Origin: an uncultured Planctomycetales bacterium | GTDB lineage: Bacteria; Omnitrophota; Gorgyraeia; Zapsychrales; GWA2-47-8 | Reading direction: 5' to 3' | Assembly: GCA_964364715.1 (NCBI GenBank) | Contig: CAYING010000003.1 | Coordinates: 3,764 to 67,763 of the forward strand | Length of the DNA: 64,000 bases | Shown: piece after piece, positions 1 to 64,000 of the stretch | How the letters are laid out: each line of letters begins with the position of its first letter | Position numbering within the stretch: the stretch's first letter is position 1 | Translations under genes and position numbers: made by a program | Notes under the pieces: model-generated | Seen by the model: the letters and a program-made list of their open reading frames with translations, nothing else | Databases searched by the model: none | What the model was told of the DNA's origin: nothing

Positions 1-1602
1 CGGCCTCATCAAAAGGGCCATCCCCTGCTGGGCGCGCGCTTCAACCGGCTCCGGGGTCCTCTGCTCGGGAAAAACCGCTTTATGAACTTTAAACATATCC
101 AAAGATGCTTTATACTCCCCGTCCACCGTTTTCGCAGACTTCCATGATATGTATTGAAAGATCCCGAAATCTCCCAAGGCGATCAATATCATCGCCGCGC
201 CGACGATCCATTGCGCATCTCCCAGCGATCGCGTTTCTTTTTTCCTGCCTTCGGTCAGCGCACAAAATACAGCGATCAATAAAAGCCCTGTCCCGTTCCA
301 GATCACTTTGAATGTATTCAAGTCCACCGGGATCTGCCTTATCCACTCGATCAGTGTGCGGCCGGAGACAATATTCTTTATATAAAGATCCGTCAGCCAA
401 GCTCCAGGGATCCGAAATGCATCAAACACAAAGATCAGGCCGGCCAAAAGGATCAGGATGGTCTTTATTTTTTGCCTTCCCCCCTGCTGCCAAAAATGAT
501 CCAGCCCAAACCCCGCGACGATCAAAATTAAGATATGCAAAAAATGGTACGTGTATCCGATGTGACGGTAATAAAACATCAACGGAAAATAATAAACAAG
601 GATCGCAAATATCCCGGCAAAGGACAGCCAAAGGATGCCCACCGCCGCTGAGGCAAAAGCCAGGAATATCTGCCCTCTCACTTTGAACAAGGCAAAAACA
701 AAAAAAACCAGCGTCAGGAATCCAACCGGCCGCTGAAAGATCTCCCAGCGCACGAAAGAGCCGAGGTCATAGATCCCGGCCCAGGTCAAAAACATCCCCA
801 AGCTGTTATGCCCGCCCGCATCGCGCGAACGCAGATCAACACTGACAATAAAATCTTTTAAGAGGACATAAAAACTGATGACCAGGCTGAGAAAGACGAG
901 AAAAAGCGCAAGATTGGCCCAGGACCGTTTGAACAGGCATTTAAAGACATCCTTTTGCCGCGGCCACAGGACAGCAAAAATGACCGTCAGCACAAAAAAC
1001 CACAGGCAGATATGATAGATCACCTCGCCTGTTTCCCAGAACATCACCGTGATCCCGGTCAGCCATAAATATTCCGGCTGTTTATTTTTAAAAAACATCA
1101 GCAGAAAATACGCGGCCATCGGGAACATATAAAATATGGAAAAGAAATAATACAGCTGGTAATACAGATCCGCACCGCAGGAAAAAGAAGCCAGGCAGAC
1201 GATAAAGGTTGTCGCCCGGCTGAAAAAGATCAGGCGGGAAAGTAAATACATTCCCAATAAGAATATAAATTGCTGAAAAAGAATAGAGAGTTTGAACAGC
1301 AGCAACACATTCTCAAAACGTACCACGGCCCCGATAAGCCCGGCCAGATAATTGAACGGCGTCAAGAACGCCAATTGCTCGTGGTTACTGAGAAGCCCGA
1401 AAGAATCATACGGCATCCATTGAGCGATCTCACCGTGGAAGAAAAAATTATTGTAAAAGAAATAAAACAGCTGAAAGCCGTACATCGAGTCGTGGGTCGG
1501 AACGTAAACATCCGGCAAATACGGAAGATTAATAAGGACTACGCTGAGGGCGAGAACCGCAAAATCCCAGCGCTGCAGTGTTTTTGTCAGATCTTTGAGC
1601 AT
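1..1602 (-). CDS. Large polytopic integral membrane protein, N-terminus in window and C-terminus beyond the window start (>530 aa); candidate GT-C/YfhO-like glycosyltransferase
   Basis: Manual minus-strand translation gives one uninterrupted frame from ATG at 1602 (MLKDLTKTLQRWDFAVLALSVVLINLPYLPDVYVP...) to position 1. It is rich in aromatic/aliphatic transmembrane stretches (FYMFPMAAYFLLMFF, WFFVLTVIFAVLW, ILILLAGLIFVF). It is absent from the supplied ORF track, apparently because it runs off the window edge. Its start overlaps the stop of the upstream GT2 gene by 16 nt. Confidence 0.7.
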   Translation of the reverse strand, partial: MLKDLTKTLQRWDFAVLALSVVLINLPYLPDVYVPTHDSMYGFQLFYFFYNNFFFHGEIAQWMPYDSFGLLSNHEQLAFLTPFNYLAGLIGAVVRFENVLLLFKLSILFQQFIFLLGMYLLSRLIFFSRATTFIVCLASFSCGADLYYQLYYFFSIFYMFPMAAYFLLMFFKNKQPEYLWLTGITVMFWETGEVIYHICLWFFVLTVIFAVLWPRQKDVFKCLFKRSWANLALFLVFLSLVISFYVLLKDFIVSVDLRSRDAGGHNSLGMFLTWAGIYDLGSFVRWEIFQRPVGFLTLVFFVFALFKVRGQIFLAFASAAVGILWLSFAGIFAILVYYFPLMFYYRHIGYTYHFLHILILIVAGFGLDHFWQQGGRQKIKTILILLAGLIFVFDAFRIPGAWLTDLYIKNIVSGRTLIEWIRQIPVDLNTFKVIWNGTGLLLIAVFCALTEGRKKETRSLGDAQWIVGAAMILIALGDFGIFQYISWKSAKTVDGEYKASLDMFKVHKAVFPEQRTPEPVEARAQQGMALLMRP

Positions 1603-3086
1603 ATCCGTCTTCCTGCCAGCCGGCATAACAGCCGGAAATAATTCGGCCCGGTCATCAGGATCTTGAACGACGACAAACCCATATTGGCCGAGCGGTTCAT
1701 CCAGGAGATCGGGACTTCCGCGACCTTGAATCCCATGAGCAAAGGCTTGATCCCGGTCTCGGCATTGGCCGCAAAGTCATTAAATTCTATATTAAGCTTT
1801 TCTGCGGCCTCGCGCTTCAATATTTTCAAATTATTGGTCAGGTCGCGAAAGTGCCTCCCAAGAAAAATATTTGCCAGGCAATGGAACGCGCGGTTAGCGA
1901 TGATCTTCGTGAACGGATAATTCAAAAGGACCGATTCCCGGGAAAAACGCGAGCCCACCGCCACCTCCGCCCCGTTTTTTACCGCATCAAAAAGGTCCCG
2001 CATCTCCGGGATGATCGCCCGGAAATCGCAATCCATCAGCACAATATAATCGCCTTTCGCGTTCTTAAGCCCGTCGCGCAACGCCGCCCCGACGCCGTTT
2101 ACGCCGGAACGCCTGACCAACCGCACTCGCTGATCGCGCGCCGCGGCCGTTTCCGTCATTTCCGCAGTTTTGTCCGTTGAGTTATCGTCGACAATAATGA
2201 TCTCCAGAATATAAGAATTATAAAAGTCCCGCAAACCATTGATCAGCGGCACAATGTTCATCTCTTCGTTGCGGCACGGAATGACGAAAGAAACTTTCCC
2301 TTGAAACATCGCGTGCTCGGCGAGGTCCATGACCGGAGGCTGATGATCATCCGCCGCGGAGTGCCGCGCCCAGATGAACAAGGACCCGGCAAAATTTCGG
2401 ATACCCGGACAATTTTCCATGATCAGGCTTAAATGTTGCGCCGGCCAAAGCAGGAATTTAGGAATCGGCGAATAAAGAAAATCGTACGGCAGGGCATGGA
2501 TTTGGGTAAAACCGATCTCGGAAAAAACGGAATAGATCTGCAGAAGATCCAGCGAAATAGATTCTGCCGGGCGTTTCCATTTGAACGGGAGTAATTTTTG
2601 AACAAAACGCCGCGCCCGGTAATACGGATTCCAGGGGTTCTGCTCAAACAACAATAATCCGCCGTCGGGGTTCATCAGCTTCTTGACTTCTTCCAGAAAA
2701 AGGTCCCTCACGTCGTTATTGAGCATCTGGTGGGCGACGACATAATCGAACCTTTCCTCTGCCAACTGTCCTGGAAAATCTTTCAAGAGACAGGGTTTCA
2801 CATTCTTTACGGGAGCGCTGGGCTCGAGGCGCTTCAGATATTCTTCGTCAAAAATAACCGCCGTGATCGGGCACTCATAACGGGTCGCCTTGGCCAGTTC
2901 CTTCGTGAATTTCCCGTCGCCGGCGCCGATCTCCAGGATCCTTTGCCCGGGAAGGATATGGAACAGATGCCGTGTGGTCGCCGCCCGCCAGAACATCCTT
3001 TGATCAATAAAATGATCATAATGGTCCCAATACCCCATCCTGGTTCTTTCCTGCATCGCCAGCTTCTCAGCGAGCTCTCGTCCCAT
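1587..3086 (-). CDS. Fusion protein: N-terminal class I SAM-dependent methyltransferase + C-terminal family-2 glycosyltransferase (polyprenyl-phosphate-sugar synthase-like)
   Basis: N-terminal half carries methyltransferase motif I (RILEIGAGDGKFT). C-terminal half carries GT2 signatures (KVSFVIPCRNEE, IIVDDNSTD, YIVLMDCDF, VAVGSRF). Confidence 0.8.
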   Translation of the reverse strand: MGRELAEKLAMQERTRMGYWDHYDHFIDQRMFWRAATTRHLFHILPGQRILEIGAGDGKFTKELAKATRYECPITAVIFDEEYLKRLEPSAPVKNVKPCLLKDFPGQLAEERFDYVVAHQMLNNDVRDLFLEEVKKLMNPDGGLLLFEQNPWNPYYRARRFVQKLLPFKWKRPAESISLDLLQIYSVFSEIGFTQIHALPYDFLYSPIPKFLLWPAQHLSLIMENCPGIRNFAGSLFIWARHSAADDHQPPVMDLAEHAMFQGKVSFVIPCRNEEMNIVPLINGLRDFYNSYILEIIIVDDNSTDKTAEMTETAAARDQRVRLVRRSGVNGVGAALRDGLKNAKGDYIVLMDCDFRAIIPEMRDLFDAVKNGAEVAVGSRFSRESVLLNYPFTKIIANRAFHCLANIFLGRHFRDLTNNLKILKREAAEKLNIEFNDFAANAETGIKPLLMGFKVAEVPISWMNRSANMGLSSFKILMTGPNYFRLLCRLAGRRICSKI

Positions 3087-3818
3087 CTACTTTGTCCCCC
3101 GAACCATAAAATACGGCGCGATCTTTTTTAACATTGCCTTTTTTTCCCAAGAACGCTCGACGTTCAAGAGCAGCGGAAATGCATCGATCAAAAACGGAGG
3201 AAAAAATCCGAATTGTTCATAAGCGACCTGCCGCAGATTGTTCCGCTGAAAGACGGCCTGGATATTCTCCGGCGTGCTTTTGGATTTATTTTTCTCCGCC
3301 TGCCATCCGCGGTCGAGGATCGTATCGATCATGTGCAGCGGATTCCCGGCATGCGGTTCCAAAAACGCCGCCGTCCCTCCGGTCCGTAGACACGGCAAAA
3401 GTTTTCTTAAATGATCTTCGACATCGTATAAATGGTGCAGGACATTGAACCCGATGATAAGGTCGAATTGCCCCGGAGACGGATCGAAATGATCGAGATC
3501 CGCGCAGATCAGCTCAAAACCTTTCAGATCCAACACAGCGGCATCTTCGCGGAATTTCTTGAGCATCCGTTCGGAGATATCGATCCCGGTCAGCTGGTAA
3601 CCGGATTTGATCAGCGGGATCGAATAGCGCCCGGCCCCGCAGCCGATCTCCAATATTTTCAGATCTCTCTTCAGCCCGGCAAATGCAATAAAACGCTCCA
3701 GGATATTACCTGCAAAGAATGAACGCTCCGAGAACCACATCCGCTTATGGTCCCGCTGATCATAAAATTGCTTTTGAGTTTCGTTCCAGTTTTGAATTAT
3801 CGGCTGTTCTGAAGGCAT
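3087..3818 (-). CDS. Class I SAM-dependent methyltransferase
   Basis: Motif I LEIGCGAGRYS and motif DLIIGFNVLHH. Its stop is adjacent to the start of the GT2 fusion gene (operon arrangement). Confidence 0.85.
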   Translation of the reverse strand: MPSEQPIIQNWNETQKQFYDQRDHKRMWFSERSFFAGNILERFIAFAGLKRDLKILEIGCGAGRYSIPLIKSGYQLTGIDISERMLKKFREDAAVLDLKGFELICADLDHFDPSPGQFDLIIGFNVLHHLYDVEDHLRKLLPCLRTGGTAAFLEPHAGNPLHMIDTILDRGWQAEKNKSKSTPENIQAVFQRNNLRQVAYEQFGFFPPFLIDAFPLLLNVERSWEKKAMLKKIAPYFMVRGTK

Positions 3819-3845
3819 ATCTGAAAAAATACCGTGCCAAGAAAC

Positions 3846-6557
3846 TTATAACAAAATACGAATATGGACATCCCCGTCTGCGTTAACGATCGCGGAACGG
3901 GAAATTTTAATGATGGTGCCGGATCCTTTTGCAACAGGGACAGCTGATCCGTTCAAAATGACCTCGGAGATCTGATAGTGAGGAAAGTCTTTTCGTCTCG
4001 AATTTAAATAAGCGATGTGAAGCTTTTTCCCTGCGAAATGGCACACGACACTCGCCTCGCCCTTTTTATTGAATTCTTCTTTGACCAATTTCGGGGACAG
4101 GATCAGATCGCCGCCTTCCCCGCGCACGCCGAAGGCCTGGGTCAATTGGGTCAAGACCAGCCAGCTCGCTGATCCGGTCAGATAGTGGTACATCCCTTTG
4201 CCGTTCGAATCGAAATATTCCGGGATGCCCGGATAAATCTTGCTTCGGCCGGTGTCCGCGCACATTTTAAAGATCGAATTCAAAACCTGATAACCTTCCC
4301 GGACAAACCCGCGTGAATAGAGCGCGTACGCGTACATCACGATCATATGGCTGAAAAAAGCGCCGTTCTCTTTTGTCCCGTAGGCAAAGCCGAACGCCCG
4401 CCCCAGATCAAGATAATGGTCCAAGCCGAAATCCGTGTTCAGACGGTATCCGCCGAGTTTTTTATCGCGCAGGAAACGATCCACGCTGGCAATGACATTC
4501 TTCGTTTCATTCTCATCCGCCAAGCCGCTCATCACCGCGAAGACCTGTCCGGTCAGCGTCATCCAGACGCGGCTGTCTTTCTTTCCTTCGACGCGCGCGC
4601 CGCTGTTGTCGTAGTAACCGTTGAACCAGGTGTAAGATTTTTGTTTTTCCTGAACGGAAACTTTTTCATGATGTTTGATGTGATTAAATATCCACGCCCC
4701 CTTGCGGCGGAGATCTTTCACCACGTCGGATATTTTCAATTTCTCCTGCGCCCCGCTTAACTCCGGTTGAACGCTGTTAAAATATTTTTGGCACAAAAGT
4801 TCGCGTTTAGCTTCCACTGAACCGTAATCGCACGGGGTTTCCGCCAAAGTATCCAAAAGCATTTTCAATTCCTGAGCGACAAAAACAGTGTCGATTTTAT
4901 TAACTTTGGCCAAATGCTCCAAAAGGTCAGCGATCCCGAGGAGGTTGCCGCCGTAAAAGGACATAAACGCCACACTCTCGCCGCGGTGCGGGGCCATATC
5001 GAGCCCGTCGTTCCAGTCGGCATTTTCCAAGCGCGTGATATTATGTTCGCCCACGTTAAAAAACTGCACCAAATTCTGCACAAGGATATGCTCGAGCACC
5101 GTCCCCTGATAAATGTGCCCTTCCTTGGATTTCAGTTTATTGCCGTACGCCGGATGCCAGGTGAGATCTTTTTCCTTGGCCCGGGATTGCTGGGTATCGC
5201 GAAAATAAGCGGCCTTTTCTAAAAGAAAATCATAATCCCCGGTCTGATTGATATATAAAAGGGTGGTCAGAAACGGCCAGGCGCCGTGATCCATCCAAAC
5301 GCGGGTAATCATATTACGGTCCGCGATAAATTCGCCCGGCTTGGAGCCGATGATCGTCGCGTTCGACCCGTCGATGCGCACGCCGGAGAAATTATTCAAA
5401 AGGCTTTCCCTGACGTGCTCCGGCTCGATCAAAAGCAAGGACAAAAGGTCCTGCCATAGATCGCGCCAGCCTTTGCCGCCTTTGCCGTAATCATGGTCGG
5501 GCAGATAAGAATTCCCGAAGATCCGCCGGAGGACCGGCTGTAAAGTTACCCAGCGCATCCAGGAATCGAATTCTTTATTTCCGGTCGAAAAAATAATAGA
5601 GCGGGTCTTATATTCCCAAAATGTTTTGTTGTTGATCAGGGCTTCGTCAAAATCCGCCGGGGTCTGGAATTCGCGGAACATTTTAAGCGCCTGCTCCTTG
5701 CTTTTGGCAACGCCCGACACCAGGAGATATTCACACGACTTCCCCGGCCGCAAAGTCTCATCGCTAAAACGCAGCGCCCCCGCGGCTTCTTTCCCGTCGG
5801 TCAGATTCTTAGGCAGCTTGGCGGGTTTTAAATTCTGCGCGACCGCTTTCGGCCTTGTCCACGTGCCCTCCTCCCCGCAGAAACTTTCTATCGTCGGGAA
5901 AGTCCCTGACGGTTTCTTGCCGCGGGAATTTATCCCGAACACGAAATACGCGCTGCCGCCGGCCAAATGCTCCTCTTCATTAAAAACCATCGTCGGAGCG
6001 ACTATCACCCCTTCCTTGAGCTGCTCTGTCCGCTGAAAAAGGGACGTGACGTGTTCGTGATCGTGTTTGTTCGCCAGCGCGCGGCCGAAAATGGGGACAA
6101 ACGCGGTCGGCGTGATCTTAAAAGATTTTCTCCCGCTATTTTTGACCGTCACCCGCATCAGCTCGACGGTCTCTCCGGAAATCGGGATAAAATTCACCGC
6201 CTGGATCTCCAGCCCGGCGGCCTTATGCCGGCGGATCAATTTATGCCACAGCTGTCCGGCTTCAATAGACGATTTATCTTCCTTATCGCTGGGGCAAGCT
6301 AAAGAAAAAATTCCTTTGCCGGCAACGTTCACAAAGAAATTCCTGACCGGAGTCCGCAGATCCTCGGTCGAAACCGGCTTGGTCAGGTAATGATATTTGT
6401 CGATCTTGATGTCGCCGCTCAAGTTGGGGCTGATCGAAGATTTGAGGCTGAAGGAATCGATCCCGCAGAGCGGCGCGTACACCGTGCGCAAGACCAAGGC
6501 CTTGCCGGATGTGAACGAAACTCCGTCGGGAAGATAGCTGTAAAGTTTATTTTTCAT
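3846..6557 (-). CDS. Large (903 aa) glycoside hydrolase/phosphorylase-like protein; exact family uncertain
   Basis: Long ORF with coding-like composition. Internal NADWNDGLDM and acidic motifs are reminiscent of (alpha/alpha)6-barrel glycosidases and phosphorylases. Family not assignable without a search. Confidence 0.5.
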   Translation of the reverse strand: MKNKLYSYLPDGVSFTSGKALVLRTVYAPLCGIDSFSLKSSISPNLSGDIKIDKYHYLTKPVSTEDLRTPVRNFFVNVAGKGIFSLACPSDKEDKSSIEAGQLWHKLIRRHKAAGLEIQAVNFIPISGETVELMRVTVKNSGRKSFKITPTAFVPIFGRALANKHDHEHVTSLFQRTEQLKEGVIVAPTMVFNEEEHLAGGSAYFVFGINSRGKKPSGTFPTIESFCGEEGTWTRPKAVAQNLKPAKLPKNLTDGKEAAGALRFSDETLRPGKSCEYLLVSGVAKSKEQALKMFREFQTPADFDEALINNKTFWEYKTRSIIFSTGNKEFDSWMRWVTLQPVLRRIFGNSYLPDHDYGKGGKGWRDLWQDLLSLLLIEPEHVRESLLNNFSGVRIDGSNATIIGSKPGEFIADRNMITRVWMDHGAWPFLTTLLYINQTGDYDFLLEKAAYFRDTQQSRAKEKDLTWHPAYGNKLKSKEGHIYQGTVLEHILVQNLVQFFNVGEHNITRLENADWNDGLDMAPHRGESVAFMSFYGGNLLGIADLLEHLAKVNKIDTVFVAQELKMLLDTLAETPCDYGSVEAKRELLCQKYFNSVQPELSGAQEKLKISDVVKDLRRKGAWIFNHIKHHEKVSVQEKQKSYTWFNGYYDNSGARVEGKKDSRVWMTLTGQVFAVMSGLADENETKNVIASVDRFLRDKKLGGYRLNTDFGLDHYLDLGRAFGFAYGTKENGAFFSHMIVMYAYALYSRGFVREGYQVLNSIFKMCADTGRSKIYPGIPEYFDSNGKGMYHYLTGSASWLVLTQLTQAFGVRGEGGDLILSPKLVKEEFNKKGEASVVCHFAGKKLHIAYLNSRRKDFPHYQISEVILNGSAVPVAKGSGTIIKISRSAIVNADGDVHIRILL

Positions 6558-6591
6558 TGAAAACTTATTGTATCATTTTTTCTGGAATCCG

Positions 6592-7214
6592 CTAGAAAAG
6601 AACCAAAAGATCACTCGGGTTTTGCAGCAAAAAATCCGGTTTATGTTCCGCCAGCGCGTCGCGTGAATTATAGCCCCACGTTACTGCCGCCACTTTTATT
6701 CCCAAACGTCTCGCTGCCACGACATCGCGGATCTCATCGCCGACATAAATGACCTCATCCTTCGGCAGTTTTCTTTGCCGGATCAAACTCTGAAGAGAGA
6801 TATTCTTCCCCCATATCCTGGACGTCGAATGGATGAATTCAAAAAAATCCAGCCCGTGCTGCTGCAGGACCAGCGAAACATTTTCCCGGGAATTCGACGA
6901 CAGTACCCCCATCCGGGCTCCCCGGGTTTTCAATTTTTCCAATGAATCCTTCAGCCCGTCAACAATCTCGATATTCCCGATACCTTTTTGATATTCTCTT
7001 TTCGCGCGGGCTGCAATGGCGGGGATCTTCAGTGTCGGCACATGGAGATAGGCGATGACCTCTTGAGAAGTCTTCCCTCTCAAAAACTCTATGTCCTTAG
7101 GCTCGATACGTTTATAACAAAATTCCCGGCAGATCCGGTTGCTGATCTCGCACATATACAGGTATGTATCCGCGATCGTCCCGTCAAAATCAAAAAGCAA
7201 AATGGAATTACTCA
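6592..7214 (-). CDS. HAD-superfamily hydrolase (phosphatase)
   Basis: Motif I FDFDGTIADT shortly after an internal ATG (MSNSILLFDFDGT). C-terminal motif III is VGDEIRDVVAARRLG. The track's extended N-terminus begins at a TTG at 7302 and is probably not used. Confidence 0.8.
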
Positions 7215-7380
7215 TACCGCTGTATGCTATCAATTCTTCCTCGAGATGTCTATAATTGTTTGAGTGTAAAGCATCTTTGCTGCGAATTAAGAAGCTGATC
7301 AATACTTAATTAATCATCTCCGCCGTAGAGTTCCGCACCCCTAATATCTTTTAGGTCATCAATAATAAGGATTTTCTTCA

Positions 7381-7496
7381 TCCCAATTTTCCTCTATAAA
7401 ATCCCAATTATCATTAGATGAAATTGGGATAAGTACCCCGCCAATGACGCGGGGCAGGCTTGTTACATCTAAAAATATCCAGGGAGAACAAGTACA
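7381..7496 (-). repeat. MITE-like hairpin repeat, copy A (full length, with a GC-rich nested insert)
   Basis: Sequence: CCCAATTTTCC..ATCCCAATT..AATTGGGAT..GTACC[ccccgccaatgacgcggggcaggc]TTGTTAC..AACAAGTAC. Shared with copies at 40998, 44812, 48044 and 48158. Confidence 0.8.
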
Positions 7497-7504
7497 TGGG
7501 CATT

Positions 7505-7744
7505 CTAACCGTTGATAAGCTTCACTTTTTTCTTTTTAGGCCAGCGTTTGATCTGGGCCTCGCGTTTCATGGCGCGGGATTGAGTGCGGAGTTTTGCGGT
7601 ATAGCGAAGTTCTTTGAACCCGAAGATCTTGGTGAATTTGGCGCCGCGGCCGGCCTTGTGGGCCTTCATCCGGCGTTCAACATTATTGGTAATGCCGGTG
7701 TACAATCTTCCGTCCATCGTTTCGAGAATATAGACGTACCACAT
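7505..7744 (-). CDS. GIY-YIG nuclease family protein
   Basis: WYVYILETMDGRLYTGITNNVERRMKAH matches the GIY-YIG core. An internal Met start (MWYVYIL) gives a 2-nt gap to msrA instead of a 37-nt overlap. Confidence 0.75.
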   Translation of the reverse strand: MWYVYILETMDGRLYTGITNNVERRMKAHKAGRGAKFTKIFGFKELRYTAKLRTQSRAMKREAQIKRWPKKKKVKLING

Positions 7745-7746
7745 TT

Positions 7747-8400
7747 TTAAGGGGATTTTTCTAACCTCTTCGGAAGAGGACAAACCAGAGGTTTTTTGTC
7801 CCAGGTTTCTTTAATAAAGCCTTCTCTACCGGAACCGATCCGGTACATCTTGTAATGGCCGGGCTGTTTTTTAGAATAGTCCTGGTGATATTCTTCCGCC
7901 GGATAAAATCTTGAGGCCATGCGGATCTCGGTCACGGCCGGCTTGCCGAACATCCCGCTCTTATCCAGATTTGCCTTGGATTCTTCGGCGATCTTTTCCT
8001 GTTCTTCAGTAAAATAACAAATGGCTGTCTGATATTGGGAACCGCGGTCGGCAAATTGTCCGCCCGCGTCGGTCGGGTCGATCTGCCGCCAAAAAACGTT
8101 CAAAAGTTCTTCATAAAAAATTTGCGCCGGATCGTAAGTGACCTCGACCGCTTCCAAATGTCCGGTCGCGCCGGAAGAAACTTCCGAGTAGGCCGGGTCT
8201 TGTTCATCGCCGCCGGTGTAACCGGAAACCGCGCCGACCACACCAGGCAATTCTTTAAAAACAGATTCAATGCACCAGAAACATCCGCCGGCAAAAATGG
8301 CTTTCTCAGGATCCATCGTTTTCTCCTCCTCAGCATGACCAGGGCCAATCATGTGGCACAGCAGGAACAACACTAATATAAGTTTTACTTTCATAAACAT
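7747..8400 (-). CDS. msrA: Peptide methionine sulfoxide reductase MsrA, with signal peptide
   Basis: Active-site motif GCFWC. N-terminal hydrophobic signal peptide (MFMKVKLILVLFLLCHMIG). Confidence 0.9.
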   Translation of the reverse strand: MFMKVKLILVLFLLCHMIGPGHAEEEKTMDPEKAIFAGGCFWCIESVFKELPGVVGAVSGYTGGDEQDPAYSEVSSGATGHLEAVEVTYDPAQIFYEELLNVFWRQIDPTDAGGQFADRGSQYQTAICYFTEEQEKIAEESKANLDKSGMFGKPAVTEIRMASRFYPAEEYHQDYSKKQPGHYKMYRIGSGREGFIKETWDKKPLVCPLPKRLEKSP

Positions 8401-8492
8401 ATCTTAACCGCAATTACCACCTTAGCAAATTAAAAATAAATCCTTCTCCTATTCCAGGAGGCGCATCATTGGCATTCAGCTTTTAATCTGAC

Positions 8493-8540
8493 GCACAATA
8501 TAAAAGGCGCCCGCCTTAGGCGGACGCCTTTTATATTGTG
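8493..8540. terminator. Bidirectional intrinsic terminator (long palindrome flanked by A/T runs)
   Basis: gcacaatataaaaggcgcccgccttaggcggacgccttttatattgtg lies just 3' of ccsA on the minus strand. Confidence 0.6.
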
Positions 8541-8559
8541 TCCATAAATCAAAAAAATC

Positions 8560-10515
8560 TTAAAACTTCATCCCTTTTTTGCCTAAAACGATCAGCCCGG
8601 CCGCGACAAAAATACTTTCTGCAATCACATACAGCGCCAAAGTATTCGCTATGCCCGACGTGAAACCATATGAATGCAAACCCACGCTCAGCAAATTCAC
8701 CCCGAACCACGCCCACATCACGACGATCAGCAAAAACACACTCCCGGCCGCCATGCCGAGCGGATTGATCAATTTACTGATCCGGGCATGCAGGAGAATA
8801 GCGCACCAGAGGACGATGAGCAAAGCACCGTTCTCTTTGGGGTCCCAACCCCAAAAACGCCCCCAGGATTGGTCCGCCCAGATACCGCCCAGCGCCGTTC
8901 CCAGCAAGGTCATGGTCAATCCGAACCCGATAATGCCGAACATATTGCTAAAAGTTATTTCCAAACGCTTTTTATCATTCGGTTTACTGAGGGCCTGCAG
9001 GATATAAATATGCCCCATGATGCCGGCCACACAGCACCCCGCATAACCGATGGTGATCGAGATCACATGCGTGCTCAGCCAAAAATTCGAGTTCAGGACC
9101 GCCACCAGCATCTGCATCGTATCCCCGTCGCTGTTAAATTTTCCAGCGACGAACAACGCAACCAGCCCGGAAACACCGGAGACCACCAGCCCCATCCAAT
9201 TTTTATTCACCATCTCAAGGATAAACCCTAACAAAACACTGATCAGGCCCACAAAGATGAACGTTTCATAAAGGTTACTCACCGGCGGACGGGACATGAT
9301 CAATATCCGCAAGATCAAAGCGCCCAAATGCGGAATGAATCCCGCGGCTACGGAAAATACCGCGGCGCGGTACAGCCATTTTTTATCGGACATAAGAGAA
9401 GACAAAAACAAGATAAAAACGGCCGCATAGAAAAGCTCTGCCCAGGCGAACAAATTCAGTTTATTATAGAGAAGCTCCAGCGGAAATCTTTTCACCGCGT
9501 TCTTTTCTTTGGAAGAAAGCCGTTTACCGACGGAATCCATAAAACTCCGCCCCGCCAGGTCAAATTCAAGCTGCGATCCTGACCAATACGCAAGCGTCAT
9601 ATCACGGATGCTTTTCACTTCCGAATGATATTCCGGATCAAAATACCCGATATTGATCGTGTCCATGGGGCTCATCCACTGCTCATCGTCGTGGCTCTTG
9701 GTGGGAATGATCCCCAAGGGGCAATTGGCATAATTCTGCGTCCAGAAGAACAGGCCGTTCACTAAACCGAGAAAGACTTTATCGGCATCGGTCCAGGATT
9801 CTTTAGGCTTTCGCTCTAACGGTTCCGTGACCTTCTGTAAAGGATCCGACTTCTCAAGAATATCAAAAAAGCTGAACTCGCTTTGGTCTTTCGGCAGTTC
9901 CAGCGCCTCAAGGACCTCGGGTGTCGTGATCGTAAAATCCGGATGATGGAAACCGTAACTGAACGCCCCGGACAATTGGACATAGAGCCGGAGGTTGCTG
10001 AAAACCCGCAGCAGCTCCCGGTCGACGACAGATTGGCTCTTTTCATCGATCGCATTGGCGCTCATCGCCAGCTCTTGAAGCTTTGCGTAACCCGGTTCCA
10101 GCTGCTGATAGGAATAGCGCCTCTTTTTATCCAGCTCGATCTGCAGGGCTTCGGCGATCTCCGGGTTATTGATCAAAAAAACCTTGTCCTTGAAGGTCGT
10201 CCGCGGGGCGAATAAAAACCGCGCGAACCACACGAGCGCGGATTCTTTCTCATAATGTTTTTTCCCGGAAAGCTGGATCAAAAAACTTTCGGCATATGTA
10301 TCCAGCGGCTTGATCCGGCCCTGGTTCACAATAGGGATCCGCTTAAAGGTTTCCAGCGAATTGGCCTTTTCGGGTTTAAGATTATTGAGCGGACAAAACT
10401 GCTGAGCGGAAATGGCCTGCGGGAACAAAATCCCCAGGAAGAACAGGACTGCTATGCATCCTGCGAAGCTCAATCGAATATTTTTATTTTCCTTCATCCA
10501 CATAAGGCGATTCAA
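8560..10515 (-). CDS. ccsA: Cytochrome c biogenesis protein CcsA (system II heme-handling subunit) with a ~330-aa N-terminal periplasmic extension
   Basis: Tryptophan-rich WWD motif WGRFWGWDPKENGALL. Multiple TM helices in the C-terminal half; signal peptide plus a soluble N-terminal domain. Overlaps ccsB by 32 nt. Confidence 0.8.
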   Translation of the reverse strand: MNRLMWMKENKNIRLSFAGCIAVLFFLGILFPQAISAQQFCPLNNLKPEKANSLETFKRIPIVNQGRIKPLDTYAESFLIQLSGKKHYEKESALVWFARFLFAPRTTFKDKVFLINNPEIAEALQIELDKKRRYSYQQLEPGYAKLQELAMSANAIDEKSQSVVDRELLRVFSNLRLYVQLSGAFSYGFHHPDFTITTPEVLEALELPKDQSEFSFFDILEKSDPLQKVTEPLERKPKESWTDADKVFLGLVNGLFFWTQNYANCPLGIIPTKSHDDEQWMSPMDTINIGYFDPEYHSEVKSIRDMTLAYWSGSQLEFDLAGRSFMDSVGKRLSSKEKNAVKRFPLELLYNKLNLFAWAELFYAAVFILFLSSLMSDKKWLYRAAVFSVAAGFIPHLGALILRILIMSRPPVSNLYETFIFVGLISVLLGFILEMVNKNWMGLVVSGVSGLVALFVAGKFNSDGDTMQMLVAVLNSNFWLSTHVISITIGYAGCCVAGIMGHIYILQALSKPNDKKRLEITFSNMFGIIGFGLTMTLLGTALGGIWADQSWGRFWGWDPKENGALLIVLWCAILLHARISKLINPLGMAAGSVFLLIVVMWAWFGVNLLSVGLHSYGFTSGIANTLALYVIAESIFVAAGLIVLGKKGMKF

Positions 10516-11653
10516 ACTTTCTCTTGGAAGTAAAGGCCATCATAATAAAATGGATCGTCAGCCCCGCGAATGTGACAAAGGTCGCAATATAGGGCAAAAT
10601 CCAGCCGCCATTCTTAACGACCGCCAGCGTCGAGGCCTCGTTCCCCATCTTATCGATCTGATAAGAAGATTGGTATAAAGTAAATTCTTTATCCCGCAAA
10701 GGATTATTCATTGAGATCAATTTCTCGCGCCACGCGTTATTTGTGTTGATGGCTACCTGGCTGCTGAAGCTGCGCGGGGTATCAGTCCCCGGATATTGTT
10801 CCTTAATGAAATCAATCATTTTCAGATGGAACGGCAATTGATGCCGCGCCTGCCGCAGCATCATGGCATAATTTTTTCCGCCGGCCTTAAACGAGAACGG
10901 AGTTTCCTCACTCCCGTAAAGCATTAGGTCAAAATTTTCTCCGTCTTTCGGCTGAATAGTGAAAATTCCGCCCGGGGTGTTTTTCTCCGGCTCTTTCTCG
11001 AGGTCCGCCGGCTGCAGCCGCTGGATCCCGGAAGCGCTCAATATCTTCTTTTCATCCGCCGGGCCTGAGTAGGCCAGGCAATTCCGGTAAAAATCTTTTA
11101 CGGTCAACTTAAAGCCCAGCTGGAAAACATCAACTTCCTGCCCCGTTTTTAGGCCGCCCGCATCGATCGCCGTGACCTCGCGGGTATACTGCAGAGGCTT
11201 TTCATCTTTCCCCGCTTCCCAAACCGCGACCTCCCAATTATGGTATGCCGTCGAGACATTGGAGCTTTGGCCTTCGTATAATGTGAGAAAACTTTCCCGC
11301 GAGCTATGGAGCACAATATAACCGGATATCAAGAAAAGCATAAGGCCGAAATGGATAATGATGATGCCGATATTCCGCCATTTGTAAACCAACCGGGTCA
11401 ATGCCACACATACCAAATTAATGAACAAGACCCACATCACCAGCTGAGCCCCGGGAAAAGGGATAAATCCCAGCACCAGAAAAAAGAACGATTCGAAGAA
11501 TCTCTCCTGGGCGATGTACAAACCCTGTTGAACCTGAGCGATCGTTCCCCAATACGTGAGGATGAACAACAAGATCAAACACACGACCGCCAATTTCACG
11601 GAGGAAAGTGATTTAATGATTTTATTCTTGCGGAGTTTTTGACGGAAATTCAT
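10484..11653 (-). CDS. ccsB: Cytochrome c biogenesis protein CcsB/ResB
   Basis: N-terminal TM helix, large periplasmic domain and C-terminal TM helices, as in the ResB family. Adjacent to and overlapping ccsA. Confidence 0.75.
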   Translation of the reverse strand: MNFRQKLRKNKIIKSLSSVKLAVVCLILLFILTYWGTIAQVQQGLYIAQERFFESFFFLVLGFIPFPGAQLVMWVLFINLVCVALTRLVYKWRNIGIIIIHFGLMLFLISGYIVLHSSRESFLTLYEGQSSNVSTAYHNWEVAVWEAGKDEKPLQYTREVTAIDAGGLKTGQEVDVFQLGFKLTVKDFYRNCLAYSGPADEKKILSASGIQRLQPADLEKEPEKNTPGGIFTIQPKDGENFDLMLYGSEETPFSFKAGGKNYAMMLRQARHQLPFHLKMIDFIKEQYPGTDTPRSFSSQVAINTNNAWREKLISMNNPLRDKEFTLYQSSYQIDKMGNEASTLAVVKNGGWILPYIATFVTFAGLTIHFIMMAFTSKRKFESPYVDEGK

Positions 11654-11657
11654 TGCA

Positions 11658-12434
11658 TTATTTCAAGTGAATGGATTTAACAAAACTCTTGAGCGTATCA
11701 CGGCTGCTCAAAACCGCCGGTTTCGGGCCGGTCATTTTAACAAAAATTTGAGAACCTTCTTTTTCAATGACCGCGGCGATCATGCTCGGGGCGTCCGGCG
11801 GAGAATCATTCTGCATCTGAGTAAGGTCGATCAGGGTGACGGGCATTCCCTTGTCCGTGGAAAATTTTTCCTGGCGCTGGATAAAGCTGTCCAATTCTTT
11901 GGCATCCGGGACCGGGATCTTGATCTGCTGGATCCAGCGCGCCACGTTTGCGCTCAGCCCGCCGGCTGATCCGCCTAATGAAACGATGGTTGTTTCGGTC
12001 TTGGGGTCGGTCGAGGTAAATGTCGCCAGCCGCAATCCGCCGCCTCTTTTTTCCGACCATCCCTTGGGCGTTTCCCATTCCAGAGGAGTTTGATCGGCGG
12101 AGGCGCTGATCTGCTGCTGCAGGGCAGGATCGTTCATTCCCTGCATCATGGGAGGTATGTCTTGCTGATTAGAACCCTTTAAGCCGGCGTGGATGTCATC
12201 GTCAGGCATGAGCCCGGCGCGAACGCCATCCTGGGGCATAAGCCCGGCATGGATATCGTCTTGCGGCATACCGGAGAACATTCCTCCGGTTGGCGGGGTC
12301 ATCTTCTTAGGAGCATCCCCGAAGACTTCTGTGTATTGACGGAGTTTGGCAGGCTGTTCACATCCCAGGAACAGAACTGATGTAAGGGAAATATATAAAA
12401 ATAAAAGGCCGAACCGGCCGGAAATCTGCAGCAT
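11658..12434 (-). CDS. Lipoprotein with a tandem peptide repeat (MPxDxIHAGL x3), function unknown
   Basis: Lipobox LFLGC. DNA tandem repeat of ~30 nt at about 12180-12270 encodes MPQDDIHAGLMPQDGVRAGLMPDDDIHAGL. Confidence 0.6.
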   Translation of the reverse strand: MLQISGRFGLLFLYISLTSVLFLGCEQPAKLRQYTEVFGDAPKKMTPPTGGMFSGMPQDDIHAGLMPQDGVRAGLMPDDDIHAGLKGSNQQDIPPMMQGMNDPALQQQISASADQTPLEWETPKGWSEKRGGGLRLATFTSTDPKTETTIVSLGGSAGGLSANVARWIQQIKIPVPDAKELDSFIQRQEKFSTDKGMPVTLIDLTQMQNDSPPDAPSMIAAVIEKEGSQIFVKMTGPKPAVLSSRDTLKSFVKSIHLK

Positions 12435-12517
12435 AAAAATTTTTCTCCCGAAAGTTGGTAGTATCCTAACAAAATGCCATTAAGAATTCAACAGGAAAAG
12501 ACCTTTCCGACAAAAAT

Positions 12518-14014
12518 CTAACTCCCGGAATGGCACTCTGAACAGTGCATTTCCTTCCACCCCTCATCTGTTTCATCCGGATGGCGAAACGGAAGACCGT
12601 CCGCGTTCTTCTCAGTGGCCCCGACGGGCCCCTGTTCAATAATGGAATGGCACTGATTGCAATCCTTGGACAAAACCTTCCCGTCCGATGTCTTATGCTT
12701 CTCATCATGGCACCGGAAGCATCCCGGGAAAATAAAATGCCCGATATTATCTGGGTACGCCTTCCACGATGCCTTCATCCGGGGAAAAATATTCATCTTA
12801 TAAATTTCCAAGATCGATGCCACCGCCTGGTCGACCAAGCTCCGGTTCTGAGAAAAAAATTCCGGATATTTTTTCTGATAAAATTTCTCGATTTTTTCTT
12901 TGATCGCGGATTCTGCCGCCTCTTCGGTCTCATACTCTGCGGATAAAACCTTCAACGCCTCCCGCTTGATATACGGGATGGAGTTGTCGATCGCGCCGCG
13001 AGCCAGCACCTCGTTGAGCGTTTTGTCCGGAGAGTTGTAAATGTGCGCAGGACGGTTATGACAGTCCATGCAATCCATCTGACGCAGTTCTCCCTCCGGC
13101 GGTTTCTCCGCAGAATATTTTGAGTCCTCATCAACGTAGATGTCCTCTTTGCCGTCGGCACGGACGACTTTGATCCAGGGAATCGTTTGCCGCTTTGCAT
13201 CTGTGGCGACATAATACACCTTGCTGTTGATATTCATATGCCAATGGATCCCCTCCTTCTTTCCATACGGAGGGTTCCCGCCGCCCACCAGCATCAGCAT
13301 CCTGCTCTTCCAGGCGGTATTTTTCTCATCGGACAAAAAATAAGTTTTATCTGCTTCAATTGCGCCGAAAAACTGCTGCGGCCAATGGCACTTTTCGCAG
13401 GTCTCTTGAGCCGGACGAAGATTTTTGACCGGGGTCTCTATCGGACGGCTATATTTCTTGAAAATGACAGAATAAACCTGATATGTCCCGGCAAGTTTCG
13501 ATCTGACGTACCAATCCACCCCATGCCCGATATGACAATGAACGCACGCCACCCGGGCATGCGGTGAATTCTGATAGGTCGTGAATTCCGGATGCATGAC
13601 TTGATGGCATGTCTTCCCGCAAAACGTCACCGATTCGGTAAATTCATAAGCCCGGTAACTCCCCACCGCCGTGAACAGCAAAAACGCCGTCACAACACAG
13701 ATTGTGACATACGCGATCCTCTGATGCATGGGATTATTGAAATCAATGTGAGGAAAACGCCGGGCATGACCGCGCTTGACCCTTAGCTTGCGCTCGAGCA
13801 TGGCGCCGATGGGGATCAGCAATAAAGAAATGATGAGGAAAATCGGAGCGATTAAATACGTAACCACCCCAAGGTACGGGTTCGCCTCTTTATTGCGGAA
13901 GTCTAGAATGAAAAATACGAGAATGACGGAAAAGCAGAAGCTGGAAAGGATGCCTCCGGCGACGCTGACCCAATTTTGAAAGAGACTCGGTTGTTTATTT
14001 TCGTCGGACTGCAT
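12518..14014 (-). CDS. Membrane-anchored heptaheme cytochrome c, NapC/NrfH-like quinol dehydrogenase type
   Basis: Seven CXXCH motifs (CGKTCH, CVHCH, CEKCH, CMDCH, CFRCH, CNQCH, CSECH). N-terminal TM helices lie immediately before the first heme motif. Confidence 0.8.
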   Translation of the reverse strand: MQSDENKQPSLFQNWVSVAGGILSSFCFSVILVFFILDFRNKEANPYLGVVTYLIAPIFLIISLLLIPIGAMLERKLRVKRGHARRFPHIDFNNPMHQRIAYVTICVVTAFLLFTAVGSYRAYEFTESVTFCGKTCHQVMHPEFTTYQNSPHARVACVHCHIGHGVDWYVRSKLAGTYQVYSVIFKKYSRPIETPVKNLRPAQETCEKCHWPQQFFGAIEADKTYFLSDEKNTAWKSRMLMLVGGGNPPYGKKEGIHWHMNINSKVYYVATDAKRQTIPWIKVVRADGKEDIYVDEDSKYSAEKPPEGELRQMDCMDCHNRPAHIYNSPDKTLNEVLARGAIDNSIPYIKREALKVLSAEYETEEAAESAIKEKIEKFYQKKYPEFFSQNRSLVDQAVASILEIYKMNIFPRMKASWKAYPDNIGHFIFPGCFRCHDEKHKTSDGKVLSKDCNQCHSIIEQGPVGATEKNADGLPFRHPDETDEGWKEMHCSECHSGS

Positions 14015-14092
14015 AAAAAGAGGCCTGCTAAATTCTCGCCGGCCGCGTCAAACTGGCGGGATCGTGAAAAGGGCAGAAATTCCGCTAAAAGT

Positions 14093-15529
14093 TTATTTAT
14101 ACCGTTCCTGAAACTGCTTTTGAGCTTCAAGCCGTTTCGCCGCCTCGGCCGGATCCATTTTGTTGATATACCATTTATGGTCCGCAGATTCCAGGACTTC
14201 CGATAATTTATTTTTTAACATCTGGGCTGCTTCTGATTCTTTCTTGTCCTTGGAGTCGATGTTCTTTTCAACAATCGCCTCAAGCGCCGGGATAAATTCG
14301 GCATAGAACCTTTTGGCGACCTCGTAGGTCCCGTGCCAATGCGTATAATCCGGCCCCATCATAGACGCGCCGTGCCTTGCCCTACGCCCTTCATGATGCC
14401 ACAGCTCATACCAGATAAAATCGATCTCATTACTGAATTCTACCGGCTTCAATAATGGCTGCGCCAATTTCATCAGCTCCTGACCCGGCCTGGCAAATTT
14501 CTCAGTATACAATTCCAACAGGCTGTCATATTGCAGATAAAAGCTGTCCACATAATTGGCGCTGTGGCATTCTGTGCAGACTTTCTTCATGTTCTTCCGG
14601 CGGGTTTCCCAGGACACGTCTTTCCCGGGGAGTCCCATCTTGCCATCGGAAACTTCCGGACGGATAGAAATAGCCGGCCGATTGTTCCAACTGATACGCA
14701 TCCCGACGTCGTGGGTGACATCCATATCCGGGGTCGCGCTCATATGGCAAGTCGCGCACGTCGGAGCAGCATTATAATCTTCGCCGAGAACCCATTTCTC
14801 ATTATCTAAATTCATTTTATGTTTATTCGCATGAAAGGCAATGCCGTGCTTCGATTCTTCGTAGATCTCGATCTGCGGATGGTCCGGCCCCATATGGCAT
14901 TTTCCGCAATTCTCCGGATTTCTGGCCTGTTCAACGGAAAATTTGTGCCGGGAATGGCATGCCGAGCAGGAACCTTCGGACCCATCGGGATTGATCCGGC
15001 CGATCCCGGTATTGGGCCACGTGGCCGGGTCCAGGGAACCGTCCTTCAAAACCTTAACTTCGGAGCCGTGGCATTGCCAGCAGCCGTTAACGGCAGCGGC
15101 GGAGACACCTTCCGGAAAACCAGGCGTTTTCATCATAAGATTGCCCTCGACGATATCCGCGAGGCGATTGTCCAAGGAGCCAAGAATCCTGGCGCCTTTG
15201 GAATGGTGAGACGAATTGAATTCGTTGACCTCTTTAGCATGGCAGCGGGAGCAATCCTGAGGCGAAACAATTATGGAGATGATCTCGCCGTAATGGTCAA
15301 TGGCATCCTTATCGGATTTATCGGCCTGATGGCATTCATAACATCCGACATTGCCCCTAAAATGCTTGCTGGCACCCCACTGCTGAACGATAACGGGCGT
15401 CTCTTCCCGGTGGCATTCAAGACAATCCTTGGACTTGACCGACAACTCGTCAAGACCGTAGGCACTGCGCCATACCAGAACAAAAGTTAATAATAAAAAA
15501 CATGCCCCCGAAAAGAAATATTTTTTCAT
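14093..15529 (-). CDS. Octaheme cytochrome c, hydroxylamine oxidoreductase (HAO)-like
   Basis: Eight CXXCH motifs (CLECH, CYECH, CSRCH, CWQCH, CSACH, CGKCH, CATCH, CTECH). Size ~480 aa. The signal peptide starts at the internal Met MKKYFFSGACFLLL; the track's 50-aa N-terminal extension is rejected. Confidence 0.8.
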   Translation of the reverse strand: MKKYFFSGACFLLLTFVLVWRSAYGLDELSVKSKDCLECHREETPVIVQQWGASKHFRGNVGCYECHQADKSDKDAIDHYGEIISIIVSPQDCSRCHAKEVNEFNSSHHSKGARILGSLDNRLADIVEGNLMMKTPGFPEGVSAAAVNGCWQCHGSEVKVLKDGSLDPATWPNTGIGRINPDGSEGSCSACHSRHKFSVEQARNPENCGKCHMGPDHPQIEIYEESKHGIAFHANKHKMNLDNEKWVLGEDYNAAPTCATCHMSATPDMDVTHDVGMRISWNNRPAISIRPEVSDGKMGLPGKDVSWETRRKNMKKVCTECHSANYVDSFYLQYDSLLELYTEKFARPGQELMKLAQPLLKPVEFSNEIDFIWYELWHHEGRRARHGASMMGPDYTHWHGTYEVAKRFYAEFIPALEAIVEKNIDSKDKKESEAAQMLKNKLSEVLESADHKWYINKMDPAEAAKRLEAQKQFQERYK

Positions 15530-15572
15530 AATCGTTCCGTCCATTGTTTTCCCGTCTAAATTTCTACGATAG

Positions 15573-16130
15573 TTACTCTTTCGGCACCGGGTGCTTGATC
15601 TGTTCGAGTCTTTCCTTGAAATCAAAAGATTTATATGTCGGGGCTTCGGGGTTGTGGCATTTCTTGCAAGTATTTTCATCAGGAATTACCAGGCCCTGCG
15701 CGACCGCTTCTTCCTCATCTTCCATAACGCTTTTCTTCATATAATCCTTGCCGGCGCCGTGACAGGATTCACAGGAAACCCCTTCCTCGACGGTAATCGC
15801 CTCGGTGGCCTTTGCTTCCGTGAAATTATAAGCCGTTGAATGGCATTTCAGGCATTTGCCGCTTGTGGACGGATCATCAATACCTAACTTAGCGGCCTGC
15901 TCTTTGGCCTCCGGGGTCTTTAAGGTCTCAAACGCTTTGGCATGTTTTGACTCCTGCCAGATTTTAAACTGTTCCCCCTGCTCCGGTTTTTTATGGCACA
16001 TGGAACATTTTGTAACTCCCACAAATTCGTGTTCCGCCTGGACGGCGGACATCTCAGCGCCCCACATAAGCATAACTGCACATCCCCCAAAAACTAATAC
16101 GGCATTAATGACTGTTAAGCCTCGTTTCAT
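15573..16130 (-). CDS. Tetraheme cytochrome c
   Basis: Four CXXCH motifs (CSMCH, CLKCH, CESCH, CKKCH). N-terminal signal/anchor. Confidence 0.8.
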   Translation of the reverse strand: MKRGLTVINAVLVFGGCAVMLMWGAEMSAVQAEHEFVGVTKCSMCHKKPEQGEQFKIWQESKHAKAFETLKTPEAKEQAAKLGIDDPSTSGKCLKCHSTAYNFTEAKATEAITVEEGVSCESCHGAGKDYMKKSVMEDEEEAVAQGLVIPDENTCKKCHNPEAPTYKSFDFKERLEQIKHPVPKE

Positions 16131-16161
16131 TTTTTATCCTCCTGTATTCCGGTGAATTAAT

Positions 16162-17313
16162 TTATTTTTCCTGAATCCCTTGATCCGGCTGCGCTGAGTG
16201 CGGAATGCCAAAAATATCAAATTTATATTCTTTGCCGAAAATTTTTTGTTTACTCTCCGAAATAAACCCTAAAACACCAAATACCAATAAAGACAACAAA
16301 ACCAAGACCCCTATGGTCACCGAGATCGGGCGTTTGAACGGATGCCGCTGAGGGCTTCTATCCAAAAAAGGCCACAATAAAAGCAAGACAGGCGCCAGAC
16401 CGACGACAAAAATCCCCAAAAGTTTAGAAAAATATTTCAAAACATGATACATCGGCAAAAAATACCACTCCGGCTTTATCCCCTCGGGAGTGCTTAACGG
16501 ATCGGCCTTTTCGCCCAATTCAAAAGGAGCCAGGATCGATAACGTGATCAAGATACCGAGCAGAATAAAAAAGACGACCCCTTCCTTGAGCATATGGTGC
16601 GGGAAGAACGGGATCCCGTCTTTTACCTTAGTCTCTTTCTCATCCCCCACCGGGTCCATCGTCGCGATCCCCTGAAACCTCACCAAAAATAGATGAATGG
16701 CAATCAAAAAGAAAACCGTCCAGGGAAGGATGATGACGTGGATCACAAAGAAACGGGAAAGAGTTTCTCCGCCGACCGACGTGCCCCCCCGCATCAATGT
16801 CTTCATCCATTCTCCGACAAACGGAATAGCGCCGGCGATCTCTGTCCCGACCGTCGTTGCCCAATACGCCAACTGGTTCCACGGCAGAAGATATCCCGTA
16901 AACCCGAAGACTAACGTCAAAACGAACAGAAAAACACCAATAAGCCAGGTTATTTCCCGCGGTCTTTTGAACGATCCGGTAAAAAATGTGCGCAGCATAT
17001 GCAGAAAGACAACGATCACCATCAAATTCGCCCCCCAGGCATGGACCTGACGGTATAACCACCCCATATACGGTGTGGTCATAATAAATTTAATGCTCTC
17101 AAAGGCTTCATCGACGGTGGGACGGTAATAGATCAAGAGCAATATCCCGGTCAGGACCTGGCTGACAAAAAGGAATAAGGACATGCTTCCGAGGGTATGA
17201 AACCAACCGGTACTTCTGGGAAGCGGTTTTTTGATCTGGTACTGCAGCGACCCTTCGATCTTCTCCAGATCGTAGCGCTTCGACAACCATTCTCTTAAAT
17301 TAAATTTCAGCAT
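16162..17313 (-). CDS. Cytochrome b (fused cytochrome b6 / subunit IV type) of a Rieske/cytochrome b complex
   Basis: Conserved cytochrome b segments: GWFHTLGSMSLFLFVSQVLTGILL, bis-His helix pairs, and PEWYFLPMY of the C-terminal portion. Confidence 0.9.
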   Translation of the reverse strand: MLKFNLREWLSKRYDLEKIEGSLQYQIKKPLPRSTGWFHTLGSMSLFLFVSQVLTGILLLIYYRPTVDEAFESIKFIMTTPYMGWLYRQVHAWGANLMVIVVFLHMLRTFFTGSFKRPREITWLIGVFLFVLTLVFGFTGYLLPWNQLAYWATTVGTEIAGAIPFVGEWMKTLMRGGTSVGGETLSRFFVIHVIILPWTVFFLIAIHLFLVRFQGIATMDPVGDEKETKVKDGIPFFPHHMLKEGVVFFILLGILITLSILAPFELGEKADPLSTPEGIKPEWYFLPMYHVLKYFSKLLGIFVVGLAPVLLLLWPFLDRSPQRHPFKRPISVTIGVLVLLSLLVFGVLGFISESKQKIFGKEYKFDIFGIPHSAQPDQGIQEK

Positions 17314-17345
17314 AAAAATTTTTGTTCCCTTCGCGGAAATTTCGG

Positions 17346-17816
17346 TTACACCTTCACCATGACTCTGCCGTTGACAACGCTCACTTCATGCGGCGGGAGC
17401 GGGCGCGGCGGAGGCCCTGCCACAACTTTTCCATCAAGATCAAAAAGGCCCGCATGGCAAGGGCAGATGATCTCCCGTTTCTTACCGTCCCACTCGACCA
17501 AACACCCTAAATGGGTGCAGATGGCAGAATAGGCCTTAAACCCTTGCGGCGTTCGGATAACCAGAATAGCGCTGCCTGCCACAATTACTTTTTTCCCTCC
17601 CCAGGCCGGAATATCATCCTCGGCGCCGACATCACTTAAACCCCCGGCCGGACCCCGACGGGTCACCGGCCAAAGATAAGCTAAGGCCGGGGCCACCATC
17701 CCGGCCAAGGTCGTGAACAGCCCCAGCCGGATGATCCATCCCAGAAAATCCCTGCGGCTCAAATTTTCCTTTTCCAAAACTGCGGTTTTTACGTGCCCCG
17801 GATTTTCATTTACCAT
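17346..17816 (-). CDS. Rieske [2Fe-2S] iron-sulfur protein
   Basis: Rieske boxes CTHLGC and CPCHAG. Canonical twin-arginine signal SRRDFLG. An internal start (MVNENPGH) abuts the upstream cytochrome gene. Confidence 0.85.
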   Translation of the reverse strand: MVNENPGHVKTAVLEKENLSRRDFLGWIIRLGLFTTLAGMVAPALAYLWPVTRRGPAGGLSDVGAEDDIPAWGGKKVIVAGSAILVIRTPQGFKAYSAICTHLGCLVEWDGKKREIICPCHAGLFDLDGKVVAGPPPRPLPPHEVSVVNGRVMVKV

Positions 17817-17817
17817 A

Positions 17818-19068
17818 TTATTGCCCACTCTTCTTTCGTGCATCCTCTTCAAGCTTTAACCGCTTATATTCCGCGTTCAACGCCAAAACCATGATCAAAA
17901 TGAAAATCCACAGAACAACCAGGCCGACCTTCCGCCACTTAAGCCCTTTGCGTTTACCGTCGATGCTGGCTTTAATTTCCTTGATCTTCACAGCGGATTG
18001 ATTATAAAGATCCGACAACTCATCATAGATCAATTTATGCTGCAGAGGCTGCATTTCCAAAACTTTTGATCTGACCTCCTCCAAAAGCGCTTCTTCCTCT
18101 TCGATAAAAAACCCTTCGATACCGGCCTGCTTAACGATTCCGCGGGTGTCCTTCAGTTCACTATCCGCTTTCTGCAGGATTTTCTTGATCGCCTGGCCTT
18201 GCTGGAACGCTTTGCTCTCCGGCGTATGGCATTTGACGCACGCCTGGTCATAAAGGGCAATGCTGACCGGCTGGACATCATGATTGCTGTGGCAGGAAAC
18301 ACATTCCGAAAATTTATCCCCCTCAGTGATCGAGGCATGGACGCTTTCCAAAAAACGGGCCTTCTCATTGATATGGCATTTACCGCACGTGGCGCCGACC
18401 TCTCTGAATCCAGGCGGAACCGCCCCGTGGCTGCCGTGACAGCTGGCGCAGTTGGCGGCCGAGGTATCGCCTTTTTCGAATAATGCTTTTCCGTGAACGC
18501 TGTTTTTGTATTTTTCGAATACATCCGACGGGAGGCCAAAGGAATGCATCAACTTTTCATTCCCGTGGCACTTGGCGCAGGTCTTAGGAAGATTGCCGGG
18601 ATAGACCGAACTGTTCGGGTCAGAGATCTTCAGGACTTCATGATATCCATGGCAATCACTGCAGACGGCAACTTTGGTATTACCCTCTTCCAAAAGTTTT
18701 TTGCCATGATGACTTGTCTTATATTGGGCGAGTTGATCGGTACGGGTCCCATAAAAATTCATGGTACTGACATCCGAATGACAATTGCCGCAGAGCTCCA
18801 TGGTCTGCTTTTTGTCCGGGATACCGATATAACCCGTTCCCGGGCCCTTGGCTAAGTCCTTGTCATCCTGGGCGGGATCACCGCCGTGGCATTTATTGCA
18901 GTAAATTCCCTGCTGAGAGTGAGCGCTCCCCTTGACCTCATCCCACATATCCGAATGACATGCAACGCAGGAATTCCCTCCAATTTCCTGCGAAAAAGTA
19001 AAATTGGCAAAGCTGAGAAATATAATTATTAGATAAATGATCTTCATAAATTTCCCTAAAAGGATCAA
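17818..19068 (-). CDS. Nonaheme cytochrome c with C-terminal transmembrane anchor (occupies the cytochrome c1 position)
   Basis: Nine CXXCH motifs. Signal peptide. C-terminal TM helix VGLVVLWIFILIMVLAL. Confidence 0.8.
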   Translation of the reverse strand: MILLGKFMKIIYLIIIFLSFANFTFSQEIGGNSCVACHSDMWDEVKGSAHSQQGIYCNKCHGGDPAQDDKDLAKGPGTGYIGIPDKKQTMELCGNCHSDVSTMNFYGTRTDQLAQYKTSHHGKKLLEEGNTKVAVCSDCHGYHEVLKISDPNSSVYPGNLPKTCAKCHGNEKLMHSFGLPSDVFEKYKNSVHGKALFEKGDTSAANCASCHGSHGAVPPGFREVGATCGKCHINEKARFLESVHASITEGDKFSECVSCHSNHDVQPVSIALYDQACVKCHTPESKAFQQGQAIKKILQKADSELKDTRGIVKQAGIEGFFIEEEEALLEEVRSKVLEMQPLQHKLIYDELSDLYNQSAVKIKEIKASIDGKRKGLKWRKVGLVVLWIFILIMVLALNAEYKRLKLEEDARKKSGQ

Positions 19069-19113
19069 AAAAGCAAATTCACAAGGCCTTCCTTAAAATA
19101 AAGACCTTTGGCT

Positions 19114-19896
19114 TCAAGCATAACTATGCAATGTTGAAAAAAACAAATTTACCCCAATGTAGGTAAAAAGAATAACTACAAACCCCAACATTGTTAAAAG
19201 AGCGGCATTAAGACCGCGTAAATTCCGTGTATGGCGCAAATGAAGACAGCCGGCATAGATCAACCACGTTGTTAATGCCCATATTTCTTTGGCATCCCAA
19301 TTCCAGAATCTTCCCCAGCTGATACTGGCCCATATAGAACCGCAGGCCAACCCCACCGTTAAGAAAGGGAACCCCCTGTCAAGCACTTGGAAAATCATCC
19401 CCTCAAGACTATCCAATAAAGCCTTATTATTACCGCGATAGCGCAAAATATTGATGATATAAACAAGGCTCAAACCAAAGGCTATCGCGAAACTGGCATA
19501 AGCAATAAGATAAGATCCCACATGAAAATAGAGCCAGCCGCTTCTCAATGACGGCATCAGCGGACGTATGGCATCATTAATAAAAAGGGAGAATACCAGC
19601 AAACACAACGCCACTACAATCCCCAGCAATTTGATCCAGCGGAACCCCAACCGGAACGCGGCATAAAAGCTCAACATCACAATCAGCCAGGCAAAAACGA
19701 TCAATGTTTCATACGTATCGGTTAATGGAAAACGCTGCGCTTCAATAGCTCGTTTGACAATCAAATAGCCGTGCAATCCCCACCCTGTCATCAAAAAAGA
19801 GCCTTCAATAACAGTAAAAAAATTTTCCCTAACCTTCCCGGCTATGAGGAAAAAAACCAGGGACAAAAAATAGAGGACAATGACTCCTATCATCAT
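19114..19896 (-). CDS. ccsA: Cytochrome c biogenesis protein CcsA (second, canonical-length copy)
   Basis: WWD motif WGRFWNWDAKEIWAL. Eight TM segments. Confidence 0.85.
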   Translation of the reverse strand: MMIGVIVLYFLSLVFFLIAGKVRENFFTVIEGSFLMTGWGLHGYLIVKRAIEAQRFPLTDTYETLIVFAWLIVMLSFYAAFRLGFRWIKLLGIVVALCLLVFSLFINDAIRPLMPSLRSGWLYFHVGSYLIAYASFAIAFGLSLVYIINILRYRGNNKALLDSLEGMIFQVLDRGFPFLTVGLACGSIWASISWGRFWNWDAKEIWALTTWLIYAGCLHLRHTRNLRGLNAALLTMLGFVVILFTYIGVNLFFSTLHSYA

Positions 19897-21236
19897 AACC
19901 CTTCCATCCTCCGCTCTATGTCCTTAACAATTTTTTGTATTTCCTTCTCAAAGGAAAATACATTTTTGCACTTCATGGCTCGAGCGCTAACATACGAGGT
20001 CATGTTTGAAATATCTTCTTTAACAGTGATAACCAAACCGCGATAAAACCGGTAACTGCTTAAAAAAGATCCGGCAACAAGCAAAATCAGCCCAAAATAT
20101 GTTATATACTCGCCGGGATTCTTCGCGTATTTTATGCCGGAGGTATACCGGGACTTAATGCCGTCCAGCATGAACCTCAATTTCTCCGGAGTCTCCGTGG
20201 ATCCTGTATGAGGCATCACTCCGCGGAAAACCCACTGCTCCCGAGCCGGCAAAGAAGAATTGGCCGGTGAATAAATCAAAAGATAACCGGCCGGATTCCT
20301 TAATATATGACTTCGGGTTGAAGGCTGGTTATTCTCATCGATAAAAAAATCCGGGATAAAATTTTTAACCTTTAAAGCGATATTCAACTCGGGAACAGCG
20401 ACCAGATTATCAACACCCATCGTCAAAATCTTAACCGGCTGACTTTCATTTTCACGGAAGATGGCAATGCGTAACTCGTCAATATCAAAACTAAATCTCT
20501 GCTGATAAAGCCTAACACCTTCGATTCTTAAGGGGCCATTGACTTTTAATGTGCGCCATTCTATGGGTTTTCCCGGACGGTTGATTCTTAAGCGGCTGGC
20601 ATAATCATCAGTTTTTTCTTTAGCGGCGCTTGGGATAACCGCGAATTTTTCCAGCGTTAATAAAGCGTCCGTCCCCTCCAACGGGATCGTTTCTCCTTCG
20701 CGAATGGAAAAATCATAAAACCTTCCGCCCCCGGCCGTAATTATGCCGGCTAACAACAATACCGCAACAGCCAGATGAACGATATGTGAACCGAAGATAT
20801 TAAATTTTGCTTTTTCATAAAAAAATCTCTCTTCGCCTTGGCCTGGCTCACAATAAGCCGTCTTACGATAACGCCATTGACTTAAGACCTGGTGAATATG
20901 CTCTGTGACAAGCTGTCTATTTTTTTTCTTAAAAGAAAAATTAAAAACTTCTTTCTCCGCTAACGAAGAGAAGAAATTGCGGAAGGATTCCTTATCTTGT
21001 ACAGAAGAAAATATTCTCTTATGGTATTGATAAAATTTGATGAGTCCCGGCCATCGTCTGACCGAACAATACCCCATCATCAAGACGATATAACACAAAT
21101 AGCCCAAAAACAAACGGTTTTGGAAAACCGCTCTGAAGGAAGGAGAAACGCCCAGCAGACTGATCAGTCCGAGAGAAAGGAGCAGGAAGATCGTTAAGGG
21201 GACAGATAGAAAGATCCTATCAAAAAATTTAAGCAT
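19893..21236 (-). CDS. ccsB: Cytochrome c biogenesis protein CcsB/ResB (second copy)
   Basis: ResB-like topology. 4-nt overlap with the downstream ccsA. Confidence 0.75.
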   Translation of the reverse strand: MLKFFDRIFLSVPLTIFLLLSLGLISLLGVSPSFRAVFQNRLFLGYLCYIVLMMGYCSVRRWPGLIKFYQYHKRIFSSVQDKESFRNFFSSLAEKEVFNFSFKKKNRQLVTEHIHQVLSQWRYRKTAYCEPGQGEERFFYEKAKFNIFGSHIVHLAVAVLLLAGIITAGGGRFYDFSIREGETIPLEGTDALLTLEKFAVIPSAAKEKTDDYASRLRINRPGKPIEWRTLKVNGPLRIEGVRLYQQRFSFDIDELRIAIFRENESQPVKILTMGVDNLVAVPELNIALKVKNFIPDFFIDENNQPSTRSHILRNPAGYLLIYSPANSSLPAREQWVFRGVMPHTGSTETPEKLRFMLDGIKSRYTSGIKYAKNPGEYITYFGLILLVAGSFLSSYRFYRGLVITVKEDISNMTSYVSARAMKCKNVFSFEKEIQKIVKDIERRMEGL

Positions 21237-21272
21237 CGAGTTACTATTAAACCATACTTTGTCCCCGATTAA

Positions 21273-23312
21273 TTAAAATTTTCTGTTATAAACGACTTCC
21301 GCGCCTACCCCATGATAATCATCAAAATCGTTATAACCGCCGTAGCCGACGGTCTTTGCATTAAAATTGTAGTATTCAAGACGGGCCGAAATGCTTGCAT
21401 CATCATTTAAACTATGGTTAGCGCTGAGCCAGAGTTTATCAAGGCTATTTCTGATCGTTCCATCAACTTCGTTATGTTGCAACCCAAAACCGGTTGACGT
21501 CTTATTCGTAAATCGATAACTTCCGCCGAGTAAGCCGACATAACGATTGACTTTATAATCAAAAGCCTTACCCCCCTGATAGAAGGTGGAATTGGTGGAA
21601 ATCCCCTCTCCGGGAGTATACAAACCCTGAAGTTCCCCCATCAGCATGAATGTAAGGGTAAATTTATCCGTTAAAAGACCCATCAAATTTCCTGAAATGG
21701 CATTGCGCATCATTTGCATGCCATTTTGACCTTGTTGACGTGCATACCCCAAGTCATTATCTTCATAAATATACTGCAGGCCGCCGTTCCATTTTTTAGT
21801 AATGCTGGCGTTGTAGCCTAAGGTGACTTGATCAATTGTCTGATCCGAACTCCCCATATAACCGGGATAGGATGCCGGCAAATTGTCCCTTACGTTTTCG
21901 TATTTTCTTCTTTTATCGGCATGTTTATACTTCGCCGTTACCTTTGATTTATCATTTAGCCTGGTTGAAAGTAGAAACGTATTAATAATATCGTTGTTCC
22001 GGATATTGGTTTCGCGGTCGATGGTCCTTTCTGCCCCTGTTACCGCATAGTCGCTAACCATTTCGTAACTGCTGATATCGGCCAGCTCGCTCCAATTCAA
22101 CTTTCTTTGTTCCAACTCCAGGGTATAAGACAGGTTGGTCTTTTTTATGCCGGTATAGGCCACAGAGAAAGTTTCCCCATACTGGTATTCCGACTGGTCG
22201 GACTCGGCTTTCCTCACCACAGTCCCCCCTCTAAACCCGTCTCCTTCAGCTTCCGTTTCCGCGTTCTCAAAACGCGTATTAAACCCGATACGGAGGTCTT
22301 TTATCAAACTATCTAAATTCACCAACCCCAAATTAAGGATATTGGCCTTCCGCTCATTACTTGTATCCGGGTTAATGAATTGATTCAAAGTGGTCCCGGA
22401 CGCGGCGACCCCGCCGGATATCGGCCGTAATTCCGTACGGGTCGTCCTGTTCTTTAAATCCTGAAAAAGATAGTTGGTCGCAAGATACGTCTTTTCAGAT
22501 AGAAAACTGTTATAGCTGGCATGCGTTAATGATTCCTGAAATTGCGGCTCATCGTAGTAGTTTCTTTGTTGGTTTAATGCCCCATTGGAATACCGCGAGG
22601 AAAGGATGGCCTGATCATCATGGTAAAGTTCGATCTGCTGTTTGAGGGCCACATTATGTTTTTCATTGATCTGCTTGGAGAGCTGAACAAAAGCCTTGTC
22701 GCTTACGCCATCGACATCCGCCGCGATCACACTGGAGCGCAGCGTGTTCAATCCGGTGAAAGCAACCTCCTCACCGCGCAACAATGTTTCCTGTCCATTA
22801 CGTGACCAGCGGGTATATCCGATGGTCACATCAGGAAGACTATCCAGTTTAATCCCGTATTCCACATCCGTATCAAACCGGTCCGTATAGGTATGATTAT
22901 CTTTCTTTTCAGCCGTTTCCCTTCCAAGCCCATAACTTGCCGGATCCCATGGTTCGTTGGAACCGTCATAATAGCGGCGGGTCAGCCGGGTATTCAGTTT
23001 AAGAAAATAAGAATCTTCTTTTGCTAAATCCAAATTCAATCCATAATCACCATCATAAAGAGCATGAGCTTCAATAGACAAAATGGCATCTTTAATATTG
23101 CCGCTCAGCATTAATTCCTCAAGCCCGCCGGAATAGTTATCGGTGACATAATTATCTTCCCTAAAGCGGCCCTCATCGCCGTCAATGACCATAAAACGGG
23201 AACCGATCTTGAAGGAATCCAAGGTCAAAGATGATTTTGCGTGGGCGACATCCCAAGACAAAAATACCGCCATACAAAGGAACAAATAGTGTAATATTAT
23301 TTTTCTATACAT
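21273..23312 (-). CDS. Outer-membrane beta-barrel protein (679 aa), candidate porin partner of the adjacent periplasmic multiheme cytochrome (MtrB/PioB-like role)
   Basis: Signal peptide. Alternating amphipathic beta-strand pattern throughout. C-terminal aromatic residue (…VVYNRKF). Lies immediately downstream of a periplasmic heptaheme cytochrome. Confidence 0.55.
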   Translation of the reverse strand: MYRKIILHYLFLCMAVFLSWDVAHAKSSLTLDSFKIGSRFMVIDGDEGRFREDNYVTDNYSGGLEELMLSGNIKDAILSIEAHALYDGDYGLNLDLAKEDSYFLKLNTRLTRRYYDGSNEPWDPASYGLGRETAEKKDNHTYTDRFDTDVEYGIKLDSLPDVTIGYTRWSRNGQETLLRGEEVAFTGLNTLRSSVIAADVDGVSDKAFVQLSKQINEKHNVALKQQIELYHDDQAILSSRYSNGALNQQRNYYDEPQFQESLTHASYNSFLSEKTYLATNYLFQDLKNRTTRTELRPISGGVAASGTTLNQFINPDTSNERKANILNLGLVNLDSLIKDLRIGFNTRFENAETEAEGDGFRGGTVVRKAESDQSEYQYGETFSVAYTGIKKTNLSYTLELEQRKLNWSELADISSYEMVSDYAVTGAERTIDRETNIRNNDIINTFLLSTRLNDKSKVTAKYKHADKRRKYENVRDNLPASYPGYMGSSDQTIDQVTLGYNASITKKWNGGLQYIYEDNDLGYARQQGQNGMQMMRNAISGNLMGLLTDKFTLTFMLMGELQGLYTPGEGISTNSTFYQGGKAFDYKVNRYVGLLGGSYRFTNKTSTGFGLQHNEVDGTIRNSLDKLWLSANHSLNDDASISARLEYYNFNAKTVGYGGYNDFDDYHGVGAEVVYNRKF

Positions 23313-23327
23313 GTTGCCCCCCTTCGT

Positions 23328-24149
23328 CTATCGATTAAGCGTTTTCCAAATATTTGAGCCATGCACGGCCCGGTGGTGGTCAATACATTCCTGACCCTTC
23401 CCAATATAATAATCTCCGCCTGATCCTGCTTTCGTACCATGCTGAATAGCGCCGATAGTGCCGGTTGACGTATTAAAAGAAGGTTCCCAGTGGCAACGCA
23501 GACACAAATTCGCCTGATCCGCGACCAGCATCTTATCGTAAACAGCGCCATGCGGGTTATGGCACGTCTGACATCCTTCACGCATAACGTCGTGTTCAAA
23601 CACAAACGGCCCCTTCATTTCCTTATGACATTTAAAGCACGATTGATCGGATTTCTGAAGAGAGACCGTATTCATCGTTTCAAGTTCCGTCCCATGAGGG
23701 TTGTGGCAGTCTGTACACTTCATGCGTCCCTCCACCACCGGATGATGGTACTGTAAAAGAAATTCTCCTTTTTTATCCATATGGCAACTGAAGCAATTCT
23801 CCGGATCATAGCGGACAATATCTTTTTTGCTTTGACTCTCCGCGTGTTTACTTCCCGCTCCGTGACAACTTTCACAACCTCCGCCCAAAACATCCTCCTT
23901 CTCCCCGAGAACTCGATAGTGAGAAGTTAAAGAAAACCGTTGAGCTTGTTCCTCATGACACGTGGCACAGGTCTCGGTGCCGACATACGTTGCCCCCTTG
24001 ATCGCCGGAGGCATAATCCCCTCACCCGAGAAAGAATTCTTCAAAAATACCGGGGCAAATAAAAACAAAGCGGTCAACAGACAAAGAGAAACTATTGCCA
24101 TCCGCTTGTGATGAGACCGCCCCGTTCCTGATTGAATCGTTTTGTCCAT
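23328..24149 (-). CDS. Periplasmic heptaheme cytochrome c (MtrA/DmsE-like electron shuttle candidate)
   Basis: Seven CXXCH motifs in 273 aa. N-terminal signal peptide. Confidence 0.8.
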   Translation of the reverse strand: MDKTIQSGTGRSHHKRMAIVSLCLLTALFLFAPVFLKNSFSGEGIMPPAIKGATYVGTETCATCHEEQAQRFSLTSHYRVLGEKEDVLGGGCESCHGAGSKHAESQSKKDIVRYDPENCFSCHMDKKGEFLLQYHHPVVEGRMKCTDCHNPHGTELETMNTVSLQKSDQSCFKCHKEMKGPFVFEHDVMREGCQTCHNPHGAVYDKMLVADQANLCLRCHWEPSFNTSTGTIGAIQHGTKAGSGGDYYIGKGQECIDHHRAVHGSNIWKTLNR

Positions 24150-24184
24150 ATTGACCCCCTTGTTCGCTTCCTATAAAAAGTTGC

Positions 24185-25222
24185 TTAGACTCCGACTTCC
24201 TCCATCGTGCTGATCTTTGCCAATTTCCCGTAAAATGCCGCGATCTTCTCTTGAATCATCGCTTCCACCTGCTTCACACATAACGAACGCTGCTGAACAC
24301 TCCCCTCAACGACCTTATCCAAATCATCGATCTCCTTTAAAATAACATTGGGGACATCCGCGACAGCCGGATCGATATTCCGCGGAATGGAAATATCGAT
24401 GCACAACAACTTTTTTTCACGGCAGGACATGATCTGCGCGATCAAATCCTTTTCAATCAGATAATGCGCACAGCTGGCCGAACAAATACACACATCCGCC
24501 TGTTCCAAGATTTCTTTGATCTGCCAGAACCCGGCGGCAACCCCGCCGTATTGCCGGGCTAGATCTTCGGCTTTTTCCTGGCTTCGGTTCATGACAAAAA
24601 TCTTTCCGATGCCCTTTTGCTGAAACTGACTGGCCGCCAATTTTCCCATCTTCCCGGCGCCCAGGATCAAAACGGATTTATCATTTAATTGACCCAAAAT
24701 ATTTTCCGCCATTTTTATGGCCGCCCAGCTGATCGAAGAACCGCCGGCATCGATCTCTGTTTCAGCCCTGGCCTTCTTCCCGATCCGGATGGCAAGGTTG
24801 GTCAGGATATTGAACTGTTTGCCCAGCATCCCTGCCGTGCGGCTCAATTCCGTCGCGACCTTCACCTGTCCCAAGATCTGTTTTTCGCCCAGGATAAGAG
24901 AATCCAGCCCGGTGGAAACAGAAAAAAGATGCCGAATGGCATCTTTCTCTTTTTTTACATAAAAATATTTCATAAGGTCATCGGAAAAATGGAGGTCCTT
25001 AATCTTAAAAAGCGACTTAACCAGAAGCGCCGGATCATCATCCAGAAGATGCGCGTAGATCTCAGTGCGGTTGCAGGTCGACAAGATCAGCGCTTCCACG
25101 ACCGAAGACTCGTTCTTTAAATGGGAAAGCAATAATTCTCTCTCAACGGTCCTCAAAAAGAATTTTTCTCTTATTTCAACCGGGCACTTTTTATGGCTGA
25201 CGCCGACAACGCACAGATGCAT
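24185..25222 (-). CDS. hemA: Glutamyl-tRNA reductase HemA
   Basis: Catalytic motif LSTCNRTEIY. NADPH-binding LILGAGKMGKLAA. Internal Met start (MHLCVVGVSHK) preferred over the track start at 25243. Confidence 0.85.
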   Translation of the reverse strand: MHLCVVGVSHKKCPVEIREKFFLRTVERELLLSHLKNESSVVEALILSTCNRTEIYAHLLDDDPALLVKSLFKIKDLHFSDDLMKYFYVKKEKDAIRHLFSVSTGLDSLILGEKQILGQVKVATELSRTAGMLGKQFNILTNLAIRIGKKARAETEIDAGGSSISWAAIKMAENILGQLNDKSVLILGAGKMGKLAASQFQQKGIGKIFVMNRSQEKAEDLARQYGGVAAGFWQIKEILEQADVCICSASCAHYLIEKDLIAQIMSCREKKLLCIDISIPRNIDPAVADVPNVILKEIDDLDKVVEGSVQQRSLCVKQVEAMIQEKIAAFYGKLAKISTMEEVGV

Positions 25223-25249
25223 TCTTCCCTCTCCTAGGTTCAATTAGGT

Positions 25250-25771
25250 TCAATGGTGAACGCTTAACTTCGAAATCAGGACATCCTGCTCTTCCGCCTT
25301 CAACCGGCGCATCATCTTGTAAATATTCTGCCCCTCGACTTGCAGATGATTGCGGACCAAACACACCAGATAGATCCCGTGGTCCCTCAATTTGGCGGCC
25401 AATTTTTGCTCTCCGGTGTCGGTCTTGGCCTTCTCAGCTTTTAAAAATAGCACTTCCAGCGCCTTAAATTCTTCTCTGATCTCAGCATGTTCCCCCTTAA
25501 AATACTCGAGAATCGGCTCATACTTAGGGATATGCTTTTGAAAAAACGGGAAAAGTTTATCGTCGTCAAACTTCATATGCGGGAAGAGATCCTTCTTTAT
25601 CGACCGTACGCTGCGGAATACATTCCGGATATTGCGCCGCACAAAGATCTTCCCTTCGTATTGAAGGTTGTTGAGCGCTGCGTAAAGTTTATTGACCTCT
25701 TTAAGCATTTCGGAATGTTCCGACTCTAAGCCCTGGATGGCTTTTTCTATCCTTGGATTCCGGCTGACCAT
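25250..25771 (-). CDS. Hemerythrin-like (HHE cation-binding domain) protein, paralog 1
   Basis: Four His/carboxylate helix motifs (ESEHSEM, HMKFDDDKLFP, GEHAEIREEF, RNHLQVEG). Paralogous to 59929..60567. Confidence 0.5.
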   Translation of the reverse strand: MVSRNPRIEKAIQGLESEHSEMLKEVNKLYAALNNLQYEGKIFVRRNIRNVFRSVRSIKKDLFPHMKFDDDKLFPFFQKHIPKYEPILEYFKGEHAEIREEFKALEVLFLKAEKAKTDTGEQKLAAKLRDHGIYLVCLVRNHLQVEGQNIYKMMRRLKAEEQDVLISKLSVHH

Positions 25772-25814
25772 AGAATTCTTTTAATTTTATTCTACTCAAA
25801 CCGGAGCTTTTGTC

Positions 25815-25830
25815 TGTGACTGCGGTCACA
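25815..25830. promoter_or_regulatory. Perfect CRP-type palindrome TGTGAC-N4-GTCACA between the Crp/Fnr gene and the hemerythrin-like gene
   Basis: tgtgactgcggtcaca, centred about 52 nt upstream of the ATG at 25771. It matches the TGTGA-N6-TCACA architecture. Confidence 0.5.
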
Positions 25831-25840
25831 AAGGCCTTAA

Positions 25841-26506
25841 CTATTTCAAAAGCTGTTTTTCCAGCGCCTCTTTATCGCATATAAGGATGCGCGGGGGCTT
25901 CAGGTCTACCAATGCCTTATCTTTAAGTTTTTTAAGATGCCGGGTGACTGTTTCACGAACCAAACCCAACCTTTGAGCGATCTCTTCGTGGGTAAATGAA
26001 ATACCGGGAACTGACTCGCTCATATTGAGCAGGAATTTGATCAAGCGTTTTTCCGGGGCATCCAAGGACACCTCTTCCACCAAAGAACTCATCCGGCATA
26101 AACGCTGGGCAAAAATGCGGGTTAAGGCTTGAGCCAGTGTGGAATTGCTTTTGACCATTTGCACATATTGGCTGCGGCTCACGATCCCCAGCTCGCAATC
26201 CGACATCGCCTGGGCCGATGAAGAACAGCTCCACTGCGTCGCGCCGGGGTTGCAGGCGCAGGTATCGCCGGACCCGAGGATCTCCAGGATCTGTTCCCGG
26301 CCATTGAGAGAAGTCCGGAATATTTTGACCCGCCCGGATAAGACAAAAAATATCTCCCGGCAGGATTCTCCGGCGGTCGAAATGACCTTATTTTTTTCAA
26401 AAATTTTTCGGATAATAGTGGGGGCGATCGCCTGCTTTTCCTTGAGCGACAAGTCGCGGAACAGTGATATGTTTTGGATCATATCTGGAGTAATGCGTGA
26501 CGACAT
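25841..26506 (-). CDS. Crp/Fnr-family transcriptional regulator with an internal Cys cluster, paralog 1
   Basis: cNMP-binding beta-roll plus C-terminal HTH (EIAQRLGLVRETVTRHLKKL). Conserved motif GDTCACNPG..WSCSSSAQA..DC. Start chosen by alignment with the paralog at 60718..61419. Confidence 0.85.
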   Translation of the reverse strand: MSSRITPDMIQNISLFRDLSLKEKQAIAPTIIRKIFEKNKVISTAGESCREIFFVLSGRVKIFRTSLNGREQILEILGSGDTCACNPGATQWSCSSSAQAMSDCELGIVSRSQYVQMVKSNSTLAQALTRIFAQRLCRMSSLVEEVSLDAPEKRLIKFLLNMSESVPGISFTHEEIAQRLGLVRETVTRHLKKLKDKALVDLKPPRILICDKEALEKQLLK

Positions 26507-26640
26507 TATTATGCAGTCCTCATTTAATATATATCTTACTGTATTCCTTTTTAATGGCAAATGAATTGAGAACTAATTTAAATCCTCTTCTGCTGCACTG
26601 GAACTTGAATACGCCAAACCACAGGAATATTATTAATCTA

Positions 26641-27639
26641 TTACAAAATAGTTCGGTAAGTCTTCAAAGCCCGCATATAATACGCCCGCTCAAATGACCC
26701 CGGGCTGGCGCAAGATTTCTGGCTCATACTCCCCTGCATCTGAGCAACGGAATCGTATTCGTGCTCTTCCATCCATTGCTCCAGTTCCTTTAAGATGGAA
26801 CGGAGTTCACTGATCCCATTTTTCAATAAAATAGAGCACATCATGGCCACATCCGCTCCGACCATCAGCATTTTAATAACATCGGCCGCCGAATGGACCC
26901 CGCTGGTCGCCGCCAAGCTTGCCTTGATCTGTTTGTGAAGGATCGCGATCCAGCGCAGCGGAAGCCGCATGGCCTGCGGCGTACTCAAAAGAATATTGGG
27001 CAAGATCTCTAAATTATCCAAATCTATATCCGGCTGGTAAAACCGGTTGAACAGGACCAGGGCATCGGCTCCGGCGTCGTCAAGGCGTTTGGCCATATTG
27101 GCCATGGAGCTGAAAAACGGCCCGATCTTTACGGCGACCGGGATCTTCACGTTCGATTTTACCGACTTAAGGATGTTTAAATATTTCTCTTCAACTTCGG
27201 CTGAACCGACGTTAATGTCGGTGGGAATAAAATAAATATTCAACTCCAAGGCATCCGCCCCCGCCTGCTCGATGAGCTTGGCGTAACGCGTCCATCCTCC
27301 GTCGGAATAACCGTTCAGGCTGGCGATCACGGGGATGCCGACCGATCTTTTCGCCTTAGCGATATGGTCCAGATATTCTTCCGGCCCGATGATCAGATCA
27401 GCCGGTTCAGGAAAATAGGTCAAGGACTCCGCGAAACTATCCGTCCCCTGAATGGAATAATTATAGAGTTCATACGTTTCACGCGTGATCTGCTCCTCAA
27501 AAATGGATTCATTAACGATCGCGGCGGCCCCCGCGTCTTCCAATTTTTTGAAATTATCCAGATTCTTCGTCAGCGGTGAGGCCGAGACCACCAGCGGATT
27601 TTTTAATTTCATTCCCATATAGCGTGTTGTAAGGTCCAT
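26641..27639 (-). CDS. Dihydroorotate dehydrogenase-like TIM-barrel flavoprotein
   Basis: PyrD-family segments (GADALELNIYF, PVAVKIGP, GADALVLFNR, ATSGVHSAADV). Confidence 0.65.
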   Translation of the reverse strand: MDLTTRYMGMKLKNPLVVSASPLTKNLDNFKKLEDAGAAAIVNESIFEEQITRETYELYNYSIQGTDSFAESLTYFPEPADLIIGPEEYLDHIAKAKRSVGIPVIASLNGYSDGGWTRYAKLIEQAGADALELNIYFIPTDINVGSAEVEEKYLNILKSVKSNVKIPVAVKIGPFFSSMANMAKRLDDAGADALVLFNRFYQPDIDLDNLEILPNILLSTPQAMRLPLRWIAILHKQIKASLAATSGVHSAADVIKMLMVGADVAMMCSILLKNGISELRSILKELEQWMEEHEYDSVAQMQGSMSQKSCASPGSFERAYYMRALKTYRTIL

Positions 27640-27669
27640 ACTTCCTCCCTGCCCCGCCTGTGGCGGGGC

Positions 27670-30600
27670 TCAAACTTTTGATTGCTCTGCCGGCGCGGGG
27701 GCATCATGGGTTTCCGCGGCCATCGCTTGATAGACCGCCCATCGGTCAAATATATCGTCCTGCGCCAGTGCCATCAATTGCTTGGCTCTCTCGGGATGGG
27801 TTTTAGCCAGCATCCGGAAACGGTTCTGCCGGTCGGCATATTCTTTGAACGGGATCTTCGGCGACTCTGAATCCAGGATCAGCGGATTCTTTCCTTGCTG
27901 GGCAAGCTCAGGGTTATAGCGGAACAACGGCCAATATCCGCTTAAGACAGCCGCTTTATGGTCCTGAAGGGCTTGCGTCATATTGATCCCGTGGGCGATG
28001 CAGTGAGAATAGGCGATGATCAGGGATGTGCCCTCGTAACGTTCAGCCTCGAGAAAGACTTTTAAAGTGTGTTCATCCTTGGCCCCGAAGGCGACCGCGG
28101 CCACATAAACATTCCCGTAGGTCATGGCAATGCGCGCCAGGTCTTTTTTAGGAGATGATTTTCCCGATGAAGCAAATTTGGCCACCGCGGAACGGGGAGT
28201 GGCCTTCGATGATTGCCCGCCGGTGTTGGAATAGACTTCCGTGTCCAAAACCAAAATATTGACATTGCGCCCGGCCGCCATCACATGGTCAAGCCCGCCG
28301 AAGCCGATGTCATACGCCCACCCGTCGCCGCCGATGATCCATACGCTCTTTTTAACCAATGTGTCGGCGAGGCTCATAAGCTGCGCGGCTTCGGGAGATC
28401 TTATTTTTCTGATCTTTTCTTTAAGGATCTCGACGCGCTTACGCTGTTCAAAAATATCCGCCTCATCTTTTTGCGGTGATCCCAGGATCGCCTGGATCAA
28501 TTCCGTGCCGATGTGCGATTCCATACCTTTAAGCAACTCTCCCGCGAATTGCTGCTGTTTATCCAAAGCAAGACGGAAGCCAAAACCGAATTCGGCATTG
28601 TCCTCAAACAAAGAATTCGACCAGGACGGCCCCCGCCCTTCTTTATTTTTTGTCCATGGGGTCGTGGGTAAATTCCCGCCGTAAATGGACGAGCATCCGG
28701 TCGCGTTGGCGATCATGGCCCGGTCACCGAAGAGCTGGCTCATTAATTTCAGATAAGGCGTCTCCCCGCAGCCGGAACACGCGCCGGAGAATTCAAATAA
28801 AGGCTCTAAGACCTGGACGCCGCGGACCGAATTCTGTTTGACCTGCGAACGGTCCATTTCCGGAAGATTTAAAAAGAAATCCCAATTTTGTTTTTCCGCT
28901 TCTTTTAACGGCGGCTGGGGATTCATGTTGAGAGCTTTTAATCTTGTTTCGGATTTATTCTTGACCGGACAAACCTCGACGCACAAACTGCATCCGGTAC
29001 AATCTTCCGGCGCCGCCTGGATCGTATAGGCCTTCCCCTGAAATTCACGGTCACGGGCGGCAACAGTTTTAAAAGTCTTCGGCGCCTCCGCGGCCAAGCC
29101 GGTTTCATAAACTTTAGAGCGGATAACCGAATGCGGGCAGACAAAAACACACTTTCCGCATTGGATGCATATGCTCTCATCCCAGACCGGGATCTCCAGA
29201 GTGATATTGCGTTTTTCATATTTTGCCGTCCCGACCGGATAAGTCCCATCCGCCGGCAAAACGCTCGTCGGGATCTGATCACCGCAGCCGACCATAATCC
29301 GGGCGGTCAATTTCTTGACGAATTCCGGCGCGGACGGTGATACCGCCGCCGGCTTCTCAATTGTGCTCGTGGCCTTTTGCGGGACTTCGATCTTATGCAG
29401 ATGAGCCAAGGCGTGATCGACCGCGTCATAATTCATCCGCACGATCTCCTCGCCTTTTTTGCTGTATGTTTTTTCGATATATTTCTTAATGGCATTGATC
29501 GCTTCTTCCTTAGGAAGGATCCCGGAGATGGCAAAGAAACATGTCTGCATAATGGTATTGATCCGTCCGGCCATACCGGATTCATACGCCACTTTATATC
29601 CGTCAATAACATAAAATCGGCATTTCTTGTCGATGATCTGCTGCTGGACATCGCGCGGAAGTTTATCCCAGGTCTTATCCGCTGCGATAGGGCTGTTGAG
29701 CAAAAATACCCCGCCTTCATCCAGCTTCTCGAGGACATCGTATTTTTCCAGGAATCCAAAAGCATGGCATCCCACAAAGTTAGCCCGGCTCACCAGATAA
29801 GAAGAATGGATCTGTTTAGGCCCAAAACGTAAATGCGAAACCGTGATCGACCCGGATTTCTTTGAATCATAAACAAAATACCCTTGCGTGAAATAATCGG
29901 TATTCTCGCCGATGATCTTGATGGTGCTTCTATTGGCGCTGACCGTTCCATCCGAGCCGAGCCCGTAAAAAATAGCCCTGACTCCCGTCGGGCTTTCGAT
30001 CGTAAAATCCTCATCATAGTCAAGGCTGGTCTGGGACAGGTCATCATTAATACCAACGGTAAAATGATTCTTCGGCTGCTTCTTGGCCGTCTCATCATAA
30101 ACCGCCTTGATCATCGCCGGCGTAAATTCCTTGGACGATAAGCCGTACCGCCCGCCGATGACAACCGGCAATTTCTTGAATTTACCGCTGCCGGCCTCAT
30201 AGAGCGCGCCGATCACGTCGAGATAAAGCGGTTCACCGACGCCGCCCGGTTCTTTCGTGCGGTCCAGGACAGCTAACACCTCTACGCTGGAAGGCAACTC
30301 CTGGATAAAATCCTTAATCGAAAATGGACGGAAAAGCCTGATCTTCAACAAACCCACCTTCTCGCCTTTAGCGGTCAATTTGTCGACGGTATCCTGCGCC
30401 GCCTCCGCGCCCGAACCCATGATCACAATGACCCGTTGAGCATCCTGCGGCCCATAATAATCAAATAATTTATATTTCCTCCCGGTCAATTGAAAAAATT
30501 TGTCCATCGACTTCTGGATGATCCCTGGGCAAACGGCATAATACGGATTGACCGTTTCGCGGGATTGAAAATAAACATCGGGATTTTGCGCGGTCCCGCG

Positions 30601-31245
30601 GATGACCGGCCGGTCCGGCGACAAGCCTCTTAAGCGATGCGCCAGGACCAGAGATTCATCGATCATGCTTCTGATCTGTTCATCGCTGACCGGTTCGATC
30701 TTGGCTATTTCATGAGAGGTGCGGAAACCATCGAAAAAATGAATGAAGGGAATGCGGGACTCTAATGTTGCGGCATGCGAGATGAGAGCAAAATCCATGA
30801 CTTCCTGTACGCTCGACGAGCACAACATCCCGAAACCGGTCGCGCGCGCCGCCATGACGTCGGAATGGTCCCCGAAAATCGACAGCGCCTGCGTGGCCAA
30901 CGACCGCGCCGCGACGTGAAAGACCGTCGGGGTCAATTCTCCGGCGATCTTGTACATATTCGGGATCATCAAAAGTAATCCCTGCGAACAGGTAAAGGTC
31001 GTGGTCAAGGCCCCGGTCTGTAACGCCCCGTGAATCGCGCCGGCGGCGCCGCCCTCGCTCTGCATCGGCTGAACCAAGGGAACCGTTCCCCAGAGATTTT
31101 TTTCGTCAGCCGCCATCAATTCGTCGGCTTTCTCTCCCATAGGCGAAGAAGGCGTAATGGGATAGATCGCGATCACCTCACTGACCTTAAAGGCGATCGC
31201 CGCGGCTGCTTCATTCCCTTCCACAATGACAAATTTATTTCTCAT
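27670..31245 (-). CDS. por: Pyruvate:ferredoxin (flavodoxin) oxidoreductase, single-chain PFOR
   Basis: 1191 aa. Ferredoxin-domain motifs CIQCGKCVFVCP and CTGCSLCVEVCP. TPP-binding GGDGWAYDIGFGGLDH. Confidence 0.95.
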   Translation of the reverse strand: MRNKFVIVEGNEAAAAIAFKVSEVIAIYPITPSSPMGEKADELMAADEKNLWGTVPLVQPMQSEGGAAGAIHGALQTGALTTTFTCSQGLLLMIPNMYKIAGELTPTVFHVAARSLATQALSIFGDHSDVMAARATGFGMLCSSSVQEVMDFALISHAATLESRIPFIHFFDGFRTSHEIAKIEPVSDEQIRSMIDESLVLAHRLRGLSPDRPVIRGTAQNPDVYFQSRETVNPYYAVCPGIIQKSMDKFFQLTGRKYKLFDYYGPQDAQRVIVIMGSGAEAAQDTVDKLTAKGEKVGLLKIRLFRPFSIKDFIQELPSSVEVLAVLDRTKEPGGVGEPLYLDVIGALYEAGSGKFKKLPVVIGGRYGLSSKEFTPAMIKAVYDETAKKQPKNHFTVGINDDLSQTSLDYDEDFTIESPTGVRAIFYGLGSDGTVSANRSTIKIIGENTDYFTQGYFVYDSKKSGSITVSHLRFGPKQIHSSYLVSRANFVGCHAFGFLEKYDVLEKLDEGGVFLLNSPIAADKTWDKLPRDVQQQIIDKKCRFYVIDGYKVAYESGMAGRINTIMQTCFFAISGILPKEEAINAIKKYIEKTYSKKGEEIVRMNYDAVDHALAHLHKIEVPQKATSTIEKPAAVSPSAPEFVKKLTARIMVGCGDQIPTSVLPADGTYPVGTAKYEKRNITLEIPVWDESICIQCGKCVFVCPHSVIRSKVYETGLAAEAPKTFKTVAARDREFQGKAYTIQAAPEDCTGCSLCVEVCPVKNKSETRLKALNMNPQPPLKEAEKQNWDFFLNLPEMDRSQVKQNSVRGVQVLEPLFEFSGACSGCGETPYLKLMSQLFGDRAMIANATGCSSIYGGNLPTTPWTKNKEGRGPSWSNSLFEDNAEFGFGFRLALDKQQQFAGELLKGMESHIGTELIQAILGSPQKDEADIFEQRKRVEILKEKIRKIRSPEAAQLMSLADTLVKKSVWIIGGDGWAYDIGFGGLDHVMAAGRNVNILVLDTEVYSNTGGQSSKATPRSAVAKFASSGKSSPKKDLARIAMTYGNVYVAAVAFGAKDEHTLKVFLEAERYEGTSLIIAYSHCIAHGINMTQALQDHKAAVLSGYWPLFRYNPELAQQGKNPLILDSESPKIPFKEYADRQNRFRMLAKTHPERAKQLMALAQDDIFDRWAVYQAMAAETHDAPAPAEQSKV

Positions 31246-31419
31246 AATACTTCCCAGGTTGAATTCCGGCCTCTTAATAGACCAAAAAGGAATTTCTTTA
31301 GTCTTCTGAAAAAAACATTATGCGGCAGGAAAAGATTTCCGGCCATTCGTAGTAATGGCAGAAAATCTAAGTAGTCCTACGGGTGATTATTCGAGAAATT
31401 GAAATTAACTTCTACCTCT

Positions 31420-32679
31420 TTAACGGCGTCTGCCTCTAAAACCGCCGCTGCTGCGCCCCCGGAAAGGCCTGCGGCTGTTGTAATGGAAACTCTGCTTCAC
31501 GGGCAATGAAAAATTTTCCGAAGGTATCTCCGGATGCTGGGAAATCGGCAATGTCCCCTTGAGGAACCGCTCGATCTTCGAAACATCGTCACGCTGATCG
31601 GACGTCGCGAATGAGATCGCGTGTCCGGGGCTTCCGGCGCGTCCGGTCCGTCCGATGCGATGGATATAATTCTCGGCATCGTCCGGCAGATCGTAATTGA
31701 TCACCAGTTCAATGCCTTTGACATCGATCCCGCGGGCCGCAATATCGGTCGCGACCAACACGCGGTATTTCCCTCGTTTAAATCCTTCCAGCGCTTCACG
31801 GCGCTGACCAAGCGAGCGGTCCGAATGGATCTCCGCGACGCTGTGCCCGTGCTGGCGAAGCGAAGCCGTAATTCTTCTTGCGCCGATCTTGGTCCGGCTG
31901 AACAAAAGGACCGAGCCGCGGAACTGGTGAAGAAGTTTTTCAAGCAAGGCCTTTTTCATTTCTCTTTTCACGATGAACAATTCATGCGTGATCGCTTCTA
32001 ACTTGGTCCCGGACGGCGCGATCTCAATAGAGACCGGTAATTTCATGTGCCGTTTGACGACCAACATAATTTCCTGTGGCATCGTTGCTGAAAAAAGCAA
32101 TGTCTGACGCTCATGCGGAAGAACTTTAAGGATCCGCTCGATCTGAGGCGCAAACCCCATATCGAACATCCGGTCCGCTTCATCTAATATCAATGTCTTG
32201 ATATCGTGCAGATGGACCTTGCGCTGTTCCATCAAATCGATCAGCCGTCCCGGTGTCGCGATGATCACACGCGGCTGAGCGCTTAACGCCCGTAACTGAA
32301 GGTGCATCGACTCTCCGCCGATCAAGACAGCAGTTTTGATATCAAATGGCCGTCCAATCTTGACGAAACTTTCGTCGACCTGGACCGCCAGTTCACGTGT
32401 CGGGACAACGACGAGGGCCCGTTCGCGGTTCTGCGCGAGCCGCTGGATCGTCGGTATGGCGAACGCCATGGTTTTACCCGTACCGGTTTGGGCGATGCCC
32501 ATCACATCCTTGCCTTCCAAAATAAGAGGAATGGCCTGATGCTGGATCGGGGTGGCTTGTTTAAATTTAAGTTTAGCTAACGTTTCGGTGATCTTCGGGG
32601 CAATGCCCAGACCAAAAAAATTGAGATTGGATTGTTCCAAGAAAAACTCCTTTTGATTATGCGCAAACTCGGCAGGCAT
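31420..32679 (-). CDS. DEAD-box ATP-dependent RNA helicase with RGG-rich C-terminal tail
   Basis: Motif I AQTGTGKT. DEAD box. SAT motif. Motif VI HRIGRTGRAG. Confidence 0.9.
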   Translation of the reverse strand: MPAEFAHNQKEFFLEQSNLNFFGLGIAPKITETLAKLKFKQATPIQHQAIPLILEGKDVMGIAQTGTGKTMAFAIPTIQRLAQNRERALVVVPTRELAVQVDESFVKIGRPFDIKTAVLIGGESMHLQLRALSAQPRVIIATPGRLIDLMEQRKVHLHDIKTLILDEADRMFDMGFAPQIERILKVLPHERQTLLFSATMPQEIMLVVKRHMKLPVSIEIAPSGTKLEAITHELFIVKREMKKALLEKLLHQFRGSVLLFSRTKIGARRITASLRQHGHSVAEIHSDRSLGQRREALEGFKRGKYRVLVATDIAARGIDVKGIELVINYDLPDDAENYIHRIGRTGRAGSPGHAISFATSDQRDDVSKIERFLKGTLPISQHPEIPSENFSLPVKQSFHYNSRRPFRGRSSGGFRGRRR

Positions 32680-32890
32680 TCTTAAAGCACGGCTCCAGTA
32701 TACCTTCCAATACTTCAGTTTCCAAATAAAAGATTCTAAATTAACAAAATGCTAAGGATAGAAAAAATTCTTTGTGTGGAACCTGAGGGTTCTTGCGGAA
32801 AAAATTGTTTAAAGAATCCCCCCGCCAAAGGCGGGGGGATAATTCGTACATATGATTTACGAGCGCTTCGCTCCGTAAATCATGCACTCA

Positions 32891-33091
32891 TTACAGCTTC
32901 ACCACATTAGCGGCTTGTTCACCTTTAGGACCGCGGGTGATTTCGAACTCCACCTTTTGGCCTTCATCCAAAGATTTGTAGCCTTCACCCTGGATAGCGC
33001 TGTGATGCACGAAAACATCATTGCCTGACTCCGGGGTAATGAAACCATAACCTTTTTGGTTGTTAAACCATTTGACTGTACCTTTTGCCAT
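32891..33091 (-). CDS. cspA: Cold-shock protein CspA family
   Basis: [18 protein letters not shown] with RNP motifs. The track's 9-aa N-terminal extension is rejected. Confidence 0.9.
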
Positions 33092-33258
33092 TTGACAAAA
33101 ACCTCCTTCTTCTAGCATTTTTTTGTCCCTCGGGCCTTAAGGCCTTCATCGGGACAAAGATATTTTGAGCTATAAAAAAAGCCGCAAGGCGATTAATGCT
33201 TCACCTTACGGCTTACAATTTCCATCTCCTTCGACTCACTGCTCAAAATTACATTCAA

Positions 33259-33287
33259 AGTATATATGCCGGCCTTTCGGCTGTCAA
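33259..33287 (-). promoter_or_regulatory. Sigma70-type promoter for cspA (TTGACA-17-TATACT) preceding a ~160-nt structured 5' UTR
   Basis: Minus-strand reading: ttgacagccgaaaggccggcatatatact. An A-rich UP-like stretch lies upstream. Several hairpins lie between the predicted TSS and the RBS AAGGAGG. Confidence 0.5.
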
Positions 33288-33316
33288 TGTTTTTTTATTT
33301 TTTATTTTACCAATGA

Positions 33317-35065
33317 TCATGGCATGATTTTTTGCTTGAATTCCAGCAAAATCCCTTCGGCGGGATAAACTTCCAGCAGATCGGTAAGGACCGCGCGTGC
33401 TTTTGGGATCTCCCCCATTGCCTGGTACGTCTGCAGAAGATACACGCGCGCGCTGAAAAGATCGCCGTCAAACCTGAACGCTTCATTAATGAAATGCAGC
33501 GCCTGCGGGAAATTGTTCTTCAGCAAAAAGGCCTTGCCCAAACTCGCATAGCCCTCGGCATAATCGGGTTTTAATTTTACCGCTTTGGTAAACGCATCGA
33601 TGGCCTTGTCGGGGTCGTTCACATAACATGTCCCGATCTGATGCCACGCAACGTATTCACCGGGAATGGCCCCGGCCAAATATGACTCCGGTTTATTTTC
33701 AATGTACTGACGGTAATGTGCCGCCGCTTCAGGATACATCCGTAACTCTTTGTAAATCGTTCCGAGGATAAGATAGGGATAGGCGCTGTCCGGATAACTT
33801 TGACGCATAGCTTCATGCATCGTAAAATTGTCTTTGTACTTGACGTTAAGTTGAACGGTAAACATCATACACGCGACGACAATCGTTGATTTGGCAATAA
33901 TCCGGTATAGTCTGTAATGTTTGTAGGTTTCGAAAAACCCGGCCGCCCAGCGCGTGAGCATCCCCAGAATCGCGAAGAGACCGATCGACGGGAGATAGAG
34001 ATACCGGTATCCCATCGGGTTGACCAGCGGGATGATGTTCGAGGTAGGCAGATAAGTGCTCCCAAACCAGAGGATCAGAAACGCGAACACTCCGCGTTTG
34101 CTTAAGCTTAATTTGATCCCGCAAAACGCCGCCGCGAGCAAAACGCCGGTAACGCTGAGCATCACGATCATTTGCGGATTGAGCGCGGGCGCGTAAAACG
34201 GGGGAACCACTTTGACGCCCAACGGCCAGACAACCGCCCAAACAGTATGCCCCATCATGTAAAAAAACAAAAACGCCTGCTCGAACACGGCCGGCCCGTT
34301 TAAAACATCCAAGGTCGCGTTGGAAAAAACAAAAAAATAAAGATAAAGGTAGATGCCGGGGATCACCCACCAAAGGATGTACAAACGCGCGTGTTTCCGA
34401 AACGCCCGGGCGGCGTTTGCGGTATTCACGAAAATGATATGATAAACCATGAGCATCGCGGGAAGTGTTATTGCGGTTTCTTTGGCCAGCAGCGCCAAAA
34501 TCATCGCGGCAAGCCCCCCGGCACAAAAGCAGAATTTTTTATTTTCGTCGTAGAGGATAAACGCGATCATGGTCAGACAATAAAACAGGACGGCCAGCAG
34601 GTCCGAGCGGTAACCGATGTTGTTAAGGAGTTCCGCCTGGATTGGGTGGACACCAAAAAGCAGCGCGGCTAATCCAGCCGCGCTTTTGCGCCTTAAAATC
34701 AAAAAGAGCATCCAGTAGACAAGCACGCTGTTAAGAATGTGCAGCAAAAGATTGGTGAAACGCAAGCCGTGCGGATTCAACTTCCAAACGGCAAAGTCAA
34801 GAAAATAACTTAAAGCAGTGACGGGGCGGTAGGCGACACAGCCGGAATAATTGTTCAGTCGTCCCGGCGCAGGTGACCGGCTTAATTCCTCCTGGGTGGT
34901 AATAAAATCCGGCGAGAATATCCGGCCGGCATTGTGCGGATCGCGATAATAACTGTTGCCCACAAACAGCAGAAAGTCATCACCGACAAAACTATTCGAG
35001 AGGGAATTGGCGAATGTTAAAGAAACCAGGCAGACGATAAGGACGATGATTTTGGAATGGCTCAT
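33317..35065 (-). CDS. TMTC/PMT-like polytopic membrane protein with C-terminal TPR repeats (candidate GT-C glycosyltransferase)
   Basis: About 11 TM helices in the N-terminal two thirds. C-terminal TPR-like repeats (YPYLILGTIYKELRMYPEAAAHYRQYI, AIDAFTKAVKLKPDYAEGYASLGKAFLL). Confidence 0.65.
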   Translation of the reverse strand: MSHSKIIVLIVCLVSLTFANSLSNSFVGDDFLLFVGNSYYRDPHNAGRIFSPDFITTQEELSRSPAPGRLNNYSGCVAYRPVTALSYFLDFAVWKLNPHGLRFTNLLLHILNSVLVYWMLFLILRRKSAAGLAALLFGVHPIQAELLNNIGYRSDLLAVLFYCLTMIAFILYDENKKFCFCAGGLAAMILALLAKETAITLPAMLMVYHIIFVNTANAARAFRKHARLYILWWVIPGIYLYLYFFVFSNATLDVLNGPAVFEQAFLFFYMMGHTVWAVVWPLGVKVVPPFYAPALNPQMIVMLSVTGVLLAAAFCGIKLSLSKRGVFAFLILWFGSTYLPTSNIIPLVNPMGYRYLYLPSIGLFAILGMLTRWAAGFFETYKHYRLYRIIAKSTIVVACMMFTVQLNVKYKDNFTMHEAMRQSYPDSAYPYLILGTIYKELRMYPEAAAHYRQYIENKPESYLAGAIPGEYVAWHQIGTCYVNDPDKAIDAFTKAVKLKPDYAEGYASLGKAFLLKNNFPQALHFINEAFRFDGDLFSARVYLLQTYQAMGEIPKARAVLTDLLEVYPAEGILLEFKQKIMP

Positions 35066-35091
35066 AAGACAAACCGGGGCTTAAGCTCGTT

Positions 35092-35496
35092 TCAAATTTT
35101 TGCCAAGCGAAAAAATGCCAGGACGCCGATCAAGTAGGTTGTCAGGGCTAACAAAAGAACCGCATTAAATCCGTAAAACTGCGCGATAAATATCGCCAGC
35201 ATCGAACCCAAGACGCTAAATCCCGCGTTAATGCCCCAGGCCCAAGCGATGGTGGACTCATAGTTTTTGCTGATCAGCTGGAGGCCGCAAGGGAAATAAA
35301 CTCCCAGGCATATTCCAAAAGGCAATAACAGCAAACAAACCAGAAAGATACGGGCCGCGAACGGGAATCCCATAAAGCTGTCAAAGATTTGCGTACCCAT
35401 TAAGACAAAGACCAACAGCAAGAAGCCGAGAACAATTGTTGCCCCCATAATGAGCTGTGAATCGTTAAATTTTCGCTGCCAATAAGGCAGAGCCAA
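35092..35496 (-). CDS. Small polytopic membrane protein, possibly a frameshifted C-terminal continuation of the upstream gene
   Basis: Four hydrophobic helices. Overlaps the upstream ORF by 32 nt in another frame. Confidence 0.45.
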   Translation of the reverse strand: MALPYWQRKFNDSQLIMGATIVLGFLLLVFVLMGTQIFDSFMGFPFAARIFLVCLLLLPFGICLGVYFPCGLQLISKNYESTIAWAWGINAGFSVLGSMLAIFIAQFYGFNAVLLLALTTYLIGVLAFFRLAKI

Positions 35497-37558
35497 GCTT
35501 CATCCCTGAAAACACCAAAAGCGCTGCCAAGGTTATAGAAAGTGAATAAATCGGGCTGCCCAAAAGCAGCCCAAAGCGCTGCATCATTGGTATTTCAATA
35601 AACATAAACCCCAGGCCTAAACAACTAAAATAAATAATAAATGGTTTTAAAAGAGAGGGCGGCAATGTTTTAATCCCGGATTTCTTGAAAAAAAGAAGCG
35701 GCAGAAAGATAAAGATGATGATAAATAGAACGGCTTGTAATAGAACCAACATTTGGCTCATGAAAATCACCGTTCCCGTATGGTGCACGACGGCTACGGC
35801 AAAGGGGTTAAAAAAATTTAATTTATAATATTTGTAAAAGAAGGGATCGTCATCGGTAATAACTGAGATATCAAAAGGGTAAAAATGGGCAAAAACATTT
35901 TCCTTGCCGTCAATAAACGCCTGGGCGTATTGGTCATAATAATTTGTGGTTTCGACGGCGGCGTTATTCTCCCAATTTTCGGTTGGAAAAATCAGTTCGG
36001 TTTCATGGGTTTTAAAATACTCTTTGACGGCTTGCTTTTCTTCCGCCGTGAATGGGGTTTTTTTGATCAAATTGATCGACCAGCGTTTATGCCCTCCGAT
36101 GATAATATGCTTCCAGGGTTCTTGGGCGCCGGCTTCCCGCAAGGCCTGTAAGCAAATAGCATGTAATTTTAGAGTCTCTCGCGGGTAATCGGCAAAAAGC
36201 CAGCGATTAAAATTTATCATACCATCATCGCTAAGGAGTTTCAGATAATCAATGACCGCGTTTTTTGTGTAGAGATAGCTTTCGGCGTAGGCATAAGCTC
36301 CGGTAGAAAGACCGGAAAAAGTATCAACACCGTTCAAAATAATCAGATCATAGCTGTTGGGTTGAAGAGTTTTGACCAAATGGCGGCCGTCAATATTAAA
36401 CACTTTGACGTTGTCGGCGGTATAAATTTGTCCTGAATATTCGTGGAGGCGGCCGCCTTTCGACATTTGTTCAAAGATGGCAGGATTAATCTCCGCGCCT
36501 ACAATGCCGGCCGCTCCATGAGTTTTGGCCATAAAAATATCGCGCCCGCCGCCCGTTCCGATAACAACAACTTTGGGTTCCCGCAGGATCGTGTAGGGAA
36601 CTTCCATGCCTTGCGAAAATAATTTGACTTGGGAATTATATTTTTGCAGTCCATCCGGCGCCATATTATATATCGGAGTCCCGGCAAGAAAATTCGTGGC
36701 AAAATACGAAAATTCCGGCGGCGGGTCAAGGTTAATTTCGAATGTCCCCGCCGAACTGTCAAAAATTGCCTGGCGTATCTGCGGATTTTTAATGCGATAT
36801 ATATCGGTACGTCCTAAGGGGTGCCACTCGGAGAAAAGGGTGTCGTAATCTTCCTTGGGATAGTAGCCCGGGATCCATTCCCAGCCTTTAGCTGGGTCAA
36901 TCGCATATTCTTTGATTTCAGGAACTAGGCGGGGTAGCAGGGCGCCGCATACAACAAAAATCGCAAGCAGGCCCAAGATGATTTGTCTATGATTTTTGCA
37001 TATGAAAAATAATATGGATAAGGCAAGGGTGAGCGAACTCAGCAGAAACAGGGAACGGAAGACCTCCAGCCAATTAATTAAAAAGAAAAACGCGGCCGCT
37101 CCCAAGCCTGCCCCCACGAGGTCAAAAAAATAAAGTTTATTGCTTTCGCTGGGTTTAAGGGAGAAGAAGTACGTTACCAAAAAACCAATAATAACAAAAG
37201 GCAGCATGACGAGCGTGTAAGCCTGGAGCAGCCTGGAGATTGCCGAAAGATTGGCAAAAAGATTCACCAGGTATTCAACGCGCAAAGGAAACCGGATCAG
37301 TAATAGGGTGCTGATGAGAATTATGGCCGACAAGGCCAGGAGGCTTACGGCAACGACCATGCGCTCTTTGAGGCGGAATATTTTTTCCTTAAAGATAAGG
37401 AGAAAATTCGCTCCGATCCCGTAACCTAAGATCGCGAACGGGATAATGATATAGACAATATGATTCCAGGCTTTAAAGTTGAGTATGCGAGTGAAAAAAA
37501 GTTCCAGCAAAATACATACGAAGGATATAAAAAAAATAACAAGGTGGCAGGATGGCAT
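35465..37558 (-). CDS. Spermidine synthase-like (aminopropyltransferase fold) domain fused to N- and C-terminal multi-TM domains
   Basis: Central Rossmann segment VVVIGTGGGRDIF … DLIILNGVD, typical of the SpeE-like fold. Extensive TM regions on both sides. Confidence 0.7.
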   Translation of the reverse strand: MPSCHLVIFFISFVCILLELFFTRILNFKAWNHIVYIIIPFAILGYGIGANFLLIFKEKIFRLKERMVVAVSLLALSAIILISTLLLIRFPLRVEYLVNLFANLSAISRLLQAYTLVMLPFVIIGFLVTYFFSLKPSESNKLYFFDLVGAGLGAAAFFFLINWLEVFRSLFLLSSLTLALSILFFICKNHRQIILGLLAIFVVCGALLPRLVPEIKEYAIDPAKGWEWIPGYYPKEDYDTLFSEWHPLGRTDIYRIKNPQIRQAIFDSSAGTFEINLDPPPEFSYFATNFLAGTPIYNMAPDGLQKYNSQVKLFSQGMEVPYTILREPKVVVIGTGGGRDIFMAKTHGAAGIVGAEINPAIFEQMSKGGRLHEYSGQIYTADNVKVFNIDGRHLVKTLQPNSYDLIILNGVDTFSGLSTGAYAYAESYLYTKNAVIDYLKLLSDDGMINFNRWLFADYPRETLKLHAICLQALREAGAQEPWKHIIIGGHKRWSINLIKKTPFTAEEKQAVKEYFKTHETELIFPTENWENNAAVETTNYYDQYAQAFIDGKENVFAHFYPFDISVITDDDPFFYKYYKLNFFNPFAVAVVHHTGTVIFMSQMLVLLQAVLFIIIFIFLPLLFFKKSGIKTLPPSLLKPFIIYFSCLGLGFMFIEIPMMQRFGLLLGSPIYSLSITLAALLVFSGMKLGSALLAAKI

Positions 37559-37651
37559 CCGTGTCCTTTCGATGGATGATCGCTATGATCGGTTTTATAA
37601 AAAGAGTATAAATATCATCACTCGTGAGAACAATCATTTTTTCAAATAATC

Positions 37652-39460
37652 CTATTGTTTCCTATAAACCCGCACACCGTCCTTCTCAAAAATAACTTCG
37701 CCAGGCAAGGTCTTCCCATCCGGCTGGATGATGTCTTCAACCGTTTTATTTTGATCAACAAGGATGTAGTCGCCTTTGCGGTTATCTTGGAGAAGAAAAT
37801 AATCATTCCGCGTCGAAACGTGAGAGACAAGATGTTTGGGGGCGCTGACCGAAGCATCTTCTGGAATAAGCGCAATCGCTTCTTTCATCACATTCAGATA
37901 AGCCGGATCCCTGGTGATGCGCAAGTAACCCCGCCAAAGAAAACAATGGCTCAGGACACAGAGACAGATGAACCATGCGCAGAGTTGTTGAATCTTCGAC
38001 GAGGAAATGGAAAAGCGGAATGGTGTTCCCAGGCGGCCGATCACGGCGGCGCAAGCGACCATAATAAAGCATCCGACCACAATATTATAATGCCATGTCG
38101 GATAAAAAAGCGGGATGCTGGCCAGCAGATTGATCAGCAATTCCGGCAGGCCCAGGAAGAAGATCGGGGACAGTAACGGGAAAACAATTCCAACGGGAGC
38201 GAGGAGCGTATAGATAAATATGAATGAAGAAAAACGCCCCATAACAGAATTTCCCGCGCCCCACAAAAGATTGTCTGCAACGGAATGCCCGGGCCGGATA
38301 AACCGGTCTTTAATGTTATCGATCAGCCACGCCGGAGAAGGATCCACCGAATAGATTTGCTGAAAGCAATGCATGATCCACAGTGAAAAGACAGCCCAAA
38401 GGAGGCCGATGATCACCGGTGTCAGAATCCACCGCCGGCTGCGTCTTAATAAAAACGCGTACAGGCCGAACATCACGGATACCAAGGCCATATGCTCTTT
38501 GATGGAAAGACAAAAAAACAAGAAAATTAAAAAATTTCTGAAATGCTGCGTTAGAAAAAAATAAAATGCAAATAAGAGAAACGGCGGCAAAAAACACACC
38601 TCATGCGGCGCGTTAAAATGCTGGCCGATCAGAAAGGGATAAAAGAGATACGCGGCCATGAGCGGCCAAATGGCTGCAGGAGAGACACACCGTTTGAGAA
38701 TCAAATAAAAGGGAACGGCGGAGACGGTCAAAAAGATCGACTTCATGAACAGTAATGTGGCCGGATGCGGATAAACGGCGTACAGCGGTGAAAGGAGAAT
38801 CAGGAAAGGAGAATTGTGAGTCACAAAGTTAGAGCCGCTGATAGAGCTTTGATAGAAACGGCCGTGAATGTTATTCCATTGAATTTGATTATATAAGGCG
38901 ACATCAAAGGAACTGGTGTCCTGAAAATTCAGATGCCGCAGGACAGCAATGGCGCCAAAGAATAGCGCATACCCCGAGAGAAACAGCGCGAACAGCGGTA
39001 TGGATATCGGCGGCCTCCTCAAGGGATGCTCGGGCCGCCGAAGGATACTATTAAACATAATACATCCCACGGCCACAATAAAAATAGCCGCAGCTGGCTG
39101 GTTGCCATCGGGGAGGGGGTAAAAAAAATTGTAAGGAATCAGCAGAAGTAAAATGAAAGATGGGATTAACGAGAGGCGGGCATATGGTAAAGCCGTTTCG
39201 GACGGATCGGCGGCAATGAGGCCGGCCCAGAACAGAACGACAGCGAGAATAACGGCAGCCAACAAAAGAATAGCCGAGGCGCAACTAAGATAAACGGCCG
39301 ATGCAAAACTGGTGACAATGAAAAAAACAACAGTAAAGCTGACAACAATGAGAAGACCGGCATCTTTCCAGGATGCTTTTGCCAAACGTTGCCGGGTTTC
39401 CCTATACTTTAACAGTACCAGTACTTTGTTAAAAAAATATTTTTTGACACATAAATTCAA
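37652..39460 (-). CDS. Large polytopic membrane protein (DUF2079-like) with C-terminal soluble domain
   Basis: More than 12 predicted TM helices followed by a ~100-aa hydrophilic C-terminal domain. Confidence 0.65.
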   Translation of the reverse strand: MNLCVKKYFFNKVLVLLKYRETRQRLAKASWKDAGLLIVVSFTVVFFIVTSFASAVYLSCASAILLLAAVILAVVLFWAGLIAADPSETALPYARLSLIPSFILLLLIPYNFFYPLPDGNQPAAAIFIVAVGCIMFNSILRRPEHPLRRPPISIPLFALFLSGYALFFGAIAVLRHLNFQDTSSFDVALYNQIQWNNIHGRFYQSSISGSNFVTHNSPFLILLSPLYAVYPHPATLLFMKSIFLTVSAVPFYLILKRCVSPAAIWPLMAAYLFYPFLIGQHFNAPHEVCFLPPFLLFAFYFFLTQHFRNFLIFLFFCLSIKEHMALVSVMFGLYAFLLRRSRRWILTPVIIGLLWAVFSLWIMHCFQQIYSVDPSPAWLIDNIKDRFIRPGHSVADNLLWGAGNSVMGRFSSFIFIYTLLAPVGIVFPLLSPIFFLGLPELLINLLASIPLFYPTWHYNIVVGCFIMVACAAVIGRLGTPFRFSISSSKIQQLCAWFICLCVLSHCFLWRGYLRITRDPAYLNVMKEAIALIPEDASVSAPKHLVSHVSTRNDYFLLQDNRKGDYILVDQNKTVEDIIQPDGKTLPGEVIFEKDGVRVYRKQ

Positions 39461-39645
39461 AAATTTCTCGACGCTGTGAAGCGTTGCAATGCGCTGCGTG
39501 CAGTTCTAATCAACGCTTTAAGGCTTGTTAACCATCTGGGATTCAATGGGTTACGTTATAAAAAGAGCTGAATTTTAACAAACTACTGTCAAGTATATAC
39601 TGTGCCCGACGTGATGTCGAATTTTATTGCCGGTTATTGCCGGAA

Positions 39646-40668
39646 TCACCCGAATCTTTCCGTATGCTCAATGATCTGGCGCATCATGCGGACACACTTG
39701 ACGGGAAAAGACCCCACCGCGGTCTCACCCGAAAGCATCGCATAATCGGTCCCGTCCAGAATAGCGTTCGCCACATCGCTCACCTCGGCGCGGGTCGGGC
39801 GGGAATTTTCCGTCATACTTTCCAGCATCTGGGTCGCGGTCACGACCACCTTATCGCTGATATTGCAATGAAGAATGATCTCCTTTTGGATCAAAGGGAT
39901 CTGATAGATCGGCAAGGAAACGCCCAAGTCTCCCCTCGCCACCATGACACCGTCACAGGCGTCGATAATACTCATCATATTTTTGACACCGTCCTGATTT
40001 TCGATCTTGGCAATGATCTGACAGCGGGGTAAATGCGGTTTGACCAGGCGGCTCACCTTAAGAATATCCTGTTTATTCCGGACAAATGACTGCGAAATAA
40101 AATCAACTTTATGGCGGATACCGAAAGCAATATCCCGCTTGTCCTTATCCGTAAGAATATCCGAGCTGAGTTTAAGCGCCGGGATATTTACCCCTTTACG
40201 GGACTTAATCATCCCTCCCTGCCGGACTTCCAAACGGACACCATTTTTCGACCGGCCCATGACCTTTAAATGGACCTTGCCGTCGTCGATGAAAATATCC
40301 ATTCCCTTTTTCAGATGATTGACGGCAATATCGGAATCGAGCGGGATCTCAAAAACATTGCTCGCTCCGCTCGCCTCGCTCGCCTTGCTCTTCATCCACA
40401 CCGGCTGGTATTTCATAAGTTCGACCGGGTATTTGAGTTCCCCTAAACGCAGGCGGTACCCTTCCAGGTCCTGCAGAATTTTGATCTTGAGTTTTGCCTC
40501 GCGGTTGGCGGCTCGGATGGTCTTGATCAGTTTGAGATGGTCCGCGCGGCTTCCGTGGGAAAAATTGATGCGGGCGACATCCATCCCCTCGCGGGCCATC
40601 TTGATAATAGTATCCTTGCGCTGACTCGCCGGACCCAAAGTGCAGATGATCTTTGTCTTACGCAGCAT
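39646..40668 (-). CDS. Pyruvate kinase-like protein lacking the C-terminal regulatory domain
   Basis: N-terminal KTKIICTLGPAS, MDVARINFSHG and MVARGDLG motifs. Only 340 aa. Confidence 0.8.
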   Translation of the reverse strand: MLRKTKIICTLGPASQRKDTIIKMAREGMDVARINFSHGSRADHLKLIKTIRAANREAKLKIKILQDLEGYRLRLGELKYPVELMKYQPVWMKSKASEASGASNVFEIPLDSDIAVNHLKKGMDIFIDDGKVHLKVMGRSKNGVRLEVRQGGMIKSRKGVNIPALKLSSDILTDKDKRDIAFGIRHKVDFISQSFVRNKQDILKVSRLVKPHLPRCQIIAKIENQDGVKNMMSIIDACDGVMVARGDLGVSLPIYQIPLIQKEIILHCNISDKVVVTATQMLESMTENSRPTRAEVSDVANAILDGTDYAMLSGETAVGSFPVKCVRMMRQIIEHTERFG

Positions 40669-40999
40669 TGAGATTGAGCAAACCCTTCAGGCGGTTGGAG
40701 GAACCGGGATCCATTTGCGTGAAATAGATCGCGATCCCCTCGCCGGCAGCGATCCGCGAGATACGCGCCAACCCCTGCACCGATTCCTCAGGATTTGTGG
40801 AAGCGCATTGGATCGCGAAACTGATCTCGTCGTTGTTCTGCAGATAAATATTGGTCTTGATCTTAACGAACGCGCTTTTGAGGGAAAGGTCTTTCAGCTG
40901 GCCTTGGAGGGTGATCTGCGTGCCCAGGCTGATCTGGATAGGGAAACTCAACGCGGCGCGCTGAGTTTCCCGTTGATTGCGGAATGAATCCGGATACAT
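40658..40999 (-). CDS. PilZ-domain protein (c-di-GMP receptor candidate)
   Basis: RxxxR (RETQRA) and D-x-S-x-x-G-like (DLSLKSAFV) motifs. Its ATG abuts the end of repeat copy B. Confidence 0.65.
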   Translation of the reverse strand: MYPDSFRNQRETQRAALSFPIQISLGTQITLQGQLKDLSLKSAFVKIKTNIYLQNNDEISFAIQCASTNPEESVQGLARISRIAAGEGIAIYFTQMDPGSSNRLKGLLNLNAA

Positions 41000-41090
41000 C
41001 CCAATTTTCCTCTATATTATCCCAATTATCGTTAGATGAAATTGGGATAAGTACTTGTTACATCTAAAATTAGTCATGGAAAACAAGTAC
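40998..41090 (-). repeat. MITE-like hairpin repeat, copy B (no GC insert)
   Basis: ATCCCAATTTTCCTCTATATTATCCCAATTATCGTTAGATGAAATTGGGATAAGTACTTGTTACATCTAAAATTAGTCATGGAAAACAAGTAC. Confidence 0.8.
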
Positions 41091-41093
41091 CTT

Positions 41094-41540
41094 TTACTCG
41101 TCCCACGCCACTGCGGCTTCGGAGGAAGGTTCCGCGGCGGCCGGGGCTTCCGAGAACGCGGAACCGTTGCCTGAAGAACCGTTCCCTGAGGAAGCGTTGC
41201 CTGACGCATCATCTCTCTTGGCCGGCAGGAAATGAATATTGTTCGCTGAAATTCTGACACGGCTTTGGGTCTTGCCGTCTTTTTCCCAGCGGTCCTGCCG
41301 TAAACGCCCCTCGACGATGATGCCGCGGCCTTTGGCCAAATATTTGGCGCAATTCTCGGCGACGACACCCCAGACCTCGACGTCAAAATACGAGACCTCG
41401 GTGACTTTCTGCCCGTTACTGGTATACACCCGGTTGTTGGCGACCGACAGATTACAAACAGCCTTCCCTGACGCGATGTACTTCAATTCCGGATCCCTCG
41501 TAAGATTCCCCATAATTTGAACACTGTTCAGACTCATCAC
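41094..41540 (-). CDS. ssb: Single-stranded DNA-binding protein with atypical C-terminal tail
   Basis: OB-fold N-terminus MMSLNSVQIMGNLTRDPELKY. Gly/Ser-rich linker. The tail ends …AAVAWDE instead of DDDIPF. Confidence 0.85.
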   Translation of the reverse strand: MMSLNSVQIMGNLTRDPELKYIASGKAVCNLSVANNRVYTSNGQKVTEVSYFDVEVWGVVAENCAKYLAKGRGIIVEGRLRQDRWEKDGKTQSRVRISANNIHFLPAKRDDASGNASSGNGSSGNGSAFSEAPAAAEPSSEAAVAWDE

Positions 41541-41552
41541 GTTCTCCTTAAT

Positions 41553-41620
41553 GACCCCGCCGCTTCGCAGAGGCGGGGGAATTACTCCCGCCGCTTTCGC
41601 TAGAGGCGGGACTTCCTTAT
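41553..41620. repeat. GC-rich double-hairpin repeat (CCCCGCCGCTTCGCAGAGGCGGGGGAATT family), copy 1
   Basis: Near-identical to 49771..49845. Lies just 5' of the ssb RBS. Confidence 0.7.
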
Positions 41621-41803
41621 TTAGCCCCTTTTCCCCTTTTTAATATTTTTCTCAATTTCCGTGATTTTCTTTTTGGTCGATCTTTGTACATCACCGCTGT
41701 TGTCCTTTGCGGCCCCTTTACCGTGCTCCGGCAAGACCCCGCAATATTCACAGACGATCGAAAACTTATCGAGTTCTTTCTGGCATTCTGCACACTTTTT
41801 CAT
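41621..41803 (-). CDS. Small zinc-ribbon protein (CxxC…CxxC)
   Basis: MKKCAECQKELDKFSIVCEYCG, followed by a Lys-rich tail. Confidence 0.4.
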   Translation of the reverse strand: MKKCAECQKELDKFSIVCEYCGVLPEHGKGAAKDNSGDVQRSTKKKITEIEKNIKKGKRG

Positions 41804-41806
41804 AAA

Positions 41807-42538
41807 CTACCCCTTTGTATTGATCACTGAGCCGGATAAAAGTTCCCGCACGCCGTTTTTGTCCTGCACATAAACCTCCGGAGGAAATTCGATCGATCTC
41901 GGGATCTGAGCGTCTAAAAGCTTTTTCAACCTCTCCTGCTGCAGCGCATCGTTCGGATCAAAAAGCGGCTGCTGGCTCAGATCATTCAATAATAGAATAG
42001 CAGGGTCATGGCTAAATTCAAAATCTTTAATTAGTCGTTTGACCAAAAGGTCCAGGAACGCCGGCTTGTCGCTGAACACTTCCATCGCCGCTTTAAATAC
42101 GATCTTGCCCCAATCCTCGTGCGCCATTTTCTGCAGAAGGCCGTAGACGGAAGAATATTTCACCAGCCGCACCTGGCCCGGCGCAAGTTTACGCGAGTGG
42201 TTGATGATCGTTTCGGAAAGTTCATTCGGATTAAAGGTCTTTATTTCATTATGGATATCGATCGTCAAAAGGTCGAAAACATAAATCCCGTGGACACCGA
42301 AGGCCGCCTGCGACACACTGCGCGCCAAAAGGTCCTCGAGCGCGCGCCAGATCACATCTTCGTCTTTGCGGATGACGTTCAAGGCCGAGACTTGGCATGG
42401 CTGGTCTTCACGCACCGCCTTAAATTTCCGCACCTTCCCATCCGCCATCCCTTCATAAAGAATATCGTCGAACAAAGGCATATGGGCGAACAGATTCGAA
42501 TGCTGTATGCCGCCGGTGATCAAATTATAAACAGCCAT
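41807..42538 (-). CDS. Hypothetical protein (243 aa)
   Basis: Intact ORF, no overlaps. No recognisable motif. Confidence 0.55.
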   Translation of the reverse strand: MAVYNLITGGIQHSNLFAHMPLFDDILYEGMADGKVRKFKAVREDQPCQVSALNVIRKDEDVIWRALEDLLARSVSQAAFGVHGIYVFDLLTIDIHNEIKTFNPNELSETIINHSRKLAPGQVRLVKYSSVYGLLQKMAHEDWGKIVFKAAMEVFSDKPAFLDLLVKRLIKDFEFSHDPAILLLNDLSQQPLFDPNDALQQERLKKLLDAQIPRSIEFPPEVYVQDKNGVRELLSGSVINTKG

Positions 42539-42562
42539 CGATATAATTAACCTCGCAAAATC

Positions 42563-44236
42563 TTAACGCATCAGCGCCAGCACCATCGCCTGCGCCGCCA
42601 CGACCCTCAACAGTATGACCAAAGGATAGACCGTTGAATACGCGACCGAGACCGCGTTGGTCTTCACCTGCGCGTTAGCAAAAGCCAAGGCCGGCGGATC
42701 GGTCATCGCCCCGGCGAGCAGGCCGCAAATTTTCAGGTAATTGATTTTCCCAAAACGCCACGCGATCAAACCGACGATCAAAAGCGGCAAAAGCGTGATG
42801 GCTGATGCCAGCGCCATCCAATAAATCCCCTGCCCGGTCAAAAGTGTCGCAATAAATTGATCGCCGGAACGCAAGCCCACGCACGCCAAGAATAACGCGA
42901 TGCCCACTTCCCTCAACATATAATTGGCGCCCATCGGCATATACCAGATCAATCCGGCCCAATGCCCCAAGCGGCTTAAAATGATCGCCGCTAAAAGCGG
43001 ACCACCGGCCAGCCCCAATTTGACCGGCGAAGGGATCCCCGGCAATTGGATCGGCCAGCTGCCGATGATGATCCCCAACACAATACCCACAAAAAGAGAC
43101 ATCAAATGCGGAACGTCCAGATCCTGGCGCGAATCGCCCAAGACCGACGCCAGCCGGCGCATGGAATCCTCTTGCCCGACGATCGTCAAGACATCCGCAT
43201 ATTGAATTTTCAACTCCGGATCCGCGGGGAACTCAACGCCGGCACGGTTGACCCGCGTGACCGTCAGATCAGACATACTCATCAATAAAACTTCTCCAAT
43301 CGTTTTACCGACCATCAGGGGCTTGCTCACCAGGATCGTCCGCGCGATTAAATCCGACGAAACATCCGTCGACAAATTAATAGCGCTTTGACTCCCGATG
43401 ATCAACACAGCTTCTTTCAATTTATCTTTAGGGCCGACAAGATGAATAATATCCCCGATGTGGATGGCACTCTCGGGTTTTGCCACAGAGATTTCCTCAT
43501 GATGTAAAATGCGCGAGGCGACCACGCCAAACTTCGACAAAAGAGGGATGTCCTTGAACGCTATTCCGTGAAGATTCTTATTTTCAACATTCACATCGAC
43601 CGCGAACAAACGGCCGGCATGAACGGGATGTTCTTTTTCAAATGCCTGCACCTGCTGTGTGACATCGATCTTAAAAAACTTACGGATCAAGACCATCGTC
43701 AAAATGATCCCGATGATGCCGAAGGGATACGCCATCGCATAAGCGAGGCCCGGAAGTTTCTGCATATCGGGATCCGTCTGAGGGAGGAGTTGAAGCGCCT
43801 CCTGCGCCGCCGCAAGGCTGGGAGTGTTGGTCGTCCCTCCGGAGAAAAGCCCCACTGCCGTTGGAAGCGGCACCAGGCCGGTGATGACATATAAGACCGT
43901 TATCCCCGCCCCCATCAAAACGATCGAGGCCGCCAGGATATTGAGCGTCAGGCCTTCTTTCTTCATAGAAGAAAAAAATCCAGGACCGACCTGCATCCCG
44001 ATCGTGAAGACAAAGAGGACCAGCCCAAACTCGCGGATAAATTCCAATAAATGCGGATCAATGGACAGCCGAAGGTGGCCGAACAAAAGCCCGGCAAAAA
44101 GAACACCGGCCACACCGAGCTTAATCCCCCAAACCCTGATATTGCCGATGGCAATCCCGCCCGCGATCACCAAGCTGAGGATGAACACAGCGTGCGCGGA
44201 GGAAGTGCCGGTTAAAAGATTCGTTAAAAATTCCAT
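42563..44236 (-). CDS. AAE-family (YidE/YbjL/AspT-like) transporter with two TrkA-C (RCK_C) domains
   Basis: Duplicated membrane halves separated by two soluble regulatory domains. 557 aa. Confidence 0.75.
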   Translation of the reverse strand: MEFLTNLLTGTSSAHAVFILSLVIAGGIAIGNIRVWGIKLGVAGVLFAGLLFGHLRLSIDPHLLEFIREFGLVLFVFTIGMQVGPGFFSSMKKEGLTLNILAASIVLMGAGITVLYVITGLVPLPTAVGLFSGGTTNTPSLAAAQEALQLLPQTDPDMQKLPGLAYAMAYPFGIIGIILTMVLIRKFFKIDVTQQVQAFEKEHPVHAGRLFAVDVNVENKNLHGIAFKDIPLLSKFGVVASRILHHEEISVAKPESAIHIGDIIHLVGPKDKLKEAVLIIGSQSAINLSTDVSSDLIARTILVSKPLMVGKTIGEVLLMSMSDLTVTRVNRAGVEFPADPELKIQYADVLTIVGQEDSMRRLASVLGDSRQDLDVPHLMSLFVGIVLGIIIGSWPIQLPGIPSPVKLGLAGGPLLAAIILSRLGHWAGLIWYMPMGANYMLREVGIALFLACVGLRSGDQFIATLLTGQGIYWMALASAITLLPLLIVGLIAWRFGKINYLKICGLLAGAMTDPPALAFANAQVKTNAVSVAYSTVYPLVILLRVVAAQAMVLALMR

Positions 44237-44263
44237 ACAATGATTATAACAGATTTTCAGTTT

Positions 44264-44764
44264 TCAATAATATTTCACCCTGCCCTCGGGCTCATTCCAG
44301 CGGAGGGTCTTGACCTCATCCCTCGGGATATACACATCGCCCTCGCCGCTGACATACCAGTCCTGAAAATGTTCCGGATAGACCGCGATGTCGACCAAGG
44401 GCAGAGAGATCATATCCTTGGACATCCGGTCCAATTGTTTTTGAAAGTTGGCGACGTCCCGTTCTTCTTTGACGAACACAAAATGCGCCTGACGGTATTT
44501 TTTAAAAAGCTTCTCGATCTTGCTGATCGAGACATTCCCGACCTCGGACCAAAACAGCATCGTGCCGTCGTAACCTTCCGCGCTCAAATCCGGCTGGAAG
44601 CGGTCCTCGATCTTCGCCTCCACCCGGATCGTCGGGTATTCCTTATGGTACAGCGCGAAGACGAGCGCTTTGGCATGGGGATGGAATTCCGATTCATAGG
44701 AGAGCTTGCTGATGATGATCTTCTTATCCTTGAAACGGAACGTATATTTCCGATTATGTTCCAT
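44264..44764 (-). CDS. Hypothetical protein
   Basis: Start moved to the internal Met (MEHNRKYTF). The track's N-terminal 26 aa are the translation of repeat copy D (FRENWGKLG = GGGAAAATTGGGG…). Confidence 0.5.
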   Translation of the reverse strand: MEHNRKYTFRFKDKKIIISKLSYESEFHPHAKALVFALYHKEYPTIRVEAKIEDRFQPDLSAEGYDGTMLFWSEVGNVSISKIEKLFKKYRQAHFVFVKEERDVANFQKQLDRMSKDMISLPLVDIAVYPEHFQDWYVSGEGDVYIPRDEVKTLRWNEPEGRVKYY

Positions 44765-44811
44765 ATTAATGACTTTGAAAAGCATTGTACACGGCACCAA
44801 AACCTTAAGCA

Positions 44812-44872
44812 ATCCCAATTTTCCCCAATTTTCCCTGAACAAAATTATAATATTAGAAGTAATTGGGATTAG
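44812..44872 (-). repeat. MITE-like hairpin repeat, degenerate copy D
   Basis: ATCCCAATTTTCCCCAATTTTCCC…AATTGGGAT retains the CCCAATT/AATTGGG arms. Lacks the GTACTTGTT…AACAAGTAC hairpin. Confidence 0.6.
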
Positions 44873-44931
44873 CTCTGATTTCCTCTAATAATGTCTATTG
44901 AGGAATAATCAGGCAAGGTTTACATTACAGT

Positions 44932-45633
44932 TTACATCTCGCCTTTCTCCGCGAAGGAATAAAATTCGCCGTCCCCGACAATGATATGGTCCATCACCTT
45001 GATCCCGAGGGTGATCCCGGCATCGACCAGTTTCCGCGTGAAAGCCCGGTCTTCGGCGCTCGGCAAGGCTTTTCCCGACGGATGATTGTGCGCGCAGATA
45101 ATCGACACGCTGAAATTCTGCAAAGCCTTCTGAAAGATCTCGCGGATGACCGGCGAGGCGTAATTGACCGTGCCTTCATCCTCTTCCTCGATCGAGATCA
45201 AACGGTTCTGGCTGTCGAGGTGGGCAGTTTTAAAGACTTCTTTTTTAAGGTCGCGCATCCGCGGCATCAAGATCGCCGCCAGATCCTGCGCGCATTTGAT
45301 CGCCGGGCGCTCTTCGCGCGCTTCATCTTCTCGAAAGCGCCGCGCGATCTCAAGCGCCGCTTTGATCTGCGCGAGTTTCGCCGGGCCAAGCCCTTTGAAA
45401 TCTTCCCAATCCCGGCTGTCGGTGTGGCTCATATTACGGAAAGTTTTAAACTTCGCTAATAATTTTCGCGCCAGGTCGATCGCGTTTTCACCTTTGGTGC
45501 CGGTCCGCAAAAGGATCGCCAGCAATTCGGAATTGCTCAAATGATGTTCGCCGTATTTGGCCAAACGTTCACGCGGACGGTCCTCGGCGGGCCAAGAACA
45601 GATGGATGAATTGTATTCTGTGGAATGTGACAT
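44932..45633 (-). CDS. radC: RadC-like JAB-domain protein
   Basis: Helix-hairpin-helix N-terminal region. JAMM motif HNHPSG. Confidence 0.9.
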   Translation of the reverse strand: MSHSTEYNSSICSWPAEDRPRERLAKYGEHHLSNSELLAILLRTGTKGENAIDLARKLLAKFKTFRNMSHTDSRDWEDFKGLGPAKLAQIKAALEIARRFREDEAREERPAIKCAQDLAAILMPRMRDLKKEVFKTAHLDSQNRLISIEEEDEGTVNYASPVIREIFQKALQNFSVSIICAHNHPSGKALPSAEDRAFTRKLVDAGITLGIKVMDHIIVGDGEFYSFAEKGEM

Positions 45634-45786
45634 GAAGTTCCCTTTCTGTGGAAGTCCCGCTGGCGCGGGCCATTTGGCCCCGCTGCATTCTTGCTGAATG
45701 CAAGAAGCGGGGCTAATTCGCCCAACAAACTTATGTCATCAAAATCATTCCATAAGTTTGGGGCTCATTAGGGGAACCGAGGAAGG

Positions 45787-45823
45787 ACAAAAAAGGCCTG
45801 TCCGTCTAGAGAGGACAGGCCTT
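45787..45823 (-). terminator. Intrinsic terminator downstream of the AT-rich secreted-protein gene
   Basis: Minus strand: aaaggcctgtcctctctagacggacaggccttttttg. Confidence 0.6.
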
Positions 45824-45828
45824 TGATT

Positions 45829-47169
45829 CTAAAGCCAAAAGAAATTTAAATCAATAAAATCACCATTATGCTGATTAAATACAGCACCGGGGACCCAATT
45901 ATTGCCAACTAAATTAAATAATTTAAGCTGTATAACGGTCAGAATGCCATATATTGGATGATTAATCCTATCACGATCCGTATATCCAATGACTAAGGAA
46001 GGCAATGTACCGTTTGTCGGTCGAGAGGTTTCGGTAATTCCTACATTCCGAAAACTACTGTATGGAGAAGTGTGCGCAGCCAAAGTTTGCGAATTCACCT
46101 GCCCCTGGGAGTAAGTATAAAGTTGAAGATCCTGTGCGACGGAGGGAAATCCGGAGTAAGGTCCTTCAAGTGTCGGTATATAAATTGTGGCCGTTGAAGG
46201 ATCATATCCCAAAGCACAGGCAAAACCCGTGGGAGAAAGACTAACCGGCGCTCCCCATTGCTGTCCATTCCATGCTCTGAATCCAATACCGATAAAACTA
46301 TTAGGAGTAGAATTGTAAGTCATAAATTTTATCGGATTAAAAGGAGATGGAACAATGTACGTTTTTCGTTCCGCCCCGCCAGGGCCTATTAGCGTAGGAT
46401 TAATCGCCATCGTATTCATTCCTGAGTATACAAAATTGCCGTTGATTTCCTGGAATTCCGCCTCCTCATAGTTTCCGTTACCTACAAGCACCACATTCTC
46501 AATATAATACGCTAACCATACCTTGCCGGAGACACTATCCTTTTCTATTTGAAACTTCTTTAATACAGGCACAAAAAGAAATCCAGAATATGGTATTGTT
46601 GTTACTAATTGGATATTATTAAATGTTGCCGCGGTGGCTGCTTTTTTTCCTAAAAAAATATTGATCAATCTCAGTATATTATCATACTGAGCTATAGCGA
46701 TATAAGCTTCGCCCGTTGGAGACATATCCAAGCTGACGGACAAAAAATCAGCAACATTTATGTTGCCCGGCAATGAGATATTTTGATGGACTGCCTGGTT
46801 CGCTCCCTTAGGGATCATAAAATACTTTAAATATTTAAGATTCGCGGGATTTGGCCAAGGCGCTAGTTGCAAAACCGTTCCTTCAATATTGCCAGTAACC
46901 GGGTTAGATTTCGCAGTGAGGTTGGATAGCGGGAGGTAAAGGCCGAGCGATAGCATCGTTGAAGTATAAGTTGATGCAGCAGAATCAATGCGATGATACA
47001 TAAGGTATGGATTCCAAGATCCAGTTCCGGCGATAGATATGAGTCCTAAATCTGCCGGAGGGATGAGTGGGTCACGGGAACGCGCAAAAGCCGGCGAAAC
47101 AGTACTCAAAACCAGGATTATAGCTTGGACAACTAATACATATCTGAACATCGGTGATCTTCGTTTCAT
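45829..47169 (-). CDS. Secreted hypothetical protein (446 aa), encoded in an AT-rich segment
   Basis: Signal peptide MFRYVLVVQAIILVLSTVSPAFA. Visibly lower GC and different codon usage than the flanking genes. Confidence 0.65.
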   Translation of the reverse strand: MKRRSPMFRYVLVVQAIILVLSTVSPAFARSRDPLIPPADLGLISIAGTGSWNPYLMYHRIDSAASTYTSTMLSLGLYLPLSNLTAKSNPVTGNIEGTVLQLAPWPNPANLKYLKYFMIPKGANQAVHQNISLPGNINVADFLSVSLDMSPTGEAYIAIAQYDNILRLINIFLGKKAATAATFNNIQLVTTIPYSGFLFVPVLKKFQIEKDSVSGKVWLAYYIENVVLVGNGNYEEAEFQEINGNFVYSGMNTMAINPTLIGPGGAERKTYIVPSPFNPIKFMTYNSTPNSFIGIGFRAWNGQQWGAPVSLSPTGFACALGYDPSTATIYIPTLEGPYSGFPSVAQDLQLYTYSQGQVNSQTLAAHTSPYSSFRNVGITETSRPTNGTLPSLVIGYTDRDRINHPIYGILTVIQLKLFNLVGNNWVPGAVFNQHNGDFIDLNFFWL

Positions 47170-47274
47170 TTCTTGCCTCCGTTTAAAGATTATAGAAATT
47201 TACCTTAAAAATACTCTGACTGGAAATATATAACATATAATCTCCTAAAAGGCAAAAATACTTTCTAACGGGCT

Positions 47275-48045
47275 TTACACCAAGCCTAAGGCTAAAAGAA
47301 GGGCGATCACAGCCAGCATGGCCGAGACAATTTTCTGTACGGCCGCCATCGTGATCTTTTTCAAAAGGCGTGTTCCGGCAAAAACCCCGGTGAACGCGGC
47401 CAGTGTTGCAGAGAGCAGCAATAATTTATTCTCTCCGACGCTGGAAGATAAATGCCCGGAGTAGACAAAGATCCGGCTCACATCGACCAAACAGGCGATC
47501 ACCACACCGGTTGCGATAAAACTTTCCTTGCTCAAATTGCACCGGACCAAAAACGCCGCGCGTAGCGCCCCTTGATGCCCGGAAAGCCCGCCCAAGAATC
47601 CACTCACCGCACCACCCACCGGTAAAAATTTTAATGGAAAAGAAATTTTAGAAAACGCCGGGCTCATTTCGAGGACTAAAAAAAGAATGATCAGAGCCGC
47701 GACCGCCAATTTTATAAACGTCACTTCGAATATCCGTCCACCCAAACTGTACGACAGAACCGGCGTTACGCTTTCCAATAAAAATAATATTTTGGCCCCC
47801 AAAAATGCCGCCGCAAAAGCCGAGGCGCCAAATCTTAAAACCACGTCCCGGCGCGCGGATCTTCCCAGTAAAATTAATTTAAAGAAATTATTCGCGAAAT
47901 GAACAACCGCGGTCAACGCGATCGCCGTGTCGAGCGGAAAAAAAATTGCCATGGCCGGCATGAGGATCGTTCCCAGGCCGAACCCGGAAAACAGCGTCAA
48001 AAGCGATGCCCCTAACGCGACGAGGCAGATAAAAAAAACTTCCAT
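47275..48045 (-). CDS. TauE/SafE (TSUP, DUF81) family membrane exporter
   Basis: Eight TM segments with duplicated GxxxG-rich halves. ATG fused to the end of repeat copy C1. Confidence 0.75.
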   Translation of the reverse strand: MEVFFICLVALGASLLTLFSGFGLGTILMPAMAIFFPLDTAIALTAVVHFANNFFKLILLGRSARRDVVLRFGASAFAAAFLGAKILFLLESVTPVLSYSLGGRIFEVTFIKLAVAALIILFLVLEMSPAFSKISFPLKFLPVGGAVSGFLGGLSGHQGALRAAFLVRCNLSKESFIATGVVIACLVDVSRIFVYSGHLSSSVGENKLLLLSATLAAFTGVFAGTRLLKKITMAAVQKIVSAMLAVIALLLALGLV

Positions 48046-48157
48046 CCCAATTTTCCTTTATAATCCCAAATTATCATATAGATGAAATTGGGATAAGTAC
48101 CTGCCTACCGGCAGGCAGGCTTGTTACATCTAATGCTATTTTAGGGAGAACAAGTAC
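48044..48157 (-). repeat. MITE-like hairpin repeat, copy C1 (with GC-rich nested insert)
   Basis: Tandem with C2. Insert ctgcctaccggcaggcaggc lies between GTACC and TTGTTAC. Confidence 0.8.
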
Positions 48158-48270
48158 ATCCCAATTTTCCTTTATTAATCCCATTTATCGTATAGATGAA
48201 ATTGGGATAAGTACCTGCCTACCGGCAGGCAGGCTTGTTACATCTAATATTTTTAGGGAAAACAAGTACA
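48158..48270 (-). repeat. MITE-like hairpin repeat, copy C2
   Basis: Head-to-tail with C1. About 95 percent identical. Confidence 0.8.
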
Positions 48271-48279
48271 TAAAAAAAC

Positions 48280-49197
48280 CTACGTTTTCTTGCTTTTCCA
48301 GCGACGGTGCAGCCATCCGCCCCATTCCGCGGGATAACGGCGGACATAACTTTCGATCACCTTCGAAAGCTGCGCAACATTACGTGTCGTATCTTCTTCG
48401 CTTCCCTGCGTCGCTTCCAGGACGACCGGCGGGTCGATGTGGATCTTAAAATGGTCTTTGCCGTCGCGGGTGATAAAGGTCGGTAAGATCGGCGAGCCCA
48501 ATCGCTGCGAAAAGATCACCGGGCCGGTTCCCGTCGCGGCCGGCTGTCCGAAAAAATCCACGAACACACGCCCGTCATCGCCGTAATTCTGGTCGAGCAG
48601 GATAAAAAGGGCCTCATTCGCTCTCAAACTCTTCAACGAGTTCACAATACATTCTCGGTGCGGCAAAGAATGGATCGTATGGATCCCGTTTTTAGCACGA
48701 AGGTTAAAAGTATATTTTTCAAACTCCGGGTCCCGCATCCGCCGCATAATGCAGTTGATTTTATACCCTTCCGCGGCGAGCCGCATCATCATCAGAACAA
48801 AATTCCCGAAATGGGCGCTCAACAAGACCACGCCGTTGCCTTTTGCTAAAGCCGCATCAAGGTTTTCCTTCCCTTGAATAGTGACTTTCTTGATGACTTC
48901 CTTTGGTTTATCCAAAAAATAGACAAGCTCGATCATCCCCAGACCGAAATTATCAAAGGCCTTTTGCGCCAGCTCACGGATCTCTTGCTCCGACTTCTCC
49001 TTACCGAAGGCCATCCGCAAATTTTCCAAGGTTAAACGTTTCTTGCTCTGCAGGGCCAGTTGACCGATCGCGATAAAGACAAAGGCCATGGCCTTATAGA
49101 CCGGGTACGGCAGACGGCGGATAATAAAATGCGCGGTCTTAAGCGCCTTGCGGCCCAGCGAACGCGAGAACCTTGCCTGAAATGAATCTGAACTCAT
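48280..49197 (-). CDS. Lipid A biosynthesis (Kdo2-lipid IVA) lauroyl/myristoyl acyltransferase, LpxL/HtrB family
   Basis: N-terminal TM anchor, then acyltransferase family segments (LLSAHFGNF, LLDQNYG, PATGTGPV). ATG at 49197 is preceded by AAGGGG. The track's GTG start at 49251 lies inside a terminator T-run. Confidence 0.7.
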   Translation of the reverse strand: MSSDSFQARFSRSLGRKALKTAHFIIRRLPYPVYKAMAFVFIAIGQLALQSKKRLTLENLRMAFGKEKSEQEIRELAQKAFDNFGLGMIELVYFLDKPKEVIKKVTIQGKENLDAALAKGNGVVLLSAHFGNFVLMMMRLAAEGYKINCIMRRMRDPEFEKYTFNLRAKNGIHTIHSLPHRECIVNSLKSLRANEALFILLDQNYGDDGRVFVDFFGQPAATGTGPVIFSQRLGSPILPTFITRDGKDHFKIHIDPPVVLEATQGSEEDTTRNVAQLSKVIESYVRRYPAEWGGWLHRRWKSKKT

Positions 49198-49248
49198 AAA
49201 AATTTCCCCTTGATAAATATTTCTCAAAAATGTGCCAACATTGTAGCA

Positions 49249-49285
49249 CAAAAAAGAGGACAGCTCACCAAGAACTGTCCTCTTT
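49249..49285 (-). terminator. Intrinsic terminator immediately followed by an extended -10 promoter (TGcTACAAT) for the acyltransferase gene
   Basis: Minus strand: aagaggacagttcttggtgagctgtcctcttttttgtgctacaatg. Confidence 0.55.
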
Positions 49286-49457
49286 CAGGTACGCATATGA
49301 GGCATAATGCTGATTCCTCCTCGACCTTTCGTCAATGATCATTCACTCTATTCCAGCAGAGAAGAAAGGTCGTTATATTGACGACCTCTGATCATTTAGA
49401 AAAGTCAATCCTGATTTCCTCTAAATAATTTATTAAGGAAAATCATGGATCAATAGT

Positions 49458-49700
49458 TTAAAAACGCCGACGAGCATTATTTTGATTTGCCTCATTGCCG
49501 TTGCCTTTCAGCCGGCGGATGTACGACGCAAGCACCGTGCTGATCTCGGTCTGTCCGACGCCGAGCTCTTTAGCCGAGCCGATCAGTTCAGTGCACTCTT
49601 CGTAACGCTCCGCTGCCAAGGCCTCCTGCAGATACAAGAGGGCCGTGACTTGAAGCGCGTTTTCCGCCGTCTGATTGTTTTGCACCATTACATTACGCAT
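49458..49700 (-). CDS. Small hypothetical protein (about 80 aa)
   Basis: ATG preceded by AGGAGG at 8-nt spacing. No known motif. Confidence 0.45.
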   Translation of the reverse strand: MRNVMVQNNQTAENALQVTALLYLQEALAAERYEECTELIGSAKELGVGQTEISTVLASYIRRLKGNGNEANQNNARRRF

Positions 49701-49770
49701 TTTTTTCACCTCCTTTCAATGAGCGCTTGACTTACGGAAGCTTTAGCGACGTAAGTCAATTGCGCGAATT

Positions 49771-49845
49771 GACCCCGCCGGCTTCGCAGAGGCGGGGGAA
49801 TTGATCCCGCCTCTTGCGAAGCGGCGGGATGTTTTCCGGCAGTAA
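49771..49845. repeat. GC-rich double-hairpin repeat, copy 2
   Basis: gaccccgccggcttcgcagaggcgggggaattgatcccgcctcttgcgaagcggcggga. Compare 41553..41620. Confidence 0.7.
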
Positions 49846-49908
49846 TTTACGTTTCCGCCTGATGCGGATCCGCCTCAGGCGGACATTGCATTCCGTAAAT
49901 TACGCCGT

Positions 49909-50131
49909 CAAACAAAAACCCCCGCTCCTTGTTTCGCAAGAAGCGGGGGTTTCAAAATTCAGAATCTGTTCTGTTTATTTACCTAACGAATCCGGAAACA
50001 CCCCTTCCCGCGCGCTTTCTCCAAACCGGGAAAAGCATAATGGTGCAGGTCGCGCAGTGTTTATGATTCGTTAATTTTTGCATTTGATCTTCCCTGCCCC
50101 GCCACAGGCGGGGCTTAATGTTCTTAACAGC
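49909..50131 (-). ncRNA. Candidate small RNA or micropeptide transcript, bounded by a consensus promoter and an intrinsic terminator
   Basis: Promoter TTGACA-17-TATATT at 50138..50166 (minus strand). Terminator cccccgcttcttgcgaaacaaggagcgggggtttttgttt at about 49909..49950. Internal nested hairpins. Optional 34-codon ORF at 49979..50083 (MQKLTNHKHCATCTIMLFPVWRKRAGRGVSGFVR). Confidence 0.4.
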
Positions 50132-50137
50132 GTTTAA

Positions 50138-50166
50138 AATATACCACGGTCGACCAACCCTGTCAA
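50138..50166 (-). promoter_or_regulatory. Near-consensus sigma70 promoter (TTGACA-N17-TATATT), divergent from the amidase promoter
   Basis: Plus strand: aatata(50138-50143) + 17 nt + tgtcaa(50161-50166). Confidence 0.55.
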
Positions 50167-50170
50167 CGGC

Positions 50171-50216
50171 TGAAATTGAACGTGAAATTGAACGTGAAAT
50201 TGAACAGTGAACAGTG
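50171..50216. repeat. Tandem direct repeats (3 x TGAAATTGAACG plus GTGAACAGTGAACAGTG) between two divergent promoters
   Basis: tgaaattgaacg tgaaattgaacg tgaaattgaaca gtgaacagtg. Confidence 0.8.
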
Positions 50217-50234
50217 CCCGCGGCCGGCATTTTA

Positions 50235-50243
50235 TGCTAAAAT
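50235..50243 (+). promoter_or_regulatory. Extended -10 element TGcTAAAAT, 9 nt upstream of the amidase ATG (near-leaderless transcript)
   Basis: tgctaaaat, then acggcaata, then ATG at 50253. No Shine-Dalgarno sequence. Confidence 0.4.
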
Positions 50244-50252
50244 ACGGCAATA

Positions 50253-50978
50253 ATGGCCAAGGCAAACAAGTTCATCCCATTCTTAATTTTTCTCGCCCTG
50301 ACGGCAGCCTCATGCTCGACGGTCCCGAAAAAACCGGTCACGGCCCCTGTCCCGCCCCCCGGGCGCTCCACCGTTAAACATGTCGTCGGCCCCGGAGAAA
50401 CGCTGTGGCGCATCAGTAAAATTTACGACGTTCCCGCCGCGGCGATCCTGCAGGCGAATAGTTTAAAAAGCCGAAACCTCGCAATGGGAAGCACGCTCCG
50501 GATCCCGAAGGCCAAGGACGCCGAACAGCCGATCACTCTTTATCCGTCGAGAAAATGGAAATACATCATCATCCACCACAGCGCGACGAAAAAGGGAAGT
50601 TCGCTTGCGTTCAATAAAGCTCACCAGGCAAAAGGCTGGGACATGGTCGGGTACGATTTCATCATCGACAACGGCAGCGGCGGGAAACCGGACGGTTTTA
50701 TCGAGATCACTCCTCGCTGGCTGAAACAACTCGACGGGGCGCATTGCAAGGCCTCGGACATGAACTCCAAGGCGATCGGGATCTGTTTGGTGGGAGATTT
50801 CAATGAAGACCGGTTATCCTTCGCCCAGCGCAGATCTTTGGACGAACTCGTGAACAAACTGCGCGCCTATTACAAGATCCCGGGGAAGAACATTTTACGC
50901 CACGGTGAAGTCCGCGGCGCCCATACCGACTGCCCGGGTAAAAAATTCCCTTGGGAAAAATTTAAACACGGACTTTGA
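50253..50978 (+). CDS. Lipoprotein with LysM domain and N-acetylmuramoyl-L-alanine amidase (Amidase_2/PGRP) domain
   Basis: Lipobox LTAASC. LysM (HVVGPGETLWRISKIYDV). Amidase_2 motifs (IIHHSAT, GYDFIID, HTDCPG). The only convincing plus-strand gene. Confidence 0.85.
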   Translation: MAKANKFIPFLIFLALTAASCSTVPKKPVTAPVPPPGRSTVKHVVGPGETLWRISKIYDVPAAAILQANSLKSRNLAMGSTLRIPKAKDAEQPITLYPSRKWKYIIIHHSATKKGSSLAFNKAHQAKGWDMVGYDFIIDNGSGGKPDGFIEITPRWLKQLDGAHCKASDMNSKAIGICLVGDFNEDRLSFAQRRSLDELVNKLRAYYKIPGKNILRHGEVRGAHTDCPGKKFPWEKFKHGL

Positions 50979-51121
50979 GTACTTTATTCCCTCGACTCAA
51001 AAGTATTATAAATCTCAAATTTTAACGACCGCGGCGACGCCCGGATATCCGGACGGTTGCGCGCTTTAACTTCTCTTCATCAGGTTGCGTCCCAAAGCTC
51101 TCTGAGCCTGTTGAAATTTCT

Positions 51122-51607
51122 TCAAAAAATATCTTCATTCTCTTTCGAAACCAAAAATTCTATAACCTCAATTGTTTCGCCTGTTTTAAGAATTCCTTCT
51201 TTAAGAACCCGCGCATACATCCCATGCTTACCGGCAGCGTCTTCTTTAAGCCGCGGATGGATAGCATCCATCACATAACAGGGTTTTCGAATTTTTGATA
51301 TTTCTAATATTACACCGCCGGAGAATTTAAGAATAGCCCCCATCGGGAGTTCATTCACATTAAGATTTTTTACCGTTAAATTTTCTCCGGCTTGGCCCGG
51401 GCTTAAGATATAACCGTTTTGGCTGAGTTCGGCTAATTTTTCTAAATCCTGGATACAAACAGCTTGAAAAGGCGTGTTATGTTTAGCGTGATTATGCCCG
51501 TCGCCTTCTAATCCGGCAACAGTTAATCGAATCGAAGGAACAGGGATCTTGGGAATTCCTCCTTCAGAAATATTAATAGAAAGAACTATGGGAACATTAT
51601 TCTGCAC
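51122..51607 (-). CDS. MOSC-domain protein (YiiM-like)
   Basis: MOSC beta-barrel segments (GENLTVKNLNVNELPMGAILKFSGGVILEISKIRKPC). Confidence 0.65.
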   Translation of the reverse strand: MQNNVPIVLSINISEGGIPKIPVPSIRLTVAGLEGDGHNHAKHNTPFQAVCIQDLEKLAELSQNGYILSPGQAGENLTVKNLNVNELPMGAILKFSGGVILEISKIRKPCYVMDAIHPRLKEDAAGKHGMYARVLKEGILKTGETIEVIEFLVSKENEDIF

Positions 51608-51618
51608 CTATGCGCTCC

Positions 51619-52350
51619 TTACGACGTTTCTTTACTTCTTCTCTGTGTTAACATCACAATGCCTATGGAAATCACATAAAGAATAAAAATCGGCATGGCC
51701 ATAAACGCCATATTAAAGGCATCCGGTGTCGGCGTGATAAAAGCCGAAAAAATTATCGAGCCGGCGACAGCAATCTTCCAATGACGGATCATTGTTTGAG
51801 CTGTTAAAATATTTAATTTGGCTAAAAAAAACGCTAAAAGAGGTATTTCAAAAACAAGCCCGCCGGCCAGCATAAAGAGAAGAACAAAAGAAATATAAGA
51901 ATCCAAAGATATAAGAAACTGCAGCTCTCCTCTTCCAATGTTTAAAAGAAATTTTAGCGAGGCAGGAATTAAGAAATAAAAACTCAACAGCGCCCCCATG
52001 ATAAAAAGCCCTGTCCCTGAAAAAATAAGAAGCGCGCCATACCACGCCAGCGATTCCTCTACGGCTGGACGTATAAACATCCAGATTTCATATAACAAAA
52101 CGGGCAGAGCAAAAATAAGACCAAAGAAAAATGCCATCTTGAAAAAAGTGAGGATAGCTGCGGTAGGACTAAACACGGAAAGAGTCCCCAGATAATGCCC
52201 TCCGGGAATTTTCAACCATTGCAAAAGGCCTTCACTAAAATAAAAACCCGCCATCGAAGAAATAACAAAAACGATGATAATAATAAATAATCTTTTTCTA
52301 ATTTCGTCCAAATGCTCTAACATCGGAAGTCTTAAATCTTTTCCTGCCAT
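51619..52350 (-). CDS. tatC: Twin-arginine translocase subunit TatC
   Basis: Six TM helices with TatC family segments (HLDEIRKRL, FIRPAV, PTPD). Confidence 0.9.
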   Translation of the reverse strand: MAGKDLRLPMLEHLDEIRKRLFIIIIVFVISSMAGFYFSEGLLQWLKIPGGHYLGTLSVFSPTAAILTFFKMAFFFGLIFALPVLLYEIWMFIRPAVEESLAWYGALLIFSGTGLFIMGALLSFYFLIPASLKFLLNIGRGELQFLISLDSYISFVLLFMLAGGLVFEIPLLAFFLAKLNILTAQTMIRHWKIAVAGSIIFSAFITPTPDAFNMAFMAMPIFILYVISIGIVMLTQRRSKETS

Positions 52351-53343
52351 TTATCCCCCGATCTGATACATCGGCTGCTCAATATGATCAATCCGGCTTA
52401 ATGGTTTCATTTTCAAAACGGTTTTTAGAATTCCCCGATATTCTTCCCGCGGCACACCGCGCAAATTTACCCCGGCCTCAGACATAATACAGGCTCTTAA
52501 CTTGCCCGTTGCCGTCAGCCGCAGGCGGGAACAGAAAGAACAAAAGGCTTGCGATTCTGAGGCAATGAATCCAACTTTCGCGCCTGCCGGAGTCGTGAAA
52601 TTAAAAGAGGTGGAATCCCGATTGACCGACTGCGGTAATAATGTTTCGGATTCTTCGATCTTTTTTATAATCTCCCGGGCCGGCATAAAATTAAGGCTGT
52701 GATTTTGATGGGAACAGCCTATTTTCATTAACTCCAAGAATCGGACTTCAATAGCGTGATCGGCGGAAAATTTAACAAAATCCATGATCTCGTCATCATT
52801 GACCCCGCGCATCACCACAGTATTGACCTTTACCTTAAACCCTTGCGCCTTTGTTTGAAGAACGGCTTCATAAACTTTTTGAAAATATTTTGTCTTTGTA
52901 ATCTCATGGAATCGCCCGGCTCGCAGGCTGTCTAAGCTTATATTAATATGCTGACAGCGTGTTTGCTTTAAAAATTCAAGTTTCTCTACCAATAAAAAAC
53001 CATTCGTCGTTAGTCCTATCTTTCTTAACGGCAGCCTGGAAAGTCCTTCGACAATCGATTCAAAGTCTTTTCTTAAAGTAGGCTCTCCGCCTGAAATTCT
53101 TATCTCATCGATCCCGAAATCAGCCAAGGCGGAGCATATTTCCAGCAACTCACCGGAGGAAAGAAGCGCTGAGGAGGGTAAAAATTCAGGCGTCAAAGGC
53201 ATGCAATAAAAACAGCGGAAATTGCAGGCATCGGTTAGTTGAACCCGCAACTTATGAATTTGCCGGCCATGAGCGTCGGCTAAAATTGACTTCGATTCCA
53301 TCTTTTCCTTTCCGATCACGGGAAGCCGCATTGTTTCCAACAC
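52351..53343 (-). CDS. moaA: GTP 3',8-cyclase MoaA (radical SAM, molybdenum cofactor biosynthesis)
   Basis: Radical SAM motif CNFRCFYC. C-terminal second cluster CSFCSRLRLTATGKLRAC. The true start may be the internal Met at about 53301. Confidence 0.9.
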   Translation of the reverse strand: MLETMRLPVIGKEKMESKSILADAHGRQIHKLRVQLTDACNFRCFYCMPLTPEFLPSSALLSSGELLEICSALADFGIDEIRISGGEPTLRKDFESIVEGLSRLPLRKIGLTTNGFLLVEKLEFLKQTRCQHINISLDSLRAGRFHEITKTKYFQKVYEAVLQTKAQGFKVKVNTVVMRGVNDDEIMDFVKFSADHAIEVRFLELMKIGCSHQNHSLNFMPAREIIKKIEESETLLPQSVNRDSTSFNFTTPAGAKVGFIASESQAFCSFCSRLRLTATGKLRACIMSEAGVNLRGVPREEYRGILKTVLKMKPLSRIDHIEQPMYQIGG

Positions 53344-53441
53344 AGCCGTCAGCCTCTACTATCAGTCAGCTCGCAGGGGCATCGTCCTTAAGACCATGGC
53401 CGAAGCTTCAGGTCTTAAGGATTAGGGAATTTGATGTTTAT

Positions 53442-53642
53442 TTAAACATTCTTTGGCGTCGAATCTTTATATTTATCTTCTTTTGTATCGGCTGCATCAT
53501 CATTGATACTTTTAAAAGCATTCTTGAATTCTTTAAAACCTTTACCGAGTCCCTTAGCAATTTCAGGAATATTCTTGGCGCCAAATAAAAGAAAAATTAT
53601 TAAAAAGATTACTATAAGTTCTTGCATCCCCAAGCCAAACAT
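53442..53642 (-). CDS. tatA: Twin-arginine translocase subunit TatA/E, copy 1
   Basis: MFGLGMQELIVIFLIIFLLFGAKNIPEIAKGLGKGFKEFK. Confidence 0.85.
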   Translation of the reverse strand: MFGLGMQELIVIFLIIFLLFGAKNIPEIAKGLGKGFKEFKNAFKSINDDAADTKEDKYKDSTPKNV

Positions 53643-53724
53643 AAACCGGCTCCTTTATTAGTCTATCAACTTTAACTGCTTTTCGGGCATTTTTCCCAAA
53701 TCGATCATTTATCAAAATCAAACA

Positions 53725-54387
53725 TTAAAATCGAATAACATAATTTAGTTTAATTGTTGATACATTATCCTTCCCGGATTGTGTCGGGAATGACACCCAG
53801 CTTTCAAGAAGGAAATTGCCTCCTATGTCATAAATAAAACCGGCGCTGGAAGTCACATTATGACGGTCGTTTGTTTGAATAAGATCCGTTCTTAAAGTAA
53901 AATCGCGTTCAAACAATTTTACGGTTTTATCTAGGCCGACAAAACCACCCTCATTGTCTCGCTGCAGTGTTCCTCCGATATGAAAACGAACAACATTAAA
54001 ATCATGACTAAAGGCCAGATAATAATCTTCCCACCCTAATCTAGCCCGGTCACCGAGGTTAGCAACGCCGACAGCAACAGCCGTTTTTTCATCAAGCGCA
54101 AAACGGTATTTAATCTGGCCCCTCAGTGTTTCCTCAAGCGCCGGTTCAGGGAATATCCGGCCATCCAAGCCCACTTCGAGATTCTTTATAATACCATATT
54201 TAAATCCCGTAAAATAATCAGGCTTATTATTTTTGCCGACTTCGGTAATGACCTGCACAACGAGGACTTTCTCCGGAACAACATCCGCCGTTGGGATGTT
54301 GTTTAATCCTGTTGGTGTTGCAAAACTTGTTTGCGCAGTCAACAAAAGAAGAGTTCCAACAATTCCTAACGACCGTTTTCCCGACAT
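53725..54387 (-). CDS. Small outer-membrane beta-barrel protein
   Basis: Signal peptide. Amphipathic strands. C-terminal …NYVIRF. Confidence 0.5.
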   Translation of the reverse strand: MSGKRSLGIVGTLLLLTAQTSFATPTGLNNIPTADVVPEKVLVVQVITEVGKNNKPDYFTGFKYGIIKNLEVGLDGRIFPEPALEETLRGQIKYRFALDEKTAVAVGVANLGDRARLGWEDYYLAFSHDFNVVRFHIGGTLQRDNEGGFVGLDKTVKLFERDFTLRTDLIQTNDRHNVTSSAGFIYDIGGNFLLESWVSFPTQSGKDNVSTIKLNYVIRF

Positions 54388-54405
54388 ACGATATCCCCTT
54401 TTTTT

Positions 54406-55704
54406 CTAGAATTTGATGACGATATCCGCTTCGAGAACTTGATCATTAGCCTTCGCGCCGCTGATCACTCGAGAATTATAATAATCCAACCCTAATGCGA
54501 CATTGTCCATAAGGCCGTAATCGATAATGAATTCCCAGCCTCTGGCGTTGGTACCGCCGCTATTTAAGTCCGCATCCGGGAAAATATCAACAAAAGAATC
54601 GTTTTCGAGCCTCGAATATTGGCCCAGGACCATCCAATCTCTCTTCTTTTTGACCTTTTTCCCGAATTGAACTCCCGCGCGCCAAGCGTCATTTTTTTTG
54701 TCATTGGTGACAGCTAAATTATCCGCATATTCACCGATCAACGTGATAGGAACGCCTACACCTAATGGATCATTAAAGGTAAGCTCGACGGTTGGACTGA
54801 GCACGTTAAAATCTTCCAAGATTCTTGCAACACCAACGGTAGTTGAGGTATTGGTGCTCTTTTTTTCTTCCAATTTACTTGTTACATACCCTTCCATATT
54901 ATGAAAATTATAATAGGCTAATCCGGATTTCAATTTGGCCGTTTCCCCGATTTTCATTTCTTCCCCAAACTGAAAGACCGACAAGGCCAAATCGGATGCC
55001 CCAGCGGTATTATTATCCAGCGGGAAATATCCGCTAACCAAAAATAATTCTGTTTCAGGCAACTTGGTGCCTTTAAAAACAGTCTTTTTAGATTTCACCG
55101 CGAAACCGTCAAAGCGGATGTCTGAATCCCATAACATGTCTGTATGAAAAAATGGGCTTTCAAATTTACCACCGAGAAAAGTTAACCATTTCGTTGGTTC
55201 ATACTGGGCATAAGCATAATTAAGCCATATGGCCTTGGATTGAAATTCCTGTTCCAAAGTTTGATTGGTTGAGGTCGGAGCGTCGCTGCTGCCGGTCGCA
55301 AGACCAAAACCGATTTTAAGCTGATCATTAACTTTTGTCTTGGCGCCATAACGGAATCTTACTCTCGTGCGGTTATCATTCTCACCGCCTGGGCCCGGCT
55401 TCTCGATCATCTCATAACGAAGGCGCAAATCACCGCTGAATTCCGTGTTCTTAACCCATTTAGGCGTGTCTTTTGCGTTTTTCTCTAAGGCAGTCACCCG
55501 CTCCTCGACACCTTCCGGAACCTCCGCCTTCTTATCCGTCTTGACTTCTTGAGCGGCGCTATCGATATCGGATTGAGTAATAATGCCCTTATTAATAAGG
55601 GCTTTTAAAATAATTTCTGCCTGTTGGTCGGCAAACGTGTTTTGGCTAGAAGCCAAAAATAAACTTAAAAACAAAATAATAATTAATATTCCTTTTTTGT
55701 GCAT
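54406..55704 (-). CDS. Outer-membrane porin-like beta-barrel protein
   Basis: Start at the internal Met MHKKGILIIILFLSLFLASS, preceded by AGGAGGGAG. Ends …EADIVIKF. The track's upstream extension would overlap the molybdoenzyme gene. Confidence 0.6.
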   Translation of the reverse strand: MHKKGILIIILFLSLFLASSQNTFADQQAEIILKALINKGIITQSDIDSAAQEVKTDKKAEVPEGVEERVTALEKNAKDTPKWVKNTEFSGDLRLRYEMIEKPGPGGENDNRTRVRFRYGAKTKVNDQLKIGFGLATGSSDAPTSTNQTLEQEFQSKAIWLNYAYAQYEPTKWLTFLGGKFESPFFHTDMLWDSDIRFDGFAVKSKKTVFKGTKLPETELFLVSGYFPLDNNTAGASDLALSVFQFGEEMKIGETAKLKSGLAYYNFHNMEGYVTSKLEEKKSTNTSTTVGVARILEDFNVLSPTVELTFNDPLGVGVPITLIGEYADNLAVTNDKKNDAWRAGVQFGKKVKKKRDWMVLGQYSRLENDSFVDIFPDADLNSGGTNARGWEFIIDYGLMDNVALGLDYYNSRVISGAKANDQVLEADIVIKF

Positions 55705-55753
55705 GTGTTCTCTCCCTCCTATTTTGAAAGTGAATCTATTCGATTCGAACAAT

Positions 55754-58700
55754 TTATACTTTAACCAGTTCAACTTTGGTATCATAAAAACTAACACTCC
55801 CGCCAACTGGATCAAGTAGACAGGTATTGTTGCGCAGGCTTGGGTCGGTCCACATAGCGGCGTTGGCATGAATCCCTGTTGCCCGCCGAGGATCACCCTT
55901 AACCACTTGGCCGTCAACGGTAATATCTTCAGCGCCCGTGGCCCAATGCCCCCAGCCTAAAGCAAAACTGATCACTCCCGGCATCATAGTTTCAGTTAAT
56001 TTAACCTTTCCTATCATAAACTTCTTCCCGTGATTCTTAAGATCCCAAACACCTTCCATGTTTGTTTTGCTGACCACTTTCACTTCTTGGCCATCTTTGA
56101 TCCCCTTTCTGTCCGCGTCAATAGGGTTGATCAAAATATTATTTTCCGGCATAATCGGCTGCAGCCAATAGTTGCCGATGGTCCGGCTCTTGGTCGCCGT
56201 GACCGTACGATTCGTGATCATATGCAAGTCATATCCATTAGATAATTCTTCCAAAGTATTCCCTGCGTAATCTTTTTGAGGGATATATTTCGCGATCCCT
56301 GAGTATGATTTCCCTGTCCCTGCATATTTTGCACCGGCTGTTTTTTCCTGATAAAGATTTAATAATTTTCCATACCGATTTTTGAGGCGTTTACCGTCAA
56401 AACTTTTAGCGTGTTCTTCAAACTTACCGCCGCGATTCAACAGATAAATGACCTTCGGCCACATTTTTTCACCGACGATATTTTTCCATTTGACTTCATC
56501 AAAGACAGTCGCCGGCAAATGCCGTCTGGACTTTAAAAAGATTTCAATTTCTTTCTGACCCGCATCAGGGACAGCATCCGCCATCTCAGGTTTCTCACCG
56601 GCGGCAAAATTAGCCACGGCGCGTAAATAAAAGTCTTCCGGCCGGTTCAAGTCCAGGTTTTCCCCCAAGGCATTTTTGCCGAATGTCTTTAGCCCGAGCT
56701 TTTCACTTAAAGCCATAAGCGTTGACTCAAGACTGATCGGCACTTCTTCCCCGTAAACGTTGACCGCCTCAGGAATCGGCCCCACGACCGGCTGGCGGAT
56801 CGGCGCGACTTTGTGCGGCATATTAGGATGCGATCCCTGGAATTCCCATCGTTCCAGAAAAGTCAGATCCGGAAAAATATAATCCGCGTACATGCTGGTC
56901 GTCCCAACCGTAACATCACTCACAAAAAATAACGGCAGTTTATTCACATCCGAAAGGACATCTATATTGGTGTGTCCCGCCGGCAAAGCATAGACAGGCG
57001 TTCCTTTATATAAAAACAAGGCTTTCACCGCATAGGGATATGCTTCACCGATCGATGGCACAATTTCTTCATAAACATCGCTCGCCAAAGGATACCAATT
57101 TCTTTTGGCGGGATAACCTTCAAAGATAGTTGTTTCTTCATATTTTTTTTCATGCCTGATAATGCTAAGGCCGAATCCTTTTAATTTTCCCGGATAATCC
57201 GCAAGCTTAAATACTCCTCCTTTTGATCCGTCATAACTGTAGGTGCTGGGACTGCTCATACCGCCCTTCCAGTCGAAATTTCCTAAAAGCATATTAACGC
57301 TCATCCAGGCAAAGATATTATAAAAACCGTTCGTATGCTGGGCGGGGCCGCGATGGACATCGACTCCAGCTCTTTTTCCGTAACTGGTCAACTGTTTGAC
57401 TACATGAAGAGCATCATTACTATTTATCCCCGCGATGGCGCACCATTCATCAAAGGTGTGTTCATAAGCCGATTCCTTCAAGATCTGAAGTGAGGATTTA
57501 ACTTTAACAGTTTTGCCTGCTGGCCCCACAATTTCACTGTCAACAAACAGATCCCCCATAACCGCTTCTTTTTTATCATTAGGGTCAAACACCGCCGGCT
57601 TGCCGTCCTTCATCACAAGCATGAACTTTTCTACATACTCAATCGTCTTCTCTTTATCTTTGGGGTCAGGAATTGTTCTTTTATCCGCGACAGCCAGCGC
57701 GACATCGACGGCGCGCAGAAATTTGCCCGGCTTCCCGTCCTTGATCTCTACCAGCCACGTCGCGTTCGTGTAAGACGTTTCATTATTCTCTTTTGCCGCT
57801 GCCGCATTTGCTGACTTCAGGAACTTGGCATCATAACGTTTATTATCAATCATCCAGCGGATCATCGCCATGGCCAAAGCGGCGTCCTCTCCCGGCTTAA
57901 TCGGCAGCCAGGTTTCAGCTTTGCTGGCCAGTTTAGAATAGCGCGGATCAACGACCGCTATTTTGGTGCGTTTATTAACTAAATTTTCGCTCAAGCGGAC
58001 CGTCCTATTCGTAGGGCCATAATTGGCTTCAAACAAATTAGCCCCCACAAAAAGAATATAACGGGCATTTTCGGTATCGGCCTGCCAATAGAATTTCTTC
58101 CCTTCGGAAAATTTACCCGCGATATATTGTTCGCTGATCGCCTTACAAGTGAAATAAAGCGATCCCTGGCAGACAGTTGTGTGGCCATGCAAATTGATCG
58201 TTCCGTAACCAGCGCCGAATTTCGAAATGAAATCCTTCCGCCCATCCTTCAGACGTCCCCAGGCCATAACAAACTGATTATTTTTTAAACCAAGATCAGG
58301 ATGATTAGGATCGATAAGATAATTTAAGCTATCTTTATGTTTGTTTTTGAATTCTTCAACAAGGGCTTTCTGTTTGTCCTTGTCTTTTTCCTTGAGAATA
58401 CCGTCAACATCATGGGACATTTCTTTGGCAATGTTGTTATCCTCGAGAGCTCTTATAGAGCGGAGGCCTTCAACCTCGCGGCTTTCCTCACCCGAAACGT
58501 TAGTGAACAACCGGCCGCCCTCGACGATTTCTTCGATCGCTTTATCAAAGGGTATCGTAACCCATTTGTTTTCGCCTCTTTTTCCCGCTCTTTTTAAAAC
58601 CATTTTTAAACGGTACGGATCATAGACCGTTTGAATCCCCGCCTGCCCTTTGGGACATAGCCCCCCATCTATTCTTGCGGCATCTTCGAGGGAAACTGTC

Positions 58701-59011
58701 ATGGGAAGATGAGGCACCAGTGTCCACGGGCTATACCCGTTCCCGTCGATCTTTCTTAAAAGACCATCTTTGATCTTACACTTGATCCCGCAACCCGTAT
58801 TACAATTCAAACAAGTTGAATAGATGATATTTTCAGGATCATTAAGGTCATAGGGAGAATCCGGCCGTTTGCTTTGAAGGATTTTTTGTTGTACTTCTTC
58901 AGCCGCGGCATCTCCGGCCAGCGCGCTCATGAGAAGTCCGCTGCCTAAGAAAGCGGTGTGTTCCAAAAATCTTTTACGGGAAATGCCTGTTTTCTCATTA
59001 TTCTCATTCAT
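55754..59011 (-). CDS. Molybdopterin (bis-MGD) oxidoreductase catalytic subunit, 1085 aa, Tat-exported; substrate unknown (TtrA-like size class)
   Basis: Tat-type signal ISRKRFLEHTAFLGSGLLMSALAG. N-terminal 4Fe-4S motif CLNCNTGCGIKC. Long MopB-type body. Confidence 0.85.
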   Translation of the reverse strand: MNENNEKTGISRKRFLEHTAFLGSGLLMSALAGDAAAEEVQQKILQSKRPDSPYDLNDPENIIYSTCLNCNTGCGIKCKIKDGLLRKIDGNGYSPWTLVPHLPMTVSLEDAARIDGGLCPKGQAGIQTVYDPYRLKMVLKRAGKRGENKWVTIPFDKAIEEIVEGGRLFTNVSGEESREVEGLRSIRALEDNNIAKEMSHDVDGILKEKDKDKQKALVEEFKNKHKDSLNYLIDPNHPDLGLKNNQFVMAWGRLKDGRKDFISKFGAGYGTINLHGHTTVCQGSLYFTCKAISEQYIAGKFSEGKKFYWQADTENARYILFVGANLFEANYGPTNRTVRLSENLVNKRTKIAVVDPRYSKLASKAETWLPIKPGEDAALAMAMIRWMIDNKRYDAKFLKSANAAAAKENNETSYTNATWLVEIKDGKPGKFLRAVDVALAVADKRTIPDPKDKEKTIEYVEKFMLVMKDGKPAVFDPNDKKEAVMGDLFVDSEIVGPAGKTVKVKSSLQILKESAYEHTFDEWCAIAGINSNDALHVVKQLTSYGKRAGVDVHRGPAQHTNGFYNIFAWMSVNMLLGNFDWKGGMSSPSTYSYDGSKGGVFKLADYPGKLKGFGLSIIRHEKKYEETTIFEGYPAKRNWYPLASDVYEEIVPSIGEAYPYAVKALFLYKGTPVYALPAGHTNIDVLSDVNKLPLFFVSDVTVGTTSMYADYIFPDLTFLERWEFQGSHPNMPHKVAPIRQPVVGPIPEAVNVYGEEVPISLESTLMALSEKLGLKTFGKNALGENLDLNRPEDFYLRAVANFAAGEKPEMADAVPDAGQKEIEIFLKSRRHLPATVFDEVKWKNIVGEKMWPKVIYLLNRGGKFEEHAKSFDGKRLKNRYGKLLNLYQEKTAGAKYAGTGKSYSGIAKYIPQKDYAGNTLEELSNGYDLHMITNRTVTATKSRTIGNYWLQPIMPENNILINPIDADRKGIKDGQEVKVVSKTNMEGVWDLKNHGKKFMIGKVKLTETMMPGVISFALGWGHWATGAEDITVDGQVVKGDPRRATGIHANAAMWTDPSLRNNTCLLDPVGGSVSFYDTKVELVKV

Positions 59012-59087
59012 ATTATTTTAGCCTCCTTGGCTTGCGATAACGCGACTCTTTTTTTATATTCAATATATCGGCCTTGCGCAAGGCTTT

Positions 59088-59972
59088 TCATACAAGATAT
59101 GTTACTTGCGGTTTTGTCCCTTTTTCTTCAAGCAATTTAAGCTGATTGATTTCACGGCTTTTTTGAGCAACTAAACTATTCGAATCATTGGCATCGCCAA
59201 AATAATTTGCTCGCGCGATACAGGTTGTCACACACTGGGGCAGCTCCCCTTTTTCCAAACGATGTACACAAAAATGACATTTGCGGGCATTCCCGACAGG
59301 AGAGCCTTGCTTATTGCGATCCCATGATTTACCGTATTCATTATTCGATTGAATTTCATAAGGCTGTTTTTGCGGCGTATTATCCGTGTAATTCTGTCCT
59401 TCATCATAGGTTCGAGCGCCGTAAGGACAAGCTTCAATACAAAGTTTGCACCCGATACATGTATCATAATCAATGACAACAACCCCATCCGGTCGTTTCC
59501 ACGTCGCGTCAGCCGGGCAAACAGGAACACAAACAGGATTGTCACAGTGCATGCAAGGACGAGGGAAAAATTTCAATTGGACGTTGGGAAAAGTGCCGGA
59601 CTCTTCTAGAACTACCGGACGGTAAACGACCCCGGGGGGAAGTTTATTCTCTGATATACAAGCTACGGTGCACGCGTGACAGCCAACGCATTTGCGGGTA
59701 TCAATAATCATCTTCCATTTTCGTTGTTCAATGGGCTTGGCCATGGCCTTGCGCAATTCTTTCTGCATGCGGATTAAAGGATCGACCCGATTTCCTTTGA
59801 CAGTTAAAAATTTCGGTATCTCACGGATAGTCTGATCGCCGGTCAAGTCATGAATAGCTGTTTCTGAGTGTGCTTTATCCGAAACAACGGCCGAGATGGC
59901 GAGCCCAGAGACAGTCAATGCAGCGCCTTTAATAAAATCTTTTCTGGATATCGTATCTTTTTCTTCTTCCAT
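59088..59972 (-). CDS. 4Fe-4S ferredoxin-type electron-transfer subunit (four-cluster, PsrB/TtrB-like), Tat-exported
   Basis: Signal [23 protein letters not shown]. Four Cys clusters ([57 protein letters not shown]). Confidence 0.85.
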
Positions 59973-60567
59973 ACATCCCTCCGCTTATTTTTTCTTGCTT
60001 AAATGTTTCTTCGCCCAAGAATACACGGCCACGGTTGAAGGGAAACCGATCGTCCCCGCTGCCCATTTTCATATACTTCTGTATCAAACGGAATAACTCC
60101 TTTTTTTCAACAAACTTAAGTCTTTGATCAAGAACCTTGTAAATGCCCTCAATTTCTGCCTGCATATGATTTCTCACAATGCAAACAACATAGATGCCTT
60201 TCTCGCGCATTTTTTCTAAAAGCATATAATTTGCAACACCCGTTTTATGCTGAATAAATTCCTGAAACAGAACTTCAAAGGACTCCAATTGCGCGATGAA
60301 TTCATTACGTTCAGCTTTCAAGAAATTGATCATAGGTTCGAGGATCGGGATGTTGTTGCTGGCGAAGGGAAAAATGACTTGATCATCAAGATTCATGTGA
60401 TTCGCTAATATCGGTTTTAATTGCTGAACTGTTTCATTAATGATTCTCATATTTTTCGAAAAAGACATTTTGCCTTCGTAATGAAGGTTTTGTATCGAAT
60501 CATAAAGCAGGTCAAATTTTTCAAGGACAAGATTTTTTTCCTCCTCAAAGGACCTGAGAATATACAT
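59929..60567 (-). CDS. Hemerythrin-like (HHE) domain protein, paralog 2, with C-terminal extension overlapping the FeS-subunit gene
   Basis: Homologous to 25250..25771 (shared GIY.VC.VRNH.Q.E). ATG at 60567 is preceded by AGGAG. The track's TTG-start extension is rejected. Its 3' end overlaps the start of the 59088..59972 gene by 44 nt. Confidence 0.5.
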
Positions 60568-60628
60568 TTGCGCACTCCTTATTATGTTTAATTTTTGGTA
60601 ATCATATAATAAAAAGCGTCCTAAAGTC

Positions 60629-60644
60629 TGTATCTGGAGATACA
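60629..60644. promoter_or_regulatory. Palindrome TGTATC-N4-GATACA upstream of hemerythrin-like paralog 2 (candidate operator of the adjacent Crp/Fnr paralog)
   Basis: tgtatctggagataca. Same 6-4-6 architecture as the TGTGAC-N4-GTCACA site at 25815, but with different half-site bases. Confidence 0.45.
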
Positions 60645-60717
60645 AAATAGAAAAAAAATAAATGGTATCTTTAATGTACTCTATTGATACATATAAACTT
60701 GCGGATGAGGAGATGGA

Positions 60718-61419
60718 TTAAAGAAGCGCTTCTTGGAGGCTGTCTTTATCCAGGATAGTAATCTGCTGGGCTTGGTAGGATATCAGTTTTAGCTCTTGTA
60801 ATTGGCGAAGATGCCGGGCGACTGTCACCCGTACGAGACCCAATCGTTGCGCAACTTCTTCTTGAGTCATCGTCACGCAGATGCAGTTTTCTCTCCCACA
60901 TTGACACTCTTGGCGATTTGCCATCTCCAATATAAATTTAATCAGGCGTTTGCGGGGGGCATCCAGGGAAACTTTTTCAATTAGGGAACTAAACCGGCAC
61001 AGCCTCTCGGCAAAAATGCGGTTTAAGGTATGCGCCATGCGGGAATTACTTTTAACCATCTGAACATAGTTGAAGCGGGATAGAATCCAAACCGAACAAT
61101 CGGTTAATGCCTGGGCCGAGGCTGAGCATGACCAATGGACTTGTCCGGGATTGCAGGCGCAGGTATCTCCCGGCCCTAAAACCTCCAAAATTTGTTCACG
61201 GCCCGCGGAGGAAAGGCGGAATATTTTAATACGGCCTGACTGAACGATAAAAACCCGTTCGCACGCCATCCCTTCAGAAAAAAGGATTTCTCCTTTTTTA
61301 AATGCGGTTTCCTTTAAACATTTTCCTGTAACATTGCGTTCCTGCAAAGAAAGGTCTTGAAAAATGGAAATGTCTTTTAATTGAATCGTCTTGTTATCGG
61401 CTGAATTCATAATGAACAT
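60718..61419 (-). CDS. Crp/Fnr-family transcriptional regulator with internal Cys cluster, paralog 2
   Basis: GDTCACNPGQVHWSCSASAQALTDC. HTH EVAQRLGLVRVTVARHLRQL. Confidence 0.85.
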   Translation of the reverse strand: MFIMNSADNKTIQLKDISIFQDLSLQERNVTGKCLKETAFKKGEILFSEGMACERVFIVQSGRIKIFRLSSAGREQILEVLGPGDTCACNPGQVHWSCSASAQALTDCSVWILSRFNYVQMVKSNSRMAHTLNRIFAERLCRFSSLIEKVSLDAPRKRLIKFILEMANRQECQCGRENCICVTMTQEEVAQRLGLVRVTVARHLRQLQELKLISYQAQQITILDKDSLQEALL

Positions 61420-61468
61420 CGCGATTCATAGAAATGCCTTCTTTAACGTAATTCTATCATAACAATAA

Positions 61469-61672
61469 TTATGTTATATTTTTTGGCGTCGAATCTTTAT
61501 TTTTATCTTCTTTAGTTTCGGAGACGTCATCATGCATGCTTCTTAAAGCGTTCTTGAATTCTTTGATGCCTTTCCCCAGCCCCTTGGCGATTTCCGGCAG
61601 ATTTTTGGCACCGAACAAAAGAAAGATTATCAAAAATATAACAACTAACTCTTGCATCCCTAAGCCAAACAT
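61469..61672 (-). CDS. tatA: Twin-arginine translocase subunit TatA/E, copy 2
   Basis: MFGLGMQELVVIFLIIFLLFGAKNLPEIAKGLGKGIKEFK. About 85 percent identical to copy 1, including at the DNA level. Confidence 0.85.
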   Translation of the reverse strand: MFGLGMQELVVIFLIIFLLFGAKNLPEIAKGLGKGIKEFKNALRSMHDDVSETKEDKNKDSTPKNIT

Positions 61673-61684
61673 ACGGCACCTCCT

Positions 61685-62074
61685 TTAAATGAGCACCTGT
61701 GTTACGCTTTTATAAATCATTTTTATTGCCGGCCGGTCATTAACGGTCCGGCAGGCCGTCACACACTTGGCGCATCCATCACAGAATAAAATATTAACAA
61801 TCGGTTTCTGGTCGTCCAAAGTAATAGCCTTATCTCGCAAAGGACATACAACATAACAAAACTGGCAATTTCCTCCACCCCAGGCAAGGCAATGTTCTGA
61901 CTCTAACTGTACCACTTTGGCCTTGATATGTGTCGAATTTTCTTCTGATGTTTCTGACACACTGTCATTTGATAAATTCAATCGCCCCTGGAGAAGTGAA
62001 CGCGCATTTTGAACCACATATCTAGGGATAAATTTCAAGAATTCTTGCCGGCTGACTTCCTTTGAATTTTCCAT
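61685..62074 (-). CDS. 2x[4Fe-4S] ferredoxin-like protein with vestigial Tat-like motif (NapF-like maturation ferredoxin candidate)
   Basis: Cys motifs CLAWGGGNCQFCYVVCP and CDGCAKCVTAC. N-terminal SRQEFLKF is not followed by a hydrophobic h-region. Confidence 0.55.
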   Translation of the reverse strand: MENSKEVSRQEFLKFIPRYVVQNARSLLQGRLNLSNDSVSETSEENSTHIKAKVVQLESEHCLAWGGGNCQFCYVVCPLRDKAITLDDQKPIVNILFCDGCAKCVTACRTVNDRPAIKMIYKSVTQVLI

Positions 62075-62080
62075 CTTCGT

Positions 62081-62995
62081 TTAAACCTTTGCTTTTGTTT
62101 TTAAATCATAAAGGTCGAAACACTGCGGACAAATCCCCCGCTTCGGTTCCCAACGCGGATAATCCTTTTTAATCTCATTAACGACCGGAAGTGCCGCTGC
62201 GTCCCAATGCTCAACAGGATCAAAACTTGTAAAATCACACAGCGGACAACGCAATCCTCCTTCGCCTAGAACTTTTATACTTCGCGGGTCCCCCGCCCAA
62301 TTCAGCAGATCGATCTGCAGGAGGCTTTCACAGCCCTGAATCTTGCAAAGTATCGGCTCGCGTTCCGATGATGCCAAAAAGAAGAATTTTTTTTCGAATT
62401 CTTCCTTTTGCTCTTCATAGGACTTAAGGGTTTTAAAACCCCTGCCCCTTAAGCGGGCATCAATATAAAAATCCCACAATAAGCGGAAACGTTCACGGAT
62501 CAGGTTGTTTTCGATCTCATTCTTGCCGCCGAGCACCGGATGAGGAGAATATTGAAAATTAAAGCTAAGCATATCCGAAATCCGCGTCAGCTCGTGCCGT
62601 AAAAATGATTCAAGGAAAGTTAAATCCAGCATCCGGCGCGCCAAAATCCCCAGATAAACCGTTTTTTGGCGCGGCTGGACATAAAGCTCAGCCTCTTCAT
62701 GTTTCTTATCCCAAACTCTTTTAACAACGACCCTGATCTCCGGCTTATGAAGTTGTGAAAAATCTTTGCAGATGTTATTTAAAAAATCCTGCAGCCCAAG
62801 GATTAGAAAATATTTTTCATAGAGCAATTTAAACGCGCCCTCACGCTCATCGCTAGAGACAGCCTTCTGATAAATTTCCTCTTTCTCGTTACAAAAATTC
62901 CTATAAAGTTTGTCGCCCTGTTTAGTTCTCATCAACAAAAAAACAGCTTCTTCAACAAACGTCGGATCAAAATCGATTTGCAGAGAATTATTCAT
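62081..62995 (-). CDS. Hypothetical protein with C-terminal zinc-ribbon motifs
   Basis: CKIQGC…CPLC…CPQC near the C-terminus. No known domain recognised. Confidence 0.5.
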   Translation of the reverse strand: MNNSLQIDFDPTFVEEAVFLLMRTKQGDKLYRNFCNEKEEIYQKAVSSDEREGAFKLLYEKYFLILGLQDFLNNICKDFSQLHKPEIRVVVKRVWDKKHEEAELYVQPRQKTVYLGILARRMLDLTFLESFLRHELTRISDMLSFNFQYSPHPVLGGKNEIENNLIRERFRLLWDFYIDARLRGRGFKTLKSYEEQKEEFEKKFFFLASSEREPILCKIQGCESLLQIDLLNWAGDPRSIKVLGEGGLRCPLCDFTSFDPVEHWDAAALPVVNEIKKDYPRWEPKRGICPQCFDLYDLKTKAKV

Positions 62996-63004
62996 CGGAA
63001 TGCC

Positions 63005-63772
63005 TTATCGGGGAGTTGCCGGCCGCAGAGAACAATTTACACAGCCGCTGTCTTCTTTTTCCTGGACAGGACGAATAGGGAGACTTTCGGGTCCGGCCGG
63101 CACCCCCAGCCATTCACAGTCCTGCACAATATACAAAAAAGTAAAATCCGCCAGATCTTTTAAAAAACCTTGGCTGGCATACCGGCCAAGTTTTAACGCA
63201 AAGGAAGGAGCCCATCGGCCCAAATGCTCCCTAAGAAAACGCGTTGAAGCTTCACGGCATATCGCGGCATTCTCTATTTCCGTATTGGATAAGGCATAGA
63301 CTTCTTTGAAAAGCAAGTAATGCATAAATTCACATTCAATAGCGATATGATCAACGCGCTCGAAATTGTCCCCTCTTACCTTTAAGCCAAAAGCATTATA
63401 GAAGGAGGAAATATCGCTCAGCTGCTGCGGCTCACGATGCGTATGTTCTTCGCCGTATTCAAGCTCATAACAAGGGACCGGGCCGTTTGCGGTATACCCA
63501 AAACAATCTTCATATTGTCTGACCCGATCTTTATAGGCTGTCTGGTTTAGTTTTTCTGACAGTTCCTTCAGGCGCCTGATCAGCTGTTCTTTATTCTTGA
63601 GGGGGAGCGCCTCGGCGATCTCATCCCACGGCAGGCCCATATTCTCCTTTTCAAGATCTGCTCTATTTACATTTGGCCGACGGAAAGAATACGCGATGAA
63701 ACGATAGATATGACTTCGAACCATAAGAGAACTGATCTCAGATGGAGTTTTGGTGTTTGTCTGGCCTGACAT
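63005..63772 (-). CDS. NarJ/TorD/DmsD-family molybdoenzyme-specific chaperone (redox enzyme maturation protein)
   Basis: Family segment DHIAIECEFMHYLLFKE. All-helical composition. Start placed at an internal Met; the upstream extension overlaps another ORF. Confidence 0.6.
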   Translation of the reverse strand: MSGQTNTKTPSEISSLMVRSHIYRFIAYSFRRPNVNRADLEKENMGLPWDEIAEALPLKNKEQLIRRLKELSEKLNQTAYKDRVRQYEDCFGYTANGPVPCYELEYGEEHTHREPQQLSDISSFYNAFGLKVRGDNFERVDHIAIECEFMHYLLFKEVYALSNTEIENAAICREASTRFLREHLGRWAPSFALKLGRYASQGFLKDLADFTFLYIVQDCEWLGVPAGPESLPIRPVQEKEDSGCVNCSLRPATPR

Positions 63773-63977
63773 AAAACGGCTCCTCGACTTGTGTCCGGAA
63801 AATTTCTCCTCCGGCTTTATTGTAAGCAATAATCGTATCGTTATATAACGTAAACGGTTTGCCATGAATCTGTGTTTCAAAAACTTTCGGCCCTTCTTGA
63901 ATCTCATAGCGGAATATGATCTGGTTCGATCGGCGGAACATCTGCAGGACCGCTAAAAGTTCGCGGTCAGGGACCAT
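63738..63977 (-). CDS. Hypothetical ORF at the window edge (may extend beyond the window)
   Basis: 79 codons with no recognisable motif. Very close to the window end. Confidence 0.3.
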   Translation of the reverse strand: MVPDRELLAVLQMFRRSNQIIFRYEIQEGPKVFETQIHGKPFTLYNDTIIAYNKAGGEIFRTQVEEPFYVRPDKHQNSI

Positions 63978-64000
63978 ATAGGATTCAATGGCCTGATCGA

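Follow-up and report, generated by a model that had tools for sequence, protein, structure and literature searches.

Three coupled genes suggestive of a cell-surface glycosylation cassette that includes an uncharacterised methylation step

The known lipid-linked monosaccharide donors of GT-C enzymes carry mannose, glucose, GlcNAc, Ara4N, arabinofuranose or one of a few other sugars. The closest described systems to the locus presented here are CsbB/YfhO(/GtcA) and related Gram-positive systems (PMC5836110; PMC8035078), together with GtrB/GtrC and ArnC/ArnT in Gram-negatives, and their general scheme, including GT-A enzymes that have no membrane anchor of their own, has been set out (PMC8035078). 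[quoted passage not shown] As in CsbB/YfhO, GtrB/GtrC and ArnC/ArnT, a GT2 of the polyprenyl-phosphate-sugar-synthase type lies directly upstream of, and is coupled to, a large GT-C enzyme. Unlike in those systems, the GT2 carries an N-terminal methyltransferase (MT) domain and no transmembrane (TM) helices, a second, paralogous methyltransferase belongs to the cassette, and no flippase gene was found nearby.

Our analysis covered a 64-kb stretch of DNA (the window). The three genes in its positions 1..3818 probably make up a self-contained cassette for glycosylation outside the cytoplasm via a lipid-linked sugar. The features of this region and of the genes beside it are as follows.

1..1602, minus strand: GT-C-fold membrane glycosyltransferase, ATG at 1602; N-terminal 534 of 753 aa inside the window
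1489..1491, minus strand: codon of Asp38, candidate catalytic residue of the GT-C gene; conserved residue after TM1
1587..1602, minus strand: 16-nt overlap of the MT::GT2 and GT-C genes, read directly from the sequence
1587..3086, minus strand: MT::GT2 fusion protein, 499 aa (Pfam, homologues, alignment, AF2 model)
1677..2303, minus strand: Dpm1/DPMS-type GT2 domain (GT-A fold) of the fusion, about residues 262-470, with DDNSTDKT, DxD motif LMDCDF and GSRF
2352..3008, minus strand: class I SAM-methyltransferase domain of the fusion, about residues 27-245, with motif I LEIGAGDG
3087..3818, minus strand: stand-alone class I SAM methyltransferase (MT243), 243 aa (Pfam Methyltransf_25/11/12, E about 1e-18)
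3846..6557, minus strand: GH94 laminaribiose-phosphorylase homologue, 903 aa (PDB 6GGY match, Pfam GH94 domains)
6592..7302, minus strand: HAD-IA phosphatase, 236 aa (Pfam HAD_2, E 2.5e-37)

Reading the window sequence together with the ORF list placed all four genes of the original prediction (GT-C, fusion, MT243 and GH94) on the minus strand at these coordinates, and bore out the fusion architecture and the 16-nt overlap described there. From HAD through GH94 and MT243 to the fusion, the spacings are 34, 27 and 0 nt, the fusion ATG at 3086 abutting the MT243 stop codon; the overlap then follows, the GT-C gene opening with its ATG 16 nt before the fusion gene ends, and the two genes share the letters ATGCTCAAAGATCTGA (1587..1602). 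An overlap of 16 nt implies translational coupling, and the two genes also overlap in related loci, by 16 nt in L006, 4 nt in L007 and 13 nt in L011. The genes are real and not chance ORFs, since the fusion and the membrane protein each have many homologues and the 903-aa protein matches a solved structure.

In the fusion protein, Pfam placed methyltransferase models around residues 32-190 and a Glycos_transf_2 match over 266-430 (E 2.9e-28). Pfam, the AF2 model (pLDDT 87.8, pTM 0.86) and structure comparison agree on a complete class I methyltransferase before a DPM1/ArnC-like GT2, as had been proposed. A protein search returned 1855 homologues, the best 120 of which share 51-89% identity, mostly near full length. 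The search for this architecture recovered the fusion in full length in 89 loci (56 clusters, 50-89% identity); because of this conservation, the fusion is not a frameshift, the artefact that the prediction had considered. An alignment of 38 sequences gave a mean column identity of 62%. Fusions with more than 50% full-length identity occur in Omnitrophota, Nitrospinota (Nitrospina watsonii), marine anammox Planctomycetota (Scalindua) and many marine and groundwater metagenome lineages. Of these carriers, Omnitrophota, Nitrospinota and the anammox bacteria are environmentally important but mostly uncultured.

The GT2 domain shows a GT-A fold with DxD and is nearest to DPMS and ArnC, which are polyprenyl-monophosphate sugar synthases, and not to polymer-elongating GT2s. 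The AF2 model contains no TM helix, only amphipathic helices at 392-409 and 476-495. Pyrococcus furiosus DPMS (PDB 5MLZ) lacks a methyltransferase domain and carries four TM helices at its C-terminus, and the fusion differs on both counts; ending in one amphipathic helix, it comes nearer to human DPM1 and GacI, which works with a separate membrane protein (PMC8035078).

In the literature searched, we found no paper or experiment on the MT::GT2 family and no described case of a lipid-linked-sugar synthase that itself has a methyltransferase domain. The only characterised precedent found there for the MT-GT domain order is WsaE of Geobacillus stearothermophilus NRS 2004/3a, in which an N-terminal O-methyltransferase domain precedes the glycosyltransferase domains and methylates the terminal rhamnose (PMC2943079); the comparison is one of domain order. 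A fusion of this kind would add sugar in the cytoplasm to a lipid-diphosphate-linked glycan and finish it by terminal O-methylation, leaving the GT-C protein to act as a ligase, oligosaccharyltransferase or polymerase; the lack of TM helices in the fusion and a weak similarity of MT243 to the chain terminator WbdD are consistent with such a role. However, WsaE possesses two rhamnosyltransferase domains, elongates and caps a lipid-PP-linked polymer, and is encoded in an ABC-transporter-dependent S-layer glycan cluster (PMC2943079). Neither the affinity of the GT2 domain noted above nor the surroundings of the cassette suit a capping or elongating enzyme: no Wzm/Wzt, Wzx/Wzy, initiating phosphoglycosyltransferase or further GT genes accompany it in the window, L011, L076 or L091, and members of the same GT-C family are also encoded beside plain 310-aa GT2s, as a classical gene pair. 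We thus regard this role as rather unlikely.

The MT domain of the fusion adopts a complete Rossmann-like class I fold with a conserved glycine-rich motif I, as seen in model and alignment, and structure comparison put it close to active small-molecule methyltransferases. D114 is conserved in the 38-sequence alignment, and further positions, including NPWNP and YDF, are invariant over several phyla, a pattern that points to a specific substrate site. In class I methyltransferases, an acidic residue at the end of strand beta-2 binds the SAM ribose. This position is not conserved in the fused domain, where the alignment shows D, S or N across the family, so SAM binding by it is assumed. Together with a GT2 that has no anchor of its own, this variability would fit a catalytically dead domain that serves as a structural, oligomerisation or membrane-docking module and replaces the missing GT2 TM helices. 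Nevertheless, the retention of motif I and D114, the many further residues invariant over several phyla and the completeness of the fold make a dead domain very improbable.

MT243 retains the acidic residue at the end of beta-2 (GIDIS). Its sequence aligns collinearly with the fused MT domain over 216 residues at 24% identity (E 1e-6), which makes the two distant paralogues, and orthologues of MT243 lie directly upstream of the fusion in window/L001, L006, L007/8 and L011.

The membrane ORF runs for 534 codons from the ATG at 1602 off the window edge. It was missing from the ORF list because ORFs running off an end are not listed there, and the suspected edge truncation was borne out by the full-length product on the 68,612-bp NCBI contig, P0271, whose 753 aa include the 534-aa stretch at 100% identity; outside the window are its C-terminal periplasmic domain and final TM. 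With clustering at 50% identity, its homologues fall into 794 representative clusters. In a comparison of the confident model with PDB structures, the 14 best matches, with 251-377 residues aligned, were all GT-C enzymes, including AglB, ALG12, AftD, STT3B, AftA, Pmt4, ArnT and PglB, so that structure prediction upheld the GT-C fold that had been proposed. The YfhO appearance also proposed held for the C-terminal part but not for the TM core. Full-length P0271 matched Pfam YfhO (PF09586) with 30.6 bits, marginal against a cut-off of 28.5, over residues 646-713 only (about 68 aa, profile positions 758-824 of 835), and the 534-aa window fragment gave no YfhO match in Pfam. No Pfam or NCBIfam model, those for YfhO, PMT and PMT_2 included, matched the TM core, a difference from the closest known systems. 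Across the GT-C family, 41 of 49 members matched the YfhO model at E <=0.01, and the matched stretch is the C-terminal part in those examined (P0271, L006 and L007).

As in the closest known systems, an acidic residue follows TM1. This residue, Asp38, belongs to the motif P-x-H-D-(S/T) and stands at the start of helix 37-56, directly after TM1 (residues 12-28); at least 90% of the 49 members conserve it. K3, K7 and R11 at the N-terminus are consistent with a cytoplasmic start, and Asp38 in the first periplasmic loop is a candidate catalytic residue.

Gene order in relatives supports the logic of a polyprenyl-phosphate-sugar GT2 followed by a GT-C enzyme on which the original prediction was built. 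A GT2, plain or MT-fused, is directly upstream of the GT-C gene in all ten non-identical loci examined (window/L001, L006, L007/8, L011, L076, L091, L090, L092). The order MT::GT2 then GT-C is kept in the first six of these entries, whose flanks are otherwise unrelated to one another. L090 and L092, which hold more distant GT-C members, have a plain GT2 of 310-314 aa directly upstream, among nucleotide-sugar genes, and this is a canonical CsbB/YfhO-type pair.

In the MT::GT2 family at large, the gene most often found beside the fusion is a same-strand B12-radical-SAM gene (38 of 56 clusters, among them Nitrospina watsonii, Scalindua and an Omnitrophota MAG), compared with a GT-C gene in 6 of 56, which indicates that the fusion product may serve other fates. 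The GT2 HpnI and the radical-SAM protein HpnJ build hopanoid cyclitol ethers. On that model, the conserved job of MT::GT2 would be a B12-radical-SAM pathway to a C-methylated or rearranged sugar or lipid head group, with the GT-C link a secondary recruitment and the radical-SAM partner elsewhere in the genome. The frequency of this neighbour, the sub-threshold matches of the radical-SAM proteins to HpnJ, BchE and P-/C-methyltransferase families, and the occurrence of a radical-SAM gene together with a YfhO-like GT-C in L010 and L092 favor this model. However, no homologue of these proteins was present within the 64-kb window, and no radical-SAM gene adjoins the fusion in the GT-C-linked loci L006, L007, L011, L076 and L091; the subclade of the window evidently manages without an adjacent one. 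As an account of this locus the model appears doubtful, and it is compatible with the glycosylation cassette and not exclusive of it.

The 903-aa protein had been listed as a glycosidase-like member of the system, and this part of the prediction was not borne out. It matched the laminaribiose phosphorylase 6GGY of Paenibacillus sp. YM-1 (GH94) near full length, residues 27-898 aligning with 29-902 (E 5.4e-276, 921 bits), and Pfam identified GH94 catalytic and supersandwich domains; no NCBIfam model matched. The catalytic-site segments ADWNDGLD, RGWRDLWQD and LTGSASW are identical between the two proteins, with no notable difference overall, and the same specificity is predicted. On this comparison it is an ordinary laminaribiose phosphorylase homologue. 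The HAD phosphatase showed a phosphoglycolate-phosphatase-like NCBIfam match below cut-off, and its gene is paired with the GH94 gene both in the window and in L006, the closest relative.

We considered whether the GH94 and HAD proteins work with the cassette, for example in supplying glucose-1-phosphate for the donor sugar or in glycan trimming. All five genes are co-directional and closely spaced as given above, with no convincing terminator between them, and in L006 the GH94 gene is also near the cassette, less than 5 kb upstream. Yet an outer-membrane factor and RND pump (an OEP+RND efflux pair) intervene there, no GH94 gene was found near the cassette in L007/8, L011, L076, L091 or any of the other fusion loci, and the protein closely resembles, over its full length, a catabolic enzyme of the cytoplasm. 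A joint role is therefore highly unlikely. Both proteins were rejected as cassette members, GH94 as a catabolic homologue adjacent only in L006; as far as homology indicates, the two form an ordinary catabolic pair of their own, for the phosphorolysis of beta-1,3-glucobiose. Recognising the supposed glycosidase as an ordinary laminaribiose phosphorylase removes a false lead.

For the glycosylation cassette, we propose the following scheme. First, the fusion's GT2 domain, working on the cytoplasmic side of the membrane, would load polyprenyl phosphate with a sugar taken from a nucleotide sugar, in the manner of DPMS, GtrB, ArnC and CsbB. Second, the fused MT domain and MT243 would contribute one or two SAM-derived methyl groups, most likely placed on the sugar, whether it is still a nucleotide sugar or already lipid-linked. 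Third, the lipid-linked (methyl-)sugar would be flipped by a flippase not encoded beside the cassette. No GtrA- or Wzx-type flippase was identified in the window, and its only small polytopic ORF (35092..35496) had no Pfam match; flippases are often unlinked from such systems (PMC8035078). Finally, in the periplasm, the 753-aa GT-C enzyme would transfer the sugar, via Asp38, to a surface acceptor such as LPS, another glycan or a protein. As the host is a probable Omnitrophota, and hence diderm, teichoic acids should not be the acceptor. The absence of TM helices from the fusion, the lack of an identified flippase, the variable beta-2 acidic residue and the predominance of radical-SAM over GT-C neighbours in the wider MT::GT2 family count against this scheme.

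More tentatively, the MT::GT2 family could define a widespread, unstudied pathway to a new lipid-linked donor, a SAM-methylated polyprenyl-phosphate sugar. In most lineages this donor would be further C-methylated or rearranged by the adjacent B12-radical-SAM enzyme, and its placement on the surface would fall to GT-C enzymes of different families, YfhO-like here and PMT-like in Scalindua. Should the fused and stand-alone methyltransferases have the lipid-linked or nucleotide sugar as their substrate, a single step could install methylated sugars outside the cytoplasm, and the family would be a marker of such surface modification in Omnitrophota, Nitrospinota and anammox bacteria.

Every gene at positions 1..8400 of the window lies on the minus strand, and those at the left edge are, in transcription order:

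7302..6592, minus strand: HAD-type phosphatase, 236 aa
6557..3846, minus strand: 903-aa protein, a candidate GH94 phosphorylase
3818..3087, minus strand: stand-alone methyltransferase (MT243), 243 aa
3086..1587, minus strand: methyltransferase-glycosyltransferase fusion (MT::GT2), 499 aa
ATG at 1602, minus strand: GT-C membrane protein, leaving the left edge after 534 codons

The spacing is 34 nt between the HAD and GH94 genes, 27 nt between GH94 and MT243 and 0 nt between MT243 and the fusion, and the fusion and GT-C genes overlap by 16 nt (ATGCTCAAAGATCTGA). Pattern scans found no convincing terminators between these genes, and terminator-like sites were no commoner than in shuffled sequence. 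The gene layout given in the original prediction thus proves right throughout.

The fusion protein matched class I methyltransferase models at about residues 32-190 and Glycos_transf_2 at residues 266-430 (Pfam, E 2.9e-28). Searching the protein collection with the fusion yielded 1855 matches, the best 120 of which showed 51-89% identity, most of them covering 92-100% of the query, and the named ones belonging to Omnitrophota, Scalindua and Nitrospina; some members carry the NCBI label 'bifunctional class I SAM-dependent methyltransferase/glycosyltransferase family 2 protein'. A scan of genome contigs with the single fusion protein returned one locus only, in Omnitrophica WOR_2 (L007). The same architecture was found in 89 loci (56 clusters) with a highly conserved linker region, so that a frameshift or assembly artefact is ruled out and the fusion is genuine. 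In an alignment of 38 family members, mean column identity was 62% and invariant residues occurred in both domains and in the region between them; that the methyltransferase domain is catalytically dead appears very improbable. In addition, the L090 cluster that contains a plain GT2 and YfhO-like pair also encodes a 465-aa MT::GT2 protein (L090:344-1741). Both its domains align collinearly with the window's fusion, at only 24% identity (E 2e-19), so the order of methyltransferase then GT2 is not confined to a single subfamily.

By phmmer, the nearest protein to the GT2 domain was the dolichol-phosphate mannose synthase of Pyrococcus furiosus (E 6.2e-23), with which the motifs DDxSxDxT, DxD (LMDCDF) and GSRF aligned. 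The structure model of the fusion contained no transmembrane helix and ended in a C-terminal amphipathic helix at residues 476-495. A different role for the fusion, as an add-and-cap enzyme acting on a lipid-PP-glycan like WsaE, the methyltransferase-glycosyltransferase of Geobacillus stearothermophilus (PMC2943079), is in our view unlikely. MT243 is a canonical class I methyltransferase (Pfam) that aligned collinearly with the fused methyltransferase domain (24% identity over 216 residues, E 1e-6). Motif I, the helix at the N-terminus, the '(L/F)E(P/Q)..NP' segment behind strand 5 and the hydrophobic segment at the C-terminus are all part of this alignment. MT243 and the fused domain are therefore distant paralogues.

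The 534-aa fragment of the membrane protein encoded in the window matched no Pfam or NCBIfam model. Its full-length product (P0271, 753 aa) is found on a 68.6-kb NCBI contig, and an exhaustive HMMER search placed it in a family that forms 794 clusters at 50% identity, whose full-length members are mostly 740-800 aa. Asp38, retained in at least 90% of family members, lies right after TM1, where the first periplasmic helix begins, which is the position of the catalytic acid in GT-C enzymes. On these features the membrane protein is therefore a GT-C enzyme. The family profile searched against all PDB chains gave chance-level matches only (E above 1). As for the 'YfhO appearance' that had been proposed, P0271 matched Pfam YfhO at residues 646-713 only, corresponding to profile positions 758-824 of 835 (30.6 bits, cut-off 28.5), and 41 of 49 family members matched the model with E no higher than 0.01; in L006 and L007, the two relatives inspected closely, the matching stretch again lay at the C-terminal end only. 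The resemblance thus holds for the C-terminal module of P0271 and not for the window fragment, and assignment to YfhO proper, resting on this module outside the window, is marginal. A second conserved polytopic protein of ~570 aa is encoded 3' of the GT-C gene in two relatives (L006:13665-14930 and L011:9772-11484), and in the window's genome its gene presumably lies just past the left edge. The copies show 39% identity to each other (E 6e-94), share a DPSYIYL...VDHPGTT segment and gave only a weak DUF6056 match; this protein may act as another GT-C-like enzyme or as a partner that binds the acceptor.

We collected 92 loci and scored their neighbours with HMMs. The order MT243, MT::GT2, GT-C recurred in several of them, and the genes flanking this cassette were wholly different from locus to locus.

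Loci carrying the cassette or part of it
L001: MT243, MT::GT2 and GT-C, 2.3-kb contig from Hainich groundwater with a sequence identical to the window
L006: MT243, MT::GT2 and GT-C, 84% identity
L007/L008: MT243, MT::GT2 and GT-C, Omnitrophica WOR_2, 65% identity; L007 flanked by a nonulosonic-acid and polysaccharide cluster
L011: MT243, MT::GT2 and GT-C; flanked by peptidoglycan-recycling genes
L076, L091: MT::GT2 and GT-C without the small methyltransferase; flanked by V-type ATPase and housekeeping genes

Distant GT-C relatives in L090 (40% identical) and L092 (35%) have a plain 310-314-aa GT2 directly upstream, and their surroundings include NTP-transferase, SDR, DegT aminotransferase and acetyltransferase genes, with a B12-radical-SAM gene also in L092.

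The original prediction had counted the 903-aa protein in the glycosylation system. This protein matched the Paenibacillus laminaribiose phosphorylase 6GGY over residues 27-898 (phmmer against PDB, E 5.4e-276, 921 bits), with the conserved segments ADWNDGLD, RGWRDLWQD and LTGSASW; the next PDB matches, cellobiose and chitobiose phosphorylases, were far weaker (about E 1e-19). It is, judging by this homology, a cytoplasmic catabolic GH94 phosphorylase. The GH94 and HAD pair also occurs in L006, and no cassette locus other than the window and L006 has a GH94 gene. Homology and non-conserved context therefore exclude GH94 from the system, and a version that retains it is highly unlikely. In L006 the stretch from GH94 to MT243 is interrupted by genes for an outer-membrane factor (OEP) and for an RND pump (ACR_tran; L006:4888-9238). 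The equivalent site in the window lacks both, a sign of a recent insertion or deletion.

Across the fusion family, neighbours were counted as same-strand adjacent genes in the 56 clusters (90% identity) of MT::GT2 loci. A B12-binding radical-SAM gene adjoined the fusion in 38 of 56 clusters, an SDR epimerase/dehydratase in 20, an MT243-like methyltransferase in 11, a YfhO-like GT-C in five and a PMT-like GT-C (Scalindua) in one. The main role of the fusion might thus belong to a radical-SAM pathway whose product the GT-C uses secondarily. The 64-kb window contains no homologue of the radical-SAM neighbours, no second GT-C of the same family and no PMT-like protein. We consider a primary radical-SAM role rather improbable, and it is compatible with the best explanation. 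Radical-SAM genes stand beside the fusion in L002, L004, L010 and L012-L089 (e.g., L002:8447-9988, L004:12272-13684 and L089:9568-11022), upstream in Nitrospina-type and downstream in Scalindua-type loci, often along with an SDR gene. Against NCBIfam, all radical-SAM neighbours (models including HpnJ, BchE and P-/C-methyltransferases) and all SDR neighbours (including GalE and RmlB) scored far below cut-offs, and so say nothing about which sugar is involved. In Nitrospina watsonii, MT::GT2 is followed with a 0-nt gap by the gene of a hydrophobic protein of 182 aa (L002:11540-12088), whose sole match, a faint one, is cytochrome b561-like; the anchor-less synthase of that lineage may have its membrane partner in this protein.

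Other minus-strand genes of the window are:

7747-8400, minus strand: MsrA
8560-10515, minus strand: CcsA-like, cytochrome c maturation pair with ResB-like
10484-11653, minus strand: ResB-like
12518-14014, minus strand: multihaem cytochrome, NapC/NirT-like, adjoining this pair
14093-15679, minus strand: multi-haem cytochrome, also adjoining the pair
27670-31245, minus strand: pyruvate:ferredoxin oxidoreductase, 1191 aa
55754-59011, minus strand: molybdopterin oxidoreductase, 1085 aa

The two oxidoreductases fit an anaerobic bacterium living in groundwater. No Pfam match was obtained for the 679-aa ORF at 21273-23312. The minus-strand run of large genes at 33317-39460, with strongly positive AT skew (about 0.25), encodes a 582-aa protein that has TPR repeats in its C-terminal part, a DUF2079 membrane protein of 602 aa, and a 134-aa polytopic ORF (35092-35496) and a 697-aa protein, both without Pfam match; it may be another envelope-glycan module.

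Taken together, the folds, motifs and gene order best support a four-step reading, which we consider probable. First, the GT2 domain would make a polyprenyl-phosphate sugar on the cytoplasmic face, polyprenyl phosphate being the presumed lipid acceptor. Second, this sugar, as the putative methylation target, would be modified by two paralogous methyltransferase units, the fused domain and MT243. Third, an unlinked flippase would presumably move the product across the membrane, and finally the GT-C enzyme would attach it to an acceptor in the periplasm or at the cell surface. The cassette may be likened to the GT2 and GT-C systems CsbB/YfhO, GtrB/GtrC and ArnC/ArnT; unlike them, it has an anchor-less synthase with an N-terminal methyltransferase domain, an additional paralogous methyltransferase, a GT-C core outside existing Pfam families and a diderm host. 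Literature on the fusion family, methylated polyprenyl-phosphate sugars and a radical-SAM link yielded nothing relevant beyond general reviews and WsaE. The fusion family itself is widespread and already generically annotated. We tentatively suggest, as a possibility of limited likelihood, that it may build a new type of lipid-linked donor carrying a methylated sugar, common to Omnitrophota, Nitrospinota and anammox bacteria.

Follow-up and report, generated by a model that had tools for sequence, protein, structure and literature searches.

The window analysed here, 64,000 nucleotides of contig CAYING010000003.1 from an uncultured Omnitrophota bacterium, carries several copies of an AT-rich, strongly folded, structured repeat of ~95-120 bp. 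All of them lie on the minus strand, in gene orientation and within co-directional gene strings (Table 1). Two words of the repeat, a 17-mer (GAAATTGGGATAAGTAC) and a 14-mer (CTTGTTACATCTAA), occur four times each in the window, a count matched by none of 100 shuffles, and the window copies have covariance-model E-values of 1e-8 to 1e-15. The first-pass annotation of this DNA had listed five copies, each described as two hairpins and a terminal RBS-like stretch; all five are present on the minus strand, at or 1-3 nt from the coordinates it gave, and the three parts can be found. The count of five was nevertheless incomplete. Besides four full copies (A, B, E and F) and a full divergent copy (D), the window contains a fragment that consists of hairpin 1 only, which lies past the stop of the ORF at 49458-49709 and is not followed by the rest of the element; a regex scan of the window for additional hairpin-1-only modules returned none beyond those already known.

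Table 1. Copies of the repeat in the window and their parts. Copy coordinates include both ATGs.
Feature	Position	Strand	Remarks
Copy A	7379-7497	-	64.4 bits, E 3e-10
Copy A, relic 5' ATG	7497-7495	-	
Copy A, hairpin 1 arms	7495-7487 and 7464-7459 (+GTAC)	-	
Copy A, nested GC hairpin	7458-7436	-	
Copy A, conserved 5' arm/anti-SD	7431-7416	-	TATCCCAATTTCATCT
Copy A, proximal arm	7409-7401	-	AATTGGGAT
Copy A, SD + distal arm	7388-7380	-	SD GAGGAAAA, distal AATTGGGAT
Copy A, 3' ATG	7381-7379	-	opens a 23-codon response-regulator gene remnant (MKKILIIDDLKDIRG...)
Copy B	40997-41092	-	without nested hairpin; 90.1 bits
Copy B, relic 5' triplet	41092-41090	-	AGG; ATG in empty-site relatives; 1 nt past SSB stop
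Copy B, hairpin 1	41090-41082 / 41059-41051	-	
Copy B, 5' arm	41049-41034	-	
Copy B, proximal arm	41027-41019	-	
Copy B, SD + distal arm	41010-40998	-	
Copy B, 3' ATG	40999-40997	-	start of PilZ gene (40658-40999)
Copy D	44812-44913	-	divergent subfamily; 55.7 bits, E 2e-8
Copy D, hairpin 1	44913-44902 / 44883-44875	-	CCTGATTATTCC/GGAAATCAG
Copy D, 5' arm	44870-44855	-	AATCCCAATTACTTCT
Copy D, 3' end	44826-44811	-	GGGGAAAATTGGGAT/TG, not ...GGGATG
Copy E	48043-48159	-	downstream member of tandem
Copy E, nested GC hairpin	48119-48100	-	
Copy E, 5' arm	48095-48080	-	
Copy E, 3' ATG	48045-48043	-	true start of TauE/TSUP gene (47275-48045)
Copy F	48157-48271	-	upstream member of head-to-tail tandem; 86.5 bits
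Copy F, relic 5' ATG	48271-48269	-	8 nt past stop of LpxL-like gene (48280)
Copy F, nested GC hairpin	48233-48214	-	
Copy F, 5' arm	48209-48194	-	
Copy F, 3' ATG = copy E, 5' ATG	48159-48157	-	
Lone hairpin-1 module	49411-49445	-	D/L024 subfamily (TGATTTTCC...GGAAATCA); 26.3 bits, E 0.018

Hairpin 1 has the arms GTACTTGTT/AACAAGTAC, hairpin 2 has the arms ATCCCAATT/AATTGGGAT, and the 3' terminus reads (T)A(T)AGAGG/AAAGGAAAATTGGG followed by ATG. The earlier description of the hairpins was right as to the parts and missed two features: a nested GC-rich hairpin that interrupts the hairpin-1 3' arm in copies A, E and F (AACAAG-[CCTGCC...]-GTAC), and the degeneracy of the proximal 3' arm of hairpin 2 in copies E and F (ATTTGGGAT and AAATGGGAT). 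No copy has a defect in the distal AAATTGGGAT at the start codon. The repeat may be regarded as two modules, of which the first would comprise one or more AU-rich, GTAC-bounded hairpins with the nested GC hairpin as an option, and the second TATCCCAATTTCATCT, a variable spacer and AAGGAAAATTGGG-ATG. Modules are also found isolated or duplicated, subfamilies are set apart by the sequence of hairpin 1, and head-to-tail tandems (E/F in the window, and L025) have one ATG in common. Copy D had been taken for a ~60-nt copy that lacks hairpin 1; its length is about 100 nt, and it has a hairpin 1 (44913-44875) that belongs to another subfamily. It ends 47 nt upstream of the ATG of a YaeQ-family gene (44764). 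The TTG that follows copy D was considered as a duplicated TTG start and rejected, since YaeQ homologues of 166-168 aa place the gene start at ATG 44764. The mini-ORF after copy A, previously noted as lying ahead of the HAD gene, is the truncated N-terminus of a response regulator and not a leader of that gene; the HAD domain begins ~165 nt further downstream. At copy E, the assigned start gives a TauE protein of the same length as its homologues (256-257 aa, 100% coverage).

The same element is present in at least eight Omnitrophota MAGs or metagenome bins, as ~31 distinct copies. A search with the pattern ATCCCAATT-N20-50-GGAAAATTGGGAT, which leaves out the G of the ATG, found 15 element-bearing stretches, which come from five MAGs of the Omnitrophota lineage; two of these MAGs carry the label Planctomycetales. 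The stretches (GWA2_47_8, eight stretches; ERP119705_co15_632, three; RIFCSPHIGHO2_02_FULL_48_11, two; CSMAG_1994; ERP125453_co1_189) all continued with G and an ORF. The other seven stretches matched by this pattern were devoid of the element: six, in other phyla, are chance matches, and the remaining one (L023, from a marine Omnitrophota MAG) was rejected as a copy because it is a different palindromic sequence. When the whole ATG was left out of the pattern, 18/18 matches were followed by ATG. The proposal that the repeat is a 5' leader with an SD-like end fused to a true ATG thus holds for all 33 element-bearing matches from other Omnitrophota genomes and metagenomes; these copies do not lie away from gene 5' ends, nor is the fusion to ATG coincidental. 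Every non-degenerate copy terminates in AAGGAAAATTGGG+ATG, and this ATG is the true start of an unrelated gene (CbiX, HypD, HisG, YkuD, ABC ATPase, WecG, GlmU-like, ribosomal L29, CinA, TauE, PilZ and response regulator), with Pfam domains of the downstream proteins starting at residues 1-12. The downstream genes have no functional coherence. No copies were found in viral contigs and plasmids. Exact-protein contig look-ups for population polymorphism returned only identical arrangements or contigs broken within the repeat, and the HAD protein had no record in such a look-up. The dispersal of the copies over housekeeping loci led us to reject an integron attC array. A tie to the adjacent GIY-YIG gene was rejected because the GIY-YIG gene of a relative (L053) has no neighbouring element.

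The ATG at the 5' end of each window copy (AGG in B) was absent from the first description. Across the family, 25 of 29 copies open with ATG as their 5' triplet. About 10 copies have an upstream stop that overlaps this ATG or sits within 14 nt of it, and seven copies have a perfect TATAAT 6-9 nt upstream of the element 5' end, in six of these as TGnTATAAT. The 5' ATG is a relic of the ancestral start codon of the host gene, at the position of that start. GTG or TTG was found in none of the 25 relic triplets, which suggests that the sequence ATG itself is recognised, beyond its being a start codon.

Two orthologous empty sites in close relatives have exact boundaries and read ATG/gene where the window reads ATG[element]ATG/gene (slashes mark boundaries). 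The LpxL-TauE junction is ...AATCTTTAATG/GAAATC in relatives L047 and L048 and ...TAGgtttttttATG[F]ATG[E]ATG/GAAGTT in the window. The SSB-PilZ junction is ...GAGTAAAATG/TATCCGG in relative L052, ...AATAAATATG/TACCCCG in relative L051 and ...GAGTAAAAGG/TAC...93 nt...GGGATG/TATCCGG in the window. The TauE gene of GWA2_47_8 is also without the element. The empty-site genomes are mutual sisters (TauE nucleotide identity of 86.5% between them versus 78% to the window), so that one event per locus suffices, whether insertion or precise deletion. We infer that the event was an insertion from the outgroup, from the arrangement of the tandem and from the decay of copy B's relic ATG. The mobility suggested by the first-pass annotation is borne out to the extent that the element behaves as a discrete insertion/deletion unit, as seen at the two exact empty sites and in the tandems, with insertion as the probable polarity. 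The presence of ATG on both sides, in 25/29 copies and at both verified insertion sites, fits a target-site duplication (TSD) or an element-borne terminal ATG alike. Among the 48 window proteins scanned, none belonged to transposase or integrase Pfam families or was a Y1 HUH transposase or RAYT.

We think it probable that the repeat is a modular, non-autonomous insertion element of the Omnitrophota that targets ATG and is kept at start codons by rebuilding the translation start. Integration at the trinucleotide ATG would produce ATG[element]ATG. The upstream, relic ATG would then overlap the upstream stop, lie a few nt past it, or lie 6-9 nt past the -10 box of a formerly leaderless gene, and the downstream ATG would be joined in frame to host codon 2, with the SD that the element brings along (AAGGA) 8 nt ahead of it. 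As the element would rebuild a complete translation-initiation region, sense insertions at start codons would be tolerated; those at any other ATG, or in the opposite orientation, would presumably be purged, which would account for nearly every surviving copy being a leader. The integration step appears to be specific for ATG, and since a 3-nt target has very low specificity, the start-codon bias leans on presumed selection. The element would be transcribed within the host mRNA and fold as hairpin 1 plus a bistable 3' part. Pairing of the conserved 5' arm with the proximal AATTGGGAT would leave SD and AUG free, and the alternative pairing with the distal AAATTGGGAU(G) and GGA would occlude them. 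The alternative pairings, or a short upstream ORF (uORF) that starts at the relic ATG, may have a regulatory effect, and the cis-regulatory role of the element is putative. The mobilising enzyme would act in trans. Copy D, which adjoins no start codon, speaks against this explanation, and the strong conservation of module 2 beyond SD/ATG, together with the covariation of hairpin 1 described below, could equally mean a functional RNA.

It is conceivable, though we consider it unlikely, that ATG starts are targeted actively, by a structure-guided process (HUH- or tyrosine-recombinase-like, on folded ssDNA) or by one linked to translation initiation, and that the element is then a portable bistable initiation region. 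If this were true, leaderless or stop-start-coupled genes would become SD-dependent and independently controllable, a natural form of "RBS swapping" that rewires operon translation phylum-wide.

An equally doubtful candidate is a coupling device of the MIRU type, in which the uORF would be the functional part. Ribosomes terminating upstream, or leaderless initiation at the 5' end, would reach the relic ATG; translation of the uORF would melt the sequestering helix and bring ribosomes to the real start, so that coupling would survive the insertion. The placement of the relic ATG, across or next to the upstream stop or else at a likely transcription start, is consistent with such a device, as is its frame, whose median open length is 20.5 codons (5.5 and 8 for the other frames) and which extends through the 5' arm in 16/26 copies. 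This frame difference is, however, largely that of the family consensus, and consequently the copies are not independent evidence. In 4/26 copies (L006, L009, L012 and L030), the uORF runs to a TGA that overlaps the start codon (ATGA, -4 spacing), for which MIRUs provide a precedent, as described in PMC12548453 (Supply 1997 as cited there), whereas in 10/26 copies it is only 2-11 codons long, and in B, L016 and L026 it is absent. Neither its peptide nor its stop position is conserved; a conserved leader peptide was rejected, since the uORF differs among copies in frame, length and stop position, and its frame is shifted by nested hairpins. Moreover, the canonical SD at proper spacing makes coupling unnecessary.

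That the repeat is instead a conserved cis-regulatory RNA leader (a translational switch, a thermometer, or a site for an sRNA or a global RNA-binding protein) that defines a regulon and was inherited or recruited, not transposed, seems to us quite improbable, although its structure gives reasons to consider it. In such a leader, UAUCCCAAUUUCAUCU would pair with the proximal AAUUGGGAU (ON) or with the distal AAAUUGGGAUG plus the GGA of the SD (OFF). Hairpin 1 shows covariation: five pairs have compensatory changes, the covariation score was reached by 0/500 shuffles, and the hairpin is 92.5% paired versus 35-55% when the partners are slid. Its sense strand has a mild excess of G.U over A.C (17-20 versus 9-12). 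The RNAalifold consensus and several MFE folds sequester SD and AUG, the inverted repeats I1, I2 and I3 are mutually exclusive, and copy D has one compensatory change (U.G to A-U), in the last pair of the long helix. Between the orthologues L010 and L019, identity reaches 50/53 positions (94%) in module 2 versus 61% for third codon positions of the adjacent gene. Against this, the long helix and the complementarity between hairpin 1 and the anti-SD lack covariation beyond shuffles. The 3' module is invariant and able to pair with SD and AUG; the SD-sequestering helix, being invariant, is uninformative for covariation. A kissing or strand-exchange pairing of UUAGAUGUAA (hairpin 1) with UUUCAUCUAA was tried and rejected: the two are 84% complementary and covary no better than shuffles. 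Exceptional sequestration of the SD was likewise rejected, as the predicted opening energies of the SD..AUG region (5.9-7.0 kcal/mol in B, A and E) are only mid-range among about 49 window genes. A search of Rfam 15 with the gathering threshold gave no match to the element, and relaxing it to E<=10 yielded nothing but noise; the only Rfam match in the window is a Moco riboswitch, located elsewhere than the element. The functional incoherence of the downstream genes, the exact presence/absence differences among close relatives and the tandem copies also argue against a leader of this kind. The RNA-leader reading fits as a function added to the insertion element; it cannot replace mobility.

The label "MITE-like" does not apply in its strict sense, and we regard as very improbable a classical MITE, that is, a deletion derivative of a DDE-transposase IS that moves by cut-and-paste with a 3-bp TSD that happens to be ATG. 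The size of about 100 bp, the AT-richness, the high degree of structure, the multiple copies and subfamilies, and the identical, TSD-like triplet on both flanks would suit such an origin. Yet the element has no terminal inverted repeats: every inverted repeat is internal (the hairpin-1 arms; the 5' arm with the proximal or distal AATTGGGAT), and its 5' end (GTACTTGTT) differs from its 3' end (CCCAATTTTCC) read as the reverse complement. In the 5' ATG, the G belongs to hairpin 1 (G-C in 21/24 copies), so that it behaves like element sequence and unlike a random TSD. The single strict orientation, the modular make-up with modules alone or duplicated, the lack of an IS transposase in the window and of copies among viral contigs and plasmids are further points against it. 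Finally, we find it highly improbable that the repeat is a REP2-like promoter cassette with an outward promoter of its own and a mainly transcriptional effect, as TGATAAT and TTTATA strings in hairpin 2 of some window copies had suggested and as the promoter, RBS and ATG described for Neisseria REP2 and Borrelia IR repeats in PMC3184786 might lead one to expect, because these -10-like strings are not conserved and lie where the element varies most, no sense-strand sigma-70-like match occurs in copies B, E and F, the TATAAT boxes upstream of seven copies are external and non-homologous, and the window copies sit among co-directional genes.

The closest known elements are the mycobacterial MIRUs and the Neisseria REP2 repeats. 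MIRUs are 40-100 bp interspersed repeats between co-directional operon genes (Supply et al. 1997, via PMC3184786 and PMC12548453). Both MIRUs and the present element lie between co-directional genes in gene orientation, occupy start-codon sites that are filled in some orthologous loci and empty in others, and are sometimes tandem, and these accounts give MIRUs no known associated transposase. By the same accounts, MIRUs keep expression through an internal ORF with a -4 nt overlap, an arrangement seen here in the four copies named above; the present element instead carries its own SD and ATG and conserved hairpins. Compared by description, MIRUs are GC-rich, actinobacterial and flanked by tetranucleotide direct repeats, whereas the present element is AT-rich, ATG-flanked and from another phylum. 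REP2 and the Borrelia IR-A/IR-B repeats (Parkhill 2000; Morelle 2003; Dunn 1994, as reviewed in PMC3184786), again compared by description, are 120-150 bp repeats without terminal inverted repeats, with two internal stem-loops near the 5' end and an RBS and ATG that run into the ORF behind them; they precede unrelated genes in tens of copies, and the review gives their proliferation mechanism as unknown. The present element likewise has two internal stem-loops, no terminal inverted repeats, and an RBS and ATG joined to downstream ORFs. REP2 and IR are described there with a promoter, whereas the present element has no supported internal promoter and relies on external promoters or upstream cistrons. 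REP2 genes are, according to PMC3184786, co-regulated on host-cell contact, and in what that review says of REP2 there is neither a relic start codon nor an exact empty site.

Other families share single traits with the element. Like pneumococcal BOX and E. coli BIME, it is a mosaic of separable modules that may be duplicated or missing (here hairpin 1 in n copies, the optional GC hairpin and module 2), it is co-transcribed with flanking genes and it folds strongly. In contrast, neither BOX nor BIME is joined to a start codon or supplies an SD and ATG, and inspection revealed no sequence similarity. Palindrome-associated elements derived from IS200/IS605, and REP/RAYT systems (HUH Y1), resemble it in having no terminal inverted repeats, one fixed orientation, a conserved hairpin structure with variable sequence, and integration adjoining a short specific sequence. 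E. coli REPs have a GTAG tetranucleotide at the hairpin foot, and in the present element a conserved tetranucleotide, GTAC, occupies the corresponding place. Its two hairpins are, however, dissimilar, no Y1/RAYT gene was seen in the window and the target would be only 3 nt, and we take this resemblance as a possible mechanistic lead only.

Very few small bacterial repeats are known to land on start codons (MIRU, REP2 and Borrelia IR), and there is no settled account of their spread. The present family is an independent example, from an uncultured phylum, with unusually clear junctions: a 5' relic ATG, a rebuilt SD and ATG at the 3' end and exact empty sites in close relatives. Its targets are stop-start-overlapping or leaderless genes. 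It would illustrate a simple route by which a selfish element becomes nearly harmless and yet uncouples neighbouring cistrons and alters gene initiation, and it makes testable how a mobile element finds, or survives at, start codons. Elements of this kind also break assemblies, with two contigs ending inside copies, and mislead gene callers into spurious TTG starts and mini-ORFs.

Five copies of a repeat that the first-pass annotation had described as a MITE-like, gene-leading family are genuine: they share sequence and k-mers beyond what shuffles give, a diagnostic 14-mer and a diagnostic 17-mer each occur four times in the window (a count matched by 0/100 shuffles), and a covariance model built from element copies scored those of the window at 56-90 bits (E 2e-8 to 2e-15). 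The strict MITE label was wrong, as no terminal inverted repeats of the element were found. The element is read on the minus strand, which carries 46 of the 54 long ORFs of the window. Module 1 comprises (ATG)TACTTGTTYTCCC...TTAGATGTAACAAG, which form hairpin 1, and an optional GC hairpin; module 2 reads GTACTTATCCCAATTTCATCTA...AATTGGGAT...(T)A(T)ARAGGAAAATTGGG-ATG. Copies occupy gaps between co-directional gene pairs, and their first triplet, hereafter the relic ATG, is ATG in all but copy B (AGG). Copies A, E and F have the GC hairpin nested inside hairpin 1, whose 3' arm it splits (CCTGCCCCGCG...GCGGGG in A; CCTGCCTGCC...GGCAGG in E and F). Copy D is full-length and belongs to another subfamily; it was correctly said to lack an adjoining start ATG, its 3' end reading GGGATTG, and incorrectly to lack hairpin 1, since it has its own covarying one (CCTGATTATTCC/GGAAATCAG). 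The YaeQ-family gene starts 47 nt downstream, at ATG 44764, a position fixed by homologues of 166-168 aa. A sigma-70-like promoter of good quality was seen by eye in this interval, with its -35 hexamer overlapping the element end (GGGATTGCTT).

Element copies and other features of the window
Feature	Position	Strand	Remarks
Copy A	7379-7497	-	5' end 7 nt past GIY-YIG gene stop
Nested GC hairpin of A	7436-7458		
23-codon ORF MKKILIIDDLKDIRGAELYGGDD*	7310-7381	-	directly after copy A
Copy B	40997-41092	-	5' end 1 nt past SSB stop
Copy D	44812-44913	-	
Promoter-like site after D	44765-44816	-	TTGCTT-N17-TACAAT, 19 nt before YaeQ-family ATG
Copy E	48043-48159	-	head-to-tail downstream of F; one ATG common to both
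Copy F	48157-48271	-	5' end 8 nt past stop of LpxL-like gene
Hairpin-1-only fragment	49411-49445	-	sixth element piece; covariance model
Palindrome	8493-8541		49 nt, perfect stem
Cytochrome cluster	12518-25243		
Second 'hairpin + SD' repeat	27643-27673; 50088-50118	-	
CCCGCC...GGCGGG hairpins	32821; 41556; 45656		just 5' of gene starts
Crp/Fnr-family regulator genes	25841-26560; 60718-61419		repeats at 25934-26338 and 60808-61239
Direct repeat	53448-53657; 61478-61687		210 nt, 79% identity
Moco riboswitch	53289-53441	-	52.6 bits, gathering score 36
MoaA-like radical-SAM gene	52351-53343		

The proposal that the element is a portable ribosome-binding and start cassette was largely right. The 3' ATG of copy B is the start of PilZ, whose Pfam domain begins at residue 8, and that of copy E is the start of TauE/TSUP, for which more than 100 homologues of 256-257 aa align with 100% coverage. 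An exact-protein look-up matched window proteins in Hainich groundwater metagenomes. A first pattern, the 5' arm joined to the terminal 13-mer without its final G, was searched in one-genome-per-species contigs and matched 22 stretches, 15 of them in five Omnitrophota-lineage MAGs (two labelled Planctomycetales); all 15 run on into G and an ORF. Seven matches lacked the element: six were chance matches in unrelated phyla, and one, in a marine Omnitrophota MAG (L023), was a palindromic sequence of another kind. A second pattern ending at AAAATTGGG, before the ATG, matched 18 metagenome stretches, and ATG came next in 18/18. About 31 distinct copies remained after de-duplication; none were found in the viral contigs and plasmids searched. 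Elsewhere, too, the copies thus sit at gene 5' ends as predicted. The ORFs opened by the 3' ATG are long and encode CbiX, HypD, HisG, a YkuD L,D-transpeptidase, an ABC ATPase, WecG, a GlmU-like enzyme, ribosomal protein L29 and CinA; because their Pfam domains begin at residues 1-12, the 3' ATG is a genuine start codon. A metabolite-type riboswitch regulon is excluded, these genes being functionally unrelated. Before rpmC (ribosomal protein L29) in L025, a contig of the 'Planctomycetales' MAG ERP119705_co15_632, a partial and a full element lie at 3736-3850; 430 nt beyond them is a tandem pair of hairpin-1 modules that lack module 2 (4279-4375).

Mobility, also suggested earlier, is largely borne out by the comparison of two loci with two Logan assemblies whose proteins are 82-89% identical to those of the window. 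Both relatives lack the element at both loci. At the LpxL-TauE junction they read GAAGAAAATCTTTAATG followed directly by GAAATC, stop and start overlapping, whereas the window reads AAAACGTAGgtttttttATG, copy F, ATG, copy E, ATG and then GAAGTT. At the SSB-PilZ junction the relatives pass from GACGAGTAAAATG into TATCCGG and from GACGAATAAATATG into TACCCCG, whereas in the window GACGAGTAAAAGG is followed by TACTTG...(93 nt)...GGGATG and then TATCCGG. At both loci the filled/empty boundaries are exact and the host genes stay in frame; the relic ATG of copy B has since become AGG. The two relatives are sisters of each other and alone do not prove polarity. The TauE gene of GWA2_47_8 likewise lacks the element. 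We infer insertion rather than deletion from the outgroup, from the tandem, from the decay of the relic ATG in B, and from the fact that copies in different genomes occupy non-orthologous sites. One relative (L047) does have two hairpin-1 modules at another position (1902-1962), directly after the TauE stop (TAG, then TAC); its contig ends inside them.

The 5' triplet is ATG in 25/29 copies, and GTG or TTG is never found there. In about 10 copies the relic ATG overlaps or abuts the stop of the upstream gene or lies at most 14 nt after it, as in the contig stretches L006 (TGATG), L008 (TAATG), L012 (TGATG, by eye) and L029 (TAGATG). In seven copies a perfect TATAAT lies 6-9 nt upstream, as TGnTATAAT in 6/7. 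Both settings are typical of a start codon without its own leader. Since the sequence around these boxes is otherwise unrelated among copies, the promoters lie outside the repeat; no promoter-like site was found on the sense strand of the element, and the outward promoter suggested for hairpin 2 has to be abandoned. Two GWA2_47_8 copies (in L016 and L026) start with ACG and are preceded by an extra hairpin, CCCCAACTTC...GAAGTTGGGACG (L016 1831-1872; L026 4487-4529). This hairpin is probably a decayed upstream tandem copy, since its end is similar to the element terminus AAATTGGGATG; that would account for the ACG. Read in the frame of the relic ATG, the copies have a median open stretch of 20.5 codons, as against 5.5 and 8 in the two other frames; this difference mostly reflects the family consensus. 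In 4 copies the stop of this uORF is a TGA that overlaps the true start codon (ATGA), and in 10 the uORF ends after 2-11 codons; ribosome delivery to the real start by the uORF is possible but unsupported.

Hairpin 1 varies in sequence and keeps its pairing. Its arm pairs include TTG/CAA, TTA/TAA, CTG/CAG, CTGATT/AATCAG, CTGATG/CATCAG, CCTTGCTT/AAGCAAGG and GTGTT/AACAC; double changes are seen at five of the pairs, the covariation score is matched by 0/500 shuffles, and 92.5% of cells are paired, against 35-55% with slid partners. Compensatory changes also distinguish the nested GC hairpin of A from that of E/F. Module 2 hardly varies. Within it TATCCCAATTTCATCT can pair with the proximal AATTGGGAT, often degenerate, or alternatively with the distal AAATTGGGAT(G) and the GGA of the SD; the latter pairing is the one given by the RNAalifold consensus and by MFE folding of B, E and F, and is uninformative for covariation because neither side ever varies. 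No covariation was found between the complementary sequences UUAGAUGUAA of hairpin 1 and UUUCAUCUAA, and an Rfam search gave no match to the element. The predicted cost of opening SD to AUG, 5.9-7.0 kcal/mol (B, A, E), is ordinary among window genes. A regulatory role of the predicted bistable 3' part would be compatible with the data. At a gene junction where two species both carry the element (L010 and L019), module 2 is identical at 50/53 positions, compared with 61% at third codon positions of the downstream gene, and hairpin 1 is wholly different. Either purifying selection or homogenisation among copies therefore acts on module 2, unless the two species acquired their copies separately and recently at one and the same start codon.

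The simplest account is that of a modular, non-autonomous element with ATG as its integration site. Sense-oriented insertions at start codons would be retained because they regenerate an SD (AAGGA, 8-nt spacing) and an ATG abutting host codon 2; formerly overlapping cistrons would thereby be separated, and formerly leaderless genes would gain a structured leader. No transposase or recombinase domain was found among the 48 window proteins scanned. Because hairpin 1 keeps structure rather than sequence, orientation is fixed and inverted termini are absent, a hairpin-recognising enzyme (HUH or tyrosine-recombinase-like) may be involved, which is a lead and not a result. According to PMC12548453 (which cites Supply 1997), MIRUs are mobile units that 'insert themselves at start codons' and are rendered harmless by an internal ORF with -4 coupling; PMC3184786 notes flanking direct repeats for them, as well as empty and filled sites. 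The element shares this placement and logic but relies on its own SD and ATG, and such a coupled ORF is seen in only 4 of 26 copies. The same architecture of two stem-loops, RBS and ATG fused to ORFs, with no TIR, is described for Neisseria REP2 and Borrelia IR repeats, which are said to hold a promoter (PMC3184786); an internal promoter, however, has no support in the Omnitrophota element. Our literature search found no paper on such a repeat in Omnitrophota. Its interest, for specialists in mobile elements and in translation, lies chiefly in the clean junction evidence and the targeting question.

Copy A does open the mini-ORF noted ahead of the HAD gene, MKKILIIDDLKDIRG..., which is only 23 codons long; the HAD domain begins ~165 nt farther downstream. 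As its sequence resembles a receiver-domain N-terminus, the ORF looks like what is left of a response-regulator gene that was deleted while its element leader stayed in place. In another contig (L039) a divergent element copy (4437-4526) stands before an intact response regulator.

The nested GC hairpin of copy A resembles, in opposite orientation, a second small 'hairpin + SD' repeat, GCCCCGCC-NNNN-GGCGGGGCAGGGARGA, with an ATG 4-6 nt later and a loop inverted between its copies (ACAG vs CTGT). Similar hairpins, of the CCCGCC...GGCGGG type, match 6 times in the window, where chance would give 0.9. The Moco riboswitch lies upstream of the MoaA-like gene, after which TatC and MOSC genes follow, and is adjoined by the 210-nt direct repeat; repeats of 60-95 nt lie within the paralogous Crp/Fnr-family genes. 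The palindrome (GCACAATATAAAAGGCG...CGCCTTTTATATTGTGT) separates the MsrA gene from a cytochrome c assembly gene and is probably a bidirectional terminator. The large cluster of multihaem cytochrome c and cytochrome b/Rieske genes, with two ResB/CcsA maturation pairs and HemA, suggests that this Omnitrophota genome encodes extensive machinery for respiration or extracellular electron transfer.

What the first reader, a model, noticed from the sequence alone, without database searches (positions are those of the whole stretch)
12518..25830. Single-strand mega-operon: Rieske/cytochrome b complex with a 9-heme c1 replacement, HAO-like octaheme, NapC-like heptaheme, porin-cytochrome pair and two ccsBA sets
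About 13 kb of contiguous minus-strand genes, many with start/stop overlaps, encode the following in transcriptional order:
- a Crp/Fnr regulator, a hemerythrin-like protein and HemA;
- a periplasmic 7-heme cytochrome and a 679-aa outer-membrane beta-barrel;
- CcsB and CcsA;
- a membrane-anchored 9-heme cytochrome c;
- a Rieske protein and cytochrome b;
- a 4-heme cytochrome c;
- an 8-heme HAO-like cytochrome;
- a 7-heme NapC/NrfH-like membrane cytochrome;
- a repeat lipoprotein;
- a second CcsB and CcsA.
A bc-type complex whose c1 is replaced by a multiheme protein, and which carries an HAO-family octaheme, is known essentially only from anammox-type Rieske/cytochrome b gene clusters. Here it is additionally coupled to an outer-membrane conduit and to its own heme synthesis and maturation genes. 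That suggests a self-contained quinol-linked N-oxide (nitrite/hydroxylamine/NO) or extracellular electron-transfer module not described as such.
Basis: partly seen in the sequence, partly recalled or inferred. Interest (0 to 1): 0.85.

Follow-up and report, generated by a model that had tools for sequence, protein, structure and literature searches.

The report
Modular cytochrome respiratory operon in Omnitrophota
This is an 18-kb operon from a groundwater Omnitrophota bacterium that joins known cytochrome modules (a quinol-oxidising bc-type complex, an ImcH-type cytochrome, an outer-membrane electron conduit and a nitrite-reductase-type octaheme enzyme) in an order not yet described; it is a new combination, not a new kind of machine.

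Summary
The components:
- A b6-type Rieske/cytochrome b pair whose c subunit is a membrane-anchored 9-heme cytochrome.
- A c554-like tetraheme.
- An εHao/IhOCC-type octaheme.
- A heptaheme with the exact ImcH architecture (3 TM, CX3CH, 6 CXXCH).
- An MtrA-like heptaheme beside a 26-strand MtrB-like barrel.
- HemA and two System II maturation sets.
- A Crp-type regulator with a conserved perfect TGTGA-N6-TCACA operator.

The claim that this is essentially anammox-only fails:
- The 9-heme/Rieske/cyt b trio is widespread across phyla.
- Rieske/cyt b next to εHao was published for Caldithrix abyssi.
- Geobacter's ext cluster combines porin, multihemes and Rieske/cyt b.
- The HAO here belongs to a different clade from the anammox Rieske/cyt b-associated HAO.

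The closest relative has the same operon without HAO, so HAO is an inserted cassette. The outer-membrane pair plus the first CcsBA set is a second, compositionally distinct cassette.

Best reading: a mosaic, branched quinol-to-periplasm chain with two outlets, nitrite/hydroxylamine reduction and extracellular electron transfer. The direction of electron flow is unresolved. New variant of known kinds; moderate interest.

The parts
25815..25830 (.). Perfect palindrome TGTGACTGCGGTCACA (TGTGA-N6-TCACA) in the gap between the Crp gene and the hemerythrin gene. Candidate operator for the adjacent regulator.
   Evidence: the only perfect match in the window. There are 5 sites with at most 1 mismatch against 1.04 expected, and all 5 lie inside 9052-25830; relative L169 has perfect sites in the Crp/hemerythrin and hemerythrin/HemA gaps. 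The regulator's recognition helix reads RETVTR, as in CRP (the CRP comparison is from memory).
25841..26560 (-). Crp/Fnr-family regulator with an internal Cys motif (GDTCACNPG...WSCS...DC).
   Evidence: Pfam cNMP_binding, HTH_Crp_2 and Crp. The same Cys motif occurs in the second Crp paralogue of the window.
25250..25771 (-). Hemerythrin HHE-domain protein, possibly an O2/NO/iron sensor or repair protein.
   Evidence: PF01814, 45.6 bits. Conserved at this position in L169 and L171.
24185..25243 (-). HemA, glutamyl-tRNA reductase, the first committed step of heme synthesis. Likely start at 25222.
   Evidence: GlutR_N and Shikimate_DH domains. An AGGAGAGGG ribosome-binding site lies upstream of M8. 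Conserved at the head of all related operons.
23328..24149 (-). Periplasmic heptaheme cytochrome of the MtrA/DmsE lineage, aligned to the C-terminal half of MtrA.
   Evidence: 7 CXXCH. TIGR03508 DmsE family at 168.6 bits, below the cutoff of 192. PDB 6R2Q chain A, which I take from memory to be MtrA (the depositor's label reads 'Cystathionine beta-synthase'), E 1.8e-30.
21273..23312 (-). Outer-membrane 26-strand beta-barrel, MtrB-like. Has a signal peptide and a C-terminal Phe.
   Evidence: AF2 model with pLDDT 78 and 26 strands. Best Foldseek match is 6R2Q chain B of the Mtr complex (MtrB by my reading of the entry), E 3e-16, TM 0.62/0.65, against about 0.42 for TonB-dependent receptors. No Pfam hit for the protein itself; 2 of 29 distant family members hit PF11854 MtrB_PioB.
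19893..21236 (-). ResB/CcsB, System II cytochrome c maturation, set 1.
   Evidence: PF05140, 90 bits.
19114..19896 (-). CcsA/ResC, set 1. With the three genes upstream it forms a low-GC3 cassette (19114-24149).
   Evidence: PF01578, 140 bits. GC3 is 0.455-0.484 here against 0.53-0.64 in the rest of the operon. The cassette is 69-85% identical to L171 and L172, while the flanking genes are about 50% identical.
17818..19047 (-). Nonaheme cytochrome c with a signal peptide, a helical stalk and a C-terminal TM anchor. It takes the c1-type position of the Rieske/cyt b complex.
   Evidence: 9 CXXCH and a TM helix at residues 381-399 of the 416-aa ORF. Adjacent to Rieske and cyt b in most of the 84 loci searched with it: cyt b in 68, Rieske in 57, many of the rest being short contigs.
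17346..17852 (-). Rieske 2Fe-2S protein with a Tat motif (SRRDFL) and the CTHLGC...CPCH boxes.
   Evidence: PF00355. Best NCBIfam match is the b6f iron-sulfur subunit. Motifs read from the sequence.
16162..17313 (-). Cytochrome b, a fusion of the b6-type part and the subunit IV part, with 7 predicted TM helices and a PEWY motif.
   Evidence: Cytochrome_B plus Cytochrom_B_C. Cytochrome b6 at 234 bits and ExtP at 231 bits. His spacings of x13 (helix B) and x14 (helix D) read.
15573..16130 (-). Periplasmic tetraheme cytochrome, c554-like; the likely carrier between the membrane modules and the outlets.
   Evidence: PF13435, 66.7 bits. Best solved relative is cytochrome c554, entry 1BVB (the Nitrosomonas protein, by my knowledge), E 2e-9. 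Lies near the bc module in 13 of 84 loci.
14093..15529 (-). εHao/IhOCC-type octaheme cytochrome of the HAO family; a periplasmic, probably reductive N-oxide enzyme. An inserted cassette.
   Evidence: 8 CXXCH, PF13447 at 91.9 bits. PDB 4QO5, E 7e-54. The NeHAO Asp267/His268 pair is conserved as D216/H217 (residues counted from the start at 15529), and NeHAO Tyr334 aligns to the invariant R284. Absent from L169, and window 13998-15558 has no counterpart there.
12518..14014 (-). ImcH-type inner-membrane heptaheme cytochrome, a putative quinol oxidase of the NapC/NirT relationship.
   Evidence: 3 TM helices; CX3CH at residue 132 directly after TM3; 6 CXXCH; 498 aa. PF03264 at 34 bits. Motif and TM positions match the Omnitrophica ImcH homologues listed in PMC6295460 Table S3.
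11658..12434 (-). Putative lipoprotein with three D-x-[IV]-[HR]-AGL-[MK] repeats. Function unknown.
   Evidence: Lipobox-like LFLGC; no Pfam or NCBIfam hit. Conserved after the ImcH-like gene in L169 at 56% identity.
10484..11653 (-). ResB-like protein, System II set 2.
   Evidence: PF05140, partial match, 48 bits. 69% identical in L169.
8560..10515 (-). Large CcsA (651 aa) with an N-terminal extension of about 350 residues; set 2, and the last gene of the unit.
   Evidence: PF01578 at 84 bits and TIGR03144 at 134 bits. 70% identical in L169.
8504..8522 (-). Terminator-like hairpin with a T-run immediately after the last gene.
   Evidence: It is a consensus match only.

Best explanation
The locus is one operon, or a few tightly packed units, of 16 genes (8560-26560, minus strand) from a groundwater Omnitrophota bacterium. 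It is assembled from exchangeable modules and encodes a branched, all-cytochrome respiratory chain.

Components identified from sequence:
- Two inner-membrane modules that interact with the quinol pool: a b6-type Rieske/cytochrome b complex whose c subunit is a C-terminally anchored nonaheme cytochrome, and an ImcH-type heptaheme.
- A c554-like tetraheme in the periplasm.
- Two outlets: a soluble εHao-type octaheme enzyme, and an MtrA-like heptaheme encoded beside a 26-strand MtrB-like outer-membrane barrel.
- HemA and two System II (ResB/CcsA) sets that supply heme and attach it.
- A CRP-type regulator with a conserved TGTGA-N6-TCACA operator, and a hemerythrin, at the head.

Inferred path: menaquinol is oxidised by the Rieske/cyt b complex (Q-cycle, proton-motive) and/or by the ImcH-type protein. 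Electrons pass through the nonaheme subunit and the c554-like carrier. They then go either to the octaheme enzyme, which reduces nitrite or hydroxylamine to ammonium, or through the outer-membrane conduit to extracellular acceptors such as Fe(III), Mn(IV) or humics.

The conserved core is the conduit, the Rieske/cyt b/9-heme unit, c554 and ImcH. The HAO gene is an accessory cassette added in this genome. The second CcsBA set, always found with the ImcH-like gene in the closest relatives, may serve its unusual CX3CH site; this last point is speculative.
For: - Component identities.
- ImcH architecture.
- Conserved core without HAO: L169/L170 carry Crp-hemerythrin-HemA-7heme-barrel-9heme-Rieske-cytb-c554-ImcH-lipoprotein-ResB-CcsA. 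L090 carries HemA-7heme-barrel-ImcH-9heme-Rieske-cytb.
- The same association recurs in a more distant lineage (L110, L166, L168, and partly the short L167): Crp, 7heme, barrel, Rieske, cytb and multiheme, with an ImcH-like gene also present in L166 and L168.
- HAO joined to this operon in three different arrangements: the window, L001 (with NrfBCD-like genes) and L172 (directly after cyt b).
- The window lacks the NrfD-type partner that accompanies this HAO in 58 of 84 loci. HAO here therefore needs another donor, and the neighbouring Rieske/cyt b-c554 or ImcH modules are the obvious candidates.
- Mosaic origin: blastn and tblastn identities and the GC3 step.
- Operator conserved in position in L169.
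- No internal intergenic terminator.
- Published support: εHAOs lacking the cross-link Tyr reduce nitrite and hydroxylamine (PMC8042395). Quinol to Rieske/cyt b to εHao was proposed for Caldithrix. ImcH is described as a quinol oxidase for extracellular electron transfer.
Against: - There is no expression, protein or activity data, so every electron-transfer step is inferred from homology and gene order.
- The direction of electron flow cannot be read from sequence.
- No MtrC/OmcA-type extracellular cytochrome is encoded in the window. That fits the uptake-type MtoAB/PioAB systems as well as it fits reduction.
- The MtrA-like protein has 7 rather than 10 hemes and scores below the DmsE-family cutoff. 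The barrel has no sequence-level match to MtrB.
- Similarity to Geobacter ImcH itself was not measured.
- Gaps of 66-83 nt could hide internal promoters, and four of the five CRP-box-like sites lie inside genes.
Confidence: 0.6

Rival explanations
1. Electron-uptake chain. The MtrAB-like conduit, which like MtoAB/PioAB has no extracellular MtrC, brings electrons in from Fe(II), minerals, a cathode-like surface or a partner cell. The c554-like carrier passes them downhill to the octaheme enzyme (nitrite to ammonium) and uphill to the quinone pool through ImcH or a reversed Rieske/cyt b complex.
For: - No MtrC-like gene in the window.
- The MtrA-plus-barrel-only layout is the Mto/Pio type (from established knowledge; the literature listed covers Mto).
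- The source is oligotrophic groundwater: the exact 9-heme protein was found in the Hainich H32 sample.
- HAO provides a periplasmic high-potential sink. A Rieske/cyt b complex in the same operon could support reverse electron flow, as in acidophilic iron oxidisers (from my knowledge).
Against: - The 2018 survey found ImcH homologues only in Fe(III) reducers and reads them as quinol oxidases (PMC6295460).
- The core operon exists without HAO, so nitrite is not the obligatory sink.
- No carbon-fixation or Fe(II)-oxidation marker was seen in the window.
Confidence: 0.2
2. One reading: an anammox-type Rieske/cytochrome b complex in which the HAO-like octaheme is an integral catalytic subunit, forming a new dedicated N-oxide module.
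For: - HAO lies about 1.2 kb downstream of the cyt b gene, with only the c554-like gene between them.
- HAO directly follows cyt b in L172.
- HAO recurs with this operon in 3 of the 6 variants seen.
- A Rieske/cyt b complex with a bound HAO-like protein exists in Kuenenia (PMC12485887).
Against: - The closest relative lacks HAO at 85% nucleotide identity across the Rieske/cyt b core.
- The HAO is from a different clade than HAOr/Kuste4574.
- It is a soluble protein with a signal peptide.
- Its family normally travels with its own NrfCD-type quinol dehydrogenase.
- Only one of the 80 species-genome loci (L050) has Rieske/cyt b near HAO.
- The 9-heme/Rieske/cyt b trio stands alone in other phyla.
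Confidence: 0.08
3. Co-location without functional coupling. The Rieske/cyt b/9-heme unit is simply the organism's general complex III. The conduit cassette and HAO are independent acquisitions that landed in a cytochrome 'island' because they share heme supply and maturation, not an electron path.
For: - Mosaic origin of the segments.
- L171 carries the Crp-hemerythrin-HemA-7heme-barrel-ResB-CcsA half alone.
- The trio occurs alone elsewhere.
- HAO usually has its own quinol dehydrogenase.
Against: - The conduit, Rieske/cyt b and ImcH-like genes recur together in two divergent lineages and in several gene orders. Chance co-location does not predict that.
- The window's HAO has lost its usual NrfCD partner.
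- The spacing is tight, there is no internal terminator, and there is one conserved operator.
Confidence: 0.12

Closest known systems
Geobacter sulfurreducens extHIJKLMNOPQS cluster (GSU2940-2930)
   Same: One conserved cluster combines an outer-membrane porin-like protein, several multiheme cytochromes, a Rieske protein, a b6-type cytochrome b and a subunit-IV-like protein (PMC5877670). The window's cytochrome b scores 231 bits against the ExtP model.
   Different: The score is below the ExtP cutoff of 290. ExtI is a 45-kDa porin, not a 26-strand MtrB-like barrel. The ext cluster has a rhodanese and a selenocysteine cytochrome, and lacks an ImcH-like gene, HAO, HemA and Ccs genes.
Caldithrix abyssi nap-Rieske/cyt b-εHao locus (Cabys_2564-2556)
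   Same: Rieske and cytochrome b genes lie directly beside an εHao-type octaheme. The published proposal is quinol to Rieske/cyt b to a tetraheme carrier to εHao, for nitrite ammonification (PMC5317091).
   Different: In Caldithrix the cluster is built around NapA nitrate reductase. No multiheme c subunit, outer-membrane conduit, ImcH-like protein or maturation genes are described there.
Anammox Rieske/cytochrome b complexes with an HAO-like subunit (Kuenenia kuste4569-4574)
   Same: A Rieske/cyt b unit encoded with multiheme cytochromes and an HAO-family octaheme that is thought to be reductive.
   Different: Different HAO clade: the window protein matches 6H5L (HAOr) at E 1e-19 but IhOCC at 7e-54. 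No NAD(P)-oxidoreductase subunit was found here (that feature is recalled from memory). HAO is dispensable in the closest relative. The system is periplasmic, not in an anammoxosome.
MtrAB / MtoAB / PioAB porin-cytochrome conduits
   Same: A periplasmic multiheme of the MtrA/DmsE lineage is encoded immediately upstream of a 26-strand barrel, whose best structural match is MtrB.
   Different: Seven hemes instead of ten. No Pfam MtrB_PioB match for this barrel. No MtrC partner. The pair travels with its own ResB/CcsA genes as a cassette.
Geobacter ImcH (inner-membrane heptaheme quinol oxidase)
   Same: About 500 aa, three N-terminal TM helices, CX3CH next to the membrane, six CXXCH, and NapC/NirT homology.
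   Different: The 2018 survey found no mtrAB/mtoAB genes next to imcH. Here, and in L090, L166, L168, L169 and L172, it shares a locus with an MtrAB-like pair and a Rieske/cyt b complex.
εHao of Epsilonproteobacteria and IhOCC of Ignicoccus hospitalis (reductive HAO-family octahemes)
   Same: IhOCC (4QO5) is the best solved relative. The window protein is 63% identical to the homologue in an Epsilonproteobacteria MAG (L075). The distal Asp-His pair is conserved.
   Different: The usual partner operon (tetraheme-NrfC-NrfD) is missing here. The cross-link Tyr status and the activity were not determined.
Nitrifier HAO-c554-cM552 module
   Same: An HAO-family enzyme, a c554-like tetraheme and a NapC/NirT-related membrane cytochrome are encoded side by side.
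   Different: The membrane partner is a heptaheme ImcH type, not the tetraheme cM552. The c554-like and ImcH-like genes are conserved without HAO. The expected direction is reductive.

Membership tests
Rieske/cytochrome b (bc1/b6f) complexes | Rieske protein with the CTHLGC and CPCH cluster-binding boxes and a Tat signal | tested here: met
   Motifs and SRRDFL read from the translation. PF00355 at 48.6 bits.
Rieske/cytochrome b (bc1/b6f) complexes | Cytochrome b with two His pairs in helices B and D and a PEWY motif | tested here: met
   H-x13-H, H-x14-H and PEWY read. PF00033 at 188 bits and PF00032 at 69.7 bits. The x14 spacing is the b6 type (from established knowledge).
Rieske/cytochrome b (bc1/b6f) complexes | Monoheme cytochrome c1 or cytochrome f as the third redox subunit | tested here: not met
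   The gene in that position encodes a nonaheme cytochrome with a C-terminal TM anchor. This variant is widespread.
Anammox-type Rieske/cyt b complex with an HAO subunit | The HAO-like subunit belongs to the HAOr/Kuste4574 clade | tested here: not met
   6H5L (HAOr) at E 1e-19 to 5e-23, against IhOCC at 7e-54 to 3e-65. Kuste4574 is described as a close HAOr homologue.
Anammox-type Rieske/cyt b complex with an HAO subunit | The HAO gene is a constant member of the Rieske/cyt b operon | tested here: not met
   Absent from L169/L170 and L090. Present in the window, L001 and L172.
HAO family (octaheme cytochrome c) | Eight CXXCH motifs and a Pfam PF13447 match above threshold | tested here: met
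   8 motifs. PF13447 at 91.9 bits against a cutoff of 21.9.
HAO family (octaheme cytochrome c) | Distal Asp-His pair at the catalytic heme 4 | tested here: met
   NeHAO D267/H268 align with D216/H217, which are invariant in the 20-sequence family alignment.
Oxidative HAO (P460 enzymes) | Cross-linking tyrosine (NeHAO Tyr467) from the neighbouring subunit | tested here: inconclusive
   The C-terminal region aligns only to IhOCC, not to NeHAO, HOX or HDH. Absence is inferred from clade placement and from the literature.
εHao-type nitrite/hydroxylamine reductases | Nitrite and hydroxylamine reduction to ammonium in vitro | not testable with these tools
   Shown for four epsilonproteobacterial enzymes, as cited in PMC8042395. 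The window protein is 63% identical to an Epsilonproteobacteria MAG homologue, which is not one of the characterised enzymes.
MtrAB/MtoAB/PioAB porin-cytochrome | Periplasmic decaheme of the MtrA/DmsE family | tested here: inconclusive
   Related: 6R2Q chain A at E 1.8e-30. But only 7 hemes, and TIGR03508 at 168.6 bits is below the cutoff of 192.2.
MtrAB/MtoAB/PioAB porin-cytochrome | 26-strand outer-membrane barrel encoded next to the cytochrome | tested here: met
   26 strands in the AF2 model (pLDDT 78, pTM 0.71). Best Foldseek match is 6R2Q chain B, TM 0.62/0.65. The genes are 15 nt apart. This rests on a predicted model only.
MtrAB/MtoAB/PioAB porin-cytochrome | Sequence membership in Pfam MtrB_PioB (PF11854) | tested here: not met
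   No Pfam hit. A family profile finds no MtrB in the PDB. Only 2 of 29 distant family members hit PF11854.
ImcH family | About 495-519 aa, three N-terminal TM helices, an atypical CX3CH next to the TM domain, then six CXXCH (definition from PMC6295460) | tested here: met
   498 aa. TM helices at 18-36, 54-72 and 100-118. CGKTCH at residue 132. CXXCH at 157, 206, 315, 432, 452 and 491. Spacing matches the Omnitrophica entries of Table S3.
ImcH family | Significant sequence similarity to G. sulfurreducens ImcH (GSU3259) | not tested
Only NapC/NirT (PF03264, 34 bits) and NrfH (48 bits) similarity was measured.
System II cytochrome c maturation (ResB/CcsB + CcsA/ResC) | Paired ResB-domain and CcsA-domain membrane proteins | tested here: met
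   Set 1: PF05140 at 90 bits and PF01578 at 140 bits. Set 2: PF05140 at 48 bits (partial) and PF01578 at 84 bits, plus TIGR03144 at 134 bits, below its cutoff of 187.6.
CRP-type regulators (TGTGA-N6-TCACA binders) | R-E-x-x-x-R recognition helix and a cognate palindrome upstream of the target | tested here: met
   RETVTR in the HTH. Perfect site at 25815-25830, conserved in L169. Binding itself was not tested.

The most novel reading that the evidence does not exclude
The operon may be an electron-uptake machine. The MtrAB-like conduit would draw electrons from Fe(II) minerals, or from a partner or host cell, since many Omnitrophota are thought to be host-dependent (from my knowledge). The c554-like carrier would deliver them to the εHao-type enzyme for nitrite reduction, while ImcH and/or a reversed Rieske/cyt b complex charge the quinone pool. 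That would be an enzymatic route for nitrite-dependent oxidation of extracellular electron donors in an uncultured phylum.
Probability: 0.12. Interest if true: 0.8.

Novelty: new variant of a known kind. Interest (0 to 1): 0.45.

Why it matters
Omnitrophota are abundant in groundwater and sediments, are uncultured, and their energy metabolism is poorly understood. This operon family suggests that one groundwater clade has a complete trans-envelope cytochrome chain, from the quinol pool to the outer membrane. It also shows that this clade swaps outlet modules, such as a nitrite-reductase-type octaheme or alternative outer-membrane cassettes, at fixed slots.

The locus gives concrete targets for metatranscriptomic and biochemical tests of extracellular electron transfer and HAO-type nitrite ammonification in this phylum. 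It also corrects the impression that pairing a Rieske/cyt b complex with an HAO-family enzyme is specific to anammox bacteria. Finally, the repeated co-occurrence of ImcH-like genes with a multiheme Rieske/cyt b complex and an MtrAB-like pair was not seen in the 2018 ImcH survey, and it may bear on how ImcH works.

Tried and rejected
- **Exact look-ups of window proteins.** The HAO, cytochrome b and barrel proteins were not on record. The source was identified only through the 9-heme protein, found in an ENA Hainich H32 groundwater assembly.
- **Cross-linking Tyr of HAO.** Neither a C-terminal fragment nor the family profile aligned the C-terminal domain to NeHAO, HOX or HDH, so the question stays open.
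- **Sequence link from the barrel to MtrB.** Not found with Pfam or with a family profile against the PDB. Only the predicted fold and two distant relatives connect them.
- **FNR-box scan (TTGAT-N4-ATCAA).** 57 matches against 49 ± 7 expected, so not enriched. Rejected in favour of the CRP-type box.
- **A nitrate reductase in the window to support the N-oxide reading.** The molybdoenzyme at 55754-59011 is TtrA/PhsA-like, not Nar or Nap, so it gives no support.
- **Promoter consensus scan.** No more hits than in shuffled sequence.
- **Dibrova et al. 2013** (multiheme subunits in bc complexes) could not be retrieved. It is cited only through PMC5317091.
- **'Candidatus Sungbacteria' as the host.** That is the label of the 86%-identical 9-heme homologue P0123. 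I rejected it as a likely binning error, because the other named relatives are Omnitrophota.

Full report
**What is in the sequence**

The region holds sixteen closely spaced minus-strand genes from 26560 down to 8560. Pfam and NCBIfam scans and motif counts give the following, in transcriptional order:
- A Crp/Fnr-family regulator.
- A hemerythrin-domain protein.
- HemA (glutamyl-tRNA reductase).
- A 273-aa cytochrome with 7 CXXCH.
- A 679-aa protein with a signal peptide and no family hit.
- ResB, then CcsA.
- A cytochrome with 9 CXXCH and a C-terminal transmembrane helix.
- A Rieske protein with a Tat motif and the CTHLGC/CPCH boxes.
- A 383-aa cytochrome b that fuses the b6 and subunit-IV parts. 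It has His spacings of x13 and x14, a PEWY motif and seven predicted helices.
- A c554-like tetraheme.
- An octaheme PF13447 protein.
- A 498-aa NapC/NirT-related cytochrome with three N-terminal helices, one CX3CH and six CXXCH.
- A lipoprotein-like repeat protein.
- A ResB-like protein, then a 651-aa CcsA.

Its coordinates (12518-25830) cut off the first gene and the last three. The octaheme ORF really starts at 15544 or 15529, not 15679. True overlaps are few. Nearly every gene of the 64-kb window is on the minus strand, so strand bias alone does not define an operon.

No terminator-like site lies in an intergenic gap inside the block, and one follows the last gene. All c-type cytochrome ORFs of the window are in this block.

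**Source organism**

The exact 9-heme protein occurs in an ENA assembly of Hainich groundwater, well H32. The closest named relatives of the HAO and 9-heme proteins are Omnitrophota MAGs.

**The Rieske/cytochrome b unit**

The 9-heme protein has 2921 detectable homologues. The trio of 9-heme, Rieske and cytochrome b stands alone, among housekeeping genes, in Coraliomargarita parva (Verrucomicrobiota) and in a Bdellovibrio MAG.

Among the 84 loci searched by tblastn (the 80 kept from that scan plus four fetched earlier), cytochrome b was adjacent in 68 and Rieske in 57. Many of the remainder are short contigs. Two gene orders occur.

A multiheme cytochrome in place of c1 is therefore a widespread bc-complex variant and not an anammox peculiarity. 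The Caldithrix paper already cites the idea that multihemes were the early acceptors of Rieske proteins.

**The octaheme protein**

It belongs to the HAO family. Its best solved relative is 4QO5, which I recognise from memory as the Ignicoccus octaheme IhOCC (E 7e-54; 3e-65 with a family profile). N. europaea HAO and the anammox HAOr (6H5L) follow at about 1e-19 to 1e-23. The distal Asp-His pair of the catalytic heme is conserved. NeHAO Tyr334 aligns to an invariant Arg.

The family is very conserved: more than 8000 proteins passed E 1e-5, and the 120 best are mostly 67-80% identical. It is present in at least 598 stretches of species-representative genomes across many phyla, including an epsilonproteobacterial MAG at 63% identity.

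Its usual context is a tetraheme-NrfC-NrfD-HAO operon, found in 57-58 of 84 loci. Only one of the 80 genome loci (L050, a Phycisphaerae MAG) has Rieske/cyt b nearby. The window has no NrfD homologue.

εHAOs lacking the cross-linking tyrosine reduce nitrite and hydroxylamine (PMC8042395). Most non-anammox HAO homologues are predicted to be reductive (PMC12758564). I could not align the C-terminal domain to enzymes that carry the Tyr, so the reductive assignment is inferred and not shown.

The anammox Rieske/cyt b-associated Kuste4574 is a close homologue of HAOr (PMC12485887). That is a different clade from the protein here.

**The 'NapC-like heptaheme'**

It matches the published definition of ImcH homologues: 495-519 aa, three N-terminal helices, CX3CH next to the membrane, then six CXXCH (PMC6295460). 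Its motif and helix positions coincide, within 2-4 residues, with the Omnitrophica entries in that paper's Table S3. Direct similarity to Geobacter ImcH was not measured.

**The porin-cytochrome pair**

The heptaheme aligns to chain A of the Shewanella Mtr complex, which I take to be MtrA (6R2Q_A, E 1.8e-30). It scores just under the DmsE-family cutoff.

The 679-aa protein models as a 26-strand barrel (pLDDT 78). Its best structural match is chain B of the same entry, MtrB (TM 0.62/0.65), well ahead of the 22-strand TonB-dependent receptors at about 0.42. It ends in Phe.

There is no sequence-level match to MtrB. Two of 29 distant family members do hit Pfam MtrB_PioB. No MtrC-like gene is present.

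**Comparative anatomy, the decisive evidence**

- The closest relative, L169/L170 (cytochrome b 94%, Rieske 88%, 9-heme 86%, ImcH-like 76% identical), has the same operon: Crp-hemerythrin-HemA-7heme-barrel-9heme-Rieske-cytb-c554-ImcH-lipoprotein-ResB-CcsA. It lacks HAO and the first ResB/CcsA pair.
- Window 13998-15558 (HAO) has no counterpart in L169.
- L001 carries NrfBCD-like genes plus HAO in the same slot.
- L172 has HAO directly after cytochrome b.
- L090 has no HAO.
- L171 carries only the front half, Crp-hemerythrin-HemA-7heme-barrel-ResB-CcsA.
- The four genes 19114-24149 (heptaheme, barrel, ResB1, CcsA1) are 69-85% identical to L171 and L172. The heptaheme and barrel are only 43% and 22% identical to their L169 counterparts, and L169 has no ResB1/CcsA1 pair. 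These four genes also have a lower GC3, 0.455-0.484 against 0.53-0.64.
- A more distant lineage (L110, L166, L168, and partly the short L167) again links Crp, a heptaheme, a barrel of this family, Rieske, cytochrome b and a multiheme. L166 and L168 also carry an ImcH-like gene.

The window operon is therefore a mosaic of exchangeable modules. The conserved core is conduit + Rieske/cyt b/9-heme + c554 + ImcH. HAO is an accessory that has joined this core in at least three different ways.

**Regulation**

A perfect TGTGA-N6-TCACA palindrome lies between the Crp and hemerythrin genes (25815-25830). Five sites with at most one mismatch occur in the window against 1.04 expected, and all five lie within the operon. 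L169 has perfect sites in the corresponding intergenic gaps, although its regulator is only 47% identical. The regulator's recognition helix (RETVTR) is of the CRP type, by my recollection of the CRP helix.

**Mechanism**

Shown by the evidence above: the identities and predicted locations of the parts, and their conserved linkage.

Inferred: quinol oxidation by the Rieske/cyt b complex and/or the ImcH-type protein. Transfer through the nonaheme subunit and the c554-like carrier. Delivery either to the octaheme enzyme (nitrite or hydroxylamine to ammonium) or through the MtrAB-like conduit to the outside.

Because this HAO has lost its usual NrfCD partner, the neighbouring modules are its most plausible donors. 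The opposite direction, electron uptake as in MtoAB/PioAB systems with HAO as the sink, cannot be excluded and is the main rival.

**Comparison with known systems, and novelty**

Each module belongs to a known kind. Pairwise combinations are also known:
- Rieske/cyt b with εHao in Caldithrix.
- Rieske/cyt b with HAO-like proteins in anammox bacteria.
- Porin, multihemes and Rieske/cyt b in the Geobacter ext cluster.
- HAO, c554 and a NapC-type cytochrome in nitrifiers (from established knowledge).

The full combination, and the linkage of ImcH-like genes with an MtrAB-like pair, was reported as not observed in 2018. I found no description of it. The library holds open-access papers only, so this is not proof of absence.

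I rate the locus a new variant of known kinds with moderate interest. It is useful for understanding Omnitrophota energy metabolism and the modular evolution of cytochrome chains.

Noticed in passing
window 53725-61419 (minus strand): A second cluster begins with the same regulator pair. It runs Crp paralogue (60718-61419), weak hemerythrin-like protein (59929-60645), TtrB/DsrO-like 4Fe-4S protein (59088-59972), 1085-aa TtrA/PhsA-like molybdopterin oxidoreductase (55754-59011), Porin_5 protein (54406-55917) and a 220-aa small barrel-like protein. No membrane quinol-dehydrogenase subunit is encoded, so it might draw electrons from the periplasmic cytochrome pool made by the main operon.
   Followed up: partly
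window 53289-53441 (minus strand): A Moco (molybdenum cofactor) riboswitch, 52.6 bits against a gathering score of 36. It lies upstream of MoaA (52351-53343), TatC (51619-52350) and a MOSC-domain gene, just downstream of the molybdoenzyme cluster.
   Followed up: no
window 25841-26560 and 60718-61419: Both Crp-family paralogues share an internal four-Cys motif (GDTCACNPGxxxWSCSxSAQAxxDC) inside the effector domain. This suggests a metal, Fe-S or redox-sensing subfamily. Their recognition helices differ (RETVTR against RVTVAR).
   Followed up: no
window 9052, 10571, 15758, 23861 (inside genes): Four further TGTGA-N6-TCACA-like sites, each with one mismatch, all fall inside the operon and none elsewhere in the 64 kb. 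The site at 15758 lies about 230 nt upstream of the HAO start, and the one at 10571 about 70 nt upstream of the second CcsA start. They could be internal regulatory sites or chance matches.
   Followed up: partly
window 19114-24149: There is a compositional step: GC3 is 0.455-0.484 across the heptaheme, barrel, ResB1 and CcsA1 genes, against 0.53-0.64 in the rest of the operon. This matches the evidence that the four genes move together as a cassette (L171, L172).
   Followed up: yes
proteins P0302, P0304, P0325, P0327, P0338, P0346, P0349 and others: Eleven of 29 distant members of the barrel family, which are 780-850 aa long, carry a PSCyt1 (Planctomycete cytochrome c) domain; from their extra length I assume it is N-terminal. 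A monoheme cytochrome fused to a large MtrB-like barrel resembles Cyc2-type fused cytochrome-porins, but with a much bigger barrel.
   Followed up: no
L107 1-10000 (metagenome contig Ga0185342_1000573): A distant HAO-like gene (29% identical to the window protein) sits beside ResB, CcsA, Rieske, cytochrome b, a 9-heme homologue and a c554-like gene. This is another independent HAO/Rieske-cyt b neighbourhood, possibly anammox-like.
   Followed up: no
window 26641-31245 (minus strand): Immediately upstream of the operon lie a 1191-aa single-chain protein that I read from its translation as a pyruvate:ferredoxin oxidoreductase (not scanned against any family library) and a dihydroorotate-dehydrogenase-like protein (PF01180). 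If the first assignment is right it is consistent with an anaerobic lifestyle. No link to the operon was examined.
   Followed up: no
protein P0123 (OGZ98740.1): The 86%-identical 9-heme homologue is labelled 'Candidatus Sungbacteria' in NCBI. Its contig (L169) carries the full Omnitrophota-type operon, so the label looks like a binning error.
   Followed up: partly
L001 13367-21446: In the groundwater relative, the HAO and ImcH-like genes are followed directly by amtB, a P-II gene, glutamine synthetase type III, an NAD synthase and glutamate synthase. This neighbourhood hints that ammonium from HAO may feed assimilation. The window has MsrA, a HAD hydrolase and a GH94 enzyme there instead.
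   Followed up: partly
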